The notes below the pieces were generated by a model. It saw nothing but the letters and a program-made list of their open reading frames with translations. It was not told the origin of the DNA and did not search any database. This document shows positions 1 through 64,000 of a DNA stretch of 64,000 nucleotides, piece after piece. Location: NCBI GenBank assembly GCA_048940925.1, contig JBHLOC010000017.1:22636-86635 (forward strand), given 5' to 3'. The first letter of the stretch is position 1, and each line of letters opens with the position of its first letter. The DNA is from Promethearchaeota archaeon. Lineage in GTDB: Archaea; Asgardarchaeota; Lokiarchaeia; Sigyniarchaeales; SOKP01. A program made the position numbers and the translations under genes.

Positions 1-36
1 TGCGGCGAGTGTGGAGTAATCTGGCGAGAAAAATAG
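1..36 (+). CDS. 3' end of a CDS truncated by the window edge (...CGECGVIWREK*), probably a C-terminal Zn ribbon
   Basis: Frame 1 reads CGECGVIWREK-stop and is followed by a T-rich tract. It resembles the C-terminus of 5617..5958. Confidence 0.6.
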   Translation, partial: CGECGVIWREK

Positions 37-147
37 CCCTAAAATTAAAATTTTGTTTAACTTTTATTTTCTTTTTTTAAATTAGTTAAGAAGTTTAATG
101 TTAGATTAAAAATTATTAACAATAATAATTAATTTCAAAAAACAAGT

Positions 148-273
148 TCAATTTTCCAATAATCGAGGCTTCACGTTAAAAATAATCTCGCAGTCGCAGT
201 ATTCTCCATATTATTGACAAAACTCAAAAAATCTTAACAATATACCTTTTTTATTATAATTATAATTTATCAT
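148..273 (-). pseudogene. Remnant of a DUF2695-like small protein
   Basis: Minus strand reads ...FFEFCQ*YGEYCDCEIIFNVKPRLLEN*. The GxYCDCE(I/V)xxNV motif is typical of DUF2695. There is an in-frame TAA and the N-terminus is missing. Confidence 0.5.
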
Positions 274-319
274 AAAAAAATGATTACAAGTATATCATAC
301 TAATAAGTGAATAAGGAAA

Positions 320-1540
320 ATGAGTGAAACTCGCACTTCTTTTGATTTTGATCAAGTCATTGATCGAACGAAATCTAATTCAACAAAATGGGATAAGAAG
401 GTTTTAGAAAAAGGTTTTGGTGATCCTGACCTATTACCTCTTTGGGTAGCTGATATGGATTTTAAAGCACCGCAACCTATAATCGAAAAATTAGTTAAAA
501 CAGCTGAATATGGGATATTTGGCTATTCAATTATTCCTCCTTCATTTTTTGCATCAGTTCTAAGTTGGTTCAAGAGACGCTATGGGTGGGATATAGAAAA
601 AGAATGGTTAACTCAAACTCCTGGTGTTATACCAGCTTTAGATGTTACCGTTAATGCTTTTTGTAATTCTGGTGATAAAGTGATTGTGCAAAATCCTGTT
701 TACTATCCTTTTTATCCTGTCATTGAAAATAATGGGTGTGGAATCCTTCTAAATCCATTAAAGTTTTCTAATAACCATTATACAATGGATTTTGAAGATC
801 TAGAGAAAAAAGTCAAAGATCCAAGGGCTAAAATGATAATTATATGCAATCCACATAATCCAGTAGGACGTGTATGGACTAAGGAAGAATTGAAGCATCT
901 TGGGGAAATTTGTATTAAAGAGGATATTTTAATCGTCTCAGACGAAATTCATTGTGATTTAATTTTTCCTGGATATAAAATCACAAATTTTGCTACTCTA
1001 AATGATGAATTCGCCCAAAACTCAATTACGTGTACTTCTTCAAGTAAAAGTTTTAATCTAGCTGGACTAAAAATATCGAATATTGTGATTCCAAACCAAA
1101 AAATACGTCAAACATTTAAAAATACCCAAGCAAATTTTGGAGTCGGTAGACCTAACATTTTTGCTGTAGCAGCGATGGAAACTGCATATGAAAATGAAAT
1201 TTGTGAGAATTGGTTAGATGCTCTATTGCAATATCTTAAAGGAAACCTAAATTTTTTAAAAGCATTTATTAAAAAAAATCTCCCACAAATAAAAATAATA
1301 GAACCTGAGGGGACTTATCTTGTTTGGCTTGATTTTCGAGAATTAGGATTAGAGCACAAAAAGTTGGAAAAATTTATGAGAGAAAAAGCAAAAGTAGCGC
1401 TAGATGAAGGTTATATTTTTGGTCAGGGCGGGGAAGGATTTGAAAGGATCAATATTGCATGCCCTAAATCAATCTTAAAAGAAGCCCTTAATAGAATTAC
1501 AGACGCAATAGTTAATATGGAAAAAAAAGGAAGAATATAA
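320..1540 (+). CDS. patB: MalY/PatB-family PLP-dependent C-S lyase / aminotransferase
   Basis: Motifs LWVADMDF, CNPHNPVGRVW, SDEIHCD, SKSFNLAG (PLP Lys), EGTYLVWLD and RINIACP. Confidence 0.9.
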   Translation: MSETRTSFDFDQVIDRTKSNSTKWDKKVLEKGFGDPDLLPLWVADMDFKAPQPIIEKLVKTAEYGIFGYSIIPPSFFASVLSWFKRRYGWDIEKEWLTQTPGVIPALDVTVNAFCNSGDKVIVQNPVYYPFYPVIENNGCGILLNPLKFSNNHYTMDFEDLEKKVKDPRAKMIIICNPHNPVGRVWTKEELKHLGEICIKEDILIVSDEIHCDLIFPGYKITNFATLNDEFAQNSITCTSSSKSFNLAGLKISNIVIPNQKIRQTFKNTQANFGVGRPNIFAVAAMETAYENEICENWLDALLQYLKGNLNFLKAFIKKNLPQIKIIEPEGTYLVWLDFRELGLEHKKLEKFMREKAKVALDEGYIFGQGGEGFERINIACPKSILKEALNRITDAIVNMEKKGRI

Positions 1541-1682
1541 GTGAAGTAGATTTTTTTGGAGGATTTCCATATCTCATGCGATTTAAACGAAAATTAAAAG
1601 CAAATAAAAAGTAATATTATCCAAATTTTAAACCAAAAATATTATATAAAAATTTAAGAGTAAAATAGATTTCAAAATTTAT

Positions 1683-2744
1683 TTAAGGTTTTTGTAAATC
1701 CCTGCGCATTAGTTTTATCTTTTTCTTTAATTCGATAATTTCATTATTTTTTTCTTGTATTTCAGTTTCAAATTTCAGCTTTTCATCTTTAATCTCTTGA
1801 ATTTCATTCACTACACTTTCTTTTGCTTGTTTATATTCTTCAAGATCGCTTCTTATTTTAAGGGAATTTTCTTTTAAGGTTTTAATTTCATCATCCTTAC
1901 TATCTACTAGATTTCTCAAATTTGCTAATTCCAATTCAAATTTACCTGTTAAGTTACCAGCTTTTCTATGAGCTTCTTCTAATTTTTCTTCAAGACGATT
2001 TACTAATTCCGTATTAGTAATATTTTTTTGCTTAAGTTCTTCTACCTCAACAGCTAATTCTTTATTTCTTTCGCTTTTTTTTTCAAGATCTTTTTTCATT
2101 AAGCTAAAAGTCTCTATTTCTTGCTCAAGTTCTTGAATACGTTGACTTCCTGCTTTTAATTTATTTTCAAGAGTGAAAATTAATTTTTCCTTTTCAGTAA
2201 TGATTTCATCCTTTTTTTCGAGTAATACTTGAACTTTTTCAAATTTCGATTTTTGAATTGTATCGCTTTCAAGGTATTGGAGCTGTTCTTGCAATTCACT
2301 AATTTGAGCATCTTTTTGAGTTTGAGAACCCTCAATCTGAGAATTCAACTCTTTAATTTTCTCAATTTGATCATTTATAATTTTTTCTGATTTCTGAGAT
2401 TGTTCCTCAAGAACAGCACCTAACTGTTCTATTTCATCATTTTTTCTTTCGATTGTCTCATATAATTTTTGGATTGCTTGGTTATGATCAGGTTTATCTT
2501 CAAGTTGGGTGGATATTTCTTGAACTTTTTCCTCCAGATCAGATATCATTTTATCTTTTGCAGATATTTCTGCAACTAACTTTTTATTTTCTTCTCTAAA
2601 GAAATTTAGCTGTTCCGCTAAATCTTCATCAGTTGCTAAAGTTTCTCCCTCTTCCTCCTTTTCTTCTACCCAACCCAGCGTCGATAAAGCATCCACAATT
2701 GACTTATCATCTTCTTCTTCGTGTTCTTCTCGTTCATCTGACAT
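1683..2744 (-). CDS. Long coiled-coil protein with an acidic N-terminus
   Basis: E/K/Q/L-rich heptad pattern over ~300 aa with no catalytic motif. AGTGAT RBS upstream. Confidence 0.8.
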   Translation of the reverse strand: MSDEREEHEEEDDKSIVDALSTLGWVEEKEEEGETLATDEDLAEQLNFFREENKKLVAEISAKDKMISDLEEKVQEISTQLEDKPDHNQAIQKLYETIERKNDEIEQLGAVLEEQSQKSEKIINDQIEKIKELNSQIEGSQTQKDAQISELQEQLQYLESDTIQKSKFEKVQVLLEKKDEIITEKEKLIFTLENKLKAGSQRIQELEQEIETFSLMKKDLEKKSERNKELAVEVEELKQKNITNTELVNRLEEKLEEAHRKAGNLTGKFELELANLRNLVDSKDDEIKTLKENSLKIRSDLEEYKQAKESVVNEIQEIKDEKLKFETEIQEKNNEIIELKKKIKLMRRDLQKP

Positions 2745-2779
2745 ATTATTAAAATCACTATTTTTTCTATTAAATTTTT

Positions 2780-3241
2780 TTATTCCTTATTAACCATGTA
2801 TTTATTAAATACATATTTCCTATCAAGAAAAAATTTTGTTAAATAACCTATTGATAATGCAATTATAAAGCTAATTTCTAATGTAGTGTTTACAAAGTTT
2901 GTTAAAAGGAATTGAATTCCAATATTTTCAATAGTGGTTAAAATAGCAAATCCGAAGTATTTTATGAATTGTATTGATGTTTCTTTTAATTTTTTTTCAG
3001 TATGTTTAAAGACCATGAATTTGTCAAGAAAAAATTTAATAATATAAGTAATTCCAACTGCAACAATGGACCCAATCAATTGAGGCATATTAAATGGACT
3101 TGTAGAGCAATATAAAAGCTGGATAAAATCGATATTTCCATAATTCTCACAAATAAGCTGAGTAAAAAACAATTGGTTTGATTTTTGGATTAAATAATTC
3201 AATAAGATCATTAAGGCAGCGAATAAAAAATATAATATCAT
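2780..3241 (-). CDS. GtrA-family membrane protein (lipid-linked glycan flippase-like)
   Basis: Four hydrophobic segments, KFFLDKFMVF and KFFLDRKYVF repeats, and QFIKYFGF. Confidence 0.8.
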   Translation of the reverse strand: MILYFLFAALMILLNYLIQKSNQLFFTQLICENYGNIDFIQLLYCSTSPFNMPQLIGSIVAVGITYIIKFFLDKFMVFKHTEKKLKETSIQFIKYFGFAILTTIENIGIQFLLTNFVNTTLEISFIIALSIGYLTKFFLDRKYVFNKYMVNKE

Positions 3242-3284
3242 TTGTCTTCTGATATCATTATTCTCAATCGTTTTTTAACACCTT

Positions 3285-3569
3285 TTAATTATCTTTTAAT
3301 TTTACTCCACAATGATAGCAAAATTTAACACCATTTAAGGCGATTTTTCCCCCACATTTAGGGCATGTGCTAATTTGTAAATCTTGATTGGTAATGGGTT
3401 TAGATTCAATATTTTTTGAACTTGATTTTCTAAATTTGTTAGACTTAAACGAAAAAGGTAAAAAACAAATTATCGGAATAAAGAAAAAGAAATCAACTAC
3501 GAATGATAAAACTAAGAACACCACAAATAAAGCTACAAAAAATAAGTTAAGCAAAATCTTGTGTTTCAT
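3285..3569 (-). CDS. Small membrane protein with a C-terminal zinc ribbon
   Basis: Hydrophobic N-terminus, then CPKCG...FCYHCG. Confidence 0.8.
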   Translation of the reverse strand: MKHKILLNLFFVALFVVFLVLSFVVDFFFFIPIICFLPFSFKSNKFRKSSSKNIESKPITNQDLQISTCPKCGGKIALNGVKFCYHCGVKLKDN

Positions 3570-3634
3570 AAGGAAAAGTGCGATACATATTAATTATTAT
3601 GGAAAAATAAATATCAATTTTAAATTGAATCATT

Positions 3635-4243
3635 TTAATTTTGGATCCGTTTTTTCCAACTATTTTTTTCTTCAGGTCTATTTTTTTCCTGTATACTTCT
3701 AGAAGTATCACCTGTCATTGGTAAAGTGAAACCTGATCTTTGAGGGGAAGGAGACATTATTTGCATTAACTCTCGTAAATCTTTTTGAGTTCTTATTTCC
3801 TTACCAGTGAGTTTCTTATAAAGTATTTTCATGCCGTATGCTATTAATGAAATAGATATTGAAAAAATAAAATAAAGGGCAAGCCATCCGCTCCCGAAAA
3901 ACAAAAGTGGGAAAGGTAATAATCCACTGCCATAATCAGTATATATAGCACCAAGAACAAAAATGATTCCAAAAAAAATTGCACATCTTAAAAATAAAGG
4001 AACAATTTGCTTTACCATCATCTGTTTAGTGAGTTTTAAAGTTTCTCGTTGTAATTGTAACATGAGTTGAGCATCACCTAACACCTGGGCATTTTTCATG
4101 CGTTCTTGTAGATTTAAAGCTTTTCCTCTAAACTCTTTTATTGTTTCTTTACGTATTCCTAAAATTGTATTAAGAAAGATTCCAAAAATGAACATCCCAA
4201 TGGTTATAAATAGAATTTGAAGTATAACTGCTACGTTCGACAT
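3635..4243 (-). CDS. DUF106 / EMC3-TMCO1-like (Oxa1 superfamily) membrane protein
   Basis: TM1, then a cytoplasmic Met/Gln-rich coiled hairpin, TM2, LPFPL...GWLALYFIFS and TM3. This is the archaeal DUF106 architecture. Confidence 0.75.
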   Translation of the reverse strand: MSNVAVILQILFITIGMFIFGIFLNTILGIRKETIKEFRGKALNLQERMKNAQVLGDAQLMLQLQRETLKLTKQMMVKQIVPLFLRCAIFFGIIFVLGAIYTDYGSGLLPFPLLFFGSGWLALYFIFSISISLIAYGMKILYKKLTGKEIRTQKDLRELMQIMSPSPQRSGFTLPMTGDTSRSIQEKNRPEEKNSWKKRIQN

Positions 4244-4334
4244 AAAATATTCACAATATTTGGAAAAAATATATTTTTAATAAAATTTTTGAAATTTTAC
4301 ATATATTTATTATATTTCTCTCATTAGCACATAA

Positions 4335-5351
4335 TCATCTTAAATTTCCATCTAAGAATCCTCTTATATATTTAGAATAGAGTGTCTTCCAACGCGTTGG
4401 AATTGATGATGCTATAGCGCATCCTAAACGACATTTATTACAAAAACCATAGTTATCATGATTACTCATAATTTCTCTTACCTGTTCTGAATAATAAATA
4501 TCTTTTAAAGGATATTTAAGGGTATTAAAACTTGTTATAGGATGGATCTTACAAGGATAATGAAGAAAACCATCATGGCTGATGAAAAGATATGCTTCAG
4601 CGACATGACATCGTAAAGTCTTTTGATAATATGATGGATTTCCGCCAAATCCCCCTTTCTCAACCACTTCAATACTTATAGGATCTGTTAAAATATTCTT
4701 ATATTCTCTTCTTAAAGCTCTTATTAAATTTGCCCAAATAGAGATATTTGGAATCATATTCTGAATCTCATCAATTTGATAGCGATTATTAGGGAAATCT
4801 CTTATTATATCTTCACAAGGATATAATTCTATAGAAGAGTTTAAATTATTCGCTAATTCAACCATTTCTTTTAAGTACTGAATATTATCTTTCATGACCA
4901 CCGTGCTGATTATTGTCTTTATGTTATTCTTATTTGCAAGTTCAATAGATTCTAATACTCTATCAAAAACTTTAATTCCTCGCGTCTTATCGTGGAGTTC
5001 TGCATTAGGATAATCAAGAGACAATAAAATATAATCCAAACCTTCTAATTTCTTCTCTTTAAAAAGTCTTGGTAAAAGATATCCATTAGTAGCTATCCCG
5101 TTCATAAAACCATGTACTACTCCAGTGTGATATATAAGTTCTGGGAGATCTTTTCTTAAAGTAGGTTCACCACCCGTAAATGATAACGCTAAGACGCCCA
5201 AATCAGCAATTTGGTCAATTAGAAATTTGATTTGTGGAGTAGTCATATCTTTACCTAAAATTTGTTCTGGTAAGGTATGTATTGAGCAAAATGGACATTT
5301 CCCATTACATCGAAGTGTTAGTTCAATTTGAGCAGAATAAGGAATTTTCAT
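4335..5351 (-). CDS. Radical SAM protein with a C-terminal SPASM/Twitch-like Cys cluster
   Basis: CNGKCPFC (CxxxCxxC), TGGEP, TNGYLL and C-terminal C...PC...CNKCRLGC. Confidence 0.9.
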   Translation of the reverse strand: MKIPYSAQIELTLRCNGKCPFCSIHTLPEQILGKDMTTPQIKFLIDQIADLGVLALSFTGGEPTLRKDLPELIYHTGVVHGFMNGIATNGYLLPRLFKEKKLEGLDYILLSLDYPNAELHDKTRGIKVFDRVLESIELANKNNIKTIISTVVMKDNIQYLKEMVELANNLNSSIELYPCEDIIRDFPNNRYQIDEIQNMIPNISIWANLIRALRREYKNILTDPISIEVVEKGGFGGNPSYYQKTLRCHVAEAYLFISHDGFLHYPCKIHPITSFNTLKYPLKDIYYSEQVREIMSNHDNYGFCNKCRLGCAIASSIPTRWKTLYSKYIRGFLDGNLR

Positions 5352-5616
5352 ATTAGTGAAATTATTTAAAAAGAAATTCCTTACATATTGAATCCACTTT
5401 TTAACTCTCCATTTAGGAATTTAGTAGAACACCATCATTTCTGATTCGAACTTTTATAAGAAACTGTAAACATGTTAATGTTAAAAATCTATATATTTTT
5501 ATATATAATTTATGTTTATAATAATTTCTTATTAGACCTGGGATAGAATCTAAATAAATAAAAAAAATAAAGAGACATTTTATTTACCAATCTATTAGTT
5601 CGGAAAGTTTAGGACT

Positions 5617-5958
5617 TTACATTTCTTTTCCGCAAGAACGACATACATATTTCTTTGCATATATCTTAACACCGCCCATTTGATGTAAAACCTGTGTTTT
5701 ATCTTCTACTGCGTTAAAAGAGGTCCCACCACAATCTGGACAAACTCTCCTACCTTCAACAGGTGGTTTTTCTTTTAATTTTGCTTCCTCCTCTTGTTTT
5801 TCAACAATTGCAGAAGGTTTAATAGTTGTAGAGGGTGTGGATGATACTAATACTGTACTAGCTGAACTTCCTACAGTTGTATCAACTTTTAAAACTCTAT
5901 CAAGTTTACTATTAATCTCTTCAAGTAATTTTAAAACCTTCTGTTCAAATTCAGACAA
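5617..5958 (-). CDS. Small protein: N-terminal helix, Ser/Thr linker, C-terminal Zn ribbon
   Basis: RRVCPDCGG...KKYVCRSCG. AGAGGAG RBS before the TTG start. Confidence 0.8.
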   Translation of the reverse strand: MSEFEQKVLKLLEEINSKLDRVLKVDTTVGSSASTVLVSSTPSTTIKPSAIVEKQEEEAKLKEKPPVEGRRVCPDCGGTSFNAVEDKTQVLHQMGGVKIYAKKYVCRSCGKEM

Positions 5959-6084
5959 AATACATCTCCTCTAAAATTTTAAACAATGAATTTATCTTTT
6001 AGTAATTAATCTTAATTTGGTTTTATATATTTTAGTAAAAGAAAAGTTAATAATTACTCAATATAAGAAGAATTTAAAAAATTT

Positions 6085-6543
6085 TTAATCCCCTCTTCTA
6101 TACTTATCACTCTTTTCAAGATAATCAAGAATTGATTCTCTTAGTTCCACTGCCGGAGCAATGAATTTAGTTTTTTCAATATAGGAAATTGCATCTCTCC
6201 AACTCCATCTTGGGTTTTTTTTTAATAACCATGCAACAATTATCCCTGGACTTCTTGAGATACCCATTGAACAATGAACTAAAACTTTTCCTCCATTATT
6301 TAGATGCAAATCGATGAAAGTCAAGATTTCTTCCAGATAATCATGTGATAAATATGAATCATCAGCAAAACCCTTATGCAAATATGAAAAGCCTAAATAG
6401 GTAGGATCATAAAGGTTTTCTTCCATTAAATTAACGATAGTAGTTATTCCAATTTCTTTTAGTTTTCTAAAGTTCAATTTTGGCCAATAGGCACCTAGGT
6501 ACAAATTCTCATGAACTTTGTAGATCTTATCTAGTTCTGGAAT
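6085..6543 (-). CDS. Dual-specificity protein phosphatase; probably starts at ATT 6543 (ORF track uses TTG 6504)
   Basis: HCSMGISRS CX5R P-loop. The frame stays open upstream as IPELDKIYKVHENLYLG, a typical DSP N-terminus, back to an ATT preceded by AAGGT. Confidence 0.85.
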   Translation of the reverse strand: MPELDKIYKVHENLYLGAYWPKLNFRKLKEIGITTIVNLMEENLYDPTYLGFSYLHKGFADDSYLSHDYLEEILTFIDLHLNNGGKVLVHCSMGISRSPGIIVAWLLKKNPRWSWRDAISYIEKTKFIAPAVELRESILDYLEKSDKYRRGD

Positions 6544-6671
6544 CTAAAACTACCTTATTATAAGTATAAACCACTTTAATTTGATAAATAAAAAAAAAGA
6601 ATCTAAAATTATGGTTTTGCAACATTCACCTCTGAAAAAATTATTATATTTTATTGCATTTTGAATCCTTT

Positions 6672-7832
6672 TTATTTTAGTTTTTCATAAAGACCTTTTT
6701 GGATAATATATTTCATAATTTCATCTGTGCCTCCCCCTATTCGCGATAATCTAATGTCTCGAAGGCATCTCTCAATGGGATACTTATTGGTATAACCAAT
6801 TCCTCCCAACACCTGTAAAGCATCATCGCATATCTTAAAAGCATTGGTACACGAAAAAAGTTTTGCCATTGCCGCAAGAACACCATCATTCATGTTTTGT
6901 ATAGATTTTTGAACCAATGCTTTTCCTGCTTCATAATTAGTAGCCATTTCTGCGATTTTGAAACTAATCCCTTCAAACTCACATATAGGCCTATTAAACT
7001 GAACTCGTTCTCTTGAATAATGAATAGCTTCGTCTAGTGCTCTCTTCGCAACACTAGCTGCTTGTAAAGCCATTATAGCTCTTTCAGGAGCAAGAAATTG
7101 CTGCATAATTGATATTGCTTCGGTTCTCCTCTTCTTGGTGCCCTCTGTAGAAGGTTTAGACTCTCTATAAAAAAGTTCATTCTCTTTCGGGACTCTAACA
7201 TTGTTAAATTTCAAATGTCCAAGATGGAGCCCATGGAGACCCATCATCGAATATTCTTCTATAACTTCGAAACCATCCCAATCTGATTGAACAATAAATG
7301 CACCATTTCGTGCATATACAACAAGGATGTCTGCTATACTTCCATTGACTATGAATCTCTTTTCTCCGTTAAGAATGAATTCATCATTATCCTCATCTTT
7401 TTCATACTTTGTTTTCATCCTTGAAAGATCACTACCTGCATCAGGTTCAGTAAAACAGAATGAACCAATTTGTTCTCCCTTTACTAGCGGATCAATATAT
7501 TTTCTAAGTATTTCTGTTTTCCTAAACGTTCGAATTAAAGATGCGGGATAGGTAGACGATCCTCTACTCATATCCATAGGATAACTTTGATAACAAAGTG
7601 CTTCAACCATCAGAAGTTCTTGAGTAATGGAGCCTCCACGACCACCAAATTTTTTCGGATATGTGACTCCTATTAATCCATGCTTTCCAAGTCGACGAAG
7701 TACATCCCAGATATCGGTTTTTCCTTGTTCAACCTCATCAACATAAGGAATAACCTCATTTGAAATTATTTTATCAATTTCTTCCTTAAATAATAAATCT
7801 TTATCACTCAAATTAGGAATAATACTTTCCAT
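6672..7832 (-). CDS. Acyl-CoA dehydrogenase
   Basis: FCFTEPDAGSD, LNGEKRFI, RVQFNRPI, QVLGGIGY and IGGGTDEI. Confidence 0.92.
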   Translation of the reverse strand: MESIIPNLSDKDLLFKEEIDKIISNEVIPYVDEVEQGKTDIWDVLRRLGKHGLIGVTYPKKFGGRGGSITQELLMVEALCYQSYPMDMSRGSSTYPASLIRTFRKTEILRKYIDPLVKGEQIGSFCFTEPDAGSDLSRMKTKYEKDEDNDEFILNGEKRFIVNGSIADILVVYARNGAFIVQSDWDGFEVIEEYSMMGLHGLHLGHLKFNNVRVPKENELFYRESKPSTEGTKKRRTEAISIMQQFLAPERAIMALQAASVAKRALDEAIHYSRERVQFNRPICEFEGISFKIAEMATNYEAGKALVQKSIQNMNDGVLAAMAKLFSCTNAFKICDDALQVLGGIGYTNKYPIERCLRDIRLSRIGGGTDEIMKYIIQKGLYEKLK

Positions 7833-7984
7833 GCTACCTCATTTTATATATTTTTTTAAGAGTGTATTTCCTATTCATCTATTTACCTTATTTTCATAAA
7901 ATTAAAAACATTTTCTAGATAGTTGATATATAAATTATAAACTTCAACCATACAAATACAAAAAAGTACAAACTGATGTAAAAA

Positions 7985-9004
7985 ATGTTTGATAGCTCTC
8001 ATTGTGCTGACTGTAAGAATGTGGATTGTTTAACCCGTTGTCAGTGGATTGATATTGATAAGGAAACTGCAAGAAGTGAAATGAAGAATATGATTAATTG
8101 TGAAGATTCATTTGTATTAAAGGAATGTACTACATGCTTTGCCTGTGATGAATATTGCCCATATAATTCACATCCCTTCGATTTAATAGCAGAATTACAA
8201 GAAAAATTCAATACATTTGAAATAACTCCACAGATCTTAGAAAGAACAATCAAGATTTATAAACCCCATGATGAATTACGATTAAAAGAAATTGATCCTG
8301 AAAAACCAGTTTTAAATAAATGTGCTTTTCCGAGAACAAACGCTAAAAATATGGAGGGTCAGTTATTTGAAAATTTGCAATATGTTAGTGGACTCTCTTA
8401 TTTTTGTAATTTAGTATATCATCATTACGCTAAAGACTCTATTATCAAAGAAAGAGCTCCAATAATATTAGATAACATTAGAAAACAAGGTATTAAGGAA
8501 ATGATTTGTTTTCATGATGAATGTTATGGATTTTACACCTCATATTGTCCCCGCAATAATATAGAACTTCCAAAAGATTTCAAACCGATTCATATCTATG
8601 AATATCTTTATAATTATTTAAAAGACCATGAATCAGAAATTACAAAACTTGGTATGAAGATAGCATATCAAAGATCTTGTTCTAATCGATTCATACCTGA
8701 AACCGAGAAATGGGTGGATAAAATCTTTGATTTGATTGGAGTTGAACGCTTGGCTCGAAAATATGACCGGGAAAACGCTCTATGTTGCGCAGCAGCATTT
8801 CCTACACTTGGAAAAGCTAATCTAGTAAGACCTACTCAAAATAAAAATGTTAGCGATATGATTGATTATGGGGCTGAAGCATGTATTTTTTGTTGCCCAA
8901 TGTGTCAAGAATCATTGGGATCTAAAGTCCAGAGAAAAGGATTAAAATCTTATCTGTTAAGTGACTTATGTAGACTGTCTCTCGGTGAAGAATTGGACTA
9001 TTAA
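7985..9004 (+). CDS. (Fe-S)-binding protein with CCG-like domain (HdrD/GlpC family)
   Basis: CTTCFACDEYCP ferredoxin motif, YQRSC, ALCCAA and CCPMC. Confidence 0.85.
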   Translation: MFDSSHCADCKNVDCLTRCQWIDIDKETARSEMKNMINCEDSFVLKECTTCFACDEYCPYNSHPFDLIAELQEKFNTFEITPQILERTIKIYKPHDELRLKEIDPEKPVLNKCAFPRTNAKNMEGQLFENLQYVSGLSYFCNLVYHHYAKDSIIKERAPIILDNIRKQGIKEMICFHDECYGFYTSYCPRNNIELPKDFKPIHIYEYLYNYLKDHESEITKLGMKIAYQRSCSNRFIPETEKWVDKIFDLIGVERLARKYDRENALCCAAAFPTLGKANLVRPTQNKNVSDMIDYGAEACIFCCPMCQESLGSKVQRKGLKSYLLSDLCRLSLGEELDY

Positions 9005-9084
9005 AGGAGTTTTAAAAAAAGATTAAGAATTTTATATTTTTAAATTTAAATTAATAAAAAATAAAATTTGATTATTAACTTATT

Positions 9085-10116
9085 TTAGTCATAAATTTTT
9101 CCAGCTCTTCCTTGAGGGAGCTTCTCACCTAACGCTTCCCTTACTAAATTACTTAGGAAATATGGTTCTAAACCTTCGGCTTGAGCTTTGCTCCTTAAGT
9201 AGAGACAACAAATTGGGCAGAGAAACACCATTGCCTCGGCACCAGCTTGTTTAGCATCACTGATATTCATTTTCCAATATTTATCATTAGGAGAAATAAC
9301 TGCTGTGCAACAGAGCGCCCTTTCACGATCATATTTTCTATCTACGCGTTCAACACCCAATAATTCAAATAACTCATCGAGCATTTTATCTTTTTTCCTA
9401 AAAGCATCCCATCCTATACGTGATGCACAGGGTTGCTGATACGCGATTTTCATATTTAATTTCTCTATTTTATTGAGGTTTTCCTTGACATAATCTCGGA
9501 GATATTCAATTATATGAACATAATTAAATGGTACTTCCACTCCAAAATCCTTTGCATAATGCTCTAGCATCATATAACAATCATCGTGGAAACAAATTAG
9601 ATAATTGTCATCGGAAATAACCTTTGCAACGTTATCAATGAATTTCTGGGCATTCTCTCTAACCATACTTGGTAATCCTGCGTGGTATCCGCCAATTTGG
9701 CAAAAATAATCCCCTCCTTGAATAATAGTTAATCCCTCGAACAATTGACCTTCAATCGCTCCCTTAATTAAATTTACTGTACAAAGATTCATTATAGGTT
9801 TGCTAGGATCTCCCTTTCTTATAGATGATGGAGCAGAATTAGCGAATTTCATTTGACTAGCTGCACGTTCACCACCGATAAATGTTCCTGTTTCTTCCAT
9901 TCGCCTGCTTATGAGATCAAAGGGATCTGCATTTTCAGGGCAATACATTGTGCACGCACAACATGTGATACATTCTGATGTTATAGGAGTTGGTTCACCT
10001 TTTATTAATTTCTCAAATTCTTCTTTTGCTTTTTCCTCTGAATAGTTCATATAATAACAGTTTGTTAAACAAGCTATTCCACATGTATCTCTCTTACACT
10101 TTTCTTCTAAAAACAT
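9085..10116 (-). CDS. (Fe-S)-binding CCG-like protein, paralog of 7985..9004
   Basis: CITCCACTMYCP, ICFHDDCY, YQQPC, RKYDRERALCC and CPICC. Confidence 0.85.
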   Translation of the reverse strand: MFLEEKCKRDTCGIACLTNCYYMNYSEEKAKEEFEKLIKGEPTPITSECITCCACTMYCPENADPFDLISRRMEETGTFIGGERAASQMKFANSAPSSIRKGDPSKPIMNLCTVNLIKGAIEGQLFEGLTIIQGGDYFCQIGGYHAGLPSMVRENAQKFIDNVAKVISDDNYLICFHDDCYMMLEHYAKDFGVEVPFNYVHIIEYLRDYVKENLNKIEKLNMKIAYQQPCASRIGWDAFRKKDKMLDELFELLGVERVDRKYDRERALCCTAVISPNDKYWKMNISDAKQAGAEAMVFLCPICCLYLRSKAQAEGLEPYFLSNLVREALGEKLPQGRAGKIYD

Positions 10117-10242
10117 ATTTTTTCCTTTTTCTAATCTAATTTTAATTTATTTTATGTGTATTTCTATTTTAATTAAATTTATATATCATTTTTTTTAATT
10201 GTTTTCGCTTTTATGTTTCCAATTATTTATGAATTTCAACTT

Positions 10243-11454
10243 CTATAATAGTTCTTTTAGTAAATTCACTAAATCCATGAGTTGGATATCATAATTATGC
10301 TCTTTTATAGCATCTGCGAAATTGCGCTCACAAAAAGGACAAGTGGTCACTAATATTTCTGCTCCAGTTTTTATTGCTTCTTCCACACGATTACTTGCCA
10401 TTTCTAAAGCCCATTCAGAAAATCCAGCTTTAACACCTCCCCCAGCACCACAACATGTTGCATCGCCTTTAATTTTGCGCATTTCTTCTAACTCTATCCC
10501 GGGAATCTTTTTAATAATTTCTCTTGGCACATCATAAAGTCCAGCATGGCGACCGAGATGGCAGGGATCGTGATATGTAACTTTTCTTTTTCCATTTAAT
10601 TTATTTTTAAATTCAATCTTTCCTTTATCTAGGAGCCTTTTGATATATTCTGAAATATGGAGAACCTCAAAAGGTAAATTATTTTCTGAACCTTCATTGT
10701 AGAGAATTTTGGGGTAATCTTCTTTGATTGTTCGATAACAACCTGCACAAGAAGTAATAATGGTTTTTATGCTTTTATTTTTAAACAATTCAATATTATG
10801 TAGGGCTTGTTCTTTTGCAGTTTCTCTTTGCCCTGTTCTAAGTAATGGTGATCCACAGCACCATTCCTCCCGCAAGATAGAGAATTTGACACCTATTTTC
10901 TCGAGAACCTCAAAAGTATTTTTAGCCAACTCTTTTTCGCGATAAGATGATGTACAACCTACAAAATATCCAATTTCAGGATCTTCAGGATTTTTAAAAT
11001 CATCGGGAAGCCAAGATAACCTATTTTCATGTTTTTCAAAATATGGATTATGTTCTATAGCAGCATGATTTCCGAAGTTAATAGCTTTTTCTGGGCAAAA
11101 TCCATTTTTAAATGCTTCAGCCCGTGCTAATTCAATTATATCTACTAAAAACTCTGATCCTAATTTTCGTGTCAATAGTTTACAATTCTCACCGCAGTTT
11201 CCACAGGTCGTGCACGCATATAGAATTTTACTTATATAATCACTCCATTCAAGTTCATTAGACACTAATCCGTGAATTAGCCACATGCGTCCTCCCGTAC
11301 TGAAAGATTCAAATTTATACTTTTTATAACTAGGACAATTGATATCAAAATAATCCCCCGTGAACTTGCAATAACCACATCTAAAGCATCTGTGTATTAT
11401 ATTTTCATAATATTTTAATCCCATTTGTTCTCGACTTTTTAGATTTGATGACAT
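10243..11454 (-). CDS. HdrD/GlpC-like Fe-S oxidoreductase subunit with two CCG domains
   Basis: CFRCGYC, CTTCGNC, EWCCG, YHDPCHLGR, CCGAGGG and CPFC. Confidence 0.9.
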   Translation of the reverse strand: MSSNLKSREQMGLKYYENIIHRCFRCGYCKFTGDYFDINCPSYKKYKFESFSTGGRMWLIHGLVSNELEWSDYISKILYACTTCGNCGENCKLLTRKLGSEFLVDIIELARAEAFKNGFCPEKAINFGNHAAIEHNPYFEKHENRLSWLPDDFKNPEDPEIGYFVGCTSSYREKELAKNTFEVLEKIGVKFSILREEWCCGSPLLRTGQRETAKEQALHNIELFKNKSIKTIITSCAGCYRTIKEDYPKILYNEGSENNLPFEVLHISEYIKRLLDKGKIEFKNKLNGKRKVTYHDPCHLGRHAGLYDVPREIIKKIPGIELEEMRKIKGDATCCGAGGGVKAGFSEWALEMASNRVEEAIKTGAEILVTTCPFCERNFADAIKEHNYDIQLMDLVNLLKELL

Positions 11455-11457
11455 ATT

Positions 11458-12828
11458 TTACACCTCCCAATTTCCAGGGTTCATTATTCCATTTGGATCT
11501 AACATAGTTCGAACCCGTTTAAATATATCCTTAAAGTGTGGATCTGCTTTCTCCATAATGAGCTTTTGGCCTAAAATTTCTGTTTTCCAAGGAACTCCGC
11601 CTATTTCTAAGACCATCTTATTCGTTTCTTCTAATCCTTCTCTAGCATTTTTCCTATCATCAGGATCTGCCCGATTAAATGGAAATGTAACAGAAAACAT
11701 GACGGCGTGACCACTTCCTATTATTCGACATAATAATGACGGTATTAACCCGTATTTTTTTGAAATTATAACTCCTTTTTCGATCGCTTCAGGAATTTTT
11801 CCTAATGGAATAAATGACCCAACATATTCGAAACCTCCTCCCTTTCTCCAGTCTGCAGCGAAAGCAGCAGTATATTGGGGATGATCCATCAAATATGTCC
11901 TTGTTTGGCCTATTACTGGTGCCACTTGAATGTTGTTTTCTTTAAATATCTTTTCTATCGTAATTCGTTTTAAATCCATTTCTTCTTTTGAATTTCCAGT
12001 AATATATACCATAATTGCGCAAAAATTCTTCATATTACTAGGTGTATGGGAATGTGATATCATAATATCTTCTGTGAATTCCGTAAATGTTATTTTGGAT
12101 ATGAGGTTTGGAATCCCATCAAAATCTTGAGTTAATCCAAAAATTAGTTCTCTGTTTTTTGGATTCGGATATAGTTTAACGGACACTTTTGTAATAATTC
12201 CCATAGTGCCAAAACTGCTTGTGAATAGACCAATTAAATCTGGAATGGGTGCTTTTGAAAACCAGTATTCTGAAATTGCACAAGATCCAAATTTGGCTAT
12301 ATCTCCCGTCGGTAACACAACTTCTAAGCCATTGATCATACCCGCATGGTGTCCATACTTCTGGGAGAGAGAACCTGATCCGTGAATTAATACGTTCCCT
12401 GCAATAGTAGCTGATGTTGGTGCGTCAGGAATGGGAGCTTGCAAGTTTGGATGATGTTCTTTCAAATATGATACTAGTGCTCCTGTTGTAACACCAGCCT
12501 CTAAAACTGCATATCGTCCCAAACTATTTATTTCAAGAATTTTATCCATTCTTTTCATATCCATAACGATTCCCTTATGAATTGGAATTATTAAACCGCT
12601 AAGAGTTAATCCCCCACCCATAGGAATAAGCGGAATTTTCTCCTTATTTGCTAATTTTACAATCTTTTGGATCTCTTCTACAGTTTCAGGCAATACCACA
12701 AAATCAACCGGACGAGGTTCAGAAGCCCCCGGATCTTGAGAGTAGATATAAAGATCTTCAGTTTTATTTGAAACAAAATCTCTTCCAGAAATGTTTTCCA
12801 ATTGAATTAAAATTTCATCTTTATTCAT
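11458..12828 (-). CDS. FAD-binding oxidoreductase (GlcD/alkyl-DHAP-synthase-like VAO family)
   Basis: PMGGGLTLSG, GLEVVLPTG, FGTMGIITK and LDPNGIMNPG. Coupled to the downstream CCG gene. Confidence 0.88.
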   Translation of the reverse strand: MNKDEILIQLENISGRDFVSNKTEDLYIYSQDPGASEPRPVDFVVLPETVEEIQKIVKLANKEKIPLIPMGGGLTLSGLIIPIHKGIVMDMKRMDKILEINSLGRYAVLEAGVTTGALVSYLKEHHPNLQAPIPDAPTSATIAGNVLIHGSGSLSQKYGHHAGMINGLEVVLPTGDIAKFGSCAISEYWFSKAPIPDLIGLFTSSFGTMGIITKVSVKLYPNPKNRELIFGLTQDFDGIPNLISKITFTEFTEDIMISHSHTPSNMKNFCAIMVYITGNSKEEMDLKRITIEKIFKENNIQVAPVIGQTRTYLMDHPQYTAAFAADWRKGGGFEYVGSFIPLGKIPEAIEKGVIISKKYGLIPSLLCRIIGSGHAVMFSVTFPFNRADPDDRKNAREGLEETNKMVLEIGGVPWKTEILGQKLIMEKADPHFKDIFKRVRTMLDPNGIMNPGNWEV

Positions 12829-12935
12829 TTAATACATCTCTATTTTAAGATAATACTATATTTAAGAAGTTAAATCTAAAATTATTTATAATTATTCATA
12901 AAATTAAAATAAGTTTCAAAAAAAGTTTAATACTA

Positions 12936-13337
12936 TTAGATTTCGCTTAAGTCTCGACTTGCTTTTATATTAACATTCAATCCTATAACATTGTGGATTA
13001 AAATATCCCCCATTTTAATAGGAGCTTTAACAACAGTTTCTGCAATTTCTTTTAACGTTTCTTTAAGTTTTTCTTTGGGTATTGGTACATTCGATCTCAC
13101 AGGAATCAAGGGTAAAAATCCATTTTCAACCCTCATTGTAGTTGTCAGAATCCGTTTTGGTGCTATAAACTCCTCTCTAGCATATTCCTCACCCCTCTTG
13201 CAAGAATGCCCCTCAATAATTAATTCTCCATTTACATTTTCAACATGTACTAAACATCCCGTAGGACAAACGATACATCTAATATCCTTAAATCCTTCTG
13301 GAAGATTTTGATCATCTTCACTTAATTTAGCTGACAT
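12936..13337 (-). CDS. DUF1667 Fe-S/Zn subunit of the G3P dehydrogenase complex
   Basis: CIVCPTGC, GHSCKRGEEYA and VKAPIKMGD. Third gene of the glpA triad. Confidence 0.85.
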   Translation of the reverse strand: MSAKLSEDDQNLPEGFKDIRCIVCPTGCLVHVENVNGELIIEGHSCKRGEEYAREEFIAPKRILTTTMRVENGFLPLIPVRSNVPIPKEKLKETLKEIAETVVKAPIKMGDILIHNVIGLNVNIKASRDLSEI

Positions 13338-13358
13338 TTGTTAAAACCTCATTTATAA

Positions 13359-14657
13359 TTAATCCTCTTCTATTAGAACTTCTGGACGTGGTATTACTTC
13401 AATTTCCAAACTACGACAATCAGATTCTATTTGATGTTCGGCTAAATTTAATTTTAATTCAATCATCTCGCTAGGAATGACATAAAGTTTCTTTCTTTTA
13501 TACAATACTTTGTTGTTATCATCTTTAAACTGAATTTGAATTCTTCTCTCTGGTCTTTTTACTCTGAATGTGAAAATTATATCCTTAGATAAATCTGATT
13601 TATTTATTAAATCAGGTTTAATATAATTAACATTTTCACCTGCTATACATTTAATTTGTTCTTTTTTTTCTACCCTTTTACCACTTCTTTTATCTACATA
13701 TTCAACAGCATTCAGTCCTGCTCGTTTTGCTTCAGCAGTTACTAAATCAACCAAATCATGAACTTGTAAGACATTTCCGCATGCAAATACTCCTTCGATT
13801 GTGGATTCTAAATTATTATCTATGATAGGACCTCCCATATCGGAGATAAGTGCTCCTGCATCTCTCGTTAACTCGTTTTCAGGGATTAAGCCTACAGATA
13901 AGAGAAGTGTGTCACATTCGATAAATTTTTCAGAACCTATAACTCTATCAAAATTCCGATCAACTTTGGAAATGGTAACTCCTTTTACTCTGTCTTTTCC
14001 ATGAATTTTTGTAACTGTATAACTAGTTATAAGTGGAATGCCATAATCTTCTAAACACTGTACTTGATTTCTTATTAATCCACTTACATAGGGTTGTATT
14101 TCGACCACTGCTTTAACTTGGCAGCCTTCCCATGTAAGTCGGCGAGCCATGATCATACCGATATCTCCACTACCTAGAATAACAAACATCCTTCCAGGTA
14201 AATACCCCTCGATATTCACAAATCTCTGTGCTTGTCCAGCAGTAAAGATTCCCGCAGGTCTAAAGCCAGGAATATTAATCGCACCCCTAGTTCTTTCTCG
14301 ACATCCCATAGCAAGGATGATGGCTTTAGCTTTTATTTCAATAAGACCTTCTTTGTTATTAACAGCGTATAATGTTTTATCTGGAGTAAATTCAATTACC
14401 ATAGTTTCTAATTTATGAGGGATTTCTAATTCTTTAGCTTGATCGATAAATCTCTGCACATATTCAGGACCAGTTAATTCTTCTTCAAATTCATGAAGAC
14501 CGAATCCATTATGAATACATTGGAGAGTAATTCCTCCCAATTCCCTATCTCTTTCTAAAATCATCACATTAAGATCAGCTTTTTTAACAACTATAGCAGC
14601 TGCTAGACCTGCAGAACCACCTCCAATCACTGCAACATCTACTTCATATTTTTTCAT
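13359..14657 (-). CDS. NAD(P)/FAD-dependent oxidoreductase, partner subunit of GlpA
   Basis: GGGSAG, QCIHNGFG, MGCRER, GSGDIG and GNVLQVHDLVD. Overlaps glpA by 4 nt. Confidence 0.88.
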   Translation of the reverse strand: MKKYEVDVAVIGGGSAGLAAAIVVKKADLNVMILERDRELGGITLQCIHNGFGLHEFEEELTGPEYVQRFIDQAKELEIPHKLETMVIEFTPDKTLYAVNNKEGLIEIKAKAIILAMGCRERTRGAINIPGFRPAGIFTAGQAQRFVNIEGYLPGRMFVILGSGDIGMIMARRLTWEGCQVKAVVEIQPYVSGLIRNQVQCLEDYGIPLITSYTVTKIHGKDRVKGVTISKVDRNFDRVIGSEKFIECDTLLLSVGLIPENELTRDAGALISDMGGPIIDNNLESTIEGVFACGNVLQVHDLVDLVTAEAKRAGLNAVEYVDKRSGKRVEKKEQIKCIAGENVNYIKPDLINKSDLSKDIIFTFRVKRPERRIQIQFKDDNNKVLYKRKKLYVIPSEMIELKLNLAEHQIESDCRSLEIEVIPRPEVLIEED

Positions 14658-16126
14658 TCTTCACTGGCACCTCTCTTTTCACCTTTTAAAATGAAATCCT
14701 TGGTTTTTCTCACCAAAATATAAGTGTCTTCTCCCTTTTTTGTAATTTCTTCATAAGATTTATTTAATTCCCTTGATAAAATTTCAATAACGCGTGGACG
14801 ACAGAATCCACCTTGACATCTGCCCATGCCAGGTCTACACCTAAATTTTATGCCGTCTACAGAATTAGCTCCAATGGGAGCATGAATCGCATTGATTATC
14901 TCTTTTTCCGGTATTGTTTCGCAACGACAAATTATTTTACCCCAAGCTGGATCTTCTTTTATTTTCTTGTCTAACTCTATTTTTGTAAAATCTTTAAATC
15001 TTTCTGGTTTAGGTCGAATTGGATTATAATCCTCCTTGATTTTCAATTCTAATCCCAATAATTCAAGATAATCAACCACTTTCTCAGCAATTGCAAAAGT
15101 TGCTGTAAGACCAGGCGATAAAATTCCAGCGACATTAATAAAACCATAGACATCAGTATTATCTATAATAAAATCATAGGTATCTGGAACTGCTCTTAGA
15201 CCAGCAAAATTCCTTATAGAACTTCTGACAGGAAGATTAGGAACTAATTTTCTCCCTCCTTCTAAGATTTCTTTTAATCCTGCTGTAGTTGTGGATACAT
15301 CTTCTAGATCTGTTATGTTCTGAGCATTAGGACCAATGAACGTGTTGCCATGTAAAGTTGGACATACTAAAATCCCTTTAGAAACCTTAGTTGCCATTGG
15401 AAATAATATTTTGTTAAGCTGTATTGCATTTCTATCGAATAATATATATTCCCCTTTTCTTGGCATTATACTAAAATAATCCAAGCCTAGCATTTTCGAT
15501 ATTTTCGCAGCATAAAGACCTGCAGCATTAATAAGATTGCGTCCTTGGAATTCACCTTTATAGGTTCGCACGGTGAAGACATAATCTTCATGTTTAATTC
15601 TCACAACTTCGTGATTTCTATAGAATTTCACACCATTCATCGCAGCATTATCAGCTAAAGCGAACGTCAATTCATAGGGGCTAATAAGTCCAGCGGTTGG
15701 AGCATGTAACACACCAACGACTTCATCAGTTAAATTAGGTTCCATTTTTTTTATCTGCTTTTTATCAAAAATTAATTCCAGCTCAGGTATCCCATCTTCT
15801 GTTCCTTTTTTACGATCTTCCTCCAAAATTTTAATCTGGTCATTTTCAAGTGCAACTACAAAAGATCCAATTCGCTTAAAGGGAAAATTTAACTCATTGG
15901 CTGCTTGGGTATATAATTTATTTCCTTTAATACATAGATGCCTTTTAATATATTCTCGTGGTGATGCATAACCTGCATGCAAAACACCAGAATTTGCTTT
16001 GGTTGTTCCAGAAGCCAGTTCTGCCTCTTTTTCTAGCAAACAAACTTTAATATTATACTTTGAAAGGGTGCGAGCTATACAACATCCTGTTACTCCGCCT
16101 CCAATTATTATAACATCGTAAATCAA
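14654..16126 (-). CDS. glpA: FAD-dependent glycerol-3-phosphate dehydrogenase GlpA-like protein with a BFD [2Fe-2S] domain
   Basis: GGGVTG, TKANSGVLHAG, ICRCE and GMGRCQGGFC. Triad arrangement as in Thermococcales and Firmicutes. Confidence 0.8.
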   Translation of the reverse strand: MIYDVIIIGGGVTGCCIARTLSKYNIKVCLLEKEAELASGTTKANSGVLHAGYASPREYIKRHLCIKGNKLYTQAANELNFPFKRIGSFVVALENDQIKILEEDRKKGTEDGIPELELIFDKKQIKKMEPNLTDEVVGVLHAPTAGLISPYELTFALADNAAMNGVKFYRNHEVVRIKHEDYVFTVRTYKGEFQGRNLINAAGLYAAKISKMLGLDYFSIMPRKGEYILFDRNAIQLNKILFPMATKVSKGILVCPTLHGNTFIGPNAQNITDLEDVSTTTAGLKEILEGGRKLVPNLPVRSSIRNFAGLRAVPDTYDFIIDNTDVYGFINVAGILSPGLTATFAIAEKVVDYLELLGLELKIKEDYNPIRPKPERFKDFTKIELDKKIKEDPAWGKIICRCETIPEKEIINAIHAPIGANSVDGIKFRCRPGMGRCQGGFCRPRVIEILSRELNKSYEEITKKGEDTYILVRKTKDFILKGEKRGASEE

Positions 16127-16270
16127 CTATTAAGTGACCTTTTAACTTATAAATTTATAATTATTGTAATAAATATATAAATTCTAATCTTGAAAAATAA
16201 AAATATCTTTTATATTATATTAAAAGGAAAATAATGATTTTTTCTCTATGTAAGTGATATCATTATTCTC

Positions 16271-16567
16271 TTACAAAAAATAAATCAAAAGAAACCAGAT
16301 TATATTAAAAATAATAGCAGATATTATCAAGATCTTTGTTATTGGATTGAACATTGCTTTTTTTAATGTTCTTGTCATCTTTAATTCATTTTGATTTATA
16401 ATGAAATCTTTAACTTTACTATAACTAGGATTCAATTCTTTTTTCAAATGTATTGAGCCTAAAAACCGAGGATTCGATAAGTTTTGAATTAAGTGATTAA
16501 AATAGTTTTCGGGAACAAAATTCTTTCTATTTACTATATCTTTAGATTCATTATCATTCTGTTTCAT
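16271..16567 (-). CDS. Hypothetical protein with a C-terminal TM helix
   Basis: 98-aa ORF filling the intergenic gap, with a hydrophobic tail. Confidence 0.6.
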   Translation of the reverse strand: MKQNDNESKDIVNRKNFVPENYFNHLIQNLSNPRFLGSIHLKKELNPSYSKVKDFIINQNELKMTRTLKKAMFNPITKILIISAIIFNIIWFLLIYFL

Positions 16568-16759
16568 AATAGTTACTTTAAGTGCTAAATTATACTTATT
16601 TTATCATGATTAAAAAATCAATTTACTCTTAAATTCTTTATCATTATCAAATGAAAATAGTTTGATAATAAAAAAGGACTTCTTTATTTTGAAAACAAAA
16701 AAATATAACTTATAATATTTAAAGATATATAGTAATACTTCAAAGAATCTATTTTCAAT

Positions 16760-18502
16760 ATGGCAATTATATATAATAAATTATCAACGTCTCTAATTGG
16801 AAAATTTAGAGATATAGTTGGAGAGAATTCTTGTTTTGAAAGTTTCACCCATAGATATACCTATTCATTTGGGGGCACAATTTTTGAAAAAGAATGGATT
16901 CCTGATTTGATATTATTGCCCAGTACGGCTGAACAGGTTTCTAGGATTTTAAAATTAGCAAATGAACAGCAAATCCCAGTAACTCCTCGAGGAAGCGGAA
17001 CAAGTTTATCCGGAGGATCTATGACTCCCTATAAGGGTATAGTTTTAGATTTATCTAAAATGAATAGGATTGTAAAAATTGATATTGAGAATAATTTAGT
17101 TGAAATTGAACCTGGAGTAATATGTGATGATTTAAATGAGGTATTAAAACCCTATGGTTATTTTTTTCCGCCTGATCCTGGCTCAAGCTCAGTAGCTACT
17201 ATAGGAGGAATGGTTGCTACAAATGCGGGAGGAATTCAAGCATTTAAGTATGGGGTTACTAAAAATTATGTATTATATTTAGAAGTTGTATTGCCTAATG
17301 GGGAAATCATAAATTTGGGTACGGGTGTATTGAAATCCGTATCCTCTTATAATTTAAAAGACTTATTTATTGGTTCTGAAGGAACTCTTGGAGTAATTAC
17401 GAATATAGGCTTACGAATTCGACCATTACCAAAAACGAGAAAACTTGGGCTTTTTATTTTCAAAGATATTAATAAAATAAAAGATGCCGTATTAGAAATA
17501 AGACTTAAGGGTATTGTTCCAAATCTCTTAGAATTTATGGATAAATTAATTTTAAAAGCAGTTTCAGAGTATTTAGGAGGAGAATTTTTAGATTTTCCAA
17601 ATGGATATGTGTTATTAGCAGAAGTAGATGGTACTACTAAAAAAGAGGTAGAAGAAAATTTTTCAAATTTATTTGATGTTATTATTCAAAAAGACCCACT
17701 ATTCCATAAAATTGCTCAAAATGAAGAGGAGAGAGAAAAGCTAATTCTGGCGAGAAAGGCGAATCTCCCCGCACTTTCTCGAATAAGACCAAGTACATCG
17801 GTAGAAGATTGCACAATTCAAATAACTCATTTTGCAAAGGTTATCAAGCAAATTGAAGAGATTCCTGAGAAAATAAATGCAAAAAGTTTATTAGTGGCAA
17901 CAATTTGCCATATGGAAGGCAATTTACATCCTACTTTTTTATTTAATGAAAATGATGAACAGGATGTAAAAGATTTTCAAACAGCTATTGATTATTTATA
18001 TAAAAACATAATAATTCCTGTAGGTGGAAGCCTTACAGGAGAGCATGGGATAGGTAAAATTAAATCACCATTTCTTGAACTTGAACATGGTTCTATAGTG
18101 GTTGAGTTAATGTCTAAAGTTAAAAAACTTTTTGATCCAAATATGATTTTAAATCCAGGAATTGGAAAGGGTGATCAACGTTCTTTACCAAAAATAAGCA
18201 TTTTAAGAAGTTTAAAAAATCGTCCTGATGATATTTTAGAATTAAGATGCATGAGGTGTGGATTTTGTATTACAACATGTCCTTCAAGAATTTATCATAT
18301 GATTGAATCCTATAGTCCTAGAGGAAGATTAAGTATTTTAAATGGTTTGGTTCATGGAGATCTAGAATTAAATGAATTAATAACTGATGTAATACATACA
18401 TGCACTTCTTGTGCAATTTGTTATACTAAATGCCCTGCGGGTGTTAAAACTCATGAGATTTTTGAAAAAGCTAGAGAGATCATACACAAAAAATATGAAT
18501 AA
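16760..18502 (+). CDS. FAD-linked D-lactate/glycolate dehydrogenase (GlcD/Dld) with a fused 2x[4Fe-4S] tail
   Basis: PRGSGTSLSGG, GSEGTLG, GNLHP, GEHGIG, DPNMILNPG, then CMRCGFC and CTSCAIC. Adjacent to larA. Confidence 0.88.
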   Translation: MAIIYNKLSTSLIGKFRDIVGENSCFESFTHRYTYSFGGTIFEKEWIPDLILLPSTAEQVSRILKLANEQQIPVTPRGSGTSLSGGSMTPYKGIVLDLSKMNRIVKIDIENNLVEIEPGVICDDLNEVLKPYGYFFPPDPGSSSVATIGGMVATNAGGIQAFKYGVTKNYVLYLEVVLPNGEIINLGTGVLKSVSSYNLKDLFIGSEGTLGVITNIGLRIRPLPKTRKLGLFIFKDINKIKDAVLEIRLKGIVPNLLEFMDKLILKAVSEYLGGEFLDFPNGYVLLAEVDGTTKKEVEENFSNLFDVIIQKDPLFHKIAQNEEEREKLILARKANLPALSRIRPSTSVEDCTIQITHFAKVIKQIEEIPEKINAKSLLVATICHMEGNLHPTFLFNENDEQDVKDFQTAIDYLYKNIIIPVGGSLTGEHGIGKIKSPFLELEHGSIVVELMSKVKKLFDPNMILNPGIGKGDQRSLPKISILRSLKNRPDDILELRCMRCGFCITTCPSRIYHMIESYSPRGRLSILNGLVHGDLELNELITDVIHTCTSCAICYTKCPAGVKTHEIFEKAREIIHKKYE

Positions 18503-18504
18503 TT

Positions 18505-19785
18505 ATGAAATTTGATTATGGTAAAGAAGGTCTAGAAATACAAATTGATCCAAAATGGAATGTAACCATTTTCAAACCATCGAATCAAGTATCTTTTGAT
18601 AAACCTATTGAAAGAATCAAGGAGTCAATTAATAATCCAATTCATGGGTTAACACTTAAAGATATAGTTCAAGAAAAAAGTAATTTGAAAAGTGCTTGCA
18701 TCGTAGTAAGTGATGCCACTCGACCAGTGCCTTCATATCTAATTCTTGAGGCATTAATTTCAGAATTAAACCTTTATGGGGTTAATGATAATCGAATAAT
18801 AATTCTAATTGCCACAGGATTACATCGTGTTTCTCGTAAAGAGGAGTTAGAGAGAATCATAGGAAAAAATCTCATAAATAAGGTTAGAGTAATTAATCAT
18901 GTCGCAATTGATGAAGAATCATTGGTTAACGTTGGTAAAACCTCTGATGGTTCTCCAATTTTGATAAATAAGTATTATTATGAAGCAGATTTGAGGATTT
19001 TAACAGGTTATGTTGAGCCCCATTTTTTCATGGGATTCTCTGGTGGTTCTAAGTCGATAATTCCAGGAATTGCTGGAGCTGAAACCATACAAGCTAATCA
19101 TTCTGCTGAAAATATTGCATCTCCTTATGCTAGATTTGGAATTTTAAAAGAAAATCCATTACATAGACACTCTATTGAAATTTCAAAAAAGATTAGGGTA
19201 CATTTCGTTGTTAATGTATGTATTAACGAACAACACGATATAGTTCAGATAGCTAGTGGAAGTCTTGAGGATGTTCACGAAAAACTTGTTAGATATCAGT
19301 TGAAACATATCTTCAGAGAAATTAAAGAACTTTATGATATAGTTATATGTGGAAATGGAGGATATCCTTTAGATCTAAATCTATACCAAGCAGTTAAAAG
19401 TATGGCTATTGGCGAAATTGCTGTTAAAAGTAATGGAACAATTATTTCTGTAAATGAGTGTGGTGATGGTATTGGTATAGGCCAAAACAAGTTTAAAGAA
19501 TTAATATTTTCTGGAATGCAACCAAAGGAGATCTACAAAAAGATCTTAAATAGGGAGATTATGGCTCCTGATCAATGGGAAATCCAAATTTTAGCCCGTA
19601 TTTTGATGAAAGCAGAAATATTTGTCATATCTAAACTAAAAGAAAATGAAATAGGAAATATTGGATTGAAATACGCTGAAACTGTTGAGGATGCTATTAA
19701 GAGCTGTTTAAAGAAATACGGAAAAAATGCTTCTATATTGGTTTTACCTAATGGGCCACAAATACTACCTCTCCTTAAAAAATAA
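18505..19785 (+). CDS. larA: Nickel-pincer-dependent lactate racemase family protein
   Basis: SDATRP, ATGLHR, EPHFFMGFSGGSKSIIPG, GYPLDLNLYQAVK and DQW. Confidence 0.9.
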   Translation: MKFDYGKEGLEIQIDPKWNVTIFKPSNQVSFDKPIERIKESINNPIHGLTLKDIVQEKSNLKSACIVVSDATRPVPSYLILEALISELNLYGVNDNRIIILIATGLHRVSRKEELERIIGKNLINKVRVINHVAIDEESLVNVGKTSDGSPILINKYYYEADLRILTGYVEPHFFMGFSGGSKSIIPGIAGAETIQANHSAENIASPYARFGILKENPLHRHSIEISKKIRVHFVVNVCINEQHDIVQIASGSLEDVHEKLVRYQLKHIFREIKELYDIVICGNGGYPLDLNLYQAVKSMAIGEIAVKSNGTIISVNECGDGIGIGQNKFKELIFSGMQPKEIYKKILNREIMAPDQWEIQILARILMKAEIFVISKLKENEIGNIGLKYAETVEDAIKSCLKKYGKNASILVLPNGPQILPLLKK

Positions 19786-19939
19786 GATTATAATAGATTC
19801 CCTTATAACTTTTTGAATATATAGGTCAATATACTGATTTTTAGAACCATTTTAAAGTGCTTTACTTTATCTATAAAAACTTTATTTTTTTAATAATTTT
19901 TTATACTAGAATTTTCATTAATATATTAAGCTTAAGACC

Positions 19940-19959
19940 TTGATTCAATTAGGAATCAA
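19940..19959. promoter_or_regulatory. Palindrome TTGATTC-N6-GAATCAA, possible operator
   Basis: Perfect 7-bp inverted repeat ~90 bp upstream of the hydrolase gene. Confidence 0.3.
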
Positions 19960-20049
19960 AAAGTATAAGAATATATTAAACTAACAGATTCGCACTCTCA
20001 GTATCATTTATATTGTAGGGTTAGTCATTTAGATAAAAATGGTAGTAAA

Positions 20050-21765
20050 ATGAAGAAAGAAAAAGATTTTAAAAATTTAAGGAATATTAAGCTTACCAGC
20101 TGCTTAACCCTTATCCTAAACACATTTTGTATTATATTCGGTTTATTATATATTCTAAAACCTTCTAGCTCAGTATTTTGGGATTTTATTGGTGTAATTA
20201 TTACAATTACATTGTTTGAAAATCTTTTATTTGTGTATTTTAACCTTCATAAATCAAACAAATTAAGCCCAAAGGTGACTATAGTTAGTTATATATATTT
20301 GATTTTTATCATTATTGCTATACTATTTATAATTTTAGGAAATTTACTTCTATCTTCAGTATATTCAAACATTTTTATTGAAAACTTTGGATCTTATTGT
20401 ATAATTTATTTCAGTTATTTTGGAATTCTACTATATGGAATTTTTTTTGCAGTATTTAATCTCAAACAACTGCTTAAGAATGATTTAGAATTCATAAAAA
20501 AATCATACAATAAGAAGATAGGAATATTAAAAGTTAAAATGATATTACATAAAATTTTAGTAATACTGTCCAAAATTACTTTTTGCATTGGAATTGTATT
20601 TGCTATCGTCAATATTTTTGGTTCATTTGGAGTAATAACTGTCTTTATCGCTATAATCTCTTCTCAATTTGGTCTTTTTTTTTCTATTATATTTTTAGCT
20701 AATACAATTCTACTCTTAAAACTAAAAAAACATAAAAGAACTACAAAAAAATTTTATAGAACTGCTATTATTGGTATTTTTGTATCTGTGTGGTTATCGA
20801 TGCCATTATTTCTGTCTAATTCCAGTATATACAATGATGATAAAGTGTTTGCTGACGCTTTTGGCTCAAACTGGCAAACTAGAATTCCTTCTGAAGCAAA
20901 CCGATTCTTTTTAAAAACTCCTTTTACACTTACGGGATATTATCTTGGTACTGAGCCTAATAACTGTAAAATTACTAAAAATATATTATTTTATGATGAT
21001 GAAGGAATAAGCCTTTATTTTGATGCTTACATGCCGTTGAATAAATGGAAACATCTTCCTGGAGAAAATTCAACAATAATTAGAATCCATGGAGGTAGTT
21101 GGGTTTCAGGTGACAAAGGAATGATGAATATGATGCAGATGAATAAGTATTTTGCAAGTCAAGGATATGTGGTATTTGATATTCAATATGGACTTGATAG
21201 AAATCCATTATTTGAATTAGATCCGCTAACTCCCGATTATAGTAAAGGGAATTTTAATATAGACGATATGATGCGACATATTGGTATATTTACAAATTAC
21301 ATTTTTAATCATACAAATGATTACAACGCTAATTTGAATTCTGTATTTATAAGTGGAGGATCTGCAGGAGGTCATCTCGCATGTGCTGTAGCGTTAGCTA
21401 TTTCAAGTGGGAATTATACGCATATATTCAATGAACATTTAAAGGTTAAAGGTTTAATCCCCTTTTACCCCGCAAATGGTCAAATGGTTTTTTTTGGAAT
21501 CAATGGATGTGATGAATTTAAGAATCCTGAAAAATTAATTGCAAAAAGTAGCCCACCTTGCCTTATCTTTCAAGGCACCCATGATATCCTCAATTATTTC
21601 AGTATATCTGAAAATATACAAAATACTTACCTTGCTAAAGGAAATAATAAATGTGCTATTTTATGGATGCCTTTAGCTGGACATGCCGCTGATGTCTATT
21701 TTACTGGCTATTATAATCAAATCTTTTTATATTATATGGAACGTTTCATGTTTCTTTACCATTAA
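20050..21765 (+). CDS. Multi-TM membrane protein fused to an alpha/beta hydrolase (HSL-like esterase/lipase)
   Basis: ~7 N-terminal TM helices, HGGSW oxyanion motif, GGSAGG nucleophile elbow, GTHD and AGH. Confidence 0.85.
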   Translation: MKKEKDFKNLRNIKLTSCLTLILNTFCIIFGLLYILKPSSSVFWDFIGVIITITLFENLLFVYFNLHKSNKLSPKVTIVSYIYLIFIIIAILFIILGNLLLSSVYSNIFIENFGSYCIIYFSYFGILLYGIFFAVFNLKQLLKNDLEFIKKSYNKKIGILKVKMILHKILVILSKITFCIGIVFAIVNIFGSFGVITVFIAIISSQFGLFFSIIFLANTILLLKLKKHKRTTKKFYRTAIIGIFVSVWLSMPLFLSNSSIYNDDKVFADAFGSNWQTRIPSEANRFFLKTPFTLTGYYLGTEPNNCKITKNILFYDDEGISLYFDAYMPLNKWKHLPGENSTIIRIHGGSWVSGDKGMMNMMQMNKYFASQGYVVFDIQYGLDRNPLFELDPLTPDYSKGNFNIDDMMRHIGIFTNYIFNHTNDYNANLNSVFISGGSAGGHLACAVALAISSGNYTHIFNEHLKVKGLIPFYPANGQMVFFGINGCDEFKNPEKLIAKSSPPCLIFQGTHDILNYFSISENIQNTYLAKGNNKCAILWMPLAGHAADVYFTGYYNQIFLYYMERFMFLYH

Positions 21766-22063
21766 ATATCTTTTTTTATAAAAATGATTAATGAATATTA
21801 TTCCATAATTTATGTCATGTTATAAAATATAAATCCCACCAATTTCCCCTAAGTAAGTGTGTACGGCAACATATAACAAGTGTTTATAAAAAAGTTTATA
21901 TATATATGATTGACTTCTTTTTCAATATTACAAAAAGATCAAATTTATATTGTATAATATAAAGATTTATCAACAAAAAAGATCTCGATATTATTGAAAA
22001 AACAATAAATGTGGCAAAAAGATCACTTAACGATCTACACATCATCTAAAAAAATATTTAAAA

Positions 22064-22999
22064 GTGAATAAAATGAGCTATAAAGATCGCCTACGATCTA
22101 CAAAGACTCCAGTTGAGGAAGGGAGTTGTAACTCTGAAAACTGTTGCGATAACCCTTGTATTGAATCTAAAGATGGAGATTTGATTTGTATTAATTGTGG
22201 CATGACTTACGGAAGAAATCTCGTAGGAAATGAGCGTAGAGCATATACTGTAGAAGAAGTTAATAAACGAAGGAGAACTGAACCAAGATGGCGCGAATTT
22301 GGACCACGTACTATGCTTCCAAATTCTAAAATTGATTCGAAAGGAAGGCTTATTAATGCACGAGGAAAAACTTTATTTTCACGATTATCTAAGATTCAAA
22401 ATTCATTAATCTCAAGTATTGAGCGAAATTTCTGGGAAGCAAAACCAAAATTAAAGATGCTTACTTCTAAGCTTAATACACCTGAATATATAAAAGAAAC
22501 AGCATGGAAAATCTATAGTGTTGTAGCAAGAAAAAAATTAACTATGGGAAGATCAATAGATGGATTTATTGCTGCTTCACTTTATGCAGCTATTAGAGTA
22601 CATGAATTCCCACGATTACTCGAAGAAGTTTGTGATGCATCAATGACACCAAGAAGGACAGTACACCGTTCTTTAGGCATGGTTGTCAAGGAAGTACTCC
22701 CAGAGTTAAATTTGAAATATAAACCGATTACGGCAGAACAATTAGTTTTTAGATTCGGTAATGATTTAAGCCTACCAATGGAAGTTCAAAAGAAAGCTAT
22801 TAATATGTTAGCAGAAGCTTCTAAAAATGGATTATTGCGAACAGGTAAAGATCCAAAAGGGTTAGCAGCAAGTGTTATATATATGGCCGCGAAAGCTGGA
22901 AATCATAGGAAGACACAAGCAGAAGTTTCAGAAGTCGCTAAAGTGACAGAAGTGACTCTCAGGAGTAGATCCAAGCAAATAAAGAGCAAACTTCAGTAA
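22064..22999 (+). CDS. tfb: Transcription initiation factor IIB paralog
   Basis: N-terminal Zn ribbon (CC...ICINCG) and two cyclin repeats (GRSIDGFIAASLY; GKDPKGLAASVIY; TQAEVSEVAKVTEVTLR). Confidence 0.93.
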   Translation: MNKMSYKDRLRSTKTPVEEGSCNSENCCDNPCIESKDGDLICINCGMTYGRNLVGNERRAYTVEEVNKRRRTEPRWREFGPRTMLPNSKIDSKGRLINARGKTLFSRLSKIQNSLISSIERNFWEAKPKLKMLTSKLNTPEYIKETAWKIYSVVARKKLTMGRSIDGFIAASLYAAIRVHEFPRLLEEVCDASMTPRRTVHRSLGMVVKEVLPELNLKYKPITAEQLVFRFGNDLSLPMEVQKKAINMLAEASKNGLLRTGKDPKGLAASVIYMAAKAGNHRKTQAEVSEVAKVTEVTLRSRSKQIKSKLQ

Positions 23000-23206
23000 T
23001 ACTAAACATATTTGTCCTAAGTTTAGACAATTAGAACACATTTTTTTTATTACTTTTTTTTTTCTTTACTTATAATCTAAGTTAAAAATGTTTAAATTCA
23101 GATTAAGAGTAATTTTCTTCATATCTATTTAATACAACACGATATTGGAAATATTTATATTATTACAAATAAAGTATAGAATATTAACTTTTAATGTGGA
23201 AAAAGT

Positions 23207-24409
23207 ATGGAAGTATTTGACATATTGATTGGTATTTTAAGTATTATAATCGGGTATTTACTAGGGACAATATTACCTGCTTATTTTTTTGGAAAAATAA
23301 AAGGTATAGATGTAAGAGAAGAGGGTACCCGTAATCCTGGAACTTCTAATGCATTTAAAGTTTTAGGACTTACATATGCTATTCCTACTGCATTGTATGA
23401 TACATTAAAGGGTTTATTAGCTATCTTAATTGCTTATTATTTGGGAGCAAACTTTATTTTCATGCAAATTAGTGGATTAGCAGTAATAGTTGGTCATGTT
23501 TTTCCTTTTTATTTGAAATTTCGTGGTGGACAAGGAAACGCAACTGCTACTGGAATATTGCTTTTTTACCTTGTAAATTATCTTTCAGTTGGGTTTCAAT
23601 TGATTTATGTAATATTATTTTTATTAATACTTGTAGCGATATTTACGTACATTTCTAAAGCAGGTAGTTTATTACCAATGATTTTATTTCCATTATTGGG
23701 TTTTTCTGTGTTTGTGCTTTATCCTACAAGTGGTTTTAATCTTTTTTTTGTAATAATTCTTATTCATATCGCTACTATTGGTATGTATAAAGTAATAACG
23801 GAAAAGAAATTAGTAATTACTGATGAGGCTTTTCTAGCTAGCTGGTGGAGGGTAGCCATAAGACCTGTGTCTCTTTTGTTTCTTATATTTTATTTTATGG
23901 ATAAACAACTTGGTCTTTTTGTCATTGGTATTGTAAGTTTATGCTTTATTGGCTTAGATCTCTTTCGATTTATTCATAAACGAACTAATATATTATTAAC
24001 GGAAAAAACTACAGCAATTTTTAGAAAGGGAGAAGAGAAAAGATTTTCTTCAATGACAATCTTCTTGATATCTACTTTTTTAATATTACTTTTTTTTGAT
24101 ATTGAAATTGCCATAACTGCATTAATTTTTCTTGTTTTTGGAGATTTGTTTGCTAAAGTATTTGGATTAGCATATGGGCGTCATAAAATATTTGAAAAAA
24201 CTCTTGAGGGTAGTCTTGCTAACATAGGGTCAGTAATTATTTTTGGCTATATACTTTTTTTTACATTAGATATTCCATTAATCTTGCTTATTTCTGGAGG
24301 AATTGCTGCGGTATTAATTGAGCTCTTACCAATAGGGATAAATGATAATTTCACAATCCCTATTATAAGTGGAGCTGTTATGACAGCTGTAAAGATTTTC
24401 TTCCTCTAA
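23207..24409 (+). CDS. plsY: Glycerol-3-phosphate acyltransferase PlsY fused to a CTP-dependent diacylglycerol/polyprenol kinase domain
   Basis: N-terminal GYLLG, GTRNPGTSN, DTLKG and GHVFP...FRGGQGNAT. C-terminal GDLFAKVFG...GRHK...KTLEGS and NDNFTIP. Confidence 0.85.
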   Translation: MEVFDILIGILSIIIGYLLGTILPAYFFGKIKGIDVREEGTRNPGTSNAFKVLGLTYAIPTALYDTLKGLLAILIAYYLGANFIFMQISGLAVIVGHVFPFYLKFRGGQGNATATGILLFYLVNYLSVGFQLIYVILFLLILVAIFTYISKAGSLLPMILFPLLGFSVFVLYPTSGFNLFFVIILIHIATIGMYKVITEKKLVITDEAFLASWWRVAIRPVSLLFLIFYFMDKQLGLFVIGIVSLCFIGLDLFRFIHKRTNILLTEKTTAIFRKGEEKRFSSMTIFLISTFLILLFFDIEIAITALIFLVFGDLFAKVFGLAYGRHKIFEKTLEGSLANIGSVIIFGYILFFTLDIPLILLISGGIAAVLIELLPIGINDNFTIPIISGAVMTAVKIFFL

Positions 24410-24440
24410 ATCCATAGATTATCGATCAAATATTTTTAAT

Positions 24441-24468
24441 CTAGTTATAGTTATAACTATATAACTAG
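24441..24468. promoter_or_regulatory. Near-perfect 28-bp palindrome built from AGTTAT/ATAACT units
   Basis: CTAGTTATAGTTATAACTATATAACTAG, with a perfect TAGTTATAACTA core, ~65 bp upstream of 24534. Confidence 0.45.
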
Positions 24469-24533
24469 CTGATTCTAAGAGATATTGGAAAAATTAAGAT
24501 TATATAGAATAAGTTCTATCATTTTTATAAGAA

Positions 24534-25277
24534 ATGAGTTATATTGAAAAAAAATATACTAAAAAAATTAACGAGATTTTTGATGATTTAAGAATATTAG
24601 ATAGTTCTTTACTTAATCAACTAAACAAAAAATCTGTTAAGAATATTAATGAAATTGCTAAAATCTGTGCTGAGAGTAATAAAAAAATTAACCTTATTCT
24701 TAAGAAATTCTATCCTGAAATAAAGGAAATGAGTGATAAATTAAAGATTAAGGCTACTTTAAAATTCTACTATGATTTAATTAATAAATTAACTGATTTA
24801 GTAAGAAATATGGAGAACTTTAAAAAAATCGACCAAGAATATTATAGTAAGTTAATAGAATTTGTTAACCAGAAGGAAGAACTAATTTCTGGGAAGTATA
24901 AAATGATTTGTACTCAAGAATTAACTGCGTTTTATGATAAAAATTCGAGAGAGAACTTAGAGAGAATTTTATTAGAGAAAATTGCGAGAAAAAATGGAGA
25001 ATTTTTTACTTTTGGCTCTTTAGAACAAGAGATTAAGAAAATAGCCAAAATCACAGGTGCAAATCATATCACAATTAAATATGCAAATGAGAATTATAAA
25101 AAAGAAATGCAATCTGCAAAATCATTGATTTTATATACTATTTCTGAACATGAAAGTATTGATAAATTAAAAAAGATTGGAATGGAAATAAAAAACTTTT
25201 TAGAATCCAAAAAATATAACGTTGTTATCAGACCGGGTTTAGTAATTACTAACGCAGAATTACTTCCCGATGAATAA
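24534..25277 (+). CDS. Hypothetical helical protein
   Basis: 247-aa ORF co-oriented with proS; no motif recognised. Confidence 0.75.
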   Translation: MSYIEKKYTKKINEIFDDLRILDSSLLNQLNKKSVKNINEIAKICAESNKKINLILKKFYPEIKEMSDKLKIKATLKFYYDLINKLTDLVRNMENFKKIDQEYYSKLIEFVNQKEELISGKYKMICTQELTAFYDKNSRENLERILLEKIARKNGEFFTFGSLEQEIKKIAKITGANHITIKYANENYKKEMQSAKSLILYTISEHESIDKLKKIGMEIKNFLESKKYNVVIRPGLVITNAELLPDE

Positions 25278-25351
25278 TGAAGCTTAAAATGCTTTGTATT
25301 TCTATTTAATAAAATATTTAATTTTTGAAATATTATACATGATGATTTTAT

Positions 25352-26827
25352 ATGGTTAAAAAGAAGAAAGAAGCTCCTATAATGGGAATAGCTGTGTCAA
25401 AAGAAGAGGATTTTTCTGCATGGTATACAGAATTAATCAACAAAGCAGAGTTAGCGGATATTAGATATAATGTTAAGGGTTTTGTTGTATATAGAGAATG
25501 GGCGACAATTACCATTAGGAAAATGTATAAAAAAACAGAAGACTTGTTGGATAAAAAGGGACATCTCCCATTAACAATGCCTTCCCTTATTCCTGAATCA
25601 AATTTTTTAATAGAGTCTCAACATGTTGAGGGATTTTCTCCTGAAGTATTTTGGGTTACAGAAGCAGGTAGTTCTGGTAAATTATCGGAACGTTTGGCAT
25701 TACGCCCAACAAGTGAGACTGCTCTTTATCCTATGTATGCTTTATGGATAAGGAGTTATAAGGATCTGCCATTTAAGAGATACCTATCTTGTCAAGTTTG
25801 GAGATATGAAGGAAAAATGACAAGACCATTCTTTAGGGGTAGAGAATTTCATTGGATTGAATCTCATAATGTATTTGCTACAATGGAAGATGCCATGGAA
25901 CAAGTCAAGGAGGATATGGAAACAACTTATCAAATTCTTCAAGATGAATGCTGTATTCCTCTCATATTTTTCCAAAGACCGGAATGGGATAAATTTCCAG
26001 GAGCAGTTCATACTTATGCTGCTGATGCACTGATGGGATCTGGAAAAGTTTTACAACTACCTTCAACCCATCTATTAGGGCAAATTTTTTCAAAACCGTT
26101 TAATGTAAAGTTCATAGATACTGATGGGAAAGAAAAATATGGATATCAAACTTGTTATGGCCCTGCTCAGAGTAGAAACTATGGCGCTATGATCGCGTAT
26201 TTAGGAGACGATAATGGCTTAGTCTTACCATTTGACTTAGCACCAATCCAGATTATTATTATTCCAATAATTTATAAAGGAAAAGAGAAGTTAGTGTTAA
26301 ATAAAGCAGAAGAGATTTACAATCTCTTCAAAAACAAGTATATAGTCAAAATTGATGATTCCGAAGAATCAGTAGGCAATAAATTCTATTATTGGGAATT
26401 GAAAGGTGTGCCGATTAGAATTGAAGTTGGACCACAAGATTTAGAAAATCAACAGGTTATTGTTGTTAAAAGACATGATGGGAAGAGATTCGAGATAAAG
26501 GAGAAAGATTTAGAGAAAAAGATTGATGAAATTGCTCAAAATTATACAAAAGAAATAAAAGGAAAATCTTTAATCGATTTTGAATCTCAAGTTCAAGAAG
26601 TCTATGAAAAAGATGCTGCAATTGATGCAATAAATAACGGAAAAATAGTCTGTTGCGGTTTTTGCTCAATTGATATGGATGCATATCACTGTGCTGAGGT
26701 TGTTGAAAAGGAAATTGGTGGTTTTGTGCGGGGAAAAAGAGTTGATGAGGAAAAACATGAATTTGCCACATGTTTAATATGTGGAAAGCCAGCAAGTTGC
26801 ACTGTGTATATCGCTAAAAGCTATTAA
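25352..26827 (+). CDS. proS: Proline--tRNA ligase (archaeal/eukaryote type)
   Basis: FSAWY, LALRPTSET, FFRGREFHWIESH, WELKGVPIRIEVG and a C-terminal Zn module ending AKSY. Confidence 0.96.
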   Translation: MVKKKKEAPIMGIAVSKEEDFSAWYTELINKAELADIRYNVKGFVVYREWATITIRKMYKKTEDLLDKKGHLPLTMPSLIPESNFLIESQHVEGFSPEVFWVTEAGSSGKLSERLALRPTSETALYPMYALWIRSYKDLPFKRYLSCQVWRYEGKMTRPFFRGREFHWIESHNVFATMEDAMEQVKEDMETTYQILQDECCIPLIFFQRPEWDKFPGAVHTYAADALMGSGKVLQLPSTHLLGQIFSKPFNVKFIDTDGKEKYGYQTCYGPAQSRNYGAMIAYLGDDNGLVLPFDLAPIQIIIIPIIYKGKEKLVLNKAEEIYNLFKNKYIVKIDDSEESVGNKFYYWELKGVPIRIEVGPQDLENQQVIVVKRHDGKRFEIKEKDLEKKIDEIAQNYTKEIKGKSLIDFESQVQEVYEKDAAIDAINNGKIVCCGFCSIDMDAYHCAEVVEKEIGGFVRGKRVDEEKHEFATCLICGKPASCTVYIAKSY

Positions 26828-27080
26828 ATTGCTATAAAGTGCTTTGTTGTTAATAAATTTTTAACTTTTTCTAATTCATTAATATTTTTGATTACAATTC
26901 TCTTTCTTAAATCTATTTTTGTTTAGAAAAATATAATTAAAACTTATACCTAAATTGCAAATTTAAATGAAAAGCCTTTGGAATAATGAATATGAGCATT
27001 GATTGGCTTATTAATAATTAATATATTATGGCAATTAAGGTATTTAATTTTAAATGAATTTGTTAATTCTGCATTGGTTT

Positions 27081-29534
27081 TCAAGTGATTTTAACATTAA
27101 TGAATAATTCTTTAATATCTGATGGAGGTAATGGAACAATATTATTTTCGATTTGTTTGTTATTTACGAATACTAATGATTTATTACCAACACCTACGCG
27201 TTCTACAGATACATTATACTTAACACCACGGAAAATACGAATTGCTTTAAAGCTCTGCCAATTTTTAGGAATTATTGGTGAAATAAATAATCCCTCATAA
27301 TCAGGACGTATCCCCAGAATCCAATTCATTATTGCGATATAATTCCACGCTGCCGAACCTGTCAACCAAGAATTTTTTGCTTCCCCATAATTTGGGGCAT
27401 CCTTTCCAGCAATCATTTGCGCGTAAACATATGGCTCACATCGATGAATTTCACTAATATTCTCTCGCGCTGAAGGATTTATTCGAGTGTAATAATCATG
27501 AGCTTGATCTCCATTTCCAACAATTGTTTCAGCAATCATAATCCATGGATTTGTATGACAAAAAATAGAACCATTTTCCTTATATCCTGGAGGATAAGAA
27601 GAAATTTCACCTAAATGCAAGTAATATCGAGAATATGCAGGTTGAAGGAGCATAATACCATGGGGGGTAGCCAATCTATTCTTCACAGACTTGAGTGCTC
27701 CCTTAACTAAATTTTCCTTTATACCAACTCCCGCAAAAATGCAAAATCCTTGTGGCTCGATAAAGATTTGACCTTCATCACATTCATGCGAACCAACTTT
27801 GTTTCCAAAATCATCATAAGCCCGAAGAAACCATTCCCCATCCCAACCATAATTTAAAGTAATTGAAGTCATTTTTTCTGCCCAATCAAGATAATTTCTC
27901 GATTCATTAACAAATCCCTTATGTTGGAGGATTTCAGAAAATTCTTTGCTAGCAACAATAAACAATGATGCAATAAAGATTGATTCTGCTACTTTACCTT
28001 CCTTATTTTTAGTTGTTTGGAACGAATGATCAGGACTTTCTGAAAAACAGTTAAGATTTAAGCAATCATTCCAATCTGCTCGACCTATTAATGGTAATCC
28101 ATGTGGTCCTAACCGATTATGAATGTATTCAAGACTAAGTTGAAGGTGTGTTAATAGAGATTTTTCAGTTCCAAGTTCATTTTCGAATGCTATTTGTTCG
28201 TCCAATATACTCCAGTCTCCTGTTTCTTTCAAATATGCAGCAACACTTAATACTAACCAGAGAGGATCATCATTAAAATCGCTCCCAAGCTCATGGTTTC
28301 CCTGTTTAGTTAGTGGTTGATATTGATGGTAAGCTCCCCCTGTTTTAAGTTGTGTAGCTGCTAGATCTAGAATTCTATTTTTAGCTTGTAAAGGGGCCAA
28401 ATGTACATAGCCTAATAAATCTTGATTAGAATCACGAAATCCTATTCCTCTGTTTAATCCAGATTCAAAAAATGAAGCGGATCTTGAAAGTTGAAAAGTA
28501 ATCACACATTGATAAGGATTCCAAATATTTATCATTCTATTAGTATGAATGTCAGGCGTCTCAACTCGAAATTTATTTAATATGGTATCCCAGTAACTAT
28601 TTAGAGTTTTTAAAGCATTATCGACATTTATAGGATTTTCATATTTTTTAATTATTTTCTTAACAGAACTTTTATTTATTTTCTGAGATCCCACTGGTTC
28701 AAATTTTTCTTCAATTTGATTCTCATGATACCCTAGAATAAATATAATTTGCTTTATTTCTTTAGGATTTAGGATAAATTTAACATGATGAGAACCTATT
28801 GGTGCCCAACCATGAGCTTCTGAATTAAATGATTGTCCATTTTCTACAACGATTGGGTTTTTCCAACTTCTATATAACCCTAAGAATTTATCTCGCTGTG
28901 TGTCAAAACCTTCCAAAGGGTTTGAACAAGAAAAAAATGCAAAATGGTTTCTTCTTTCACGGTATCCAGTCTTATGATAAATTACTCCATCTTCAACTTC
29001 AATCTCACCGATGTTCAAATTGCGCTGAAAATTGGCAGAATCATCTTTAGCATCCCACAAACAAAATTCAATACAAGAGAAGATTGATAAATCGATAGGT
29101 TTTTTACGATAATTTTCAATTGAAAGTTGCCAAATTTCTAAGCTATCTCCTAAAGGTACTATATAGCGAATTTTAGCTTTAATTTTTTTATAAAAAGAAC
29201 TAATTATAGTATATCCTAAACCATGTCTGCACTTATATTGCTCTACTTTATTTAGAGTTGGTTGCCAGGTTGGAGACCAAAATTCTTTTTTTTTATTATC
29301 TCGAATATATAAGTATCGTCCGCCAAAATCAGTAGGAACATTATTATGACGATATCGAGTTAATCTTCGCAATCGAGCATCCTTGTAAAAAGAAAATCCA
29401 CCAGCAGTGTTGGAGATAATACTAAAGTATGATTCACACCCTAAATAATTAATCCATGGAAGAGGAGTATCTGGTCTTGTAATGACATATTCCTTGTTTT
29501 CATCATCAAAATATCCATATTTCAACATATTCAC
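27081..29534 (-). CDS. cbp: GH94 cellobiose phosphorylase
   Basis: YGYFDD..KEYVITRPDTP.PWINY, GIGFRDSNQD, CBP-type RADWNDCLNLNCFS..P..SFQT, KENGSIFCH and EAKNSWLTG. Confidence 0.88.
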   Translation of the reverse strand: MNMLKYGYFDDENKEYVITRPDTPLPWINYLGCESYFSIISNTAGGFSFYKDARLRRLTRYRHNNVPTDFGGRYLYIRDNKKKEFWSPTWQPTLNKVEQYKCRHGLGYTIISSFYKKIKAKIRYIVPLGDSLEIWQLSIENYRKKPIDLSIFSCIEFCLWDAKDDSANFQRNLNIGEIEVEDGVIYHKTGYRERRNHFAFFSCSNPLEGFDTQRDKFLGLYRSWKNPIVVENGQSFNSEAHGWAPIGSHHVKFILNPKEIKQIIFILGYHENQIEEKFEPVGSQKINKSSVKKIIKKYENPINVDNALKTLNSYWDTILNKFRVETPDIHTNRMINIWNPYQCVITFQLSRSASFFESGLNRGIGFRDSNQDLLGYVHLAPLQAKNRILDLAATQLKTGGAYHQYQPLTKQGNHELGSDFNDDPLWLVLSVAAYLKETGDWSILDEQIAFENELGTEKSLLTHLQLSLEYIHNRLGPHGLPLIGRADWNDCLNLNCFSESPDHSFQTTKNKEGKVAESIFIASLFIVASKEFSEILQHKGFVNESRNYLDWAEKMTSITLNYGWDGEWFLRAYDDFGNKVGSHECDEGQIFIEPQGFCIFAGVGIKENLVKGALKSVKNRLATPHGIMLLQPAYSRYYLHLGEISSYPPGYKENGSIFCHTNPWIMIAETIVGNGDQAHDYYTRINPSARENISEIHRCEPYVYAQMIAGKDAPNYGEAKNSWLTGSAAWNYIAIMNWILGIRPDYEGLFISPIIPKNWQSFKAIRIFRGVKYNVSVERVGVGNKSLVFVNNKQIENNIVPLPPSDIKELFINVKIT

Positions 29535-29635
29535 CTGCCTAATGTTTAAATCAAAAAAAAATCAGAAAATTTTATTGTTTTAACTGACCTTTTTTTTTAA
29601 AGAATTATAAATTCTCATATGGACCTTCATTATCT

Positions 29636-30436
29636 TTATTCCAATTCCCATTTACGATAAATGCTTGGTACACAAGCTAATAAATTTTGACTGTATGGAT
29701 GTTCAGGGTTGAGAAAAACGTCTTTTGTTAAACCTTGTTCCACAATATTACCTTCTTTCATAACTATTACTCGATCTGATACATATTGCGCTTGTCCTAT
29801 ATCATGTGTAATAAAGATTACTGATATCCCTTCTGTATGAGTTGTCCCCTCTTTTAATTCTTTAAAAAGGTTTAAAATATCTGCTCGAGAGCTCGAATCA
29901 ATCATACTTGTTGGTTCATCTGCAATTATTAATTTAGGTTTAAATAATAATGCCCTTGCAATTAAAACACGCTGTAGTTGACCTCCCGAAATCTGATGTG
30001 GAAATCTTCCAAAAATATCGTCTGTGTTAAGTCCCACAATACTTAATGAAGTTTCAAGAGCTTTTCTTTTATTGGTAATATCCTTTAGAGTATATTTAAA
30101 AGCTTGATTTAACATATGATCAATTCTATAAAAATAATTAAAAGAACTATAAGGGTCTTGAAAGATCCCTTGAACATTTTTATAATAATCTTTTGTTGGG
30201 ATATCATGGATTTCTTTCTCTTCATAATATATATCTCCTTCAGTTGGTTGAATAAATCTTAAAATTAAATTAGCAATAGTTGATTTTCCACTTCCACTTT
30301 CACCAACAAGAGAGAGAATTTCTCCAGGATATAACTTAAATGAAATATTTTTAACTCCTATTGTTTCCTTGGATTTTAAAAGACCAGAGGTATATACCTT
30401 TGTAAGATTTCGAATATTTAATGTTTCATTCTTCAT
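29636..30436 (-). CDS. oppF: Opp/Dpp-type ABC transporter ATP-binding subunit
   Basis: GESGSGKS, FQDPYSS, ISGGQLQR, ADEPTS and HPYS. Confidence 0.9.
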   Translation of the reverse strand: MKNETLNIRNLTKVYTSGLLKSKETIGVKNISFKLYPGEILSLVGESGSGKSTIANLILRFIQPTEGDIYYEEKEIHDIPTKDYYKNVQGIFQDPYSSFNYFYRIDHMLNQAFKYTLKDITNKRKALETSLSIVGLNTDDIFGRFPHQISGGQLQRVLIARALLFKPKLIIADEPTSMIDSSSRADILNLFKELKEGTTHTEGISVIFITHDIGQAQYVSDRVIVMKEGNIVEQGLTKDVFLNPEHPYSQNLLACVPSIYRKWELE

Positions 30437-30438
30437 TT

Positions 30439-31437
30439 TTAATTACCACCCTCCTCTGGTAACCAACAAGCTACTGGATTTTTATTTTTTCCTGAAAAGA
30501 AAAATGGGGGATAGTTATCCTTGCATTTTTCCAATTTATATGGACACCGTGGATAAAATCTGCAACCTTTAGGGGGACGCTTCAAATCTGGAGGTCTTCC
30601 TGGAATTCCCTCTAATTTTGTTTCGGCAGATCCATCTGGGTTAAAACACGCAATTGAATTTATCAACATTTTAGTATATGGATGTTGAGGATAATTAATA
30701 ATATCGTCCATACTTGCCTGTTCGACAATTTTACCAGCATACATTATTATGCATGTATTGCAGATTTGAGCTAAGGTGGGAAGATCATGAGAAATAAATA
30801 ATATCGTCTCAACTATTCCTATTTCCTTTAGATTTTTTAATGTTTTTATCAAAAGTTGTTGAGTAGTGACATCTAATGCACTTGTTGGTTCGTCTACAAT
30901 CAAAATAATTGGATTCCATAGAGAAGATATTCCTACAACGACACGTTGCTTCATCCCTCCACTAAGTTCATGTGGATATTTATCTATAACTGATTTTTCT
31001 AAACCTAATTTTTTAAAGTGTTCGATTACTCGGTGTAAGACTTTTTCTTTATTTTTAGGTTTTGTCCCTACGCGTTCCCTCATTGCATCTATTATAAAAT
31101 CTTTAATCTTTTTAACTGGGTTTAATGAATTCAGGGAAGCTTGAGGCACATATCCAATCACTTTACAGAGTATTTCTTTTCTTATAACTTCCTCATCTAA
31201 TTCATACATTGACATATCATTAACATAAACTTGTCCTCCTTCATGTTGCAGCATCTGTATTGGTGTTCCTGTTATTAGCTCTGCTAGAGATGTTTTTCCG
31301 CAGCCAGATTCACCTGCTATTGCAACAATATCTCCTTTTTTAACAGATAAAGATACACCATCAACAGCATGAACAATTCCAAATGATCCTCTATAATAAC
31401 CTTTAAGATCTTGTATCTTAATTACTTCTTGAGTCAT
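30439..31437 (-). CDS. oppD: Opp/Dpp-type ABC transporter ATP-binding subunit with Fe-S tail
   Basis: GESGCGKT, LSGGMKQR, DEPTSALD and GCRFYPRC. Confidence 0.9.
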   Translation of the reverse strand: MTQEVIKIQDLKGYYRGSFGIVHAVDGVSLSVKKGDIVAIAGESGCGKTSLAELITGTPIQMLQHEGGQVYVNDMSMYELDEEVIRKEILCKVIGYVPQASLNSLNPVKKIKDFIIDAMRERVGTKPKNKEKVLHRVIEHFKKLGLEKSVIDKYPHELSGGMKQRVVVGISSLWNPIILIVDEPTSALDVTTQQLLIKTLKNLKEIGIVETILFISHDLPTLAQICNTCIIMYAGKIVEQASMDDIINYPQHPYTKMLINSIACFNPDGSAETKLEGIPGRPPDLKRPPKGCRFYPRCPYKLEKCKDNYPPFFFSGKNKNPVACWLPEEGGN

Positions 31438-31465
31438 ATTTAAATTTCTTACTCTTTTTAATATT

Positions 31466-32386
31466 TTATTTTGTTCTTTGTTCGAATGTTCTACTTAGAC
31501 TAGATTGTACAACAAAAAATGATAGATATATTAATATCAAGCAAATTCCGGGAGGTATCCATAGCCAATAACTAAATGAAGTTATCCAAGCAAAATCTAC
31601 TGCATGATTTAATAATAAACCTAATGTTAACCAATTTTGTTGTCCCAAGCCAATCATAGCTATTCCTGCTTCAATTATAATTGCATTACCTAAAAAAATA
31701 ATAAAGGCTAAGAGAACATATGGTAACACATTAGGTAAAACTTCAGTGAAAGCTATTCTCATATCTTTTAAGGCTGACATTTTTGAAACTTTTATAAAAT
31801 TTCTTTCTTTTAATGTTAATACTTGAGATCTAATAGAACGTGCAGCCCAAGGCCAAGTGAATAATGCAATAACTAACATCGTTATCCACCATTCACGAAT
31901 TTCTAAAATGGCTGACATTAATAAGATGAAAGGTATCTGGGGAAAAACTAAAGCAATATTCGTCATAAAGGAAGCAATAGCATCTACAACTCCTCCTTTA
32001 AAGGGCCCAACTATACCTAGAAACACAGCTATACCAGTACAAATCCCACCAGTAACTAACCCAAATGCTAAAGAATTTCTAACAGCATGTAAAAGACGAG
32101 TTAACTGATCCCTTCCAGCTTGATCAGTACCTAACAAATGTTTAAGTGAAGGTTTAGCGTAATTATCTAATGAAACATCGCGTATTACCCAATATCGTTT
32201 TTCAGGATCATTAAAGGGGGGTATTAATGTTAAAATTACAATTATGAGTACTACAATAAAAAAAACTAACATCAAAATAATTTGCCGTTTATATCGATCC
32301 ATTGCGGCATGAAATTTTTCTTTGATGATCTCCTTTGTACTTATTATTTCTTTTAATTCTTCCCAATTATTTATTTCTTTCGCCAT
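31466..32386 (-). CDS. oppC: Opp-type ABC transporter permease
   Basis: HLLGTDQAGRD, WAARSIRSQVL and WLWIPPG. Confidence 0.9.
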   Translation of the reverse strand: MAKEINNWEELKEIISTKEIIKEKFHAAMDRYKRQIILMLVFFIVVLIIVILTLIPPFNDPEKRYWVIRDVSLDNYAKPSLKHLLGTDQAGRDQLTRLLHAVRNSLAFGLVTGGICTGIAVFLGIVGPFKGGVVDAIASFMTNIALVFPQIPFILLMSAILEIREWWITMLVIALFTWPWAARSIRSQVLTLKERNFIKVSKMSALKDMRIAFTEVLPNVLPYVLLAFIIFLGNAIIIEAGIAMIGLGQQNWLTLGLLLNHAVDFAWITSFSYWLWIPPGICLILIYLSFFVVQSSLSRTFEQRTK

Positions 32387-32388
32387 AT

Positions 32389-33486
32389 TTATGCTTCTCC
32401 TTTACCTCCCACTCGTATTCTTGGATCAAGAAGTCCATAACTCAAATCTATAAGATAATTCCCCACAACTACAACTAAAATAGTTACTATAAAAGTTCCA
32501 ATAATCAATGAATAATCCAGCGCTTGAAAAGCTCGAAGCATTGTATATCCTAAACCAGGAAATCTAAAGATTACTTCTGTAATCAAGGTTGCTCCAATAA
32601 GCCCATTAAATCGTAAATTTAATCCAGTAAATTGGGGCAATATACTATTACGATATGCATATTTACGTAATGTACTGTCCCTAAATCCTAATTTTTTTCC
32701 ATATGATATATAATCCTCAGCTTTTTCATAAGCCATAAGTGCATATGCTCCAGTTGCCCACCCTCCAATGTTTGTGACAAGTAAAACAATAAAAGGTAGC
32801 CAATAATGGTCAAATATTGTAGAGATTGTACCCCAATCCCATGCCCAATTAGGTACAGATTCTCCCCAAGGGAACCAGTCTAATTGAAGAACAAATATAT
32901 CCAATAATACATAACCCATCCAAAAAAATGGTGCTACTTGTAAAATCACGAAAATATAATAGACTACTTTATCTTTTTTACTTTGGTTATACCCAGTACG
33001 GGCACCAATCCAATTTCCAATGAAGAAAGAAAGTACTAAAACTGGAACAACTAACATCAAAGTATAGGGAAGTGCCATTAAAACTATATTTACTACAGGT
33101 TCAAAGCTTTTCGTCGTAGATACCCCTAAATCAAAGTTAAAAAAGAAACTTTTTAAGAAATTAAGGTATTGAACATGCAAAGGATAATTTAATCCTAAAT
33201 ATTCTTCCAAGCCCTTTATAAGTTCTCGCCATGCTTCTGGATCGGTTCCCGGTGGTCTTTGATAAATATATTCTAAAGGATTTCCTGGTACCAGTCTTGG
33301 TATTAGAAAAGCCATTGAGATTGCTATGAAAAATACAACAAAATAGAAAATTCCTCTTTTAATTGCCATATGTAGAAGGGAATTTGAAGTGATTTTTTTA
33401 ATAATACTCTTTTCACTTGATTTTGAGAGTGTTTCTTGTTTTTCAAGTTCCTTTTTCTCTATTATATCCATTTCTGTTGTTTTCAT
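32389..33486 (-). CDS. oppB: Opp-type ABC transporter permease
   Basis: PRLVPGNP, EVIFRFPGLG and DLSYGLLDPRIR. Confidence 0.9.
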   Translation of the reverse strand: MKTTEMDIIEKKELEKQETLSKSSEKSIIKKITSNSLLHMAIKRGIFYFVVFFIAISMAFLIPRLVPGNPLEYIYQRPPGTDPEAWRELIKGLEEYLGLNYPLHVQYLNFLKSFFFNFDLGVSTTKSFEPVVNIVLMALPYTLMLVVPVLVLSFFIGNWIGARTGYNQSKKDKVVYYIFVILQVAPFFWMGYVLLDIFVLQLDWFPWGESVPNWAWDWGTISTIFDHYWLPFIVLLVTNIGGWATGAYALMAYEKAEDYISYGKKLGFRDSTLRKYAYRNSILPQFTGLNLRFNGLIGATLITEVIFRFPGLGYTMLRAFQALDYSLIIGTFIVTILVVVVGNYLIDLSYGLLDPRIRVGGKGEA

Positions 33487-33612
33487 TTTAGTATCATTAA
33501 TAAAGAAAGTTGTATATCTTTTATGATTACCTTAATGATTTAAAAATTCAATCGTTATAATTAAAAAAAAAAAAAAAAGTTAGTTTATTTTTGAAATTAC
33601 ATGCAGATATAT

Positions 33613-35571
33613 TTATTCCCTCTTTCTTTTTAATCTAAAAACTGTAACTGCTGCTATAGAAATGATCCCAATCAATATAAAGAGTTCTAAACCAAACCAT
33701 GGAATCACTCCCTTAGAAGGGAGTTTTCTGCCTGTGGATTCCAAGTTCAACAATAACCTTGTTTTAATTGCAAATTGATCATTTGTCCAAGTTGTACAAA
33801 TTTGTTGGAAATTATTCTTGGCATTAGTCCAGCCATCCCAAAGGAATCCATTGTAAGCATACCAGTAGCCATTAACAAAGCCAGGAATTTCTGGAACTTC
33901 TTGAGCTAAAATTTCTTGCATACGATTCAGATTTGCCTTATAAACTGTTTCATTTGCACTTTCAAGGGTCTGCCATAAAGCTTCAAATTCTTTATTCTGC
34001 CAATTAGTTGCATTTTTATTCCATAGGTGTACTCCTCTCATATAATCAAGAAATCTTTGAGGAGGATCTGATATTCGGTTTCCAACACAAAATAGAGCGA
34101 AGTCAAAGTCATTATCTGCTATCTTAGGTTGAAAAACTTTTTCATAATCAACTTGTGTGGCTTCAATCTCAATTCCCAAGTTTTCTTTAATATCTGCACA
34201 AACCATCTCCGTATATGACACAACATCACTCCAACCAGTAGGAACGATTGCTTCGTAGGGTCCAACTTTTTTATCGTTATATTTCCAGCCGTCATCTTCA
34301 TTACCTGTCATACCAGTTATGTTTTTTAATATTGCTATAGCTTTATCAACATCCAAAGATTTTTCATATTTTTCAGTAACAGATGCATTATAATATGGTT
34401 TATGTAATGCGCTATTATCATCAATATATCCCGGTTTCGATGTTGTCCAGTATCCAGAAGCAGCTGCATCAGGAATAGGTTCATAATTAATAGCATATGA
34501 TAAAGCTTCTCTGAATTCTTTTACTCCTAATGGTGAATCTTTAAGAAGATGATTCGGGGCAAGAGTTATAAGTGTACTCGCAGCTAATTGGTAAGGTTCT
34601 TCATGACCATACCAACAACTAATATATGATTTGACAGATCCCTCTTTAGCTCCTTCCCAAATATCCCAGATATGATGATAATAACCAGCATATAAATCAA
34701 TATTTCCTTTGATAAAGGCGAGATCTTGTTCGGTATTAGTAGCAAATCTAACACCTCCGATATATTTTGGAGGTTCCTTATCTGCGTTAGGGATATCTTG
34801 GTATAGCACTCCTGCTCCCCACCAGTCCTCTCTATACTGATATGCACATGTTGATTCTGATGCATCTCTGTAAACAGGAGCATAAGGACCAGAAATCACT
34901 TTCCATTTGTCAGGAACATCTTCTGAATCAAACCAATCATATTGATAGGTTCCTAAATCCATAGTATCCTTCTCTTCCACAATTTCAGTCCATACATCTT
35001 TAGGTACAATTGGAATATTATACTCAATCCAAATTTCAACCTGTCTACTATGGTTATAACCTGCTGTTGTGTTAATATCAAATCGCACAGTATCCTTATC
35101 TACTTTAGTAAAGTTGGTGAATCTCGCTGAAAAATCCTTTGTATATCTAGCTTGTGCTTGAGCAAGTTCATAACTATAAACTACATCATCAGCATCAATA
35201 GTTTCACCATTAGACCATTTAGCCTTAGAATTTAAGTCTATAGTAATACTATCACCAGTTTTACTCCATGAATAGTTAGTACCTATACATGGGATGAGTT
35301 TTCCTTTTTCACTATTATAACCAAATAAAGATTCATACATTAATTCTGAACCTGGTGGTAAATTAGTACTCCATGGGAGAAATTGAGTTGGAGAATCATA
35401 ACTTCCTGTCATCCATACAGTTTCCTCTCGAGGAGGTTCTTTTGTAAGAATTGCGGGAAGTTCTGTATTAGCAGGTTTCACTCGCGCTTGGGTTATAGGG
35501 ATCATAGTTATTGCCATCAAAAACAATAACCCAAATAATATTGTTATTGGTAATGTTTTGCCAAATCTCAT
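33613..35571 (-). CDS. oppA: Family-5 extracellular solute-binding protein (probably oligosaccharide-binding) with a C-terminal membrane anchor
   Basis: Signal peptide, YESLFGYN, KWSNGETIDADDVVYSY, FREALSYAIN and VPTGWSD. Ends with IPWFG, a TM helix and KRKRE. Confidence 0.88.
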   Translation of the reverse strand: MRFGKTLPITILFGLLFLMAITMIPITQARVKPANTELPAILTKEPPREETVWMTGSYDSPTQFLPWSTNLPPGSELMYESLFGYNSEKGKLIPCIGTNYSWSKTGDSITIDLNSKAKWSNGETIDADDVVYSYELAQAQARYTKDFSARFTNFTKVDKDTVRFDINTTAGYNHSRQVEIWIEYNIPIVPKDVWTEIVEEKDTMDLGTYQYDWFDSEDVPDKWKVISGPYAPVYRDASESTCAYQYREDWWGAGVLYQDIPNADKEPPKYIGGVRFATNTEQDLAFIKGNIDLYAGYYHHIWDIWEGAKEGSVKSYISCWYGHEEPYQLAASTLITLAPNHLLKDSPLGVKEFREALSYAINYEPIPDAAASGYWTTSKPGYIDDNSALHKPYYNASVTEKYEKSLDVDKAIAILKNITGMTGNEDDGWKYNDKKVGPYEAIVPTGWSDVVSYTEMVCADIKENLGIEIEATQVDYEKVFQPKIADNDFDFALFCVGNRISDPPQRFLDYMRGVHLWNKNATNWQNKEFEALWQTLESANETVYKANLNRMQEILAQEVPEIPGFVNGYWYAYNGFLWDGWTNAKNNFQQICTTWTNDQFAIKTRLLLNLESTGRKLPSKGVIPWFGLELFILIGIISIAAVTVFRLKRKRE

Positions 35572-35677
35572 TTTTTATTTCCCAAATTACTTTTTTTTAA
35601 ATTGGATTTTCAATATAGATTTTAGTGAAAAAATATGTTTATTTTTAAACACTTCATTTTTTCAATTTTTTTTTTTA

Positions 35678-35740
35678 AATATACTAAAAATATAGTATAT
35701 TATTTCTATATTTTTCTTTTTTTTTATATAAACTTTTCGG
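35678..35740 (-). promoter_or_regulatory. BRE/TATA promoter of the ABC-GH94 operon with a palindromic operator over the predicted start site
   Basis: Minus strand CCGAAAAG-TTTATATA (35740-35725). Perfect inverted repeat AATATACTA-N6-TAGTATATT at 35678-35701. Confidence 0.6.
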
Positions 35741-35937
35741 TTTTTTCTTTTATTTCGATATAGTTTTACTAAGTAATAAAGCTTAAGATGTCATTCTATA
35801 GGAAATTTTTAAATATAAATTTAAAAACTTTAAATATTATCATTAATGTAAAAAATACTATATTTATAGATAAATTTATTTTTTATTATATCAAATATCT
35901 TTTATAAGAAGAGGATTTTATAAGTAGAGGAATAATT

Positions 35938-37335
35938 ATGCAAAGAGAATTAAAACCAGATGATGCCTCAAAAATAATTTTAGAGTCCTATAAAGATATT
36001 ACGACTGTTTTAAAGGCTGCTGGATCTTCAAAACGACTTGTAATATTGGCATATCTCTTAAAAGGACCTAAAAGTTTTTCATTTATGTTGGAACGATTAA
36101 AAATTAAGCGTACTACGATTAATCATCATCTCGATCTACTTTTAAGATCAAGATTAATCGAAAAAGAAGAATGGGGAAGATATCAAATAACCGAAGCTGG
36201 TATCGAGTTTATTGTAAATATTATTAAATCCTATCGAGTTATTAGTGATATCAACCAAAATGAACAAGAAAAAATATTGAATGAATGGCCTGAATGGCCA
36301 GATTTTTTAAAAGAACCTAGAATAATCAACGAGAACAAGGTTAGTAATCCAGCTTTGTACGAAGGGGGTTGGAATTCCTACATATCCACAATCACGGGAG
36401 TTCTAAACTTTTTGGGAGTTCAGCATGATTATGTTTATATAAGCGGTATTACAGGTTATTGCTTTCTTGTAAGCATACCTGGAATAATTAGAACGTCTCT
36501 TATTAAGGAGACTAACCCCCCTGATGCATGGCAAGAAATCTATAGAGGTACTGAATCATTTGGTTGGAAATTAAATAAATGGGAAGAAAGCAGGAATAGC
36601 CCTGGAAAATGGAATTTAATAGGTGAAGATCTTGAATTAGGATTAAAAGTATTCAATCAAGTTAAAGAAATTATAGATAACGATATACCAGTAATATTAT
36701 TCGGTATCCACGGTGCAGGTTTCGGGATTATCAATGGTTATAGAAATGATAGTTATCTTGTAAGTAGTTACTTTCGTAAAGAAGGGCGGAATGAAGTCCC
36801 TGTTCGATTCGATCAACTCAGAATACTGGATAAATTTATTTATTATTATTTCGACAAAAAAAAGGAAATTGAAGAAATTGAAGTTATAGAAAAAGAAGCT
36901 TTGGAGCGGGCTTTAGAATTTGCTAAAGGTACAAAATATACCAATAGAGGATACTATGTTGGTCCTCAAGCATACGATTTCTGGATATATATGCTAAATG
37001 AGGGAAAGGAAGAAAATATAGATAAATTTGGTAATAGTGTTTTGGGAATTTATTTTTTTGATGCTAAAGATGTTACATTCGAGTATTTAGATCGGTTAGC
37101 TCGTAAATATAAAAACACCCCACAGGGAGTAAATTTAAAGGAAGCAAGTAAAAGTTATAGGGATGCTAAAATAAATTTAGAAAAGTTTACTGTACTCTTT
37201 CCATACTTCGAACCAGAGAATAGCAATCTTACAATGGATAAAAGGAAGAAAGGTGCAGAAATTCTTGAAAAAGTAAAGATAAGTGAAACAGAAGCAATCA
37301 ACAATTTAGAAAAATCAGTCGAAAAATGGACTTAA
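35938..37335 (+). CDS. ArsR-type wHTH transcriptional regulator with a large C-terminal domain
   Basis: N-terminal KRLVILAYL...TINHHLDLL...GRYQITEAG. Divergent from oppA. Confidence 0.8.
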   Translation: MQRELKPDDASKIILESYKDITTVLKAAGSSKRLVILAYLLKGPKSFSFMLERLKIKRTTINHHLDLLLRSRLIEKEEWGRYQITEAGIEFIVNIIKSYRVISDINQNEQEKILNEWPEWPDFLKEPRIINENKVSNPALYEGGWNSYISTITGVLNFLGVQHDYVYISGITGYCFLVSIPGIIRTSLIKETNPPDAWQEIYRGTESFGWKLNKWEESRNSPGKWNLIGEDLELGLKVFNQVKEIIDNDIPVILFGIHGAGFGIINGYRNDSYLVSSYFRKEGRNEVPVRFDQLRILDKFIYYYFDKKKEIEEIEVIEKEALERALEFAKGTKYTNRGYYVGPQAYDFWIYMLNEGKEENIDKFGNSVLGIYFFDAKDVTFEYLDRLARKYKNTPQGVNLKEASKSYRDAKINLEKFTVLFPYFEPENSNLTMDKRKKGAEILEKVKISETEAINNLEKSVEKWT

Positions 37336-37411
37336 TTATTATCAATTATCTCTTTTCGTTATATTTATGTTTTAAAATGAAGAAAAATCTATAAATTTAG
37401 ATAATTTAAAA

Positions 37412-38431
37412 TCATTCGTTCATAGTATATATAAAATTTCTTTCTCCTAGAATTTTATCGATTTCTTTCATTTGGTCCTTATTTAATGGTCCAAATTCCA
37501 TTGCTTGAATGTTTTCTTCAACTTGTTTTACTGTTTTAAATCCCGGAATAGGAATTGTTTTGTCGCTACGAGCCCAATTCCATGATAAAGCACCTTGAGC
37601 CATAGAACGCCCATCGCTCATGAGTACTTCTTTTATTTTTTCCAACTTTCCTAACCATTCTGGATCTGGTTTTCCCTCTTTGAAATATTTCAACCATTCA
37701 GGTGCATTTTTTCCTCTAACATCATTATCAGGTAATTTTGAATTTGCTGAATATTTTCCAGTAAGTAATCCCATTGCTAGAACTGTTCGATTCACACTTG
37801 CCAAATTGTTTTTTTCACATAGCTCGATTATTTCTCTTGTATCATGGAGAACATTTAACTCATGTTGAATCGCTACACAATTTGAATTCTTCACAAAATA
37901 TTCAGATAAATCTGAAAGATCTGTACTCCAACCATAAGACTTTATTAATCCCTCACTATTCAATTCGTCTAGGGTGTCTCTAACAGAAATGAGATCTTCT
38001 TTTGAAACAGACCAACAGTGTAACCAATATAAATCAATATAATCTGTATTTAATCGTTTTAAAGATGATTCACAAGCTTTTCTAATATATTCTGGCGTTA
38101 TATTTGTCCCTGTTATTTTTTTACGTTCTTTATCAAAGGTGTTCCCGAATTTTGTAGCTATAATAATATCATCTCTACATCCATTAAGTACTTTACCAAG
38201 GATTTCTTCACTATGCCCTGCGCCATATACATCTGCTGTGTCAAAGAAATTAACTCCTAAATCTATGGCACGATTAATTGCTCTAATTGACTCATTATCA
38301 TTAACGGTTCCATAACCTGCCTCAGTGCCTTCTACACGAGAAATTGGTCCACCAATAGCCCAGCAACCTAAACCTAAAGCACTTACTTTAATTCCTGTTT
38401 TTCCTAAAATTCTTTTCTTCATTTTTCCCAT
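37412..38431 (-). CDS. Aldo/keto reductase
   Basis: LGLGCWAIGG, FDTADVYG, IATKFG, SLKRLNTDYIDLYWLH and PIPG. Confidence 0.93.
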   Translation of the reverse strand: MGKMKKRILGKTGIKVSALGLGCWAIGGPISRVEGTEAGYGTVNDNESIRAINRAIDLGVNFFDTADVYGAGHSEEILGKVLNGCRDDIIIATKFGNTFDKERKKITGTNITPEYIRKACESSLKRLNTDYIDLYWLHCWSVSKEDLISVRDTLDELNSEGLIKSYGWSTDLSDLSEYFVKNSNCVAIQHELNVLHDTREIIELCEKNNLASVNRTVLAMGLLTGKYSANSKLPDNDVRGKNAPEWLKYFKEGKPDPEWLGKLEKIKEVLMSDGRSMAQGALSWNWARSDKTIPIPGFKTVKQVEENIQAMEFGPLNKDQMKEIDKILGERNFIYTMNE

Positions 38432-38682
38432 TTTGTATCACTCATATATCAGAAAGACAATTAATTTTAAATTTCTCATTGTAATAAATAATATTTTTTA
38501 TTTGTCAACATCGATTTTAATTTTTTTTTATATCTATATTGTGTGAGAGCAACAAAAAACGAAGATTACAACCCAGATTAACAAATAAATCTCATTCTAT
38601 TAAAATATATTAAATTGAGAGAAATTAGATAGGATGAATACAACAATTTAATTGTATTTTAAGAAAAATGAAATTTAAAAAT

Positions 38683-38772
38683 TTAATTAATACGGATAAC
38701 CATCTGGGGCGTAATTATAATGACTTTCTCATGGGTTTTATATTTTTTCTCGTCTGGATGTATTCGATACAT
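38683..38772 (-). CDS. Candidate 29-aa microprotein MYRIHPDEKKYKTHEKVIIITPQMVIRIN
   Basis: GAGGT RBS 7 nt before the ATG and a TTTATATAG box near 38849-38857. Divergent from the RHH gene. Confidence 0.45.
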   Translation of the reverse strand: MYRIHPDEKKYKTHEKVIIITPQMVIRIN

Positions 38773-38979
38773 TTTCTTTACCTCTTAATATTGTAATAAA
38801 TAGCAATAAAAAATTTAAATGTATTACAATTAATTAAATGTATTCATACTATATAAATATTTCTGATTTAAGATAGATTATCAGCTGATAGATATTATTA
38901 AATATGATTCAGAAATATTTATGAAGTTTAAGATATTACATTAGATCAGATGTATTTAAAGTGAAAAATATCTTTTAAC

Positions 38980-39636
38980 GTGAAAAGAGTGCCAAATAAA
39001 AAACTTACGTCTAATATAATTACTCTCCGCTTGGATAAATTTATAATTGACGAAATTGAACTTATCAAAGATACCTATGGTATCAAATCTACATCAAAGA
39101 TAATTAAACAAGCACTTAACCAATATCTCACTATGAATCCTATAAATCCCGAAAGACCAAATCCTAAAGTAATTTTGAGTCATAACATTCTTTCTCGCTT
39201 GCTGGAAGCAGCTGATGATAAAACCTTGGAGGAAATGGCTGAGATATCTTTTCAAAACGGAAAATCAGATCAAGAACAATGGGAAATTCGGGCCCAGACA
39301 AACAATTGTAAATTACCTTGTAAATATATTTCCAGTAATCTTGAACATGTAATCGAATTAACAAAATCTGTTTTTACTGTGGATGGTCAAAATTGGCTTG
39401 AAAGCGTCTCATACTCACAAAAAGGAAATGAGTTTATTTTTGAAGGAGAACATGACATGGTGCATAATTTTTCAATTTTTATTAAATACCTTCTCTCGAA
39501 ATATTTAGCAGGGGATGGTTATGAATTAATTCAAGAGGATTATTCCCAAATTCGTCGAATTGAAAAAAATTCTGGTGGGAGTTCTTCTGAAAAGTTATTA
39601 AATGGAATGAAACTCCATTTTTCGATCCCTGAATAA
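38980..39636 (+). CDS. Ribbon-helix-helix regulator with a C-terminal putative ligand-binding domain
   Basis: IITLRLD beta-ribbon, then helix, then STSKIIKQALNQYL. Confidence 0.7.
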   Translation: MKRVPNKKLTSNIITLRLDKFIIDEIELIKDTYGIKSTSKIIKQALNQYLTMNPINPERPNPKVILSHNILSRLLEAADDKTLEEMAEISFQNGKSDQEQWEIRAQTNNCKLPCKYISSNLEHVIELTKSVFTVDGQNWLESVSYSQKGNEFIFEGEHDMVHNFSIFIKYLLSKYLAGDGYELIQEDYSQIRRIEKNSGGSSSEKLLNGMKLHFSIPE

Positions 39637-39987
39637 TAATCTACAATTATATTCCGAAAAAAGATGCATGAAAATTGTGTTTTAGTTGTAACCCACCAGA
39701 TCGTTAAACTGAGTTGGATTTTTCGATTCTTTCATCTAAATCATCTTTAAAGTTTGCCATTTCAATGGAGACTAAGAGGAAATTTTTAAGGTTTATGCTT
39801 TTCTTAAATAATCATGCTCTCTTTTATTTTTTTAATTAAAGATTGAGTGATGATTGATTTTATTTATTTATATCGAAATAACATAAATTTTATTGAGATC
39901 TTAGTATTAAAATTAATATAGTTAGATATAAAAGTAGATCATATTAGAAAAGCTTTATTTAGAAGGCCTATCCTGGAATTTCTACGA

Positions 39988-40992
39988 CTAAATTGCATTC
40001 TCTTTAATAAATTCAATTAATTCATCGACTTTTGTATAGGCTAGGCAAGTAACTGTATCTGCAGCACCATAATAGATAGTAATCCGTCCTGTTTTGGAAT
40101 CTGTTAACATTGAACAAGGAAAAAATACATTTGGTACATCTCCAACGCATTCGTATAGCTTTTGAGGAGATAGCAAATAAGGTTTTGTTCTATACAAAAT
40201 TTTCCAAGGTTTTACAAGATCTAATATAGCAGCTCCCATGCTGTAAACAAAACCATTACAAGATGTTAATACTCCATGATATATCAATAACCATCCAATA
40301 TTAGTTTCTATAGGGTTTGGTCCCGCTCCAACTTTTGTAGATTGCCAAGTGAAAGGAATAGGTGTCATGACATGACGATGACAACCCCAATGAATCATAT
40401 CGGGACTTTCACTATAAAATATATCTCCAAAGGGTGTGTGACCATTATCACTTGGGCGATTTAACATTGCATATTTACCGTTAATTTTCCGAGGGAAAAG
40501 AACTCCATTTCTATTGAATGGTAAATAAGCATTTTCCAACTGATAAAAATTCTCAAAATCTTCTGTATATGCTACACCAATCGTAGGTCCATGATAATCA
40601 TTACACCAAGTGACAAAATATTTTTGATCTAATTTTACAAGTCGGGGATCATACCCATATTCGAAATTAGCAATCTCAGGATCCTCACATATAAATTTGA
40701 TTGGATTCTCATCTATTTCCCAAGAATATCCATCATCACTGAATCCTCTATGTAATTTCATTTCTCTGCTTTTATGGTCAACTCTAAAAACTCCTGCAAA
40801 TTTATTTTTATAAGGGACTACAGCACTATTAAAAATACTATTTGATTTTGGTATTAAATCACGGGGTATAATGGGATTTTTTGCTGACCTCCACACAACA
40901 TTTTTGTCATCTGGTGGGCGATCTTCCCAAGGAATATTAGCAAGAGGTTCTCCTATAATTTTAATTTTATCGTTCATAATTTTTTGTAGCAC
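39988..40992 (-). CDS. GH130 beta-mannoside phosphorylase (UhgbMP/RaMP2-like subgroup)
   Basis: IPWEDRP, SNSIFNSAVVP, YDPR, WCNDYHGPTIG, NRNGVLFPRKI, RPSDNGHTPFGDI and GDVPNV. Confidence 0.92.
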   Translation of the reverse strand: MLQKIMNDKIKIIGEPLANIPWEDRPPDDKNVVWRSAKNPIIPRDLIPKSNSIFNSAVVPYKNKFAGVFRVDHKSREMKLHRGFSDDGYSWEIDENPIKFICEDPEIANFEYGYDPRLVKLDQKYFVTWCNDYHGPTIGVAYTEDFENFYQLENAYLPFNRNGVLFPRKINGKYAMLNRPSDNGHTPFGDIFYSESPDMIHWGCHRHVMTPIPFTWQSTKVGAGPNPIETNIGWLLIYHGVLTSCNGFVYSMGAAILDLVKPWKILYRTKPYLLSPQKLYECVGDVPNVFFPCSMLTDSKTGRITIYYGAADTVTCLAYTKVDELIEFIKENAI

Positions 40993-41112
40993 TAAATTAT
41001 CACTTTAAAATACATAAATTAGGATATAAATCTAAGTAAAATTAAAAAACACTATCTTTTGACCTTTTTTATATTTACTCTATATTTTACATATAATTGA
41101 TTAAATTAATTT

Positions 41113-42201
41113 TCACATAGTATGTCTCTCATGTAAATGTTGATAAATGATTACACAAAATAAATAACTTATAATTCCAGTGATAAATCCAAATAAATGA
41201 GAGATATAATTAATATTGGGGTCGATGGTATAGATATAGAAAAAAATGCAAATAGGAATGTATATTATTAACCAATTATATTTTTTCTTTACAATTAAGA
41301 TAATAATAAATGCTCCAGCTAGTCCAAATATAGCTCCTGAGGCACCAGCTGATAATATAGAAGTAGTCAATTGAGAATTTATCAATATGTATCCTATATT
41401 ACCTGTCATACCAGAAATAATATATATTATATAGTATACAGGTTTGGAAAGAACATTATTAACTTCAAAATAGCTACCTACACAACATAAAAAAAAAGTA
41501 TTAATGAATAACGAAAATCTTTCCTTATGCATAAAGATTGCAGTAAATACTCTCCATATTTCGAATTTGTTTAAAATTTTCTGAATGTCTAGAAAAAAGA
41601 AATCTCCTATATGATATATCTCAATGAAAAAAATATAAATTATGATATTTATAAAGCAAGTAAAAAGAGTGAGTTTTATTTCTTTAATTTTTGGTGTATG
41701 AATTTGTCTTCTGTAGGTATCTAGAGCTACATATTCATCATACTTTTCGTTAACAAGATATTTTACAACTAATGGATCATCACCCCACAAATTTTTTAAA
41801 ATTTCGTAAATAAATACCTTTTTTGCGTGGGAATCCCCAACTTCAACTAATTTTCTCAATAGAGGGAATGATATATCATATAGTAGGATATCTGTATCAT
41901 AATTATTTTGTATCCACAATTTTAAAATATTAACAAAAATGTTAAAATAAGCTTTCTTTGAATCTTTTTTATATATATTTTTAGTGGATATACTTTGAGT
42001 ATTTGTTTTCTTTAATTGATTTTTGCTTGCTTTTAATATTTTAGTTATGATAGAATAATCAAATTCTTGAAATCTTTCTCCTTGGATATAAATTAATATT
42101 TTATTCTTTTCTGAAGAAATTGTAATATAATCACTAATTTTAATTTTTGAGTTCATAACAACTTCATAATTTAAATTTACTATTCTATCCAATTTATACA
42201 A
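41113..42201 (-). CDS. Rhomboid intramembrane serine protease with a soluble N-terminal domain
   Basis: WRVFTAIFMH, GASGAIFG (catalytic Ser) and SHLFG (catalytic His). ~170-aa soluble N-terminus. Confidence 0.88.
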   Translation of the reverse strand: MYKLDRIVNLNYEVVMNSKIKISDYITISSEKNKILIYIQGERFQEFDYSIITKILKASKNQLKKTNTQSISTKNIYKKDSKKAYFNIFVNILKLWIQNNYDTDILLYDISFPLLRKLVEVGDSHAKKVFIYEILKNLWGDDPLVVKYLVNEKYDEYVALDTYRRQIHTPKIKEIKLTLFTCFINIIIYIFFIEIYHIGDFFFLDIQKILNKFEIWRVFTAIFMHKERFSLFINTFFLCCVGSYFEVNNVLSKPVYYIIYIISGMTGNIGYILINSQLTTSILSAGASGAIFGLAGAFIIILIVKKKYNWLIIYIPICIFFYIYTIDPNINYISHLFGFITGIISYLFCVIIYQHLHERHTM

Positions 42202-42341
42202 ATTGATAACGTTATTTTATATTTTTCCCTGTTGTCGAATTCTTAAGAGTAAGTTGATAATTGACAACCTATAAGCATAATTATATTAATAATTTTGGCT
42301 TTTGTTTTCTATAATTATAAAAAAAAATGGGATTATTATAA

Positions 42342-44711
42342 ATGTTATATGGGTATTTTGATGATGAAAATAAGGAGTATGTAATTACAAGACCAGACAC
42401 TCCACTTCCATGGATTAATTATTTAAGTAATGGAAAATATTGTGCTATGATTTCTAATACTGGAGGAGGATATAGCTTCTATATAGATCCACGAGATCAA
42501 AGAATTCTTCGATACAGATATAACAATTTACCATTAGATAGACCAGGAAGATATATTTATATTAGAGACAATCAAACTTTACAATATTGGTCTCCAACTT
42601 GGCAACCTGTAGGTAAAAAACTTGAAAATTATAAGTGTAGACACGGTTTAGGATATACCATAATTAGTTCATTATATCAAGGAGTTCATGCTGAACTTTT
42701 ATACTTTGTTCCAATGACAGAAAATTTAGAGATTTGGGTTTTAACTCTCCAAAATAACTCATCTATAAAGAAAGAATTAAGTATTTTTTCATATGCGGAA
42801 TTTTGTCTCTGGAATGCTATATCAGATCAAAGAGATCTTCAATATATTCAAAATGTTGCAGTAGCAAAATATGATGAGACAGAAAATATTATTTTTTATC
42901 ATTTTTTTGATCAAACCTCGCTCATTGCCTTTTTTAGCTCAAATATTAATATTGAAGGTTATGATTGTGATCGTGAATCATTTATAGGTCGGTATCGTTC
43001 TGAAAAAAATCCAATATGTGTTGAAAATGGTAAATGTACAAATTCTGAAGCTCTCGGGGGTAATCCTGTTGCCTCAACTTTTAACATAATGACATTAGAA
43101 CCTCATGAAATTAAAAAAATTGTATTTATGTTAGGCATTGTTGAAAAAAAGTCTCAAATAAAACCATTAAATGAGAAGTATAAGGAATTTAACAATGTTC
43201 AGATTGAATTTTTAAAATTAAAAGAAAATTGGGATAATTATCTTGAAAAGTTTATTGTTGATACTCCTGATAAAAATTTTAATTCTATCATTAATGTTTG
43301 GAATCCTTATCAATGTAAAACTACTTTTGATTGGTCTCGTTATGTCTCTTTTTACGAGACAGGTATTGGTAGAGGTATAGGTTTTCGCGATAGCAATCAA
43401 GATACTCTAGCTGTTTGTCATGTTCTTCCTAAGAATGTTCGTAATCGGTTACTAGAACTTGCAAAAATTCAATTTGAAAATGGAAAAGTATATCATCTTT
43501 ATTTCCCTCTTACTGGTATGGGTGGCTATCCTGATTATGTTAATCCACTTATGAAATTCTTTGGCGATGATCATCTATGGATGATATTTGCTGTTAGTAA
43601 TTATTTAAAAGAAACAGGAGATATGTCAATTTTGGAAGAAAATGTAGATTTTGTTGAGGGATCTAAAGAAAGTTTATATGAACATCTTAAACGAGCAATT
43701 AAATTCACAAATAATCACATGGGTCCTCACGGATTCCCATTAATAGGTACTGCTGATTGGAATGATACACTTCAGTTACATGGCCCAAATAAAAATGGTG
43801 AAAGTGTTATGGTTGCTATGCAACTACATAAAGCATTATTAGATATGAGTGAAATTGCGTATGAATTCGATGTAAAGAATAATTCTACTAAATTCAATAA
43901 TATGGCAAAAATGGTAAAGGAGCATATAAATAAATATGCATGGGACGGTCAATGGTATATTCGTGCTTTTACTGATGATGGGGAAGTTATAGGGAGTCAA
44001 AAAAATAAAGAAGGGAAAATTTTCCTAAATACTCAATCTTGGGCAGTTGTTAGTAAAGTTGCTCCTATAGATAGAGCATTTCAAAGTATGAATTCTGTTA
44101 AGGAACATCTTGTCACTGATTATGGAATCAAATTATTAAATCCACCTTACACACGCTATTATCCTGAATTAAAAGGAATAAGTACTTTTCCACCTGGTCT
44201 TAAAGAAAATGCTTCAATCTTTTGTCATTCTAATCCTTGGGCAGAGATTGCTGAATGTATCTTAGGACGAGGTGATATCGCCTATAATTATTTTAAAAAA
44301 ATTGCATTGACCACCAAAAATGAAATCGCTGAAATACATCAAACTGAACCATATATCTTTTCTCAAATGATTACAGGCAATGATCATCCAAAATTCGGAG
44401 CTGCAAAAAACTCATGGCTTACAGGAACAGCATCGTGGACATTGAAAGCTGCAACAGATTGGATCCTTGGGATACGACCAGAATTTCATGGTTTAAAAAT
44501 AGATCCTTGTATTCCAAAAATATGGACTAAATTCAAAGTTATTCGATACTATAGGAATGCAATTTATGATATTACCGTTCAAAATCCAGAACACTTATCA
44601 AAAGGAAATGCAAGAATAAGAGTAGATAATATTAAGCAGGAAAAAAATCGTGTACCTATTTTCAAAGATGGCAGAAAACATATTGTTAAGGCAAAAATTG
44701 AGTTAGAATAG
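42342..44711 (+). CDS. GH94 glycoside phosphorylase (cellodextrin/chitobiose-phosphorylase-like; specificity unresolved)
   Basis: GH94 N-terminus, GIGFRDSNQD, DDHLW, ADWNDTLQL, KENASIFCH and KNSWLTG. Lacks the CBP-type LNCFS loop. Confidence 0.9.
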   Translation: MLYGYFDDENKEYVITRPDTPLPWINYLSNGKYCAMISNTGGGYSFYIDPRDQRILRYRYNNLPLDRPGRYIYIRDNQTLQYWSPTWQPVGKKLENYKCRHGLGYTIISSLYQGVHAELLYFVPMTENLEIWVLTLQNNSSIKKELSIFSYAEFCLWNAISDQRDLQYIQNVAVAKYDETENIIFYHFFDQTSLIAFFSSNINIEGYDCDRESFIGRYRSEKNPICVENGKCTNSEALGGNPVASTFNIMTLEPHEIKKIVFMLGIVEKKSQIKPLNEKYKEFNNVQIEFLKLKENWDNYLEKFIVDTPDKNFNSIINVWNPYQCKTTFDWSRYVSFYETGIGRGIGFRDSNQDTLAVCHVLPKNVRNRLLELAKIQFENGKVYHLYFPLTGMGGYPDYVNPLMKFFGDDHLWMIFAVSNYLKETGDMSILEENVDFVEGSKESLYEHLKRAIKFTNNHMGPHGFPLIGTADWNDTLQLHGPNKNGESVMVAMQLHKALLDMSEIAYEFDVKNNSTKFNNMAKMVKEHINKYAWDGQWYIRAFTDDGEVIGSQKNKEGKIFLNTQSWAVVSKVAPIDRAFQSMNSVKEHLVTDYGIKLLNPPYTRYYPELKGISTFPPGLKENASIFCHSNPWAEIAECILGRGDIAYNYFKKIALTTKNEIAEIHQTEPYIFSQMITGNDHPKFGAAKNSWLTGTASWTLKAATDWILGIRPEFHGLKIDPCIPKIWTKFKVIRYYRNAIYDITVQNPEHLSKGNARIRVDNIKQEKNRVPIFKDGRKHIVKAKIELE

Positions 44712-44715
44712 TCTC

Positions 44716-44879
44716 TGCTCAATTAATGTGGACATTTATCACTATCTTGAGGGTGGTAAAAATAAATTGGAGATTATGTGCGAGACAAACGACTCGATAA
44801 AGAAAAACAAAAATTTACTACTTGTATAAAATGCAGAAAACCTGCTGAATATATTGTATATATAGCTAAAAGTTATTAG
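44716..44879 (+). pseudogene. proS: Degenerate duplicate of the proS 3' end
   Basis: Reads CSINVDIYHYLEGGK[-1 nt, stop]IGDYVRDKRLDKEKQKFTTCIKCRKPAEYIVYIAKSY*, against proS CSIDMDAYHCAEVVEKEIGGFVRGKRVDEEKHEFATCLICGKPASCTVYIAKSY*. About 70% nt identity by manual alignment. Confidence 0.9.
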
Positions 44880-44979
44880 AAATAGTTTACATATTTAAAC
44901 CTTAATATAATAGGAGCTCTTAATTATTTATAATAACAATTATTTTATGTATTCAATCAATTTATCACTGTGATTTTGT

Positions 44980-45156
44980 ATGACGGATAAAGATGCTGTT
45001 TTGAAGGTTTTTGAGGATTCTAATAAACCTCTTCGTCCAGGAGATATAGCAAAGGAACTAGGGATTGAGTCTAAAGAAGTATCTAAATATATAAAGGAAT
45101 TAAGAGAAGAAGGAAAAGCATACTCACCTAAACGATGCTATTATGCCTCAAAATAA
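44980..45156 (+). CDS. 58-aa winged-HTH protein (not in ORF track)
   Basis: MTDKDAVLKVFEDSNKPLRPGDIAKELGIESKEVSKYIKELREEGKAYSPKRCYYASK, with a TGTGAT RBS. Confidence 0.85.
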   Translation: MTDKDAVLKVFEDSNKPLRPGDIAKELGIESKEVSKYIKELREEGKAYSPKRCYYASK

Positions 45157-45259
45157 ACAATTAGAAATGTTCAATTAACATTTCAACATTTTCTTTTTTG
45201 CAAACTTAACAAAACATTCTATAATTTTTTCAACAAAAAAAAAAGAAAAATAAAAAAAA

Positions 45260-45424
45260 CTAATGAACGTAGTTTAGTGGTGCTTTTGATTTTTGTTCTT
45301 CCTTTACAAATTTAGTTTCAACATTTATATAGCCACAATCTAAGCATTTTACAGTTATAGGTGGAAAATAATTTACCATTTTAGGTTTTTTCTTGGAAGA
45401 ACATTTGGGGCAACTATAATACAT
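45260..45424 (-). CDS. 54-aa Zn-ribbon protein (not in ORF track)
   Basis: MYYSCPKCSSKKKPKMVNYFPPITVKCLDCGYINVETKFVKEEQKSKAPLNYVH, with a strong GGAGGGGG RBS. Confidence 0.8.
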   Translation of the reverse strand: MYYSCPKCSSKKKPKMVNYFPPITVKCLDCGYINVETKFVKEEQKSKAPLNYVH

Positions 45425-45667
45425 TTTTTGTAACCCCCTCCAATTGTTATTTTTCTTGTTAAACCCACCAATGATTTAATATGGGGTAATTTTTCTTGAT
45501 ATTGTGTTTTTAAGTATCAATAAAAACTCCAATAATTTACCCAATTATATTTACACCTCATAAAACTTATAAGATGCTATTTTCTGTGTTGTAAATTATA
45601 TCTAATCCGAAAATTTAAGATATTTAAAATCTTTAAATTTCTAAAAATATTAAATTGAGACTTATCA

Positions 45668-46567
45668 ATGAACAATTTTGTCCAACCCCTTTCCGATGAG
45701 TTTAAGAGTATTTTTTTTATCGAAGGGGAACAAAATGCTAGATATCCTTATTCTCATTCATTTTTGATTGAGAATTATTTAATCGATACTGGCATTTCAA
45801 ATAAGAGAATAGAAAAATTAAAGAGATTATTTCCAATTAATTATGTTTTATTAAGCCATTGGCATGAAGACCACATATCTGGTAACAATTTGTTAAAAGA
45901 TGCAGAATTTTATTGTCATAAAGATGATAGACCAGCAATTGAAGATATAGAGAAGATGTTTCCTTATTATTATGTAAATAATACACCAGTTGAGGATGAA
46001 TTTAGGATGCTACTTGAATTTATTGGCGTTAAGAATACTTCAATTGATAAAACTTTTGAGGATAATGACATCATTAACATCGGAGAACATTTGAAGTTAA
46101 AAATTATTTATACACCAGGTCATACAGCAGGACATTGTAGTTTTTATGAAATAGAATCTAAAATAGCATTCTTTGGGGATATTGATCTTACAAAGTTTCC
46201 ATATTATGCAAATTTAGACTCAAATTTAATTGATTTAGAGAATTCTATTGAAAAATTAAAAAATTATGATATTAACATTGCCATAACAGGACATAGAGCT
46301 CTGATTGAGGGATCCCACTACATAAAAGAGGAGTTAGATAAATATAAGTCAGTAATTCTTAAAAGAGATGAAAGGATCTTAGAGAATTTTTCTGAGAAGA
46401 CATCTATCCAGCCAATAGATTTGAAAAAGAAAAATTTAATTTATAAAAAATATAACTATGAGAATTTTGAAGTAATTTCTGAATTAGTAATGATAAAGAA
46501 GCATTTTGATAAATTTGTTGCTAATGGTTTAATTGAACCTGAAGAAAACGGTTTTGTTTTGAGTTGA
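45668..46567 (+). CDS. Metallo-beta-lactamase-fold hydrolase
   Basis: IDTG, SHWHEDH, TPGHTAGH, GD and TGH. Confidence 0.9.
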   Translation: MNNFVQPLSDEFKSIFFIEGEQNARYPYSHSFLIENYLIDTGISNKRIEKLKRLFPINYVLLSHWHEDHISGNNLLKDAEFYCHKDDRPAIEDIEKMFPYYYVNNTPVEDEFRMLLEFIGVKNTSIDKTFEDNDIINIGEHLKLKIIYTPGHTAGHCSFYEIESKIAFFGDIDLTKFPYYANLDSNLIDLENSIEKLKNYDINIAITGHRALIEGSHYIKEELDKYKSVILKRDERILENFSEKTSIQPIDLKKKNLIYKKYNYENFEVISELVMIKKHFDKFVANGLIEPEENGFVLS

Positions 46568-46613
46568 TTGTAATCTTTTGTTTTTAAAAATATTATTCGA
46601 TAAGATATAAAAG

Positions 46614-48074
46614 ATGATGAGATTAATGAGTTCTAAAAATTTAAGTTCGTTGAAGTATCTATTCTATCCGCAAAATGTCGCTATTTTCGGAGCCAGTGAA
46701 AAGTTATGGTATATGGTTAAAGGATTTGAAGAACATGGCTTTGAAAAAAATAAGCTCTATTTTATTAATCCTAATAAAGATGAACTTTTCGGTCGGAAAT
46801 GTTATAAATCAATAAAAGAAATTCCAGAAGAAACAATAGATCTTTTGATATTAGCGGTAAGGAGAGACATATTAGTTCAAAATCTAAAAGAATTGATAAA
46901 GCAGAAAGATATTAAAACAATTCATATATTTACAGCAGGCACTGGCGAATCAGATGAAAAAGGGATAGCAGTGGAAAATGAGCTATTTTCTATATTTAAT
47001 AATGAAAACCGTAGTACGCGAGCAATTGGACCAAATTGCATGGGAGTATACTCTGTTAAAGGTCATTTGGCTTACGAACCTTTCTTACCAACTGAACCAG
47101 GAAATATATCCCTAGTCTTTCAATCTGGAGATTTACATTCCCAGACGATTAGGATTGGTGCAAGGCGACATAATTTAAAGTACTCTAAGGGAGTAAGCAT
47201 AGGAAATTGTATAGACCTTCAAATCTCTGATTTTTTACAGTATTACAACGATGATGATGATACGGATTTGATTATGGTGTATTTTGAGGGGATTAATGCA
47301 CATTATCCTTCTGAAGGTAAAAATTTGTTAAAATCGTTAAGATCCATGAAAAAACCGATATTATTTTTGCACGGAGGTAAGACTTCAAGAGCTCAAAAAG
47401 CAGCTTTAACTCACACTGGTTCAATTAGTACAAATCGAAAGATTTGGAATGCTATTTATAAGCAAACTCCGATTGTTGAAGTTCCTACTTCAATTGATGA
47501 TATGATAGATTATGCTTTTATTTTTAATAAAGTAATAAATAGATATAAGAATAAAAACAGAATAATTTATCCTAAGGGAAAGAATGTTTTATTAATACTA
47601 TGGTCTGGAGGATTTGGAATAATTGATACAAATACATTAGCAGAATTAGGTTTGAATATTCCATATTTTGAAGGAGAAACCTTAGAAAAATTAAGAGAAA
47701 TATATCCTATTAAAATAGGTAGTCTTTCCAATCCTCTAGACATCCCCTGGGTCTCCTCTTCTGAGACATATCTAAAAATTGCTAAAGTAGCAAGCTCAGA
47801 AGATATTGATCTTGTTATTATTGAGACTGATAAGTGGGAAGAGGAACCAAATTTTGAGAGTTATTATAATAATTTATTGGCTATAAGGGAACATGTAGAA
47901 TCTTTAAATAAAATTTTCATGTTAATATTACCTGAATATCCAGCTAGACACAGATATAAATATTATAAAAAGCTAATTGATGATGATTTCATTGTATACC
48001 CGTCTGTCCATAGAGCTGGGAAAGCATTTTTAGCGCTATACAATTACGGTAAAAAAATTGAAAATTTAAAATAG
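46614..48074 (+). CDS. Acyl-CoA synthetase (NDP-forming) alpha-subunit-like CoA-binding protein
   Basis: VAIFGAS, IGPNCMG, QSG, SIGN, THTGS (phospho-His) and SNPLD. Confidence 0.85.
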   Translation: MMRLMSSKNLSSLKYLFYPQNVAIFGASEKLWYMVKGFEEHGFEKNKLYFINPNKDELFGRKCYKSIKEIPEETIDLLILAVRRDILVQNLKELIKQKDIKTIHIFTAGTGESDEKGIAVENELFSIFNNENRSTRAIGPNCMGVYSVKGHLAYEPFLPTEPGNISLVFQSGDLHSQTIRIGARRHNLKYSKGVSIGNCIDLQISDFLQYYNDDDDTDLIMVYFEGINAHYPSEGKNLLKSLRSMKKPILFLHGGKTSRAQKAALTHTGSISTNRKIWNAIYKQTPIVEVPTSIDDMIDYAFIFNKVINRYKNKNRIIYPKGKNVLLILWSGGFGIIDTNTLAELGLNIPYFEGETLEKLREIYPIKIGSLSNPLDIPWVSSSETYLKIAKVASSEDIDLVIIETDKWEEEPNFESYYNNLLAIREHVESLNKIFMLILPEYPARHRYKYYKKLIDDDFIVYPSVHRAGKAFLALYNYGKKIENLK

Positions 48075-48132
48075 GTTTTTATTAAAATGAAAATATTATA
48101 AAGTTTAATTTTAACTTTATATTTTTATCTTC

Positions 48133-49428
48133 ATGGAACGAGACGAACCACTCTTATTTAGGAGATTTCCTGATTTAAAAAAGAAAGTTCCATGGATCCC
48201 AATTCTTACAAATGTACCTACTTCTATTGAAAGACTTAAAGAGTTAGAAAATAATTTTGGCTTAAATGAGGGAGAAATATATATCAAGCGAGATGATAAA
48301 AATCATCATATCTATGGAGGAAACAAATATAGGAAATTTGAATTTATTTTTGGAGACGTAATACAAAAGAAAAAAAAAGGTATTGTGACAGTAGGAGGGA
48401 TAGGTACTAATCATGGAATAGCTTGTACCATTTTATGTAAAATATTAGATCCCCCTTTAAAATGTGAAATGTATTTGTATCCCCAACCAATTACATGGCA
48501 TGTGCAACGCACATTATTATTGGATGATTATTTTGGTGCAAAGCTTCATTTTATAAAAGGGGATATAAGGGCATTTATTAAAGCTTTATTCTTACAAATT
48601 AGGCATCCAAAATATTATTTTATAATGCCTGGTGGAAGTCTTTTATTTGGTATTGGAAGCCCTTTGGGAGCAGTAGGATTTATTGATGCTATTTTTGAAT
48701 TAAAAGAACAAATAGAAAATGGTGAGATTCCAGAACCAGATGCTCTTTTTGTAGCTGGAGGATCAACAGGAACAGCTGCTGGTTTAGTTGCAGGATGTAA
48801 ACTGTTAAATTTAAAAACTAAAATAATTATTGTCGCTGTTTATGAATATTTTGTTTCGAATCCATCATCGGTTATAAAAAATGCGAATAAAGCTCTAAAA
48901 TATTTATATAAGCGAGATAAAAGCATTTCTAAAATTAGAGTCACTGAAAATGATTTTGAATTTGTAAAAGGATATTTAGGATCAAGGTATGGAATAAAAA
49001 CTGAAAGAGGACAAAAAGCAGTTGATATTGTGAATGAATTAGAAGGAAAAAATAAAGATTTCATGTTAGAAACAACATATACAGGTAAAACGATGGCAGC
49101 GATGTTCGAATACCTTAAAAAAGATGAAAATAAAAATAAAAAAGTGCTGTTTTGGAATACGTATAATTCAAACGATCTAGATAAACATCTTAAGGAGATA
49201 GGTAATAACTATAAAAAACTTCCTAAAAAATTCCATAAATTTTTTGAAAACAAAACTTTTCAATGTTGGCAGATTACAAACTGCCCTGAAAAAATTAGAA
49301 ATAATTGTCCTGCTTACTTTAACCATGAATATAGATTTTGGAAAGTTACTGATTGTTTACTTGAAGAAGAAAAGAAAATTAAGGCATTTGAAGAATTAAA
49401 TACATTAATAAAATTAGAAGATGCATAA
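48133..49428 (+). CDS. D-cysteine desulfhydrase/ACC deaminase family PLP enzyme with a Cys/Trp-rich C-terminal extension
   Basis: IKRDD, GGNKYRK, GSTGTAAGL and ETTYTGK. Tail CWQITNC...CPAY...FWKVTDC. Confidence 0.85.
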   Translation: MERDEPLLFRRFPDLKKKVPWIPILTNVPTSIERLKELENNFGLNEGEIYIKRDDKNHHIYGGNKYRKFEFIFGDVIQKKKKGIVTVGGIGTNHGIACTILCKILDPPLKCEMYLYPQPITWHVQRTLLLDDYFGAKLHFIKGDIRAFIKALFLQIRHPKYYFIMPGGSLLFGIGSPLGAVGFIDAIFELKEQIENGEIPEPDALFVAGGSTGTAAGLVAGCKLLNLKTKIIIVAVYEYFVSNPSSVIKNANKALKYLYKRDKSISKIRVTENDFEFVKGYLGSRYGIKTERGQKAVDIVNELEGKNKDFMLETTYTGKTMAAMFEYLKKDENKNKKVLFWNTYNSNDLDKHLKEIGNNYKKLPKKFHKFFENKTFQCWQITNCPEKIRNNCPAYFNHEYRFWKVTDCLLEEEKKIKAFEELNTLIKLEDA

Positions 49429-49439
49429 TATTTCTTATA

Positions 49440-50429
49440 TTATATTATCTTTAAACGTTGTAATAAACCTGTAATTAAAATAGGTAATGCTATTGTTGCA
49501 TCACACCATACAGAAACATGTTTTGAATCTAGAGTATATTTTCCCCACGATTTAGCTTCTGATACTGTACTTCCTGAGAGACCTCCATCATACTCTGTAG
49601 CTGTGTGTATGCGAACTGAATAGTTGTATCCCATTCTTTCAATTTTGTCCATTTCATCAAGCATTGGAAAGATTTGCTGAGCCCAATTTCGCGGTACACC
49701 CCCTCCTATTATCAATGTGCCATATTCTTTTGACTTTCTTATTATATCTGCAAATTTTTTTACATCTTCTAAGATATCAAATTGAAAATCATAACCTTCA
49801 TAATAATTGTATTTTAATAGCTTTAACGATAATTCAGAGTCAGAGAAAGCAGGTATAAAAATTGGGATATCTTTTTCAGCAGCCATCGATAAAATAGACC
49901 GTTGTTTAATTTTGCTCCCGATTTGTTTTAAAAAATCTGATGGTGTTGTATGGATACTTTTTGTATCATAAATAGATTGAATTATTTCGAATAATTTCTT
50001 ATCAGCAGTTGAATAACTATCTTCTGGGAGGAAAATGTCATAAATTCGATTTATTCGAAATTTAAATAATTCATCATCGTTAACATTAGGACTTCCAACA
50101 AAATGACCTCCATTACAACTAGCATCTACTAAATCATGTATAATATTAGCACCTGTACTTATTAAAATATCAATTAATCTTTTTTCCATTAAAGTCGTAA
50201 TTATCTCACCCATTCCTGCGGGAACTAATGCTCCAGAAATTGTTAAAACAGTTAATATATTTTTATCACTCATCATTTTTTCTAAGATATCAAGAGCTAT
50301 ACCAAGATTTTTTCCTTGGAATCCACAATATTTAAGAGCTATTAACAGATCATTAACATTTTTCACTTTTTTAGTATCGAAAGGTGATACTTTTTTTATT
50401 AAATAATGTTCTTTTTGATGGGAATTCAT
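49440..50429 (-). CDS. dys: Deoxyhypusine synthase family protein
   Basis: SGALVPAG, STGAN..HD, PAFSDS, GGGVPRN, GGLSGS..SEAKSWGK and DATIALP. Confidence 0.9.
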   Translation of the reverse strand: MNSHQKEHYLIKKVSPFDTKKVKNVNDLLIALKYCGFQGKNLGIALDILEKMMSDKNILTVLTISGALVPAGMGEIITTLMEKRLIDILISTGANIIHDLVDASCNGGHFVGSPNVNDDELFKFRINRIYDIFLPEDSYSTADKKLFEIIQSIYDTKSIHTTPSDFLKQIGSKIKQRSILSMAAEKDIPIFIPAFSDSELSLKLLKYNYYEGYDFQFDILEDVKKFADIIRKSKEYGTLIIGGGVPRNWAQQIFPMLDEMDKIERMGYNYSVRIHTATEYDGGLSGSTVSEAKSWGKYTLDSKHVSVWCDATIALPILITGLLQRLKII

Positions 50430-50763
50430 AAATAAAATTTAATGCTTTATGAATTTTAAAATAATCTATTTTAATTTTTTTAAAAAGATTTTAAATTATG
50501 GTACTTTATCTGGGTCATTGGTTTAGATGATATACTTTTGGGTGAAAACGCTAAATTATTTTTTATTTTATTGATTTAGTTCTCCATAATATTCCTATTT
50601 AATATATAGTGGAAATAAAATAATAATTTTAATTAAAATATTAAAACTAAGCGATTTATATCCTAAAAATACTGATTTGGTCTTTTATTTTTGAATAAAT
50701 TTAAATATTTTCTTTTATACTAAATTCTTAATCAAAAAGTATCAAAAAAATTAAAATTAAGCA

Positions 50764-51312
50764 ATGTCATTCGTTCCAAAGAAAGTATTTTTCGTTAAGG
50801 GTAAAGGATTTCATAAATCTAAATTAGCAGCTTTTGAACAGGCACTTAGGGATGCAGGAATTGAAAAGTATAATATTGTAAATGTTTCATCAATATTTCC
50901 GCCTTATTGCATAGAAATTAATAAAGAAGATGGTTTAAAGCAACTTCGACCTGGTCAGATTATCCACGCGGTTTTAGCTAGAGCTGATTCTAATGAATAT
51001 AATCGCTTGATTTGTGCATCTATAGGTGTTGCAAAACCTGCTGAGAAGAGTCAGTATGGATATTTATCCGAACATCATACTTTTGGCGTAAAACCAGAAA
51101 ATACTGGTGATACTGCTGAAGATTTAGCTGCAGAAATGCTGGCAACAACTTTAGGAGTTGCTTTTGATCCTGATGCCAATTATGATGAAAAGAAAGAAGT
51201 ATTCAAGATGGATGGAAAAATAGTAGAAACAAAAAATATAACTGCATCAGCAACAGTTAGAAACGAAAACGAATGGGCTTCTGTCTTAGCAGCGGCAATT
51301 TTTATACTTTAA
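50764..51312 (+). CDS. pdaD: Pyruvoyl-dependent arginine decarboxylase
   Basis: AFEQALRDAGI, NIVNVSSIFPP (Ser-Ser cleavage site) and GYLSEH. Confidence 0.92.
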   Translation: MSFVPKKVFFVKGKGFHKSKLAAFEQALRDAGIEKYNIVNVSSIFPPYCIEINKEDGLKQLRPGQIIHAVLARADSNEYNRLICASIGVAKPAEKSQYGYLSEHHTFGVKPENTGDTAEDLAAEMLATTLGVAFDPDANYDEKKEVFKMDGKIVETKNITASATVRNENEWASVLAAAIFIL

Positions 51313-51349
51313 TTATTGTATTATATTACATATTTCTTTTTATTCAATA

Positions 51350-51862
51350 TTAAGAATAAATCTCTTTAATTTTTGCTTGAACTGTATCACTTATTGAGAG
51401 AATTGCTATAGTTGTTGGAGATCCATAGAAATTTGATTCTAAATATCCCTTTCCAGGATTAATTAACAAAATTTTTCCTTTATACGTAATTTTGGGGTCA
51501 TGAGTATGACCATAAATTAAAATATCAATCTCTTCATCTTTAAATTCAGCCAAAACTTTGGTTTCTATAAATTCTTCTGGACCACCAAATGCAGGATGAG
51601 CAATCGCAATTTTTCTTTCATTAATCTTTAAAATTTTTCTTGATGGAACTTTTTCTCTAATACTTTGTGGATCCGCATTCCCATAGACTCCAATAAATTT
51701 ATTCCCTTTAGCTTTTATTAAACCATCTAAAACTTCCAAAGAAGTATAATCACCTACATGTATAACCCAATCCGAATTAAAAATTACTTTTAAGATATCT
51801 TTGGGTAATTCCTCAAAATGTTTAATATGAGTATCTCCAAATATCGCTATTATTACTGACAT
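51350..51862 (-). CDS. YfcE/MJ0936-family metallophosphoesterase
   Basis: GDTH, HVGD, GNAD, GHTH and INPG. Confidence 0.9.
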   Translation of the reverse strand: MSVIIAIFGDTHIKHFEELPKDILKVIFNSDWVIHVGDYTSLEVLDGLIKAKGNKFIGVYGNADPQSIREKVPSRKILKINERKIAIAHPAFGGPEEFIETKVLAEFKDEEIDILIYGHTHDPKITYKGKILLINPGKGYLESNFYGSPTTIAILSISDTVQAKIKEIYS

Positions 51863-51978
51863 CTGTGTAGTGAATCTTAATGCAATGTAAATTTAATTTA
51901 ATAAAAAAAAATGGTTAATTCAAAATAAAATGATTAAATTTTATTTTATAATGAATTTCTTTAATTTAGGAGATATGG

Positions 51979-53151
51979 TTGGTAACCCAAATAAAACCGA
52001 TTAAAACTCCTCCAAACATGGATGAGTTGGCTAATCGCCTTGAAAAGGTCCGTAATTTAATGAAGAAAGAGAATTTAGATTATTTTATTTCGTTTGATCC
52101 AGTCAATATTTATTATTTAACAAATTTTGCATTTTATGTTCATGAACGTCCTTTTATTCTTATAATCCCAACAGAAGGACTCCCCATAATGCTAATACCT
52201 CTATTAGAGAAGGGACATTTTGAATCTAGAGCGCGATGTAAACTTGAGTTCGCAATTTACTATGAATTCCCTGCTCGAAATGGTGAGAATTGGTATGATC
52301 ATTATCAAAAATTTATTGAGAAAGATGCTAAAGTAGGAATAGAAGCAGCAATGCCTATAGGAATTGCTAAAAAAACTCCAGGAAAGAAAATTGTATCAGA
52401 TATTATCGAAGAGGTTCGTATTATCAAAACAGAGTATGAAATCGGGAGGATTGTTCATGCTTGTAAAGTTGTGAATAAAGGACACAAAATATTATTAAAG
52501 AAATGTCGTCCTGGAATTCTTGAATTTGCATTATATAAAGAAGTTACTGATGCTATGACCTCAAAAATAGTACAAGATATTCCTGAAGCTAATTTTAAAG
52601 CAACAGAAACTACAGGTGCTGTATGGCCTCCTTCTATTTCCCACGATCCGCATTTAGTGCCTCATGTCTTTGCTCCAATGGAAGAAGGAGGACCACATGT
52701 ATCCATAGTATCAGCTCAAGTAGATGGTTATGGTGTTGAAATAGAAAGAACATTCTTTTTAGGGTATGTTCCAGAAAAAGCAAAAAAACCATTTGAAATT
52801 ATGTATAATGCTAGAAAACTAGCATATGATTTATTAAAGCCAGGTGTTATCATGAGTGAGGTAGATAAAAAAGTTAGAAAATATATAACTGAAAATGGAT
52901 ATGGAAATTATATTATTCATCGGACTGGCCACGGGCTTGGGATCACTGGGCATGAAGCACCTTTTCTTGCTGAAGGATATGATCGACCACTTGAGGGAAA
53001 TATGGTTATAAGCATTGAGCCTGGAATATATATCCCCGGATTGGGAGGATTCCGACATTCAGATACAGTATTAATTACAGAAAATGGTTATATAAAATTA
53101 ACTAAAGCTCCAGAATCTTTTGATGAAGTTACTGTAAAACTAAAAGAATAA
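51979..53151 (+). CDS. M24-family (Xaa-Pro peptidase/creatinase-like) hydrolase
   Basis: NIYYLTNF, RIIKTEYEI, HRTGHGLG, HEAP, EPGIY and RHSDTV. Confidence 0.85.
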   Translation: MVTQIKPIKTPPNMDELANRLEKVRNLMKKENLDYFISFDPVNIYYLTNFAFYVHERPFILIIPTEGLPIMLIPLLEKGHFESRARCKLEFAIYYEFPARNGENWYDHYQKFIEKDAKVGIEAAMPIGIAKKTPGKKIVSDIIEEVRIIKTEYEIGRIVHACKVVNKGHKILLKKCRPGILEFALYKEVTDAMTSKIVQDIPEANFKATETTGAVWPPSISHDPHLVPHVFAPMEEGGPHVSIVSAQVDGYGVEIERTFFLGYVPEKAKKPFEIMYNARKLAYDLLKPGVIMSEVDKKVRKYITENGYGNYIIHRTGHGLGITGHEAPFLAEGYDRPLEGNMVISIEPGIYIPGLGGFRHSDTVLITENGYIKLTKAPESFDEVTVKLKE

Positions 53152-53161
53152 TAAGAAATTG

Positions 53162-53665
53162 TTATATTTCTTTTACAATTTTTTTTAGAGGTTTTCTATA
53201 AGTTGGTTCAGGAATTTTTCCTCTAATATAACCAAAAGGGAGAACAGTTAGAAGGTAATCTTTCTCATTTAACTCTAGTAGTTTTTTTACTTGTTCTTTT
53301 TTCATTGAACCAATCCAGCAAGTGCCAATCCCTAAAGACCATGCCATTAACATCATATTCATCGAAACCAAAGAAGTATCTATGATATACCATTTACGAC
53401 TTGTTCTTTTTTTGCCTATAATAGCTATAGCAAACGCAGCTTCTGCTATAAACCATCCATAACCTGTAGCTTGTGCCATTTTCTTTAAAGTTTCCTTATT
53501 TCTAATTAAGATAAATTGCCATGGTTGTCTATTTGAGGCGCTTGGTGTCCATCGTCCAGCTTCAAGTATCATTTCAATTTCCTTTTCTGGAATAGACTTA
53601 TCTTGATATGCTCTGATGGATCTTCTACTTTTGATAAAATTTAAAAATTCTTCCGGTTCAATCAT
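53162..53665 (-). CDS. Nitroreductase family protein
   Basis: RRSIRAY, PSASNRQPW and LGIGTCWIG. Confidence 0.92.
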   Translation of the reverse strand: MIEPEEFLNFIKSRRSIRAYQDKSIPEKEIEMILEAGRWTPSASNRQPWQFILIRNKETLKKMAQATGYGWFIAEAAFAIAIIGKKRTSRKWYIIDTSLVSMNMMLMAWSLGIGTCWIGSMKKEQVKKLLELNEKDYLLTVLPFGYIRGKIPEPTYRKPLKKIVKEI

Positions 53666-53741
53666 ATAAATTCCTCTAACAAATCTTTATTCATATCTAA
53701 TTCAATAATTATTAAAAATCCTCTTTAAATAATATATAATA

Positions 53742-54002
53742 ATGCTTTGCCTATTCTATAAAACATCATAATACGATGCCTATAACAGATTTAAAGTCAA
53801 AATATTCACGAAAAGACTTAAAATTTGGCCCGAAAGGCAATGGTACAAAATTTGTTTCAAAGTATTTAAACAAAGATCGGAAAATATAGAGGTAACTGGA
53901 CATAATGTATATAAAAGTATATCATATATTATTCTTATTGCCCTGATAGTTTTACTTGTAATATTTACACCACAAATTAATACATGGCTAGCGAATCTCT
54001 AA
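53742..54002 (+). pseudogene. Possible disrupted small membrane-protein gene
   Basis: MLCLFYKTS*YDAY...SYIILIALIVLLVIFTPQINTWLANL*. One in-frame TAA and a C-terminal TM-like helix. Confidence 0.3.
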
Positions 54003-54025
54003 CTTTTTAATACAAAAAGGGTTTA

Positions 54026-55297
54026 TCAATCTTTTTCATCATCTTTCTTATATTTAAAATATTCAGATTCAAGATTTGGAAAGAATCTTTTTCTTCTTCC
54101 TTCCTTTTTAATATTAATTAGATTTAATTCTCTCAGTTTTTTAATATGGTAAAGAATTGTTTTATGATCTACTTTAAACTTTTTAGTAATAAGATTATTC
54201 CATACGCCTGGTTGATCTTCAATCATTTCTAAAACTTCTAAAGTTAATTTACTTTTTTGAAGCTTGAGATCAATATTAGAAATAGGGTTCTTCTGATAAT
54301 ATGGAAAATAAGCAATAAAATTCCCTATTCTTTTTTTTCCAATGACTTTATAAGTTTCTAGAATATCAAGATGCCAGACCAAATTTCCCGCTGCAAGCCC
54401 CGTTTTTCTTAATAATTCATTGAAGTGAATACCCGGTTCACTCAAAATTAAATCAATAATTTTATTTCTATTTTCATTTTCTAAGACATCATCTAATGAT
54501 AAACGGTGAGCTCCTTTTTCTATAGGAATCGTTCTTGTTTTTAAATAACGGAAATAATCCTTTTTTGAAATAAGTATTATTATTGCTATAGTAGCAATAA
54601 TAATTATTGGTATAGTTATGTATAACCATGTCCAATCATATTGAACAATTCCAATTTCTATAAGAGTAATATAATAATCTGTATTTGCATCAACGTTTAA
54701 AAGCGAACTTTCTAAATAGCTTTCTGAACTTGAAGAGTTTAATTTTTCGTGTGTCTCAATTATTTGCCATGCATCTTGATCCATTTTGAATAATACTAAT
54801 GAATAAGAAGAATCAGGATCTAAACCAAATTGAGAGGTTTTTAGATATTGAATAGTAAAGTTATTAATTGTACCATTTGATTTAAAATTGAAAACTAAAT
54901 CATAATCAAATCTAATTTTCTTTTTTCCTTGCTTTGGTTCTTTTGGTTGTTTTATTGAACCAAAGTTCTTTAAACTACTTTTTGATGTAAAATTCAAAGA
55001 AATTGGCTCTTCATTATTAACAATAAAAGAGGTTTGTTTGTTCGCACTTCCATTTTCATATTCAATATAAATATCTAAAAGAGTATTAGAGGAGATTTCG
55101 AAAGTTATATTATTTAAAAAATGATATGAAACTCTTTCATTTGGTTGAATTGTATCTTCAGTCCAGAATCCAGGAATATTCTTTTGTTTGCTAGCTTTAG
55201 CATAACAAATAAGAATAGAGTAATCAAATAAAATTAAGAATAAAATAATCGCTATTATAATTTGATATTTCCAATTAAGTTTATTATGAAAGACCAA
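54026..55297 (-). CDS. Membrane-tethered transcription regulator: signal/TM, extracellular beta domain, TM, tandem wHTH
   Basis: VLENENRNKIIDLI..EPGIHFNEL...LVWHLDILE and a second HTH ending ILYHIKKL...GRRKRFF. Confidence 0.85.
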   Translation of the reverse strand: MVFHNKLNWKYQIIIAIILFLILFDYSILICYAKASKQKNIPGFWTEDTIQPNERVSYHFLNNITFEISSNTLLDIYIEYENGSANKQTSFIVNNEEPISLNFTSKSSLKNFGSIKQPKEPKQGKKKIRFDYDLVFNFKSNGTINNFTIQYLKTSQFGLDPDSSYSLVLFKMDQDAWQIIETHEKLNSSSSESYLESSLLNVDANTDYYITLIEIGIVQYDWTWLYITIPIIIIATIAIIILISKKDYFRYLKTRTIPIEKGAHRLSLDDVLENENRNKIIDLILSEPGIHFNELLRKTGLAAGNLVWHLDILETYKVIGKKRIGNFIAYFPYYQKNPISNIDLKLQKSKLTLEVLEMIEDQPGVWNNLITKKFKVDHKTILYHIKKLRELNLINIKKEGRRKRFFPNLESEYFKYKKDDEKD

Positions 55298-55381
55298 TTA
55301 ATATCAAGCTTTTATGGTTTAAATTATATTAAATAAAAATATAAAAAAAAATATTGGATTTGGATAATTCCTTCTTATTAA

Positions 55382-56065
55382 TTATTTTCTTTTCTTAAGA
55401 TATATTGCTATTCCTATTATTACTACAAGACCGACTATAACTCCAACAATTATATATATCATAGTAAAATCTTCTGATTCAGGGATTAGTACTGTCCAAG
55501 TTGAAAAATGATTCGTTTCACATACTAAATATCCATTTTGTAGTGAAGTTGGCATTGTAACCCATTCTTCAGTGCTTTCATCATAATATGCCCATTTTGC
55601 ATTTTGATTTCTGTTATTCGCTTCTAATTTAAGTTTGGCTTGACAAGAATCATTACATTGAATTGATACACAGAATCCTTCTTCAAATCTAAAGCGATTT
55701 CGATTTCTCACTTGATAAGTATGACCTTTTTGTAACCCAAGTTGGATTTGTTCTTCCGTACAAGTCATATTCATCTGAAGTTCATTTTCTGCATTTATTT
55801 CAATTTCAAAGTCTTTTGTTCCAATTTTCATAGCTTCACAACTAACATTTAAAGCAATACTAACATTACAATTAAAAGTTAGCCTAGTTCTCTCCCGAAA
55901 TTGTAGTTGCGTCCTGTTTCCCGCCTGAATTCGGGTTTGAATTGTATCTCCTGGAACATCAACAGGAGCCTCCCCATTAGTTGCCATTGAATTCAACGAA
56001 TAAAATGAAATAAATATTGAAAGAATTACTACACCTAAAACTATTTTTTTAAAATTTTTTAACAT
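55382..56065 (-). CDS. Secreted, C-terminally anchored surface protein with a juxtamembrane HFS motif
   Basis: Signal peptide, beta-rich Cys-containing domain, WAYYDESTEEW, CETNHFSTWTVL, TM and KKRK. Confidence 0.85.
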   Translation of the reverse strand: MLKNFKKIVLGVVILSIFISFYSLNSMATNGEAPVDVPGDTIQTRIQAGNRTQLQFRERTRLTFNCNVSIALNVSCEAMKIGTKDFEIEINAENELQMNMTCTEEQIQLGLQKGHTYQVRNRNRFRFEEGFCVSIQCNDSCQAKLKLEANNRNQNAKWAYYDESTEEWVTMPTSLQNGYLVCETNHFSTWTVLIPESEDFTMIYIIVGVIVGLVVIIGIAIYLKKRK

Positions 56066-56267
56066 TTTATAGACACCTTAACTTATCTATGGAATAAAAA
56101 GGGTATGATTTAAAAAGGATTAAGGAATAATTTTCCCCATTTGAATATTAATATTTAAAGAATGATGATATTAGATTATTAAATATTAGAATGAAGATAG
56201 CAGTAAGATTTTTAAAAGAACAATTAATTTTTTTTTATAACATAAATTGCTAATGTGATAAATTAGA

Positions 56268-56375
56268 ATGAAATTGCTTCAAGATATAGAAGACTCTACC
56301 TTTAGAAATTATCTGAAGTCTCATTCTTCATTAGAATTATGTTTAAGTGTATTAAACTTACACTTTTTATTATAA
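56268..56375 (+). CDS. Candidate Leu-rich leader peptide upstream of leuA (MKLLQDIEDSTFRNYLKSHSSLELCLSVLNLHFLL)
   Basis: 10 Leu in 35 aa, with 7 TTA codons in the last 14. TGTGAT RBS and a TTTATAA box ~30 nt upstream. Confidence 0.4.
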   Translation: MKLLQDIEDSTFRNYLKSHSSLELCLSVLNLHFLL

Positions 56376-56432
56376 AAAACCTTCTTTTCTTCGAAGAAGT
56401 ATTTTCAATTCCTTCCTAAGAACAAGAAGGTT
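56345..56432 (+). promoter_or_regulatory. Two inverted repeats in the leuA upstream region
   Basis: AAGTGTA-N7-TACACTT (56345-56365) and a long imperfect hairpin AACCTTCTT...AAGAAGGTT (56378-56432). Confidence 0.5.
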
Positions 56433-56467
56433 ATAAAATTTTAGAGAAATTTAAGTAGGTTAATAAA

Positions 56468-58108
56468 ATGACAGAGAAAAATGATATAATGGTTTCTGAT
56501 ATGATGGAGAAAATTCGTGGGAAGTTAATTCTGCCCAATAAAGCCTATTTTTTTGATACTACTCTACGTGATGGAGAGCAAACTCCAGGAATTAGCTTTA
56601 CTCTCAAAGAGAAAATTACTATTGCTCAAGGATTAAATGAACTTGGTATAGATGTGATTGAAGCAGGATTTCCAGTCATATCCAAAGGTGATTTTGATGC
56701 ATGTAAGGAAATTTGTAAATTAGGGTTGGATGCAGAAATGATTGGATTAGCCCGAATTAAGAAAATTGATATTGATAAAGTTATAGAAGCCGATATGGAC
56801 TCTATTCATGTGTTTATAGCAACTTCAGATTTACACTTGAAAGAAAAGTTAAAAATGACAAGAGAGGAAGTTCTAGAGAGTGTTAAAGATTTGGTAGCTT
56901 ATGCTAAATATCATTATTCTACAATAGAGTTTTCTGCTGAGGATGCGACACGGTCAGATTTAGATTATTTAATTGAAGTTAATAAAGCTGCTGTTGATAG
57001 CGGAGCTACTCGTATAAACATTCCTGATACAGTTGGGACAATATCACCAACTGCTTATGGGCGTATTATTAGAAAAAACTATGAAGCTTTACCTAAAAAT
57101 ATTAGAATAGCGGTACACTGTCATAATGATTTTGGTTTAGCAGTGGCAAATACAATCGCAGGATTTGAAAATGGTGCTTCTGAAGCTCAAACCACAATAC
57201 TGGGATTAGGAGAAAGAGCGGGAAACGCATCTTTCGAAGAAACTGCTATGTCTCTCTATGCTTTATATCAAATTCCAATGCAAATTAATACTAAAATGAT
57301 ATTTCCAACTGCTAAATTAGTGGAAAGTTTTTGTGGAGGAAAAATTACCATTGGTCGCTTACAACCATTGATTGGACAGAATGCTTTTGCCCATGAATCA
57401 GGAATTCATGCACATGCGATGATTAAACACGCACGAGCATATGAACCCATCACTCCTGAATTAATAGGAATTAAACGTTCTGATAATGTAGAAGAAATTA
57501 TTCGTCAATCTATAAAATTAGGTAAACATACAGGAGGTCATGCTCTTAAAGCAAAATTAGCAGATTTAGGGATTGCTACTACAGAAGAACAATTTAAAAA
57601 TATTATGAACCATGTGAAGAATTTTGGGGATAAGGGGCACGAGGTATCAGAAGAAGATTTTTATGCAATCTTAAAAGATGTATTAGAAGAACTCCCTGAA
57701 GAAGATCAATTTGTTAAACTTGAAGAATTAACAGTTTTAACTGGTTCTGTAACTCCAACGTCCACTGTTCGTTTAAGAATTTATAATAATGGCAATTCTG
57801 TTGAAAAAGTGGCATCATCAGTAGGTGTTGGTCCCGTTGATGCATCAGTTAAAGCAATGATCAAATGTTTCCAACCGATGAGTAAAATTAAGCTTTTGAA
57901 TTATCAAATTGATGCTATTACAGGGGGTACTGAAGCTTTGGGACATACAAGTATAGAAATTATGGATATTGAGAGTAATCTTATTGTTAAAGCAAGTGCT
58001 ACCCATGAAGATATTGTAATGAGTTCTGTTTTATCACTATTAAAAGGACTTAACCTCATAGTGAAGTCAAAAAATATATCTAGTAATCAAAAAAACCTAA
58101 TAGCTTGA
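56468..58108 (+). CDS. leuA: 2-isopropylmalate synthase (LeuA; archaeal CimA not excluded)
   Basis: DTTLRDGEQTPG, EFSAEDATR, HCHNDFGLA, GERAGN, HESGIH and regulatory-domain GVGPVDA. Confidence 0.85.
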   Translation: MTEKNDIMVSDMMEKIRGKLILPNKAYFFDTTLRDGEQTPGISFTLKEKITIAQGLNELGIDVIEAGFPVISKGDFDACKEICKLGLDAEMIGLARIKKIDIDKVIEADMDSIHVFIATSDLHLKEKLKMTREEVLESVKDLVAYAKYHYSTIEFSAEDATRSDLDYLIEVNKAAVDSGATRINIPDTVGTISPTAYGRIIRKNYEALPKNIRIAVHCHNDFGLAVANTIAGFENGASEAQTTILGLGERAGNASFEETAMSLYALYQIPMQINTKMIFPTAKLVESFCGGKITIGRLQPLIGQNAFAHESGIHAHAMIKHARAYEPITPELIGIKRSDNVEEIIRQSIKLGKHTGGHALKAKLADLGIATTEEQFKNIMNHVKNFGDKGHEVSEEDFYAILKDVLEELPEEDQFVKLEELTVLTGSVTPTSTVRLRIYNNGNSVEKVASSVGVGPVDASVKAMIKCFQPMSKIKLLNYQIDAITGGTEALGHTSIEIMDIESNLIVKASATHEDIVMSSVLSLLKGLNLIVKSKNISSNQKNLIA

Positions 58109-58153
58109 GTATTTATTTAAACAATAGAATTTGAAATGAATTGGTAAATAATC

Positions 58154-59428
58154 ATGGGATCAACAATAACAGAAAAAATTCTAAGAGATCACTGTGATAA
58201 TAAGAATATTATTGCTGGAGATTTTATTTTAGCTAATATTGATAAATGTTTGGCTAATGATATTACTGCTCCTATTGCAATCAATGTTTTTGAAAAAGTG
58301 ATTAAAGGATCAGAGAAAGGTATTTTTGATGAAAACAAAATAATTTTAACTCCTGATCATTTTACGCCAAATAAAGATATTGCCTCTGCTGAACAGTGTA
58401 AAGTTCTCAAAGATTTTGCTTATAAATATAAAGTTTTTAATTACTTTGAAATTGGTCATGGGGGAATTGAGCATTGTCTTATACCCGAGAAAGGATTAGT
58501 AAGACCTGGAGACGTATTTATTGGTGCTGACTCCCATACTTGCACGTATGGCGCACTTGGTGCTTTTTCGACTGGTGTTGGCTCTACTGATTTAGGAGTA
58601 GCAATGGCTCTAGGCAAATGTTGGCTTAAAATACCTGAATCAATAAAAATTATTTTTTCTGGTGATTTAAATGAATGGGTTTCTGGGAAAGATTTAATTT
58701 TATTTACTATTGGCCAAATAGGTGTTAATGGTGCTAATTATAAAGCTATAGAATTCACTGGAGATGTTATTAAAACACTATCTATAGATAATAGATTTAC
58801 AATGTGTAATATGGTAATTGAAGCGGGAGCTAAAAATGGGATAATAGAACCTGACAATATAACCAGAGATTATCTGGAGAAAGTCGGAAATACTAATTAT
58901 AGAGCTTATAAAAGTGATAAAGATGCAGAATATATTGATATTATTGATTTTGAATGTGAAAATATTGAACCACAAGTAGCTTTACCGTATTCACCTGAAA
59001 ATTCAAAACCCATTTCAGAAGTTAATAATATGGGAATAGAAATTGATCAGTCTGTAATAGGCTCTTGTACAAATGGTCGATTGGAAGATTTAAAAATTAC
59101 TGCGAGCATTTTAAAGGACCATAAAATTCATCATGATGTAAGGTGTATTATTATACCAGGGACTCAAAATATTTATCTTCAAGCATTAAAAGAAGGATTA
59201 ATAGAGATCTTTATTGAAGCTGGTGCTATTGTATCACCTCCCACGTGTGGTCCATGTTTAGGAGGACATTTGGGAATTCTTGCTGCTGGAGAAAAAGCTA
59301 TTTCAACAACTAATAGAAATTTTGTGGGAAGGATGGGGCATGTAGAGAGTGAAGTTTATTTATCAAATCCTGCAATTGCTGCTGCTTCAGCGATTAAGGG
59401 ATATATTACTGCACCAAATTTTATTTAA
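58154..59428 (+). CDS. leuC: 3-isopropylmalate dehydratase large subunit
   Basis: DH, GADSHTCTYGA, GSCTNGR, CGPCLG and STTNRNFVGRMG. Confidence 0.93.
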   Translation: MGSTITEKILRDHCDNKNIIAGDFILANIDKCLANDITAPIAINVFEKVIKGSEKGIFDENKIILTPDHFTPNKDIASAEQCKVLKDFAYKYKVFNYFEIGHGGIEHCLIPEKGLVRPGDVFIGADSHTCTYGALGAFSTGVGSTDLGVAMALGKCWLKIPESIKIIFSGDLNEWVSGKDLILFTIGQIGVNGANYKAIEFTGDVIKTLSIDNRFTMCNMVIEAGAKNGIIEPDNITRDYLEKVGNTNYRAYKSDKDAEYIDIIDFECENIEPQVALPYSPENSKPISEVNNMGIEIDQSVIGSCTNGRLEDLKITASILKDHKIHHDVRCIIIPGTQNIYLQALKEGLIEIFIEAGAIVSPPTCGPCLGGHLGILAAGEKAISTTNRNFVGRMGHVESEVYLSNPAIAAASAIKGYITAPNFI

Positions 59429-59438
59429 GGGAGATAGT

Positions 59439-59945
59439 ATGCTTGGAAAAGTAATAAAATATGATATCAAAGATATAAATACAGATTTAATCATTCCAGC
59501 TAGATACTTAGCTAGGTCTGAACCTAATTATCTAGCGAAACATTGTATGGAAGATCTAGATGCTACATTTATTCATAAAGTGAAAAAATTCAATTTCACG
59601 ATAATGGCTACTGGAGCCAATTTTGGATGTGGTTCTAGTAGAGAACAAGCACCAATTGCTCTTAAAGCAGCAGGAATTCAATGTATTATTGCTCCTTCAT
59701 TTGCAAGAATATTTTTTAGAAATTCTATAAATATAGGATTACCTATAATCGAATTTGATAAAATTGAGAACATAAAAACTAATAATATTTTAGAAGTATT
59801 ATTTGCAGAAGGAATTATTAGAGATAATTTTACTAAAAGGGAATATAAAGTGAAAAAAATGCCTTCTTTCTTACAAGAAATAATATCTGCTAATGGTTTG
59901 CTAAATTATGCTAGAAGTAAAATTTTGAGGAAATCCAATATATAA
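59439..59945 (+). CDS. leuD: 3-isopropylmalate dehydratase small subunit (start corrected to ATG 59439)
   Basis: DINTDLIIPARYL, NFGCGSSREQA and SFARIFFRNSINIG. GGGAG RBS before 59439. Confidence 0.93.
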   Translation: MLGKVIKYDIKDINTDLIIPARYLARSEPNYLAKHCMEDLDATFIHKVKKFNFTIMATGANFGCGSSREQAPIALKAAGIQCIIAPSFARIFFRNSINIGLPIIEFDKIENIKTNNILEVLFAEGIIRDNFTKREYKVKKMPSFLQEIISANGLLNYARSKILRKSNI

Positions 59946-60104
59946 TCGAATTAGACTAAAATTCAAATTTGTAGAACTTTATGTTTTTTATATAATTTTG
60001 AAAATATTATTAAAGATATTCAAATTAAAATATTTATATGGAGATTCATCTTAAATTTAATTTAATTTGAATTTCAAATTCATGGTATTTATGGAGATAA
60101 ATTT

Positions 60105-64000: not shown

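Follow-up and report, generated by a model that had tools for sequence, protein, structure and literature searches.

An 18-kb carbohydrate-utilisation island behind the prolyl-tRNA synthetase gene of a Promethearchaeota archaeon, with the displaced native gene end at its far edge

In a Promethearchaeota archaeon of the Loki type, an Asgard host as originally predicted, an 18-kb block of putative catabolic genes lies directly behind the essential prolyl-tRNA synthetase gene, proS, and the native 3' end of that gene persists as a pseudogene fragment at the far edge of the block. The island has no recombinase gene of its own, and its presence is probably best explained by a single recombinase-free insertion that combined homology-anchored recombination with an illegitimate joint. 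Asgard archaea have large, transfer-rich genomes, in which gene gain has been described by way of integrases, transposons or viruses, with tRNA genes as the main sites. As the architecture of the proS island has already been described in bacteria, the case is useful rather than surprising: it adds one more example of that architecture and, for archaea, a clean instance of a form of gene gain that is known but little understood. The scar, the empty sites in relatives and the related events make both the polarity and the age of the event readable. The window is the whole stretch of 64,000 nucleotides that was analysed, and its genome is designated G000; related genomes carry G or L numbers. All are metagenome-assembled genomes (MAGs), with a contamination estimate of 8.4% for G000.

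Structure of the repeat and gene content of the island

The original prediction that the 3' end of proS recurs directly after the stop codon of a GH94 gene 18 kb downstream was borne out by alignments: the 171-nt unit from codon G436 to the TAA stop matches the right copy at 71–72% identity (Table 1). A repeat search recovers the match as blocks of 121 nt (26706-26826 against 44758-44878, 72%) and 52 nt (26658-26709 against 44711-44762, 73%) that are offset by 1 nt. The right copy lacks 1 nt after position 44757, is interrupted by an in-frame TAA at 44763-44765 and closes with a TAG at 44877-44879; it begins within or just past the stop codon of GH94b (TAG, 44709-44711). The longest exact match between the copies is 10 nt, at the left edge, and decay could have erased a crossover core. 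In a six-frame search of the whole genome this fragment was the only other match to the proS tail (E 2.4e-8, two stops). The proS gene itself is the sole full copy in G000, full-length orthologues are present in all relatives, and the protein sequence encoded by the left copy is typical of the genus. The repeat shows no significant match beyond the proS stop into the spacer, which weakens a simple origin by tandem duplication. On the upstream side, a candidate extension into the GH94b C-terminus ('AAAAATTG', matching about 20 nt upstream, followed by 12 nt with nine mismatches) was taken as a chance match; a comparison of C-termini with 11 orthologues indicates that GH94b is full-length.

The insert measures about 17.9 kb and encodes a predicted carbohydrate-utilisation island with two GH94 enzymes, one GH130 enzyme, an Opp-type importer, regulators, an aldo/keto reductase and a rhomboid protein. 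By Pfam domain content, it unites GH94 and GH130 phosphorylases with an oligosaccharide importer and a regulator, the combination of a phosphorolytic beta-glycan utilisation locus, with the activities being predicted ones. The position of the 218-aa ribbon-helix-helix protein differs in other variants of the island (G018, G063). Both the gene content and the absence of an integrase thus agree with the original prediction: Pfam searches found no integrase, transposase or other mobility gene among the island ORFs or in any variant of the island, and no integrase, transposase or other recombinase in the variant inserts of G018, G065, G024, G008, G002, G012 and L115. The only PF00589 match in G000 lies on contig C41, and a genome-wide search for integrases and transposases gave nothing in or near the island. 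Loss of an integrase before the split of the three species that share the remnant is a caveat to a recombinase-free reading. The compositional difference that had been proposed as a check was not seen, as the GC content of the island (0.28–0.34) is like that of its flanks (0.26–0.32); a foreign composition of the island was accordingly discarded.

Table 1. Features of the proS locus and the island (positions in the window)
Feature	Position	Strand	Basis or remark
proS, prolyl-tRNA synthetase, 491 aa	25352..26827	+	Pfam tRNA-synt_2b, HGTP_anticodon, ProRS-C_1; intact
Left (functional) repeat copy, proS codons 436-491 and stop	26657..26827	+	Alignments
Island-left DNA directly after the proS stop	26828..27080		Also present in G018 (160 nt or more); no relation to the native proS-wHTH spacer
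GH94a phosphorylase, 817 aa	27081..29534	-	Pfam Glyco_hydro_94 and GH94 supersandwich domain
Opp/Dpp-type ABC importer, five genes (two ATPases, two permeases, family-5 binding protein)	29636..35571	-	Pfam ABC_tran with oligo_HPY, BPD_transp_1 (two), SBP_bac_5
ArsR/HTH_5-type regulator, 465 aa	35938..37335	+	Pfam
Aldo/keto reductase (AKR)	37412..38431	-	Pfam
218-aa protein, N-terminal ribbon-helix-helix domain	38980..39636	+	Pfam RHH_1, weak
GH130 phosphorylase	39988..40992	-	Pfam
Rhomboid-domain membrane protein	41113..42201	-	Pfam
GH94b phosphorylase, 789 aa; its stop is the right edge of the island	42342..44711	+	Pfam
Right copy, displaced native proS 3' end, pseudogene fragment	44710..44879	+	Alignments, orthologous remnants in G018 and G067, tree
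Native proS-wHTH spacer	44880..44979		Homologous to the spacer in empty-site genomes (p<=0.02 against G009, G023 and G007)
58-aa winged-helix (wHTH) gene, right-hand neighbour of proS in empty-site genomes	44980..45156	+	Pfam HTH_11/HTH_24, weak
Metallo-beta-lactamase-fold (MBL) gene, next conserved right flank	45668..46567	+	Pfam, synteny

Empty sites and polarity of the insertion

Empty sites, in which proS is followed directly by the 58-aa wHTH gene as had been foreseen, are found in at least 25 of 80 related loci of Promethearchaeota, with 43–141 nt between the two genes and the MBL gene next; they also occur in 11 of the first 24 congeners. The wHTH gene is conserved at 65–90% identity in more than 40 genomes, and the flanks on both sides of the island are syntenic with those of relatives. 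In local-alignment shuffle tests the spacer that follows the remnant resembles the spacers of empty sites (p<=0.02), whereas the DNA after the functional proS stop shows no match to native spacers (p 0.27–0.9); the latter DNA aligns between G000 and G018 with a score of 76. Because its spacer matches the empty sites while the post-stop DNA does not, the remnant is by position the native proS tail, and it is the functional end that is contiguous with island DNA. In congeners with an empty site, one proS end is the sole counterpart of the 171-nt repeat. The locus thus combines a single copy at the empty site, a repeat longer than 30 bp, an insert below 20 kb and no detected mobility genes, which are the hallmarks of an insertion with long target duplication.

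Decay and single origin of the displaced gene ends

The right junction, in which the GH94b stop is followed by proS from codon ~437 and then by the native spacer, is common to G000, G018 and G067, and the DNA to the left, after the functional stop, is common to G000 and G018. The proS-tail remnant occurs at this junction in two further, independently assembled MAGs (G018 and G067), so that neither a chance match nor mis-assembly accounts for it. Differences between functional end and remnant at codon positions 1, 2 and 3 number 15/12/22 in G000 and 13/6/12 in G018, compared with 2/0/19 between functional ends, and the split in G000 is compatible with 1:1:1.7 (chi2 p=0.83). Since the differences are spread over all three codon positions, the divergence of the remnant has the signature of a neutrally decaying pseudogene. 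This contradicts the original prediction on one point, namely that synonymous divergence marks two once-functional alleles. Furthermore, the identities among the remnants (72/76/82%) track those of the adjacent spacers (74/83/86%).

A maximum-likelihood tree unites the three remnants in a single clade (94/78) that is nested with the functional ends of G000, G018 and L157 (83/88). The remnants thus group with the ends of their own lineage, an outcome that the original prediction had itself named as refuting a foreign allele. The remnants of G067 and G018 are 91% and 82% identical, respectively, to the functional tail of G018, which is higher than to any other genome, and reconstruction at the G018/G067 node puts the two copies only about 4% apart. 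The monophyly of the remnants and the derived sites that they share indicate a single event. The terminal branch of the G067 remnant is short (0.08, against 0.33 and 0.56 in the sister remnants), and its weak decay might be explained by later partial gene conversion, which would be an extra event. The functional proS of G067 is not assembled beyond 26 N-terminal codons at a contig end.

Mechanism of insertion and alternative explanations

The island was inserted once, between proS and the wHTH gene, before G000, G018 and G067 diverged from their shared ancestor, and the resident proS tail, pushed 18 kb downstream, became a neutrally decaying pseudogene fragment. As to the route, we infer that no site-specific recombinase was involved. 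The incoming DNA would have brought codons 436-491 of proS with it, or have been fused to them, so that proS stayed intact. Most likely, homology-anchored recombination in proS was coupled to one illegitimate joint right after the GH94b stop, either as homology-facilitated illegitimate recombination (HFIR) of linear DNA or, equivalently, as single-crossover integration of a circular fragment bearing a proS tail. The outcome would be an insertion with long target duplication, with the tail probably drawn from the same narrow lineage and not from a distant one. The right joint, between the GH94b stop and proS codon 437, has at most 1–2 nt of microhomology, which fits HFIR but is not diagnostic of it, and on the left there is no discrete breakpoint upstream of the proS stop. 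A donor genome with the same post-stop DNA and no remnant was not found, G065, G024 and L157 all being different there. This route offers a concrete, testable model, with one-sided homology and an illegitimate joint, for the spread of metabolic modules among uncultured Asgard lineages.

In an alternative reading, a degenerate element of the e14/icd or tRNA-island type, with an integrase and an attP mimicking the proS 3' end, entered by site-specific integration, restored proS and displaced the native end, and its integrase and other element genes were lost later. The architecture is identical to that of e14 between icd and the icdC fragment (PMC13626634). The exact sharing of one junction by the three remnants agrees with such an element, and repeated integrations at a single att site are a conceivable cause of their graded decay. 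We nevertheless regard it as unlikely, as neither integrase, excisionase, replication and structural genes nor recognisable fragments of them occur at the locus, or in other inserts there, in five island-bearing genomes, the cargo is purely metabolic and compositionally native, and no identical core exceeds 10 nt. The remnants, being monophyletic with shared derived sites, point to one event; moreover, an independent event in L115 has another breakpoint, the same type of scar is present at the 5' end of GH94b, and in G065 and G024 the island occupies the locus without any repeat. Among explanations that dispense with an integrase, a functional tail imported from a clearly different lineage, with the 28% divergence being mainly old synonymous difference between lineages, appears distinctly unlikely. 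The contiguity of the functional tail with island DNA and the mosaic nature of proS in the genus speak for it, and the independent L115 event shows exactly this pattern (2/2/15 differences; tail 97% identical to that of L135), so that the model of the original prediction holds there. In the lineage of the window, however, the differences are distributed as in decay, the less decayed remnants are closest to the tails of their own lineage, the tree nests the remnant clade with the tails of G000, G018 and L157, and the copies are reconstructed to have diverged by only about 4% at the G018/G067 node. Of the original proposal that DNA with another lineage's proS end displaced the old one, insertion and displacement are therefore upheld by the empty sites and the contiguity, whereas the other-lineage source is disfavoured by the tree and the decay.

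In a purely local origin, a target duplication in the strict sense, the proS tail of one genome would have been doubled by tandem duplication or by staggered-break repair, and the island would have come to lie between two recipient-derived copies. This would account for copies that were near-identical early on and group in the tree, and published long target duplications take such a form (PMC2853133). We consider it very unlikely, given that the end of the repeated unit lies no more than a few bases from the proS stop, with some 100 nt of spacer available, that the post-stop DNA is unrelated to the native spacer, and that import of a tail is documented by the L115 event. The estimated contamination of the MAG and the breaks of contigs inside the island in G018, G024 and G065 might raise the suspicion of an assembly or binning artefact, with a chimeric contig joined at a short repeat. 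This has hardly any likelihood: the right junction recurs in three MAGs and the left one in two, copies at 72% identity are too diverged to mislead an assembler, and both flanks are syntenic with relatives.

Relationship to known systems

The closest published parallels to the proS island are insertions with long target duplication, HFIR with C-terminal displacement, and e14/icd. Insertions with long target duplication (Nobusato et al. 2000; Furuta et al. 2010, PMC2853133) have variable direct repeats of 30–420 bp that often overlap the 3' end of a gene, correspond to one copy where the insert is absent and are unaccompanied by a transposase or integrase. The cases are bacterial, mostly from naturally competent species, with restriction-modification cargo below 20 kb and near-identical repeats, and no archaeal case passed the screen of that study (PMC2853133). 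The proS island resembles them in its direct repeats around the insert, the one copy at the empty site, the lack of a mobility gene and the location at a gene 3' end, but differs in its Asgard host, its 18-kb metabolic cargo and an outer copy decayed to 72%, indicative of an old event. A second parallel is HFIR, together with C-terminal displacement in rhs, CDI and T6SS effector loci (de Vries & Wackernagel 2002; Prudhomme et al. 2002; Jackson et al. 2009; Kirchberger et al. 2017), with the HFIR model and displaced 3' ends being treated in the last of these studies (PMC5361080). In these systems, and as proposed for proS, homology to a conserved gene anchors one end of the incoming DNA and an illegitimate joint fixes the other, leaving an orphan 3' end downstream without need of an integrase. 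The effector loci diversify toxin tips under conflict-driven selection and form serial arrays, whereas in proS a housekeeping tail would have been exchanged for one nearly identical to it, with a catabolic island as the payload. To our knowledge, HFIR has been demonstrated experimentally only in bacteria and not in archaea.

Prophage e14 and phage 21 in the Escherichia coli icd gene, with its icdC fragment (Hill et al. 1989; PMC13626634), likewise supply a substitute 3' end, so that an essential or central gene keeps working while the displaced end lies at the far side of an insert of about 15–18 kb; e14, however, has its own integrase and excisionase, a defined att core and SOS-induced excision, none of which is seen in the proS island. 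Finally, flexible genomic islands at conserved hotspots are exchanged by homologous recombination (e.g. PMC4033161). They share with the proS locus a single site between core genes with varied cargo, a mosaic flanking gene and niche-related transport and glycan genes, but classical replacement islands, which are swapped through a double crossover involving the two flanks, do not leave a gene end in duplicate.

Other events at the proS locus and elsewhere

The junction between proS and the wHTH gene is a hotspot that holds different cargo in different Promethearchaeota: it may be empty or contain MFS_2 and esterase genes, GH1, GNAT, DUF2061, a pepF-like fragment, a 476-aa ORF or the island. The 476-aa ORF stands in place of the island in L157, whose proS tail pairs with that of G000. 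In G065 and G024 the island lies at the same locus without a remnant and with different DNA after proS (GH1, GNAT), and in G059 and G046 it lies at an unrelated locus. The independent event in L115 broke proS at codon ~465-467 and brought in 1.2 kb of cargo together with an imported patch of about 100 nt; its functional tail is 97% identical to that of L135 against about 77% for the gene bodies, and functional end and remnant differ by 2/2/15 at the three codon positions. The crossover thus lies elsewhere than in the lineage of the window (codon ~436/437), suggesting that there is no fixed att site at the proS end. The proS gene is itself mosaic, with G018 being 89–97% identical to G003 and L157 over most of the gene while the flanks are distant, a pattern that indicates homologous exchange at the locus; several later exchanges are likely to have affected G000 and G018.

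Gene-end scars were found four times in and around the island family: the proS tail, the proS tail of L115, the GH94b head in G018, where a duplicated GH94b 5' end brackets a 4.7-kb insert with GH1 and GH2, and the GH94a tail in G041. The scars beyond that of the window point to a process that is general and needs no recombinase, and away from a fixed att site. We tentatively raise the possibility that gene-end displacement is a general, recombinase-independent mode of cassette capture and swapping in Promethearchaeota, with short conserved tails or heads of genes serving as anchors, the incoming DNA supplying or restoring the gene end, and the old end left as a scar. If true, this would provide a mechanism for the high rates of horizontal transfer and cassette turnover reported for Asgard genomes, and displaced gene ends form a sequence signature that can be counted across genomes. 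In a genome-wide scan of G000, 20 of 32 end-piece fragments have the displaced-end geometry (p=8e-6 against random placement), and the orientation bias is real (20:9 outer versus inner, p=0.03). As several of the matches lie around core genes (lysK-gatBA) or come from large families such as the MBL fold, and may be debris of paralogues, the scan is suggestive only. A second locus, a GH57 gene with MCP cargo, has been partly verified.

The proS repeat and the island that it brackets

The ~18-kb sugar-utilization island of the source genome (G000), a Loki-type Asgard archaeon of the Promethearchaeota, lies between the 3' end of proS and a gene coding for a 58-aa wHTH protein, and is bracketed by two directly oriented copies of the last 171 nt of proS that share 71–72% identity. 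The original prediction that the proS end is repeated after the stop of the second GH94 phosphorylase gene (GH94b), with a frameshift and a stop, was borne out in all particulars. The displaced copy, or remnant, begins at the stop codon of GH94b, and contains a 1-base deletion, an in-frame TAA and a TAG at its end. A search of the 4.8-Mb assembly identified the window ORF as the sole full copy of proS. The repeats enclose genes for a first GH94 phosphorylase (GH94a), a five-gene Opp-type ABC importer, an ArsR-type regulator, an aldo/keto reductase, an RHH protein, a GH130 protein, a rhomboid protein and GH94b. As had been predicted, none of the genes between the repeats codes for an integrase or transposase; the single match to PF00589 in this genome is on a contig other than that of the window. 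In a related genome, G022, an isolated fragment resembling internal residues 282–323 of proS (52% identity, one TAA) is found on a contig unrelated to the proS locus of that genome.

Features of the proS island and of related loci (positions without a contig or locus name refer to the window)
Feature	Location	Strand	Remarks
proS	25352-26827	+	491 aa; class II core, anticodon-binding and ProRS-C_1 domains
Functional proS tail	26657-26827
GH94b	42342-44711
Remnant	44710-44879
1-base deletion in remnant	after 44757
In-frame TAA in remnant	44763-44765
L115 proS-tail duplication	L115:4380-5760 (CAZDTP010000021.1)
G067 remnant	L058:327-498 (G067:C152)
G018 GH1+GH2 insert	L035:12230-17420 (G018:C69)
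G041 GH94a fragment	L047:3903-4091 (G041:C8, about 5286-5474)
G022 proS fragment	L045 (G022:C126:2150-2275)
Relocated island	G059:C12 and G046:C69 (L162-L165)
GH57 and MCP genes with GH57 tail copy	L173:627-3496 (G000:C58:85126-87995)
LAGLIDADG_3 ORF	L174:3949-5055 (G000:C57)		368 aa
Two serial tail copies	G000:C57:76581-77603
Displaced-end copies of the genome scan	G000 contigs C55, C58, C57, C30, C74, C83, C7, C46, C71		about 20

Empty sites and the polarity of the displacement

The gene order plsY-like, hyp, proS, 58-aa wHTH and MBL is encountered in 11 of the 24 congeners first examined, with a gap of ~100 nt between proS and the wHTH gene. A survey of 80 named loci with 3-kb flanks recovered the wHTH gene 43–141 nt past proS in at least 25 of them; thus, the empty site for which the original prediction called is present in many relatives. 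The island, with the same gene order and right junction, occurs in two other species, G018 (MAG YT1_007) and G067, in which the GH94b stop is followed by proS from codon ~437, the native spacer, the wHTH gene and the MBL gene. At least 160 nt past the functional proS stop are also common to G000 and G018. As three independent assemblies show the same junctions, mis-assembly is very unlikely.

The 100-nt spacer behind the remnant aligns to the proS-wHTH spacer of empty sites in G009, G023 and G007 (shuffle tests, p<=0.02), whereas the DNA behind the functional stop does not resemble this native spacer (shuffle tests, p 0.27–0.9). The match is confined to the remnant side; the remnant is therefore the original tail of this site, which has kept its old neighbors, and the working proS tail is the one joined to island DNA. 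The spacer polarity and the empty sites both agree with the predicted integrase-free insertion of the island at the proS tail with displacement of the old end. The end of the repeat lies only a few bases from the proS stop codon. GH94b is full-length against 11 orthologues, so that the right edge of the island is only a few bases away from the native GH94b stop; microhomology at this edge does not exceed 1–2 nt.

Divergence of the two tails

The synonymous divergence between the tails had been taken as a sign of two once-functional alleles, with the incoming one derived from another lineage. Comparisons by codon position over the 171 nt (differences at positions 1/2/3) show pseudogene decay instead. 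The functional tails of G000 and G018 differ by 2/0/19, the functional tail and remnant by 15/12/22 in G000 and 13/6/12 in G018, and the two remnants by 19/13/17. The pattern of the G000 pair (chi2 p=0.83 against 1:1:1.7) fits two copies that diverged where they stand, one of them neutrally and the other under constraint. Identities among the remnants (72, 76 and 82%) run in parallel with those of the adjoining intergenic spacer (74, 83 and 86%). In a maximum-likelihood tree of 67 proS 3' ends the three remnants form one clade (UFBoot 94/SH-aLRT 78), and this clade nests with the functional tails of G000, G018 and L157, a locus from a relative (83/88). This indicates that the tail was displaced once, before the split of G000, G018 and G067, and that both copies stem from this narrow lineage, an outcome that the original prediction had itself named as a refutation; its claim of an allele from another lineage fails here. 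The suggested compositional comparison uncovered no anomaly in the island.

The terminal branches of the remnants are graded, with lengths of 0.56 in G000, 0.33 in G018 and 0.08 in G067. The G067 remnant is in frame, lacks stops, is 91% identical to the functional tail of G018, and has an internal ATG that opens a potential ORF of ~50 aa. Lineage-specific changes since the split of G018 and G067 number about 7 versus 23 (binomial p=0.005), and 9 of the 15 differences between the G067 remnant and the G018 functional tail fall in the first 54 nt. We infer that this remnant was partly gene-converted by its own functional copy, which is unassembled. A younger integration at the same junction would be the alternative, and mainly for that reason an integrase model is still to be considered. 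Selection is a further possible cause of the state of this remnant, beside gene conversion or a younger event.

An independent event and other scars

In another Promethearchaeota MAG, L115, a 1.2-kb insert, with a single reverse ORF showing a weak Peptidase_M3_N match, separates proS from a copy of its last ~25 codons, and the breakpoint in proS differs from that of the island lineage. The differences of this tail pair (2/2/15) reject divergence in place (p=0.016). Its functional tail is a ~100-nt patch, ending 7 nt past the stop, with 76/78 identities (97%) to another relative's locus, L135, although the proS bodies of the two are only about 77% identical. Here an imported tail has indeed replaced the native one. 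The foreign tail of the original prediction is thus upheld in L115 but not in the window lineage.

In G018 the rhomboid gene and GH94b are separated by a 4.7-kb GH1+GH2 insert, on both sides of which the 5' end of GH94b (about 57 nt) is present. Of these two copies, the displaced one on the left retains the native promoter region, similar to that of G000, whereas the functional one is more divergent. In G041 a fragment similar to the last 63 aa of GH94a (68%) lies on the same strand directly upstream of GH94b, at a distance of about 9 kb downstream from the complete GH94a, and may be another displaced gene tail.

Comparison of the window proS with L034, L015 and L157 shows that the gene is strongly mosaic in the genus. 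The G018 body is 89–97% identical to L157/G003 over nt ~0–1275, and only 69–75% identical to G000 in nt 825–1200; despite this distant stretch, the flanks of G000 and G018 are closest to each other (hyp 87%, plsY-like 91%), implying that homologous exchange occurs at this locus. G065 and G024 have the island, together with additional GH1/GNAT genes, at the same locus but lack a remnant. In G059 and G046 the block from GH94a to GH94b is found at a locus unrelated to this one, where the homologues of its flanking genes map to G000 contigs C57 and C70; the cluster has therefore relocated as a unit. In other genomes the site downstream of proS is occupied by MFS_2 and esterase genes, DUF2061 or other ORFs.

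Mechanism and relation to known systems

The L115 event, the scars in G018 and G041, the proS mosaicism, the presence of the island without a remnant or at another locus, the variability of the site and the lack of a compositional anomaly argue for general recombination and against a dedicated att site. The simplest route would be homology-anchored recombination within proS combined with one illegitimate joint, either as homology-facilitated illegitimate recombination (HFIR) of a linear fragment or as integration, by a single crossover, of a circular DNA that carried a proS tail. The present data do not tell these two forms apart, nor do they separate either from a strict target duplication. 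Restriction-modification genes of bacteria are reported to have undergone insertion with long target duplication, and no archaeal case passed the screen of that study; as in the island, those insertions show long, variable direct target repeats, often overlapping the 3' end of a gene, and no mobility gene (PMC2853133). HFIR has been proposed for displaced 3' ends of T6SS effector and rhs loci (PMC5361080). The layout is also that of e14 in icd with the icdC fragment, an insertion that depends on an integrase (PMC13626634), and the described Asgard mobile elements show integrase-mediated integration at tRNA genes (PMC8813620). The proS island is an archaeal, metabolic-island case of an already known kind of insertion, and offers a clean, datable archaeal example of this mode.

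Displaced gene ends elsewhere in the genome

For a crude scan of G000, tblastn was run with the terminal 70 aa from each of 3,765 ORF-called genes on 0.87 Mb of intergenic sequence. It recovered 32 short fragments that extend to a gene terminus and lie no more than 60 kb from the parent gene. The geometry of a displaced end, on the outer side and on the same strand as the parent, is seen in 20 of these, as against 9 on the inner side of the same strand and 3 on the opposite strand (p=8e-6 versus random placement; p=0.03 outer versus inner); C-terminal ends lie downstream and N-terminal ends upstream of the parent gene. In some cases the bracketed genes are core genes, and such cases may be paralogue debris. 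These results hint, in a suggestive way only, that gene-end displacement is common in this genome.

Inspection of ten cases revealed no recombinase in the cargo, which includes an MCP-domain protein, a trehalase, a peptidase M29 and a LAGLIDADG-domain ORF. One case, on contig C58, was partly verified. There a gene for a 264-aa protein with an MCP-signalling domain, which only 3 of 14 congeners possess, comes after a GH57 branching-enzyme-like gene, and beyond it 24 codons of the GH57 tail are repeated. Two serial tail copies, at 2.9 and 4.3 kb, occur on C57. On this contig the LAGLIDADG_3 ORF, the only nuclease-like gene in any inspected cargo, lies between an AMP-binding-enzyme gene and the copies of its tail.

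Follow-up and report, generated by a model that had tools for sequence, protein, structure and literature searches.

A candidate self-cleaving GAIN-like surface protein and its motif-less paralogue on a membrane-tethered regulator in a Lokiarchaeial genome

Introduction

Whether a self-cleaving domain of the GAIN type might pass information from the cell surface to a DNA-binding protein is the question raised by two neighbouring genes, here called A and B, in the genome of a Promethearchaeota archaeon. Both lie in a stretch of 64,000 nucleotides (contig JBHLOC010000017.1), referred to below as the window, whose numbering is used throughout. GAIN domains have long been held to be a eukaryotic invention for mechanosensing. 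A preprint of May 2026 took the fold to bacteria and archaea by describing the MAIN (Microbial Autoproteolysis INducing) family, examples of which are YfkN of Bacillus subtilis and the IgA-Fc receptor of Streptococcus agalactiae; in bacterial members an HFS motif is cut between F and S, and the two pieces remain together (Brogan and Rudner, bioRxiv 10.64898/2026.05.12.724683). Its authors state that MAIN domains have been tied to no signalling, and left signalling by the anchored fragment open.

The original prediction for this locus had read A and B as a receptor and co-receptor, in which cleavage or shedding of a GAIN-like subunit controls a membrane-bound transcription factor. Here we follow up this reading with predicted structures, profile comparisons, and the conservation of gene order and promoter elements.

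Results

The two genes are adjacent and co-oriented on the minus strand, as had been proposed. Gene A (55382..56065) encodes a type-I membrane protein of 227 residues, an assignment based on its open reading frame, an AF2 model and its homologues. A signal peptide was read from the sequence at residues 1-28 (55982..56065, minus strand) and coincides with a predicted N-terminal helix at residues 3-24; SMA/T is its likely cleavage site. A beta-sandwich ectodomain follows at residues 34-198 (55472..55966, minus strand; Foldseek and VIA-align), and then a transmembrane (TM) anchor at residues 200-223 (55397..55468, minus strand), seen both in the sequence and as a hydrophobic helix at 200-226 in the model, with a short KKRK tail. 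The anchor begins approximately 12 residues after an HFS motif and directly C-terminal to the domain. In the model and alignments the sandwich takes up the whole ectodomain of approximately 165 residues, with no large N-terminal adhesion or enzymatic passenger, and a Pfam search returned no domain. The 264 homologues of A, approximately 226 residues in length, are restricted to Asgard archaea, and their source names back an Asgard origin of the pair.

Only one of the five models of A was confident (pLDDT 80.6 versus 47-64). Its ectodomain is all-beta save for one helix of four residues, with a single TM helix behind it. The leading Foldseek matches were the GAIN domains of BAI3, CD97 and BAI2, with a best E-value of 5.3e-3. 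VIA-align likewise placed the BAI3 GAIN domain first (Z 7.0, rmsd 3.9, 127 residues), with CELSR1 (Z 6.5) and CD97 (Z 6.3) as further GAIN matches, the FIIND domains of NLRP1 and CARD8 at Z 6.0-6.3, and ankyrin ZU5 at Z 5.5-5.9. Both aligners thus rank GAIN ahead of FIIND and ZU5 (Z 5-7), and the matches are of moderate strength, with Z-scores of at most 7.0 (below 8) and a Foldseek E-value of 5e-3. The GAIN/ZU5-like fold anticipated for the HFS protein, with the motif in a turn before the last strand, is therefore recovered in the predicted structure. An analogy to Nup98, also part of the original prediction, was dropped, as no fold match to Nup98 supports it.

Pfam, longer-protein and PDB sequence searches found no sequence-level link from A to bacterial MAIN or eukaryotic GAIN domains. 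The A profile had no matches among longer proteins, which is weak evidence owing to word crowding, and a search of a protein atlas returned the family's own clusters only. A short, non-significant resemblance to a strand motif of enterovirus VP2 among PDB sequences (E 0.09) was taken as chance.

The HFS codons (H186-F187-S188; 55502..55510, minus strand) fall within a stretch encoding HFSTWTVL (55487-55510), about a dozen residues ahead of the TM helix, a spacing that agrees with the earlier reading. In the model the motif sits in a turn flanked by strands 179-184 and 189-195. Among 22 diverse relatives of A, none departs from F187, S188, W190 or T191 and at least 90% keep H186, conservation far above chance. 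A and its paralogues keep H, F and S as a set, as do all tandem modules in other Asgard families; B has lost the set. Self-cleavage most likely takes place between F187 and S188, as this position and conservation suggest, and the large N-terminal piece would probably be held on by way of the last beta-strand.

Gene B (54026..55297, minus strand) encodes 423 residues from a TTG start and is supported by its open reading frame and an AF2 model (pLDDT 83.9). Its layout is that of a signal peptide, a MAIN-like ectodomain lacking HFS (residues 36-218; 54644..55192, minus strand), a TM helix (residues 223-247; 54557..54631, minus strand; helix 223-253 in the model, also found by hydropathy scan), and two cytoplasmic winged-helix (wHTH) domains at residues 268-332 and 341-407, approximately (54077..54496, minus strand; Pfam and fold matches). 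The winged helices score 55.7 bits with PF24266 (HTH_HVO_0163_N), above its gathering threshold of 31 (E 5.2e-15), and also match HTH_24 and HTH_5. The best fold matches of the B model are ArsR/MarR DNA-binding structures (Z 10-11.7), and the Foldseek matches include tandem winged-helix proteins such as ScpB, RPC34 and TFIIIC. Where A carries HFS, B has the degenerate NVD (residues 201-203; 54689..54697, minus strand, by alignment with A), and the stretch homologous to HFSTWTVL reads NVDANTDYYITL. An H-x-S/T at this position is absent from all 110 canonical relatives of B. Both expectations for the second gene, a missing HFS and cytoplasmic tandem winged helices, are hence borne out.

Whole-protein fold searches with B are swamped by the winged helices, and for the fold of its ectodomain we consequently rely on the order of strands and on homology between profiles. 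The resemblance between the two ectodomains, originally aligned by eye, is not significant in a pairwise comparison (BLASTP E 0.045, 17% identity) and becomes so between profiles: hhalign aligned 22 relatives of A with 28 canonical relatives of B, fusion proteins being left out, at 99.4% probability over 172 columns (E 2.5e-21). In other genomes, too, the A profile picks up the neighbouring B gene (E 1.9e-10; down to 8e-8 with tblastn), and the predicted strand order of the B ectodomain mirrors that of A in the two models. On these grounds of homology we regard the B ectodomain as a true paralogue of A that has lost the motif. Within B, conservation is higher in the cytoplasmic part (77%) than in the ectodomain (47%), and B is the sole close member of its family in this genome.

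Conserved linkage, which had been put forward as a check on the pairing, is found at every locus retrieved: A is followed by B in 30 of 30, comprising 29 other genomes and this one. The order is also kept in order-level relatives, and the four genomes of the family without A (G132, G144, G153 and G162) are likewise without a strong match to B. Four proteins (P0127 and P0272-P0274) go further and fuse the wHTH module of B to an ectodomain and TM helix of the A type, HFS included, the motif lying approximately 12-15 residues ahead of the helix that bears this module. These fusions are 80-85% identical to one another and derive from four contigs of two sources, all metagenomic; none was found among 154 genomes of the order (species representatives). 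A metagenome scan for the fusion gene returned canonical B loci only, whose identity reaches 51% at most across the bulk of the sequence and is higher over the wHTH part alone. HFS proteins with two modules occur in another Asgard family, where they are encoded beside a membrane protein with two winged helices, and their promoters carry TTCCTCAAAT. In family f22, the ectodomain of the neighbouring regulator goes undetected by the A profile.

Upstream of A lies a conserved palindromic box (56119..56139, minus strand; family consensus TGGGAAAAATTATTCCTCAAT), approximately 75 nt ahead of the ATG, which is a candidate operator of B. The strict pattern is present in 28 of 30 upstream regions and near-matches in the other two; the box holds 1.35 bits per position versus 0.22 in its flanks, which are not conserved. 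It is unique in the 4.8-Mb genome, where it scores 30.3 against a position weight matrix versus 20.7 for the next match. The seven matches ranking after the A promoter all fall within coding regions, and the sole other intergenic match among nine examined scores 16.3. Genes for secreted proteases are not preceded by the box in this genome. The box also occurs upstream of unlinked A paralogues, where it again abuts a TATA element. In A itself, a TATA-like element (56108..56116, minus strand) and a GGTG Shine-Dalgarno-like site (56074-56077) are assigned from position and conservation. The 84-nt spacer between A and B contains a run of nine T (55343..55351, minus strand), likely an archaeal termination or attenuation signal; the run measures T8-12 in 26 of 28 orthologous spacers and T7 in the other two, a pattern that suggests something other than simple co-expression of A and B. 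This spacer also contains a second box-like sequence, which was discarded because other loci do not conserve it.

Discussion

Taken as a whole, we favour an explanation in which A is a self-cleaving protein, B its cleavage-dead paralogue, and the box the site through which A-type genes are controlled, and we would put its probability at slightly better than even (roughly 55%). Under this explanation, and at that same level of confidence, gene A would be a minimal MAIN (that is, microbial GAIN_B-like) protein: a single beta-sandwich at the membrane, free of any passenger. The mechanism that we infer involves cleavage, contact between A and B, DNA binding by B and a direction of regulation. Gene B would have arisen by duplication of an A-type ectodomain; the copy lost the H-F-S triad and came to be linked, by way of one TM helix, to a pair of DNA-binding winged-helix domains. 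The most likely target of B is the palindromic box abutting the BRE/TATA of the A promoter, although the box could have another binder, and through it B would govern how A-type genes are transcribed. With its look-alike ectodomain, B probably senses whether the ectodomain of A is intact or has been shed, under force or through a ligand, and a surface-sensing feedback loop from A through B to the A promoter would thereby be closed. On this view, cleavage would control the transcription factor. The fusions, together with a promoter box confined to A-type genes, lend additional support to a functional link between A and B.

Several comparisons place this module among known systems. Firstly, A resembles MAIN proteins in its GAIN_B-like beta-sandwich, its HFS in the beta-turn that leads into the final strand, its signal peptide and the anchor directly after the domain. 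It differs in its size (227 residues without an adhesion or enzyme passenger versus a mean of 158 kDa), the passenger being typical of the MAIN architecture and not defining for the domain; in its anchorage, by a TM helix where MAIN proteins use sortase or SLH; and in being paired with, and rarely fused to, a membrane-tethered wHTH regulator. Secondly, the GAIN domains of adhesion GPCRs (BAI3 4dlo, CD97 9mqr/8ikj, CELSR1 8vy2) are the best structural matches, spanning the whole ectodomain at Z 6.3-7.0, and share a site of the form H-hydrophobic-S/T before the final strand, a placement that allows the cleaved parts to stay associated. However, A has neither a helical GAIN_A subdomain nor a 7TM region, so that the layout of adhesion GPCRs and PKD1 (GAIN_A and GAIN_B followed by 7TM or 11TM) is not that of A; identity is approximately 10-12%, and signalling here would end in a DNA-binding protein and not in a G protein. 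Of the receptor and co-receptor reading, predicted fold, paralogy, motif loss and synteny stand; the likeness to adhesion GPCRs or Notch is one of logic only. Thirdly, the ZU5 and FIIND domains of NLRP1, CARD8, PIDD and ankyrin match the beta-sandwich at Z 5.0-6.3. PIDD and Unc5CL are cut at HF/S, and FIIND at SF/S. These domains lie in the cytosol ahead of UPA and death-fold domains and serve inflammasome or death signalling, whereas the A domain is extracellular and membrane-adjacent, set between signal peptide and TM helix, with only the KKRK tail beyond.

The best-surviving alternative, which we consider unlikely, is that B acts alone, as a one-component membrane sensor of the ToxR/CadC kind responding to an external ligand. 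A, for instance a coat or adhesion protein, would then be what B switches on, and the shared ectodomain would be a relic of duplication, with no signal from A to B. The resemblance to ToxR and CadC lies in a DNA-binding domain tethered by one TM helix to an extracytoplasmic sensor domain; the topology is opposite, the DNA-binding domain of B being C-terminal, and B carries an ArsR-like tandem wHTH (PF24266) in an archaeal host in place of one OmpR-type domain. The restriction of the box to A-type genes makes A resemble a target, and the T-run may split the expression of A from that of B. The module of TM helix and two winged helices is moreover found on many unrelated ectodomains (3508 matches, among them ectodomains of the HDPKIG type), and the f22 regulator escapes the A profile. 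Against this, the fusions exchange the ectodomain of B for that of A and have kept it over 15-20% divergence, which sits poorly with the ectodomain of B being a specialised ligand sensor. A complete A-like strand order has also been kept in the B ectodomain across the order.

Improbable too is a release mechanism akin to Notch or RsgI, in which loss of the N-terminal fragment leaves a short stub, on which an intramembrane protease (a site-2 protease or a rhomboid) could act to detach the winged helices from the membrane. In the fusions this would operate within one chain; in the pair, A would have to protect B. RsgI anti-sigma factors with SEAL domains have a layout discussed in the MAIN preprint (bioRxiv 10.64898/2026.05.12.724683). 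The logic shared by RsgI/SEAL and Notch is that of a self- or pre-cleaved ectodomain, non-covalently held beside a single TM helix, which controls a transcription regulator. The fusions have exactly that layout, their HFS standing shortly before the wHTH-bearing TM helix. For RsgI/SEAL the comparison is an analogy of layout only: its fold is SEA-like and that of Notch LNR/HD, as opposed to GAIN-like here, and their outputs are a sigma/anti-sigma pair or a released intracellular domain, with no sigma factor present in our module. Release is further disfavoured by canonical B, which lacks the motif and is unable to self-cleave, and by the lack of a protease gene linked to the pair. Membrane-bound regulators of prokaryotes, in addition, can bind DNA without being released.

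Very improbable, finally, is a structural and non-catalytic HFS, with A a plain surface coat protein and the tandem winged helices of B binding protein (as in ScpB) or tethering DNA: the middling Z-scores of A, the matches of B to ScpB, RPC34 and TFIIIC, and uncleaved GAIN domains in BAI2 and BAI3, reported as possible in the title of PDB entry 8oek, would fit, but H, F and S are kept jointly in the kin of A and lost jointly in B, B itself is matched best by the DNA-binding folds of ArsR/MarR, and a conserved palindrome stands at the A promoter.

Conclusions

Relative to the favoured explanation of a self-cleaving A, a cleavage-dead paralogue and the box, the wider proposal that an Asgard self-cleaving domain of the GAIN type signals across the membrane is more tentative. 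It would have a shed MAIN ectodomain be sensed by, or activate, a tethered tandem-wHTH factor that acts on the box of MAIN genes, and the fusions might make use of intramembrane release; we consider this possible and somewhat doubtful. The conserved box before A hints that a MAIN-type domain feeds into gene control. The Lokiarchaeial module is a concrete candidate for a link between a MAIN domain and signalling into the cell. It offers a passenger-less MAIN protein, a cleavage-dead copy placed on DNA-binding domains along with rare fusions, and a box restricted to MAIN-type genes, all within a system small enough for standard biochemistry. If the proposal is true, a MAIN domain would gain its first role in signalling, and the module would be a prokaryotic counterpart, in the closest archaeal relatives of eukaryotes, of the logic of adhesion GPCRs and Notch; it would bear on whether signalling in the style of adhesion receptors predates eukaryotes.

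Architecture and paralogy of the A-B pair

Gene A (55382-56065, minus strand; 227 aa, P0001) and gene B (54026-55297, minus strand; 423 aa, TTG start, P0002) share one orientation. Their neighbours are unrelated to them: an M24 peptidase gene and a nitroreductase-like one come next downstream, and the opposite strand carries leuA and leuC upstream. From N- to C-terminus, A comprises a signal-peptide-like segment, an ectodomain of ~165 residues, HFSTWTVLIPESE, a transmembrane (TM) helix and a KKRK tail; B likewise begins with a signal-peptide-like segment and an ectodomain, followed by the TM helix (~residues 223-247) that leads into two cytoplasmic winged-helix (wHTH) domains. The latter, already read as tandem wHTH domains in the original prediction, were recovered as PF24266 HTH_HVO_0163_N (55.7 bits; threshold 31) and also as HTH_24 and HTH_5.

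The same prediction had aligned the two ectodomains by eye. Although pairwise BLASTP returns this likeness weakly (E 0.045, 17% identity), it holds at the profile level: hhalign of 22 A relatives (alignment A1) against 28 canonical B relatives (alignment A4), with fusion proteins excluded, gave a probability of 99.4% and an E of 2.5e-21 over 172 columns. Searched against other genomes, the A profile also picked up the adjacent B gene (E 1.9e-10), tblastn with P0001 matched B orthologues (down to 8e-8), and AF2 models place the strands of both ectodomains in identical order, including the final strand right before the TM helix. Taken together, the profile-profile match, cross-hits and common strand order confirm that the A and B ectodomains are paralogous.

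Fold of the A ectodomain and the HFS motif

Sequence searches of Pfam, NCBIfam and the PDB assigned no family to the A ectodomain. Structurally, the leading Foldseek hits in the PDB were GAIN domains, those of BAI3, CD97 and BAI2 (best E 5.3e-3), with ankyrin ZU5 next. VIA-align, which is independent of Foldseek and was run on 48,161 representative chains, likewise returned the BAI3 GAIN domain first (Z 7.0, rmsd 3.9, 127 residues, model 37-195), then CELSR1 (Z 6.5) and CD97 (Z 6.3) and, after GAIN, the FIIND of CARD8 and NLRP1 and ankyrin ZU5 (Z 5.0-6.3), all middling scores by its calibration (Z < 8). The GAIN/ZU5-like fold originally anticipated is thus ranked first or next by both aligners, and the matches span the whole ectodomain; only one A model in five was confident, at pLDDT 80.6 versus 47-64 for the others. 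To our knowledge, self-cleaving beta-sandwiches fall into just these three families, GAIN, FIIND and ZU5.

In the A model, HFS falls in the turn that links strand 179-184 to strand 189-195. The TM helix starts some 12 residues further on, close to the dozen originally noted. F187, S188, W190 and T191 are invariant among 22 A relatives, at least 90% of which keep H186. The CD97 alignments end at model residue 197 opposite chain residue 540 and at model residue 200 opposite chain residue 543; S188 would then face residue 531, presumably the cleavage residue of CD97. B, correctly described as lacking the motif, has NVD at the equivalent place, where H-x-S/T is missing in all 110 canonical B relatives. 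One B-type cluster representative (P0126, 331 aa) shows HLS where canonical B proteins show NVD, DLE or similar, a putative cleavage triad that would be either kept or regained on the regulator itself. Separately, a strand motif at A residues ~122-142 (window 55640-55702, minus strand), RFRFEEGFCVSIQCNDS, is similar to YLYRSGFCIHVQCNAS, a motif of enterovirus VP2 (hmmsearch E 0.09), most likely a chance likeness of two beta-strands.

GAIN_B-like domains named MAIN (Microbial Autoproteolysis INducing) have been described in bacteria and archaea; their conserved HFS is cut at the F-S bond, as documented by Brogan and Rudner, who used Edman degradation together with mutants (S to A, S to T); the cleaved parts remain associated (bioRxiv 10.64898/2026.05.12.724683). 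A typical MAIN protein is large (mean 158 kDa) and carries a signal peptide, adhesion or enzymatic domains, MAIN and a wall anchor; these authors state that the anchored MAIN fragment has been tied to no signalling mechanism, and their text names neither Asgard archaea nor helix-turn-helix partners (bioRxiv 10.64898/2026.05.12.724683). A literature search on the A-B pair found nothing.

Distribution, linkage and natural fusions

The 264 homologues of A all derive from Asgard metagenome bins, nearly all being ~226 aa long and 45-60% identical. Among species-representative genomes, the A profile found a match in 36 of 40 from the family of the window and in all 3 from a sister family; the remaining four of the 40 are missing a strong B match too, a co-absence that is not independent evidence because the genes are adjacent. 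In other Asgard families the profile matches the C-terminal half only, within longer proteins. In these longer HFS proteins a signal peptide precedes one to three tandem modules, each closing with THFSxWT, and a TM helix follows; those at L036:1278-2846 (-), L039:762-2396 (+), L040:1177-2268 (+) and L042:1731-2816 (-), loci from other Asgard genomes, combine two to three modules ending TTHFSxWT with a single C-terminal TM helix. Should each such module cleave, these proteins would be chains of pieces joined non-covalently.

B follows A after a gap of 55-99 nt in all 30 loci retrieved, and the pair is kept in order-level relatives. Averaged over 28 matched genomes, the A ectodomain is 53% identical and the B ectodomain 47%, compared with 77% for the cytoplasmic part of B. 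The TM-plus-tandem-wHTH module is common on many other ectodomains (3508 matches), and B is its sole close member in this genome (next best, 39% identical). Many relatives of the module (P0148, P0155, P0157, P0161, P0169, P0172, P0175, P0179) bear a different ectodomain and a conserved juxtamembrane motif, YLNYPxGxxIxHDPKIG; they appear to form a further family of regulators tethered to the membrane, so far uncharacterised.

Four natural fusions (P0127, P0272, P0273, P0274; 384-407 aa, mutually 80-85% identical), from four contigs and two data sources, each join the HFS-bearing ectodomain and the TM helix of an A-type protein straight onto the post-TM segment and both wHTH domains of B. Their existence shows that an HFS ectodomain can replace B's own on the regulator. 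Stand-alone A proteins (P0275, P0279) match their ectodomains at 71-84% identity, so the fusions look like the product of a deletion spanning the A-B junction, since maintained. Among representative genomes of the order, no fusion was found.

A candidate operator and the A-B spacer

Upstream of A lies a 21-nt box, a candidate operator (56119-56139, minus strand; family consensus TGGGAAAAATTATTCCTCAAT), 64-79 nt from the A ATG and immediately preceding a CC-TTTTTATA element. Sites just upstream of BRE/TATA are typical for archaeal activators or TFB-blocking factors. The strict pattern occurs in 28 of 30 upstream regions, with near-matches in the remaining two, and its core is a perfect palindrome, GGAATAATTATTCC, in some genomes. 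The box carries 1.35 bits per position versus 0.22 in its surroundings, the flanks not being conserved. A PWM scored across all 4.8 Mb of the genome found it once (score 30.3; runner-up 20.7), and the seven next-best hits all fall within coding regions. A link of the box to secreted-protease genes as well was not borne out in this genome. The intergenic region 56140-56467 is common to the A promoter and divergent leuA, the box being on the A side, ~330 nt from the leuA start.

The box also precedes, at equal distance, unlinked A paralogues in four other genomes (L032:1399-2283 (+), L033:1397-2605 (-), L034:1063-1992 (+), L035:1304-2203 (+); 294-402 aa). In these a 50-160-residue insertion separates the N- and C-terminal sandwich halves; three of the four have HFS, and the three scanned (L032-L034) gave no Pfam domain. 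Diverged versions of the box occur in the sister family, and TTCCTCAAAT, its right half, lies ahead of the two-module HFS genes that a distant Asgard family has beside a different membrane-bound tandem-wHTH gene. In one distant genus (L042:3084-4430 (-), L040:3-986 (+), L041:94-543 (+)), the two-module HFS gene is immediately downstream of a PF24266-type tandem-wHTH membrane protein whose ectodomain is undetected by the A profile; this is a second, differently built neighbourhood of HFS protein and regulator.

The A-B spacer contains a T9 run (55343-55351, minus strand). All 28 orthologous spacers examined have such a run (T8-12 in 26, T7 in two). It probably sets the A:B ratio as an archaeal signal for termination or attenuation, which suggests that A is produced in excess over B.

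A proposed surface-sensing module

The original prediction held that cleavage or shedding of a GAIN-like subunit controls a membrane-bound transcription factor. In the best-supported model, the A-B pair is a surface-sensing module: A would be a minimal MAIN protein, probably self-cleaving, and B a cleavage-dead paralogue bearing the DNA-binding output, with the box of A-type genes as its probable target. Because the ectodomains look alike and fusions exist, the state of the MAIN domain is probably what is sensed, presumably through ectodomain contact. B may work anchored, in a ToxR-like manner, or after intramembrane release, in an RsgI/Notch-like one.
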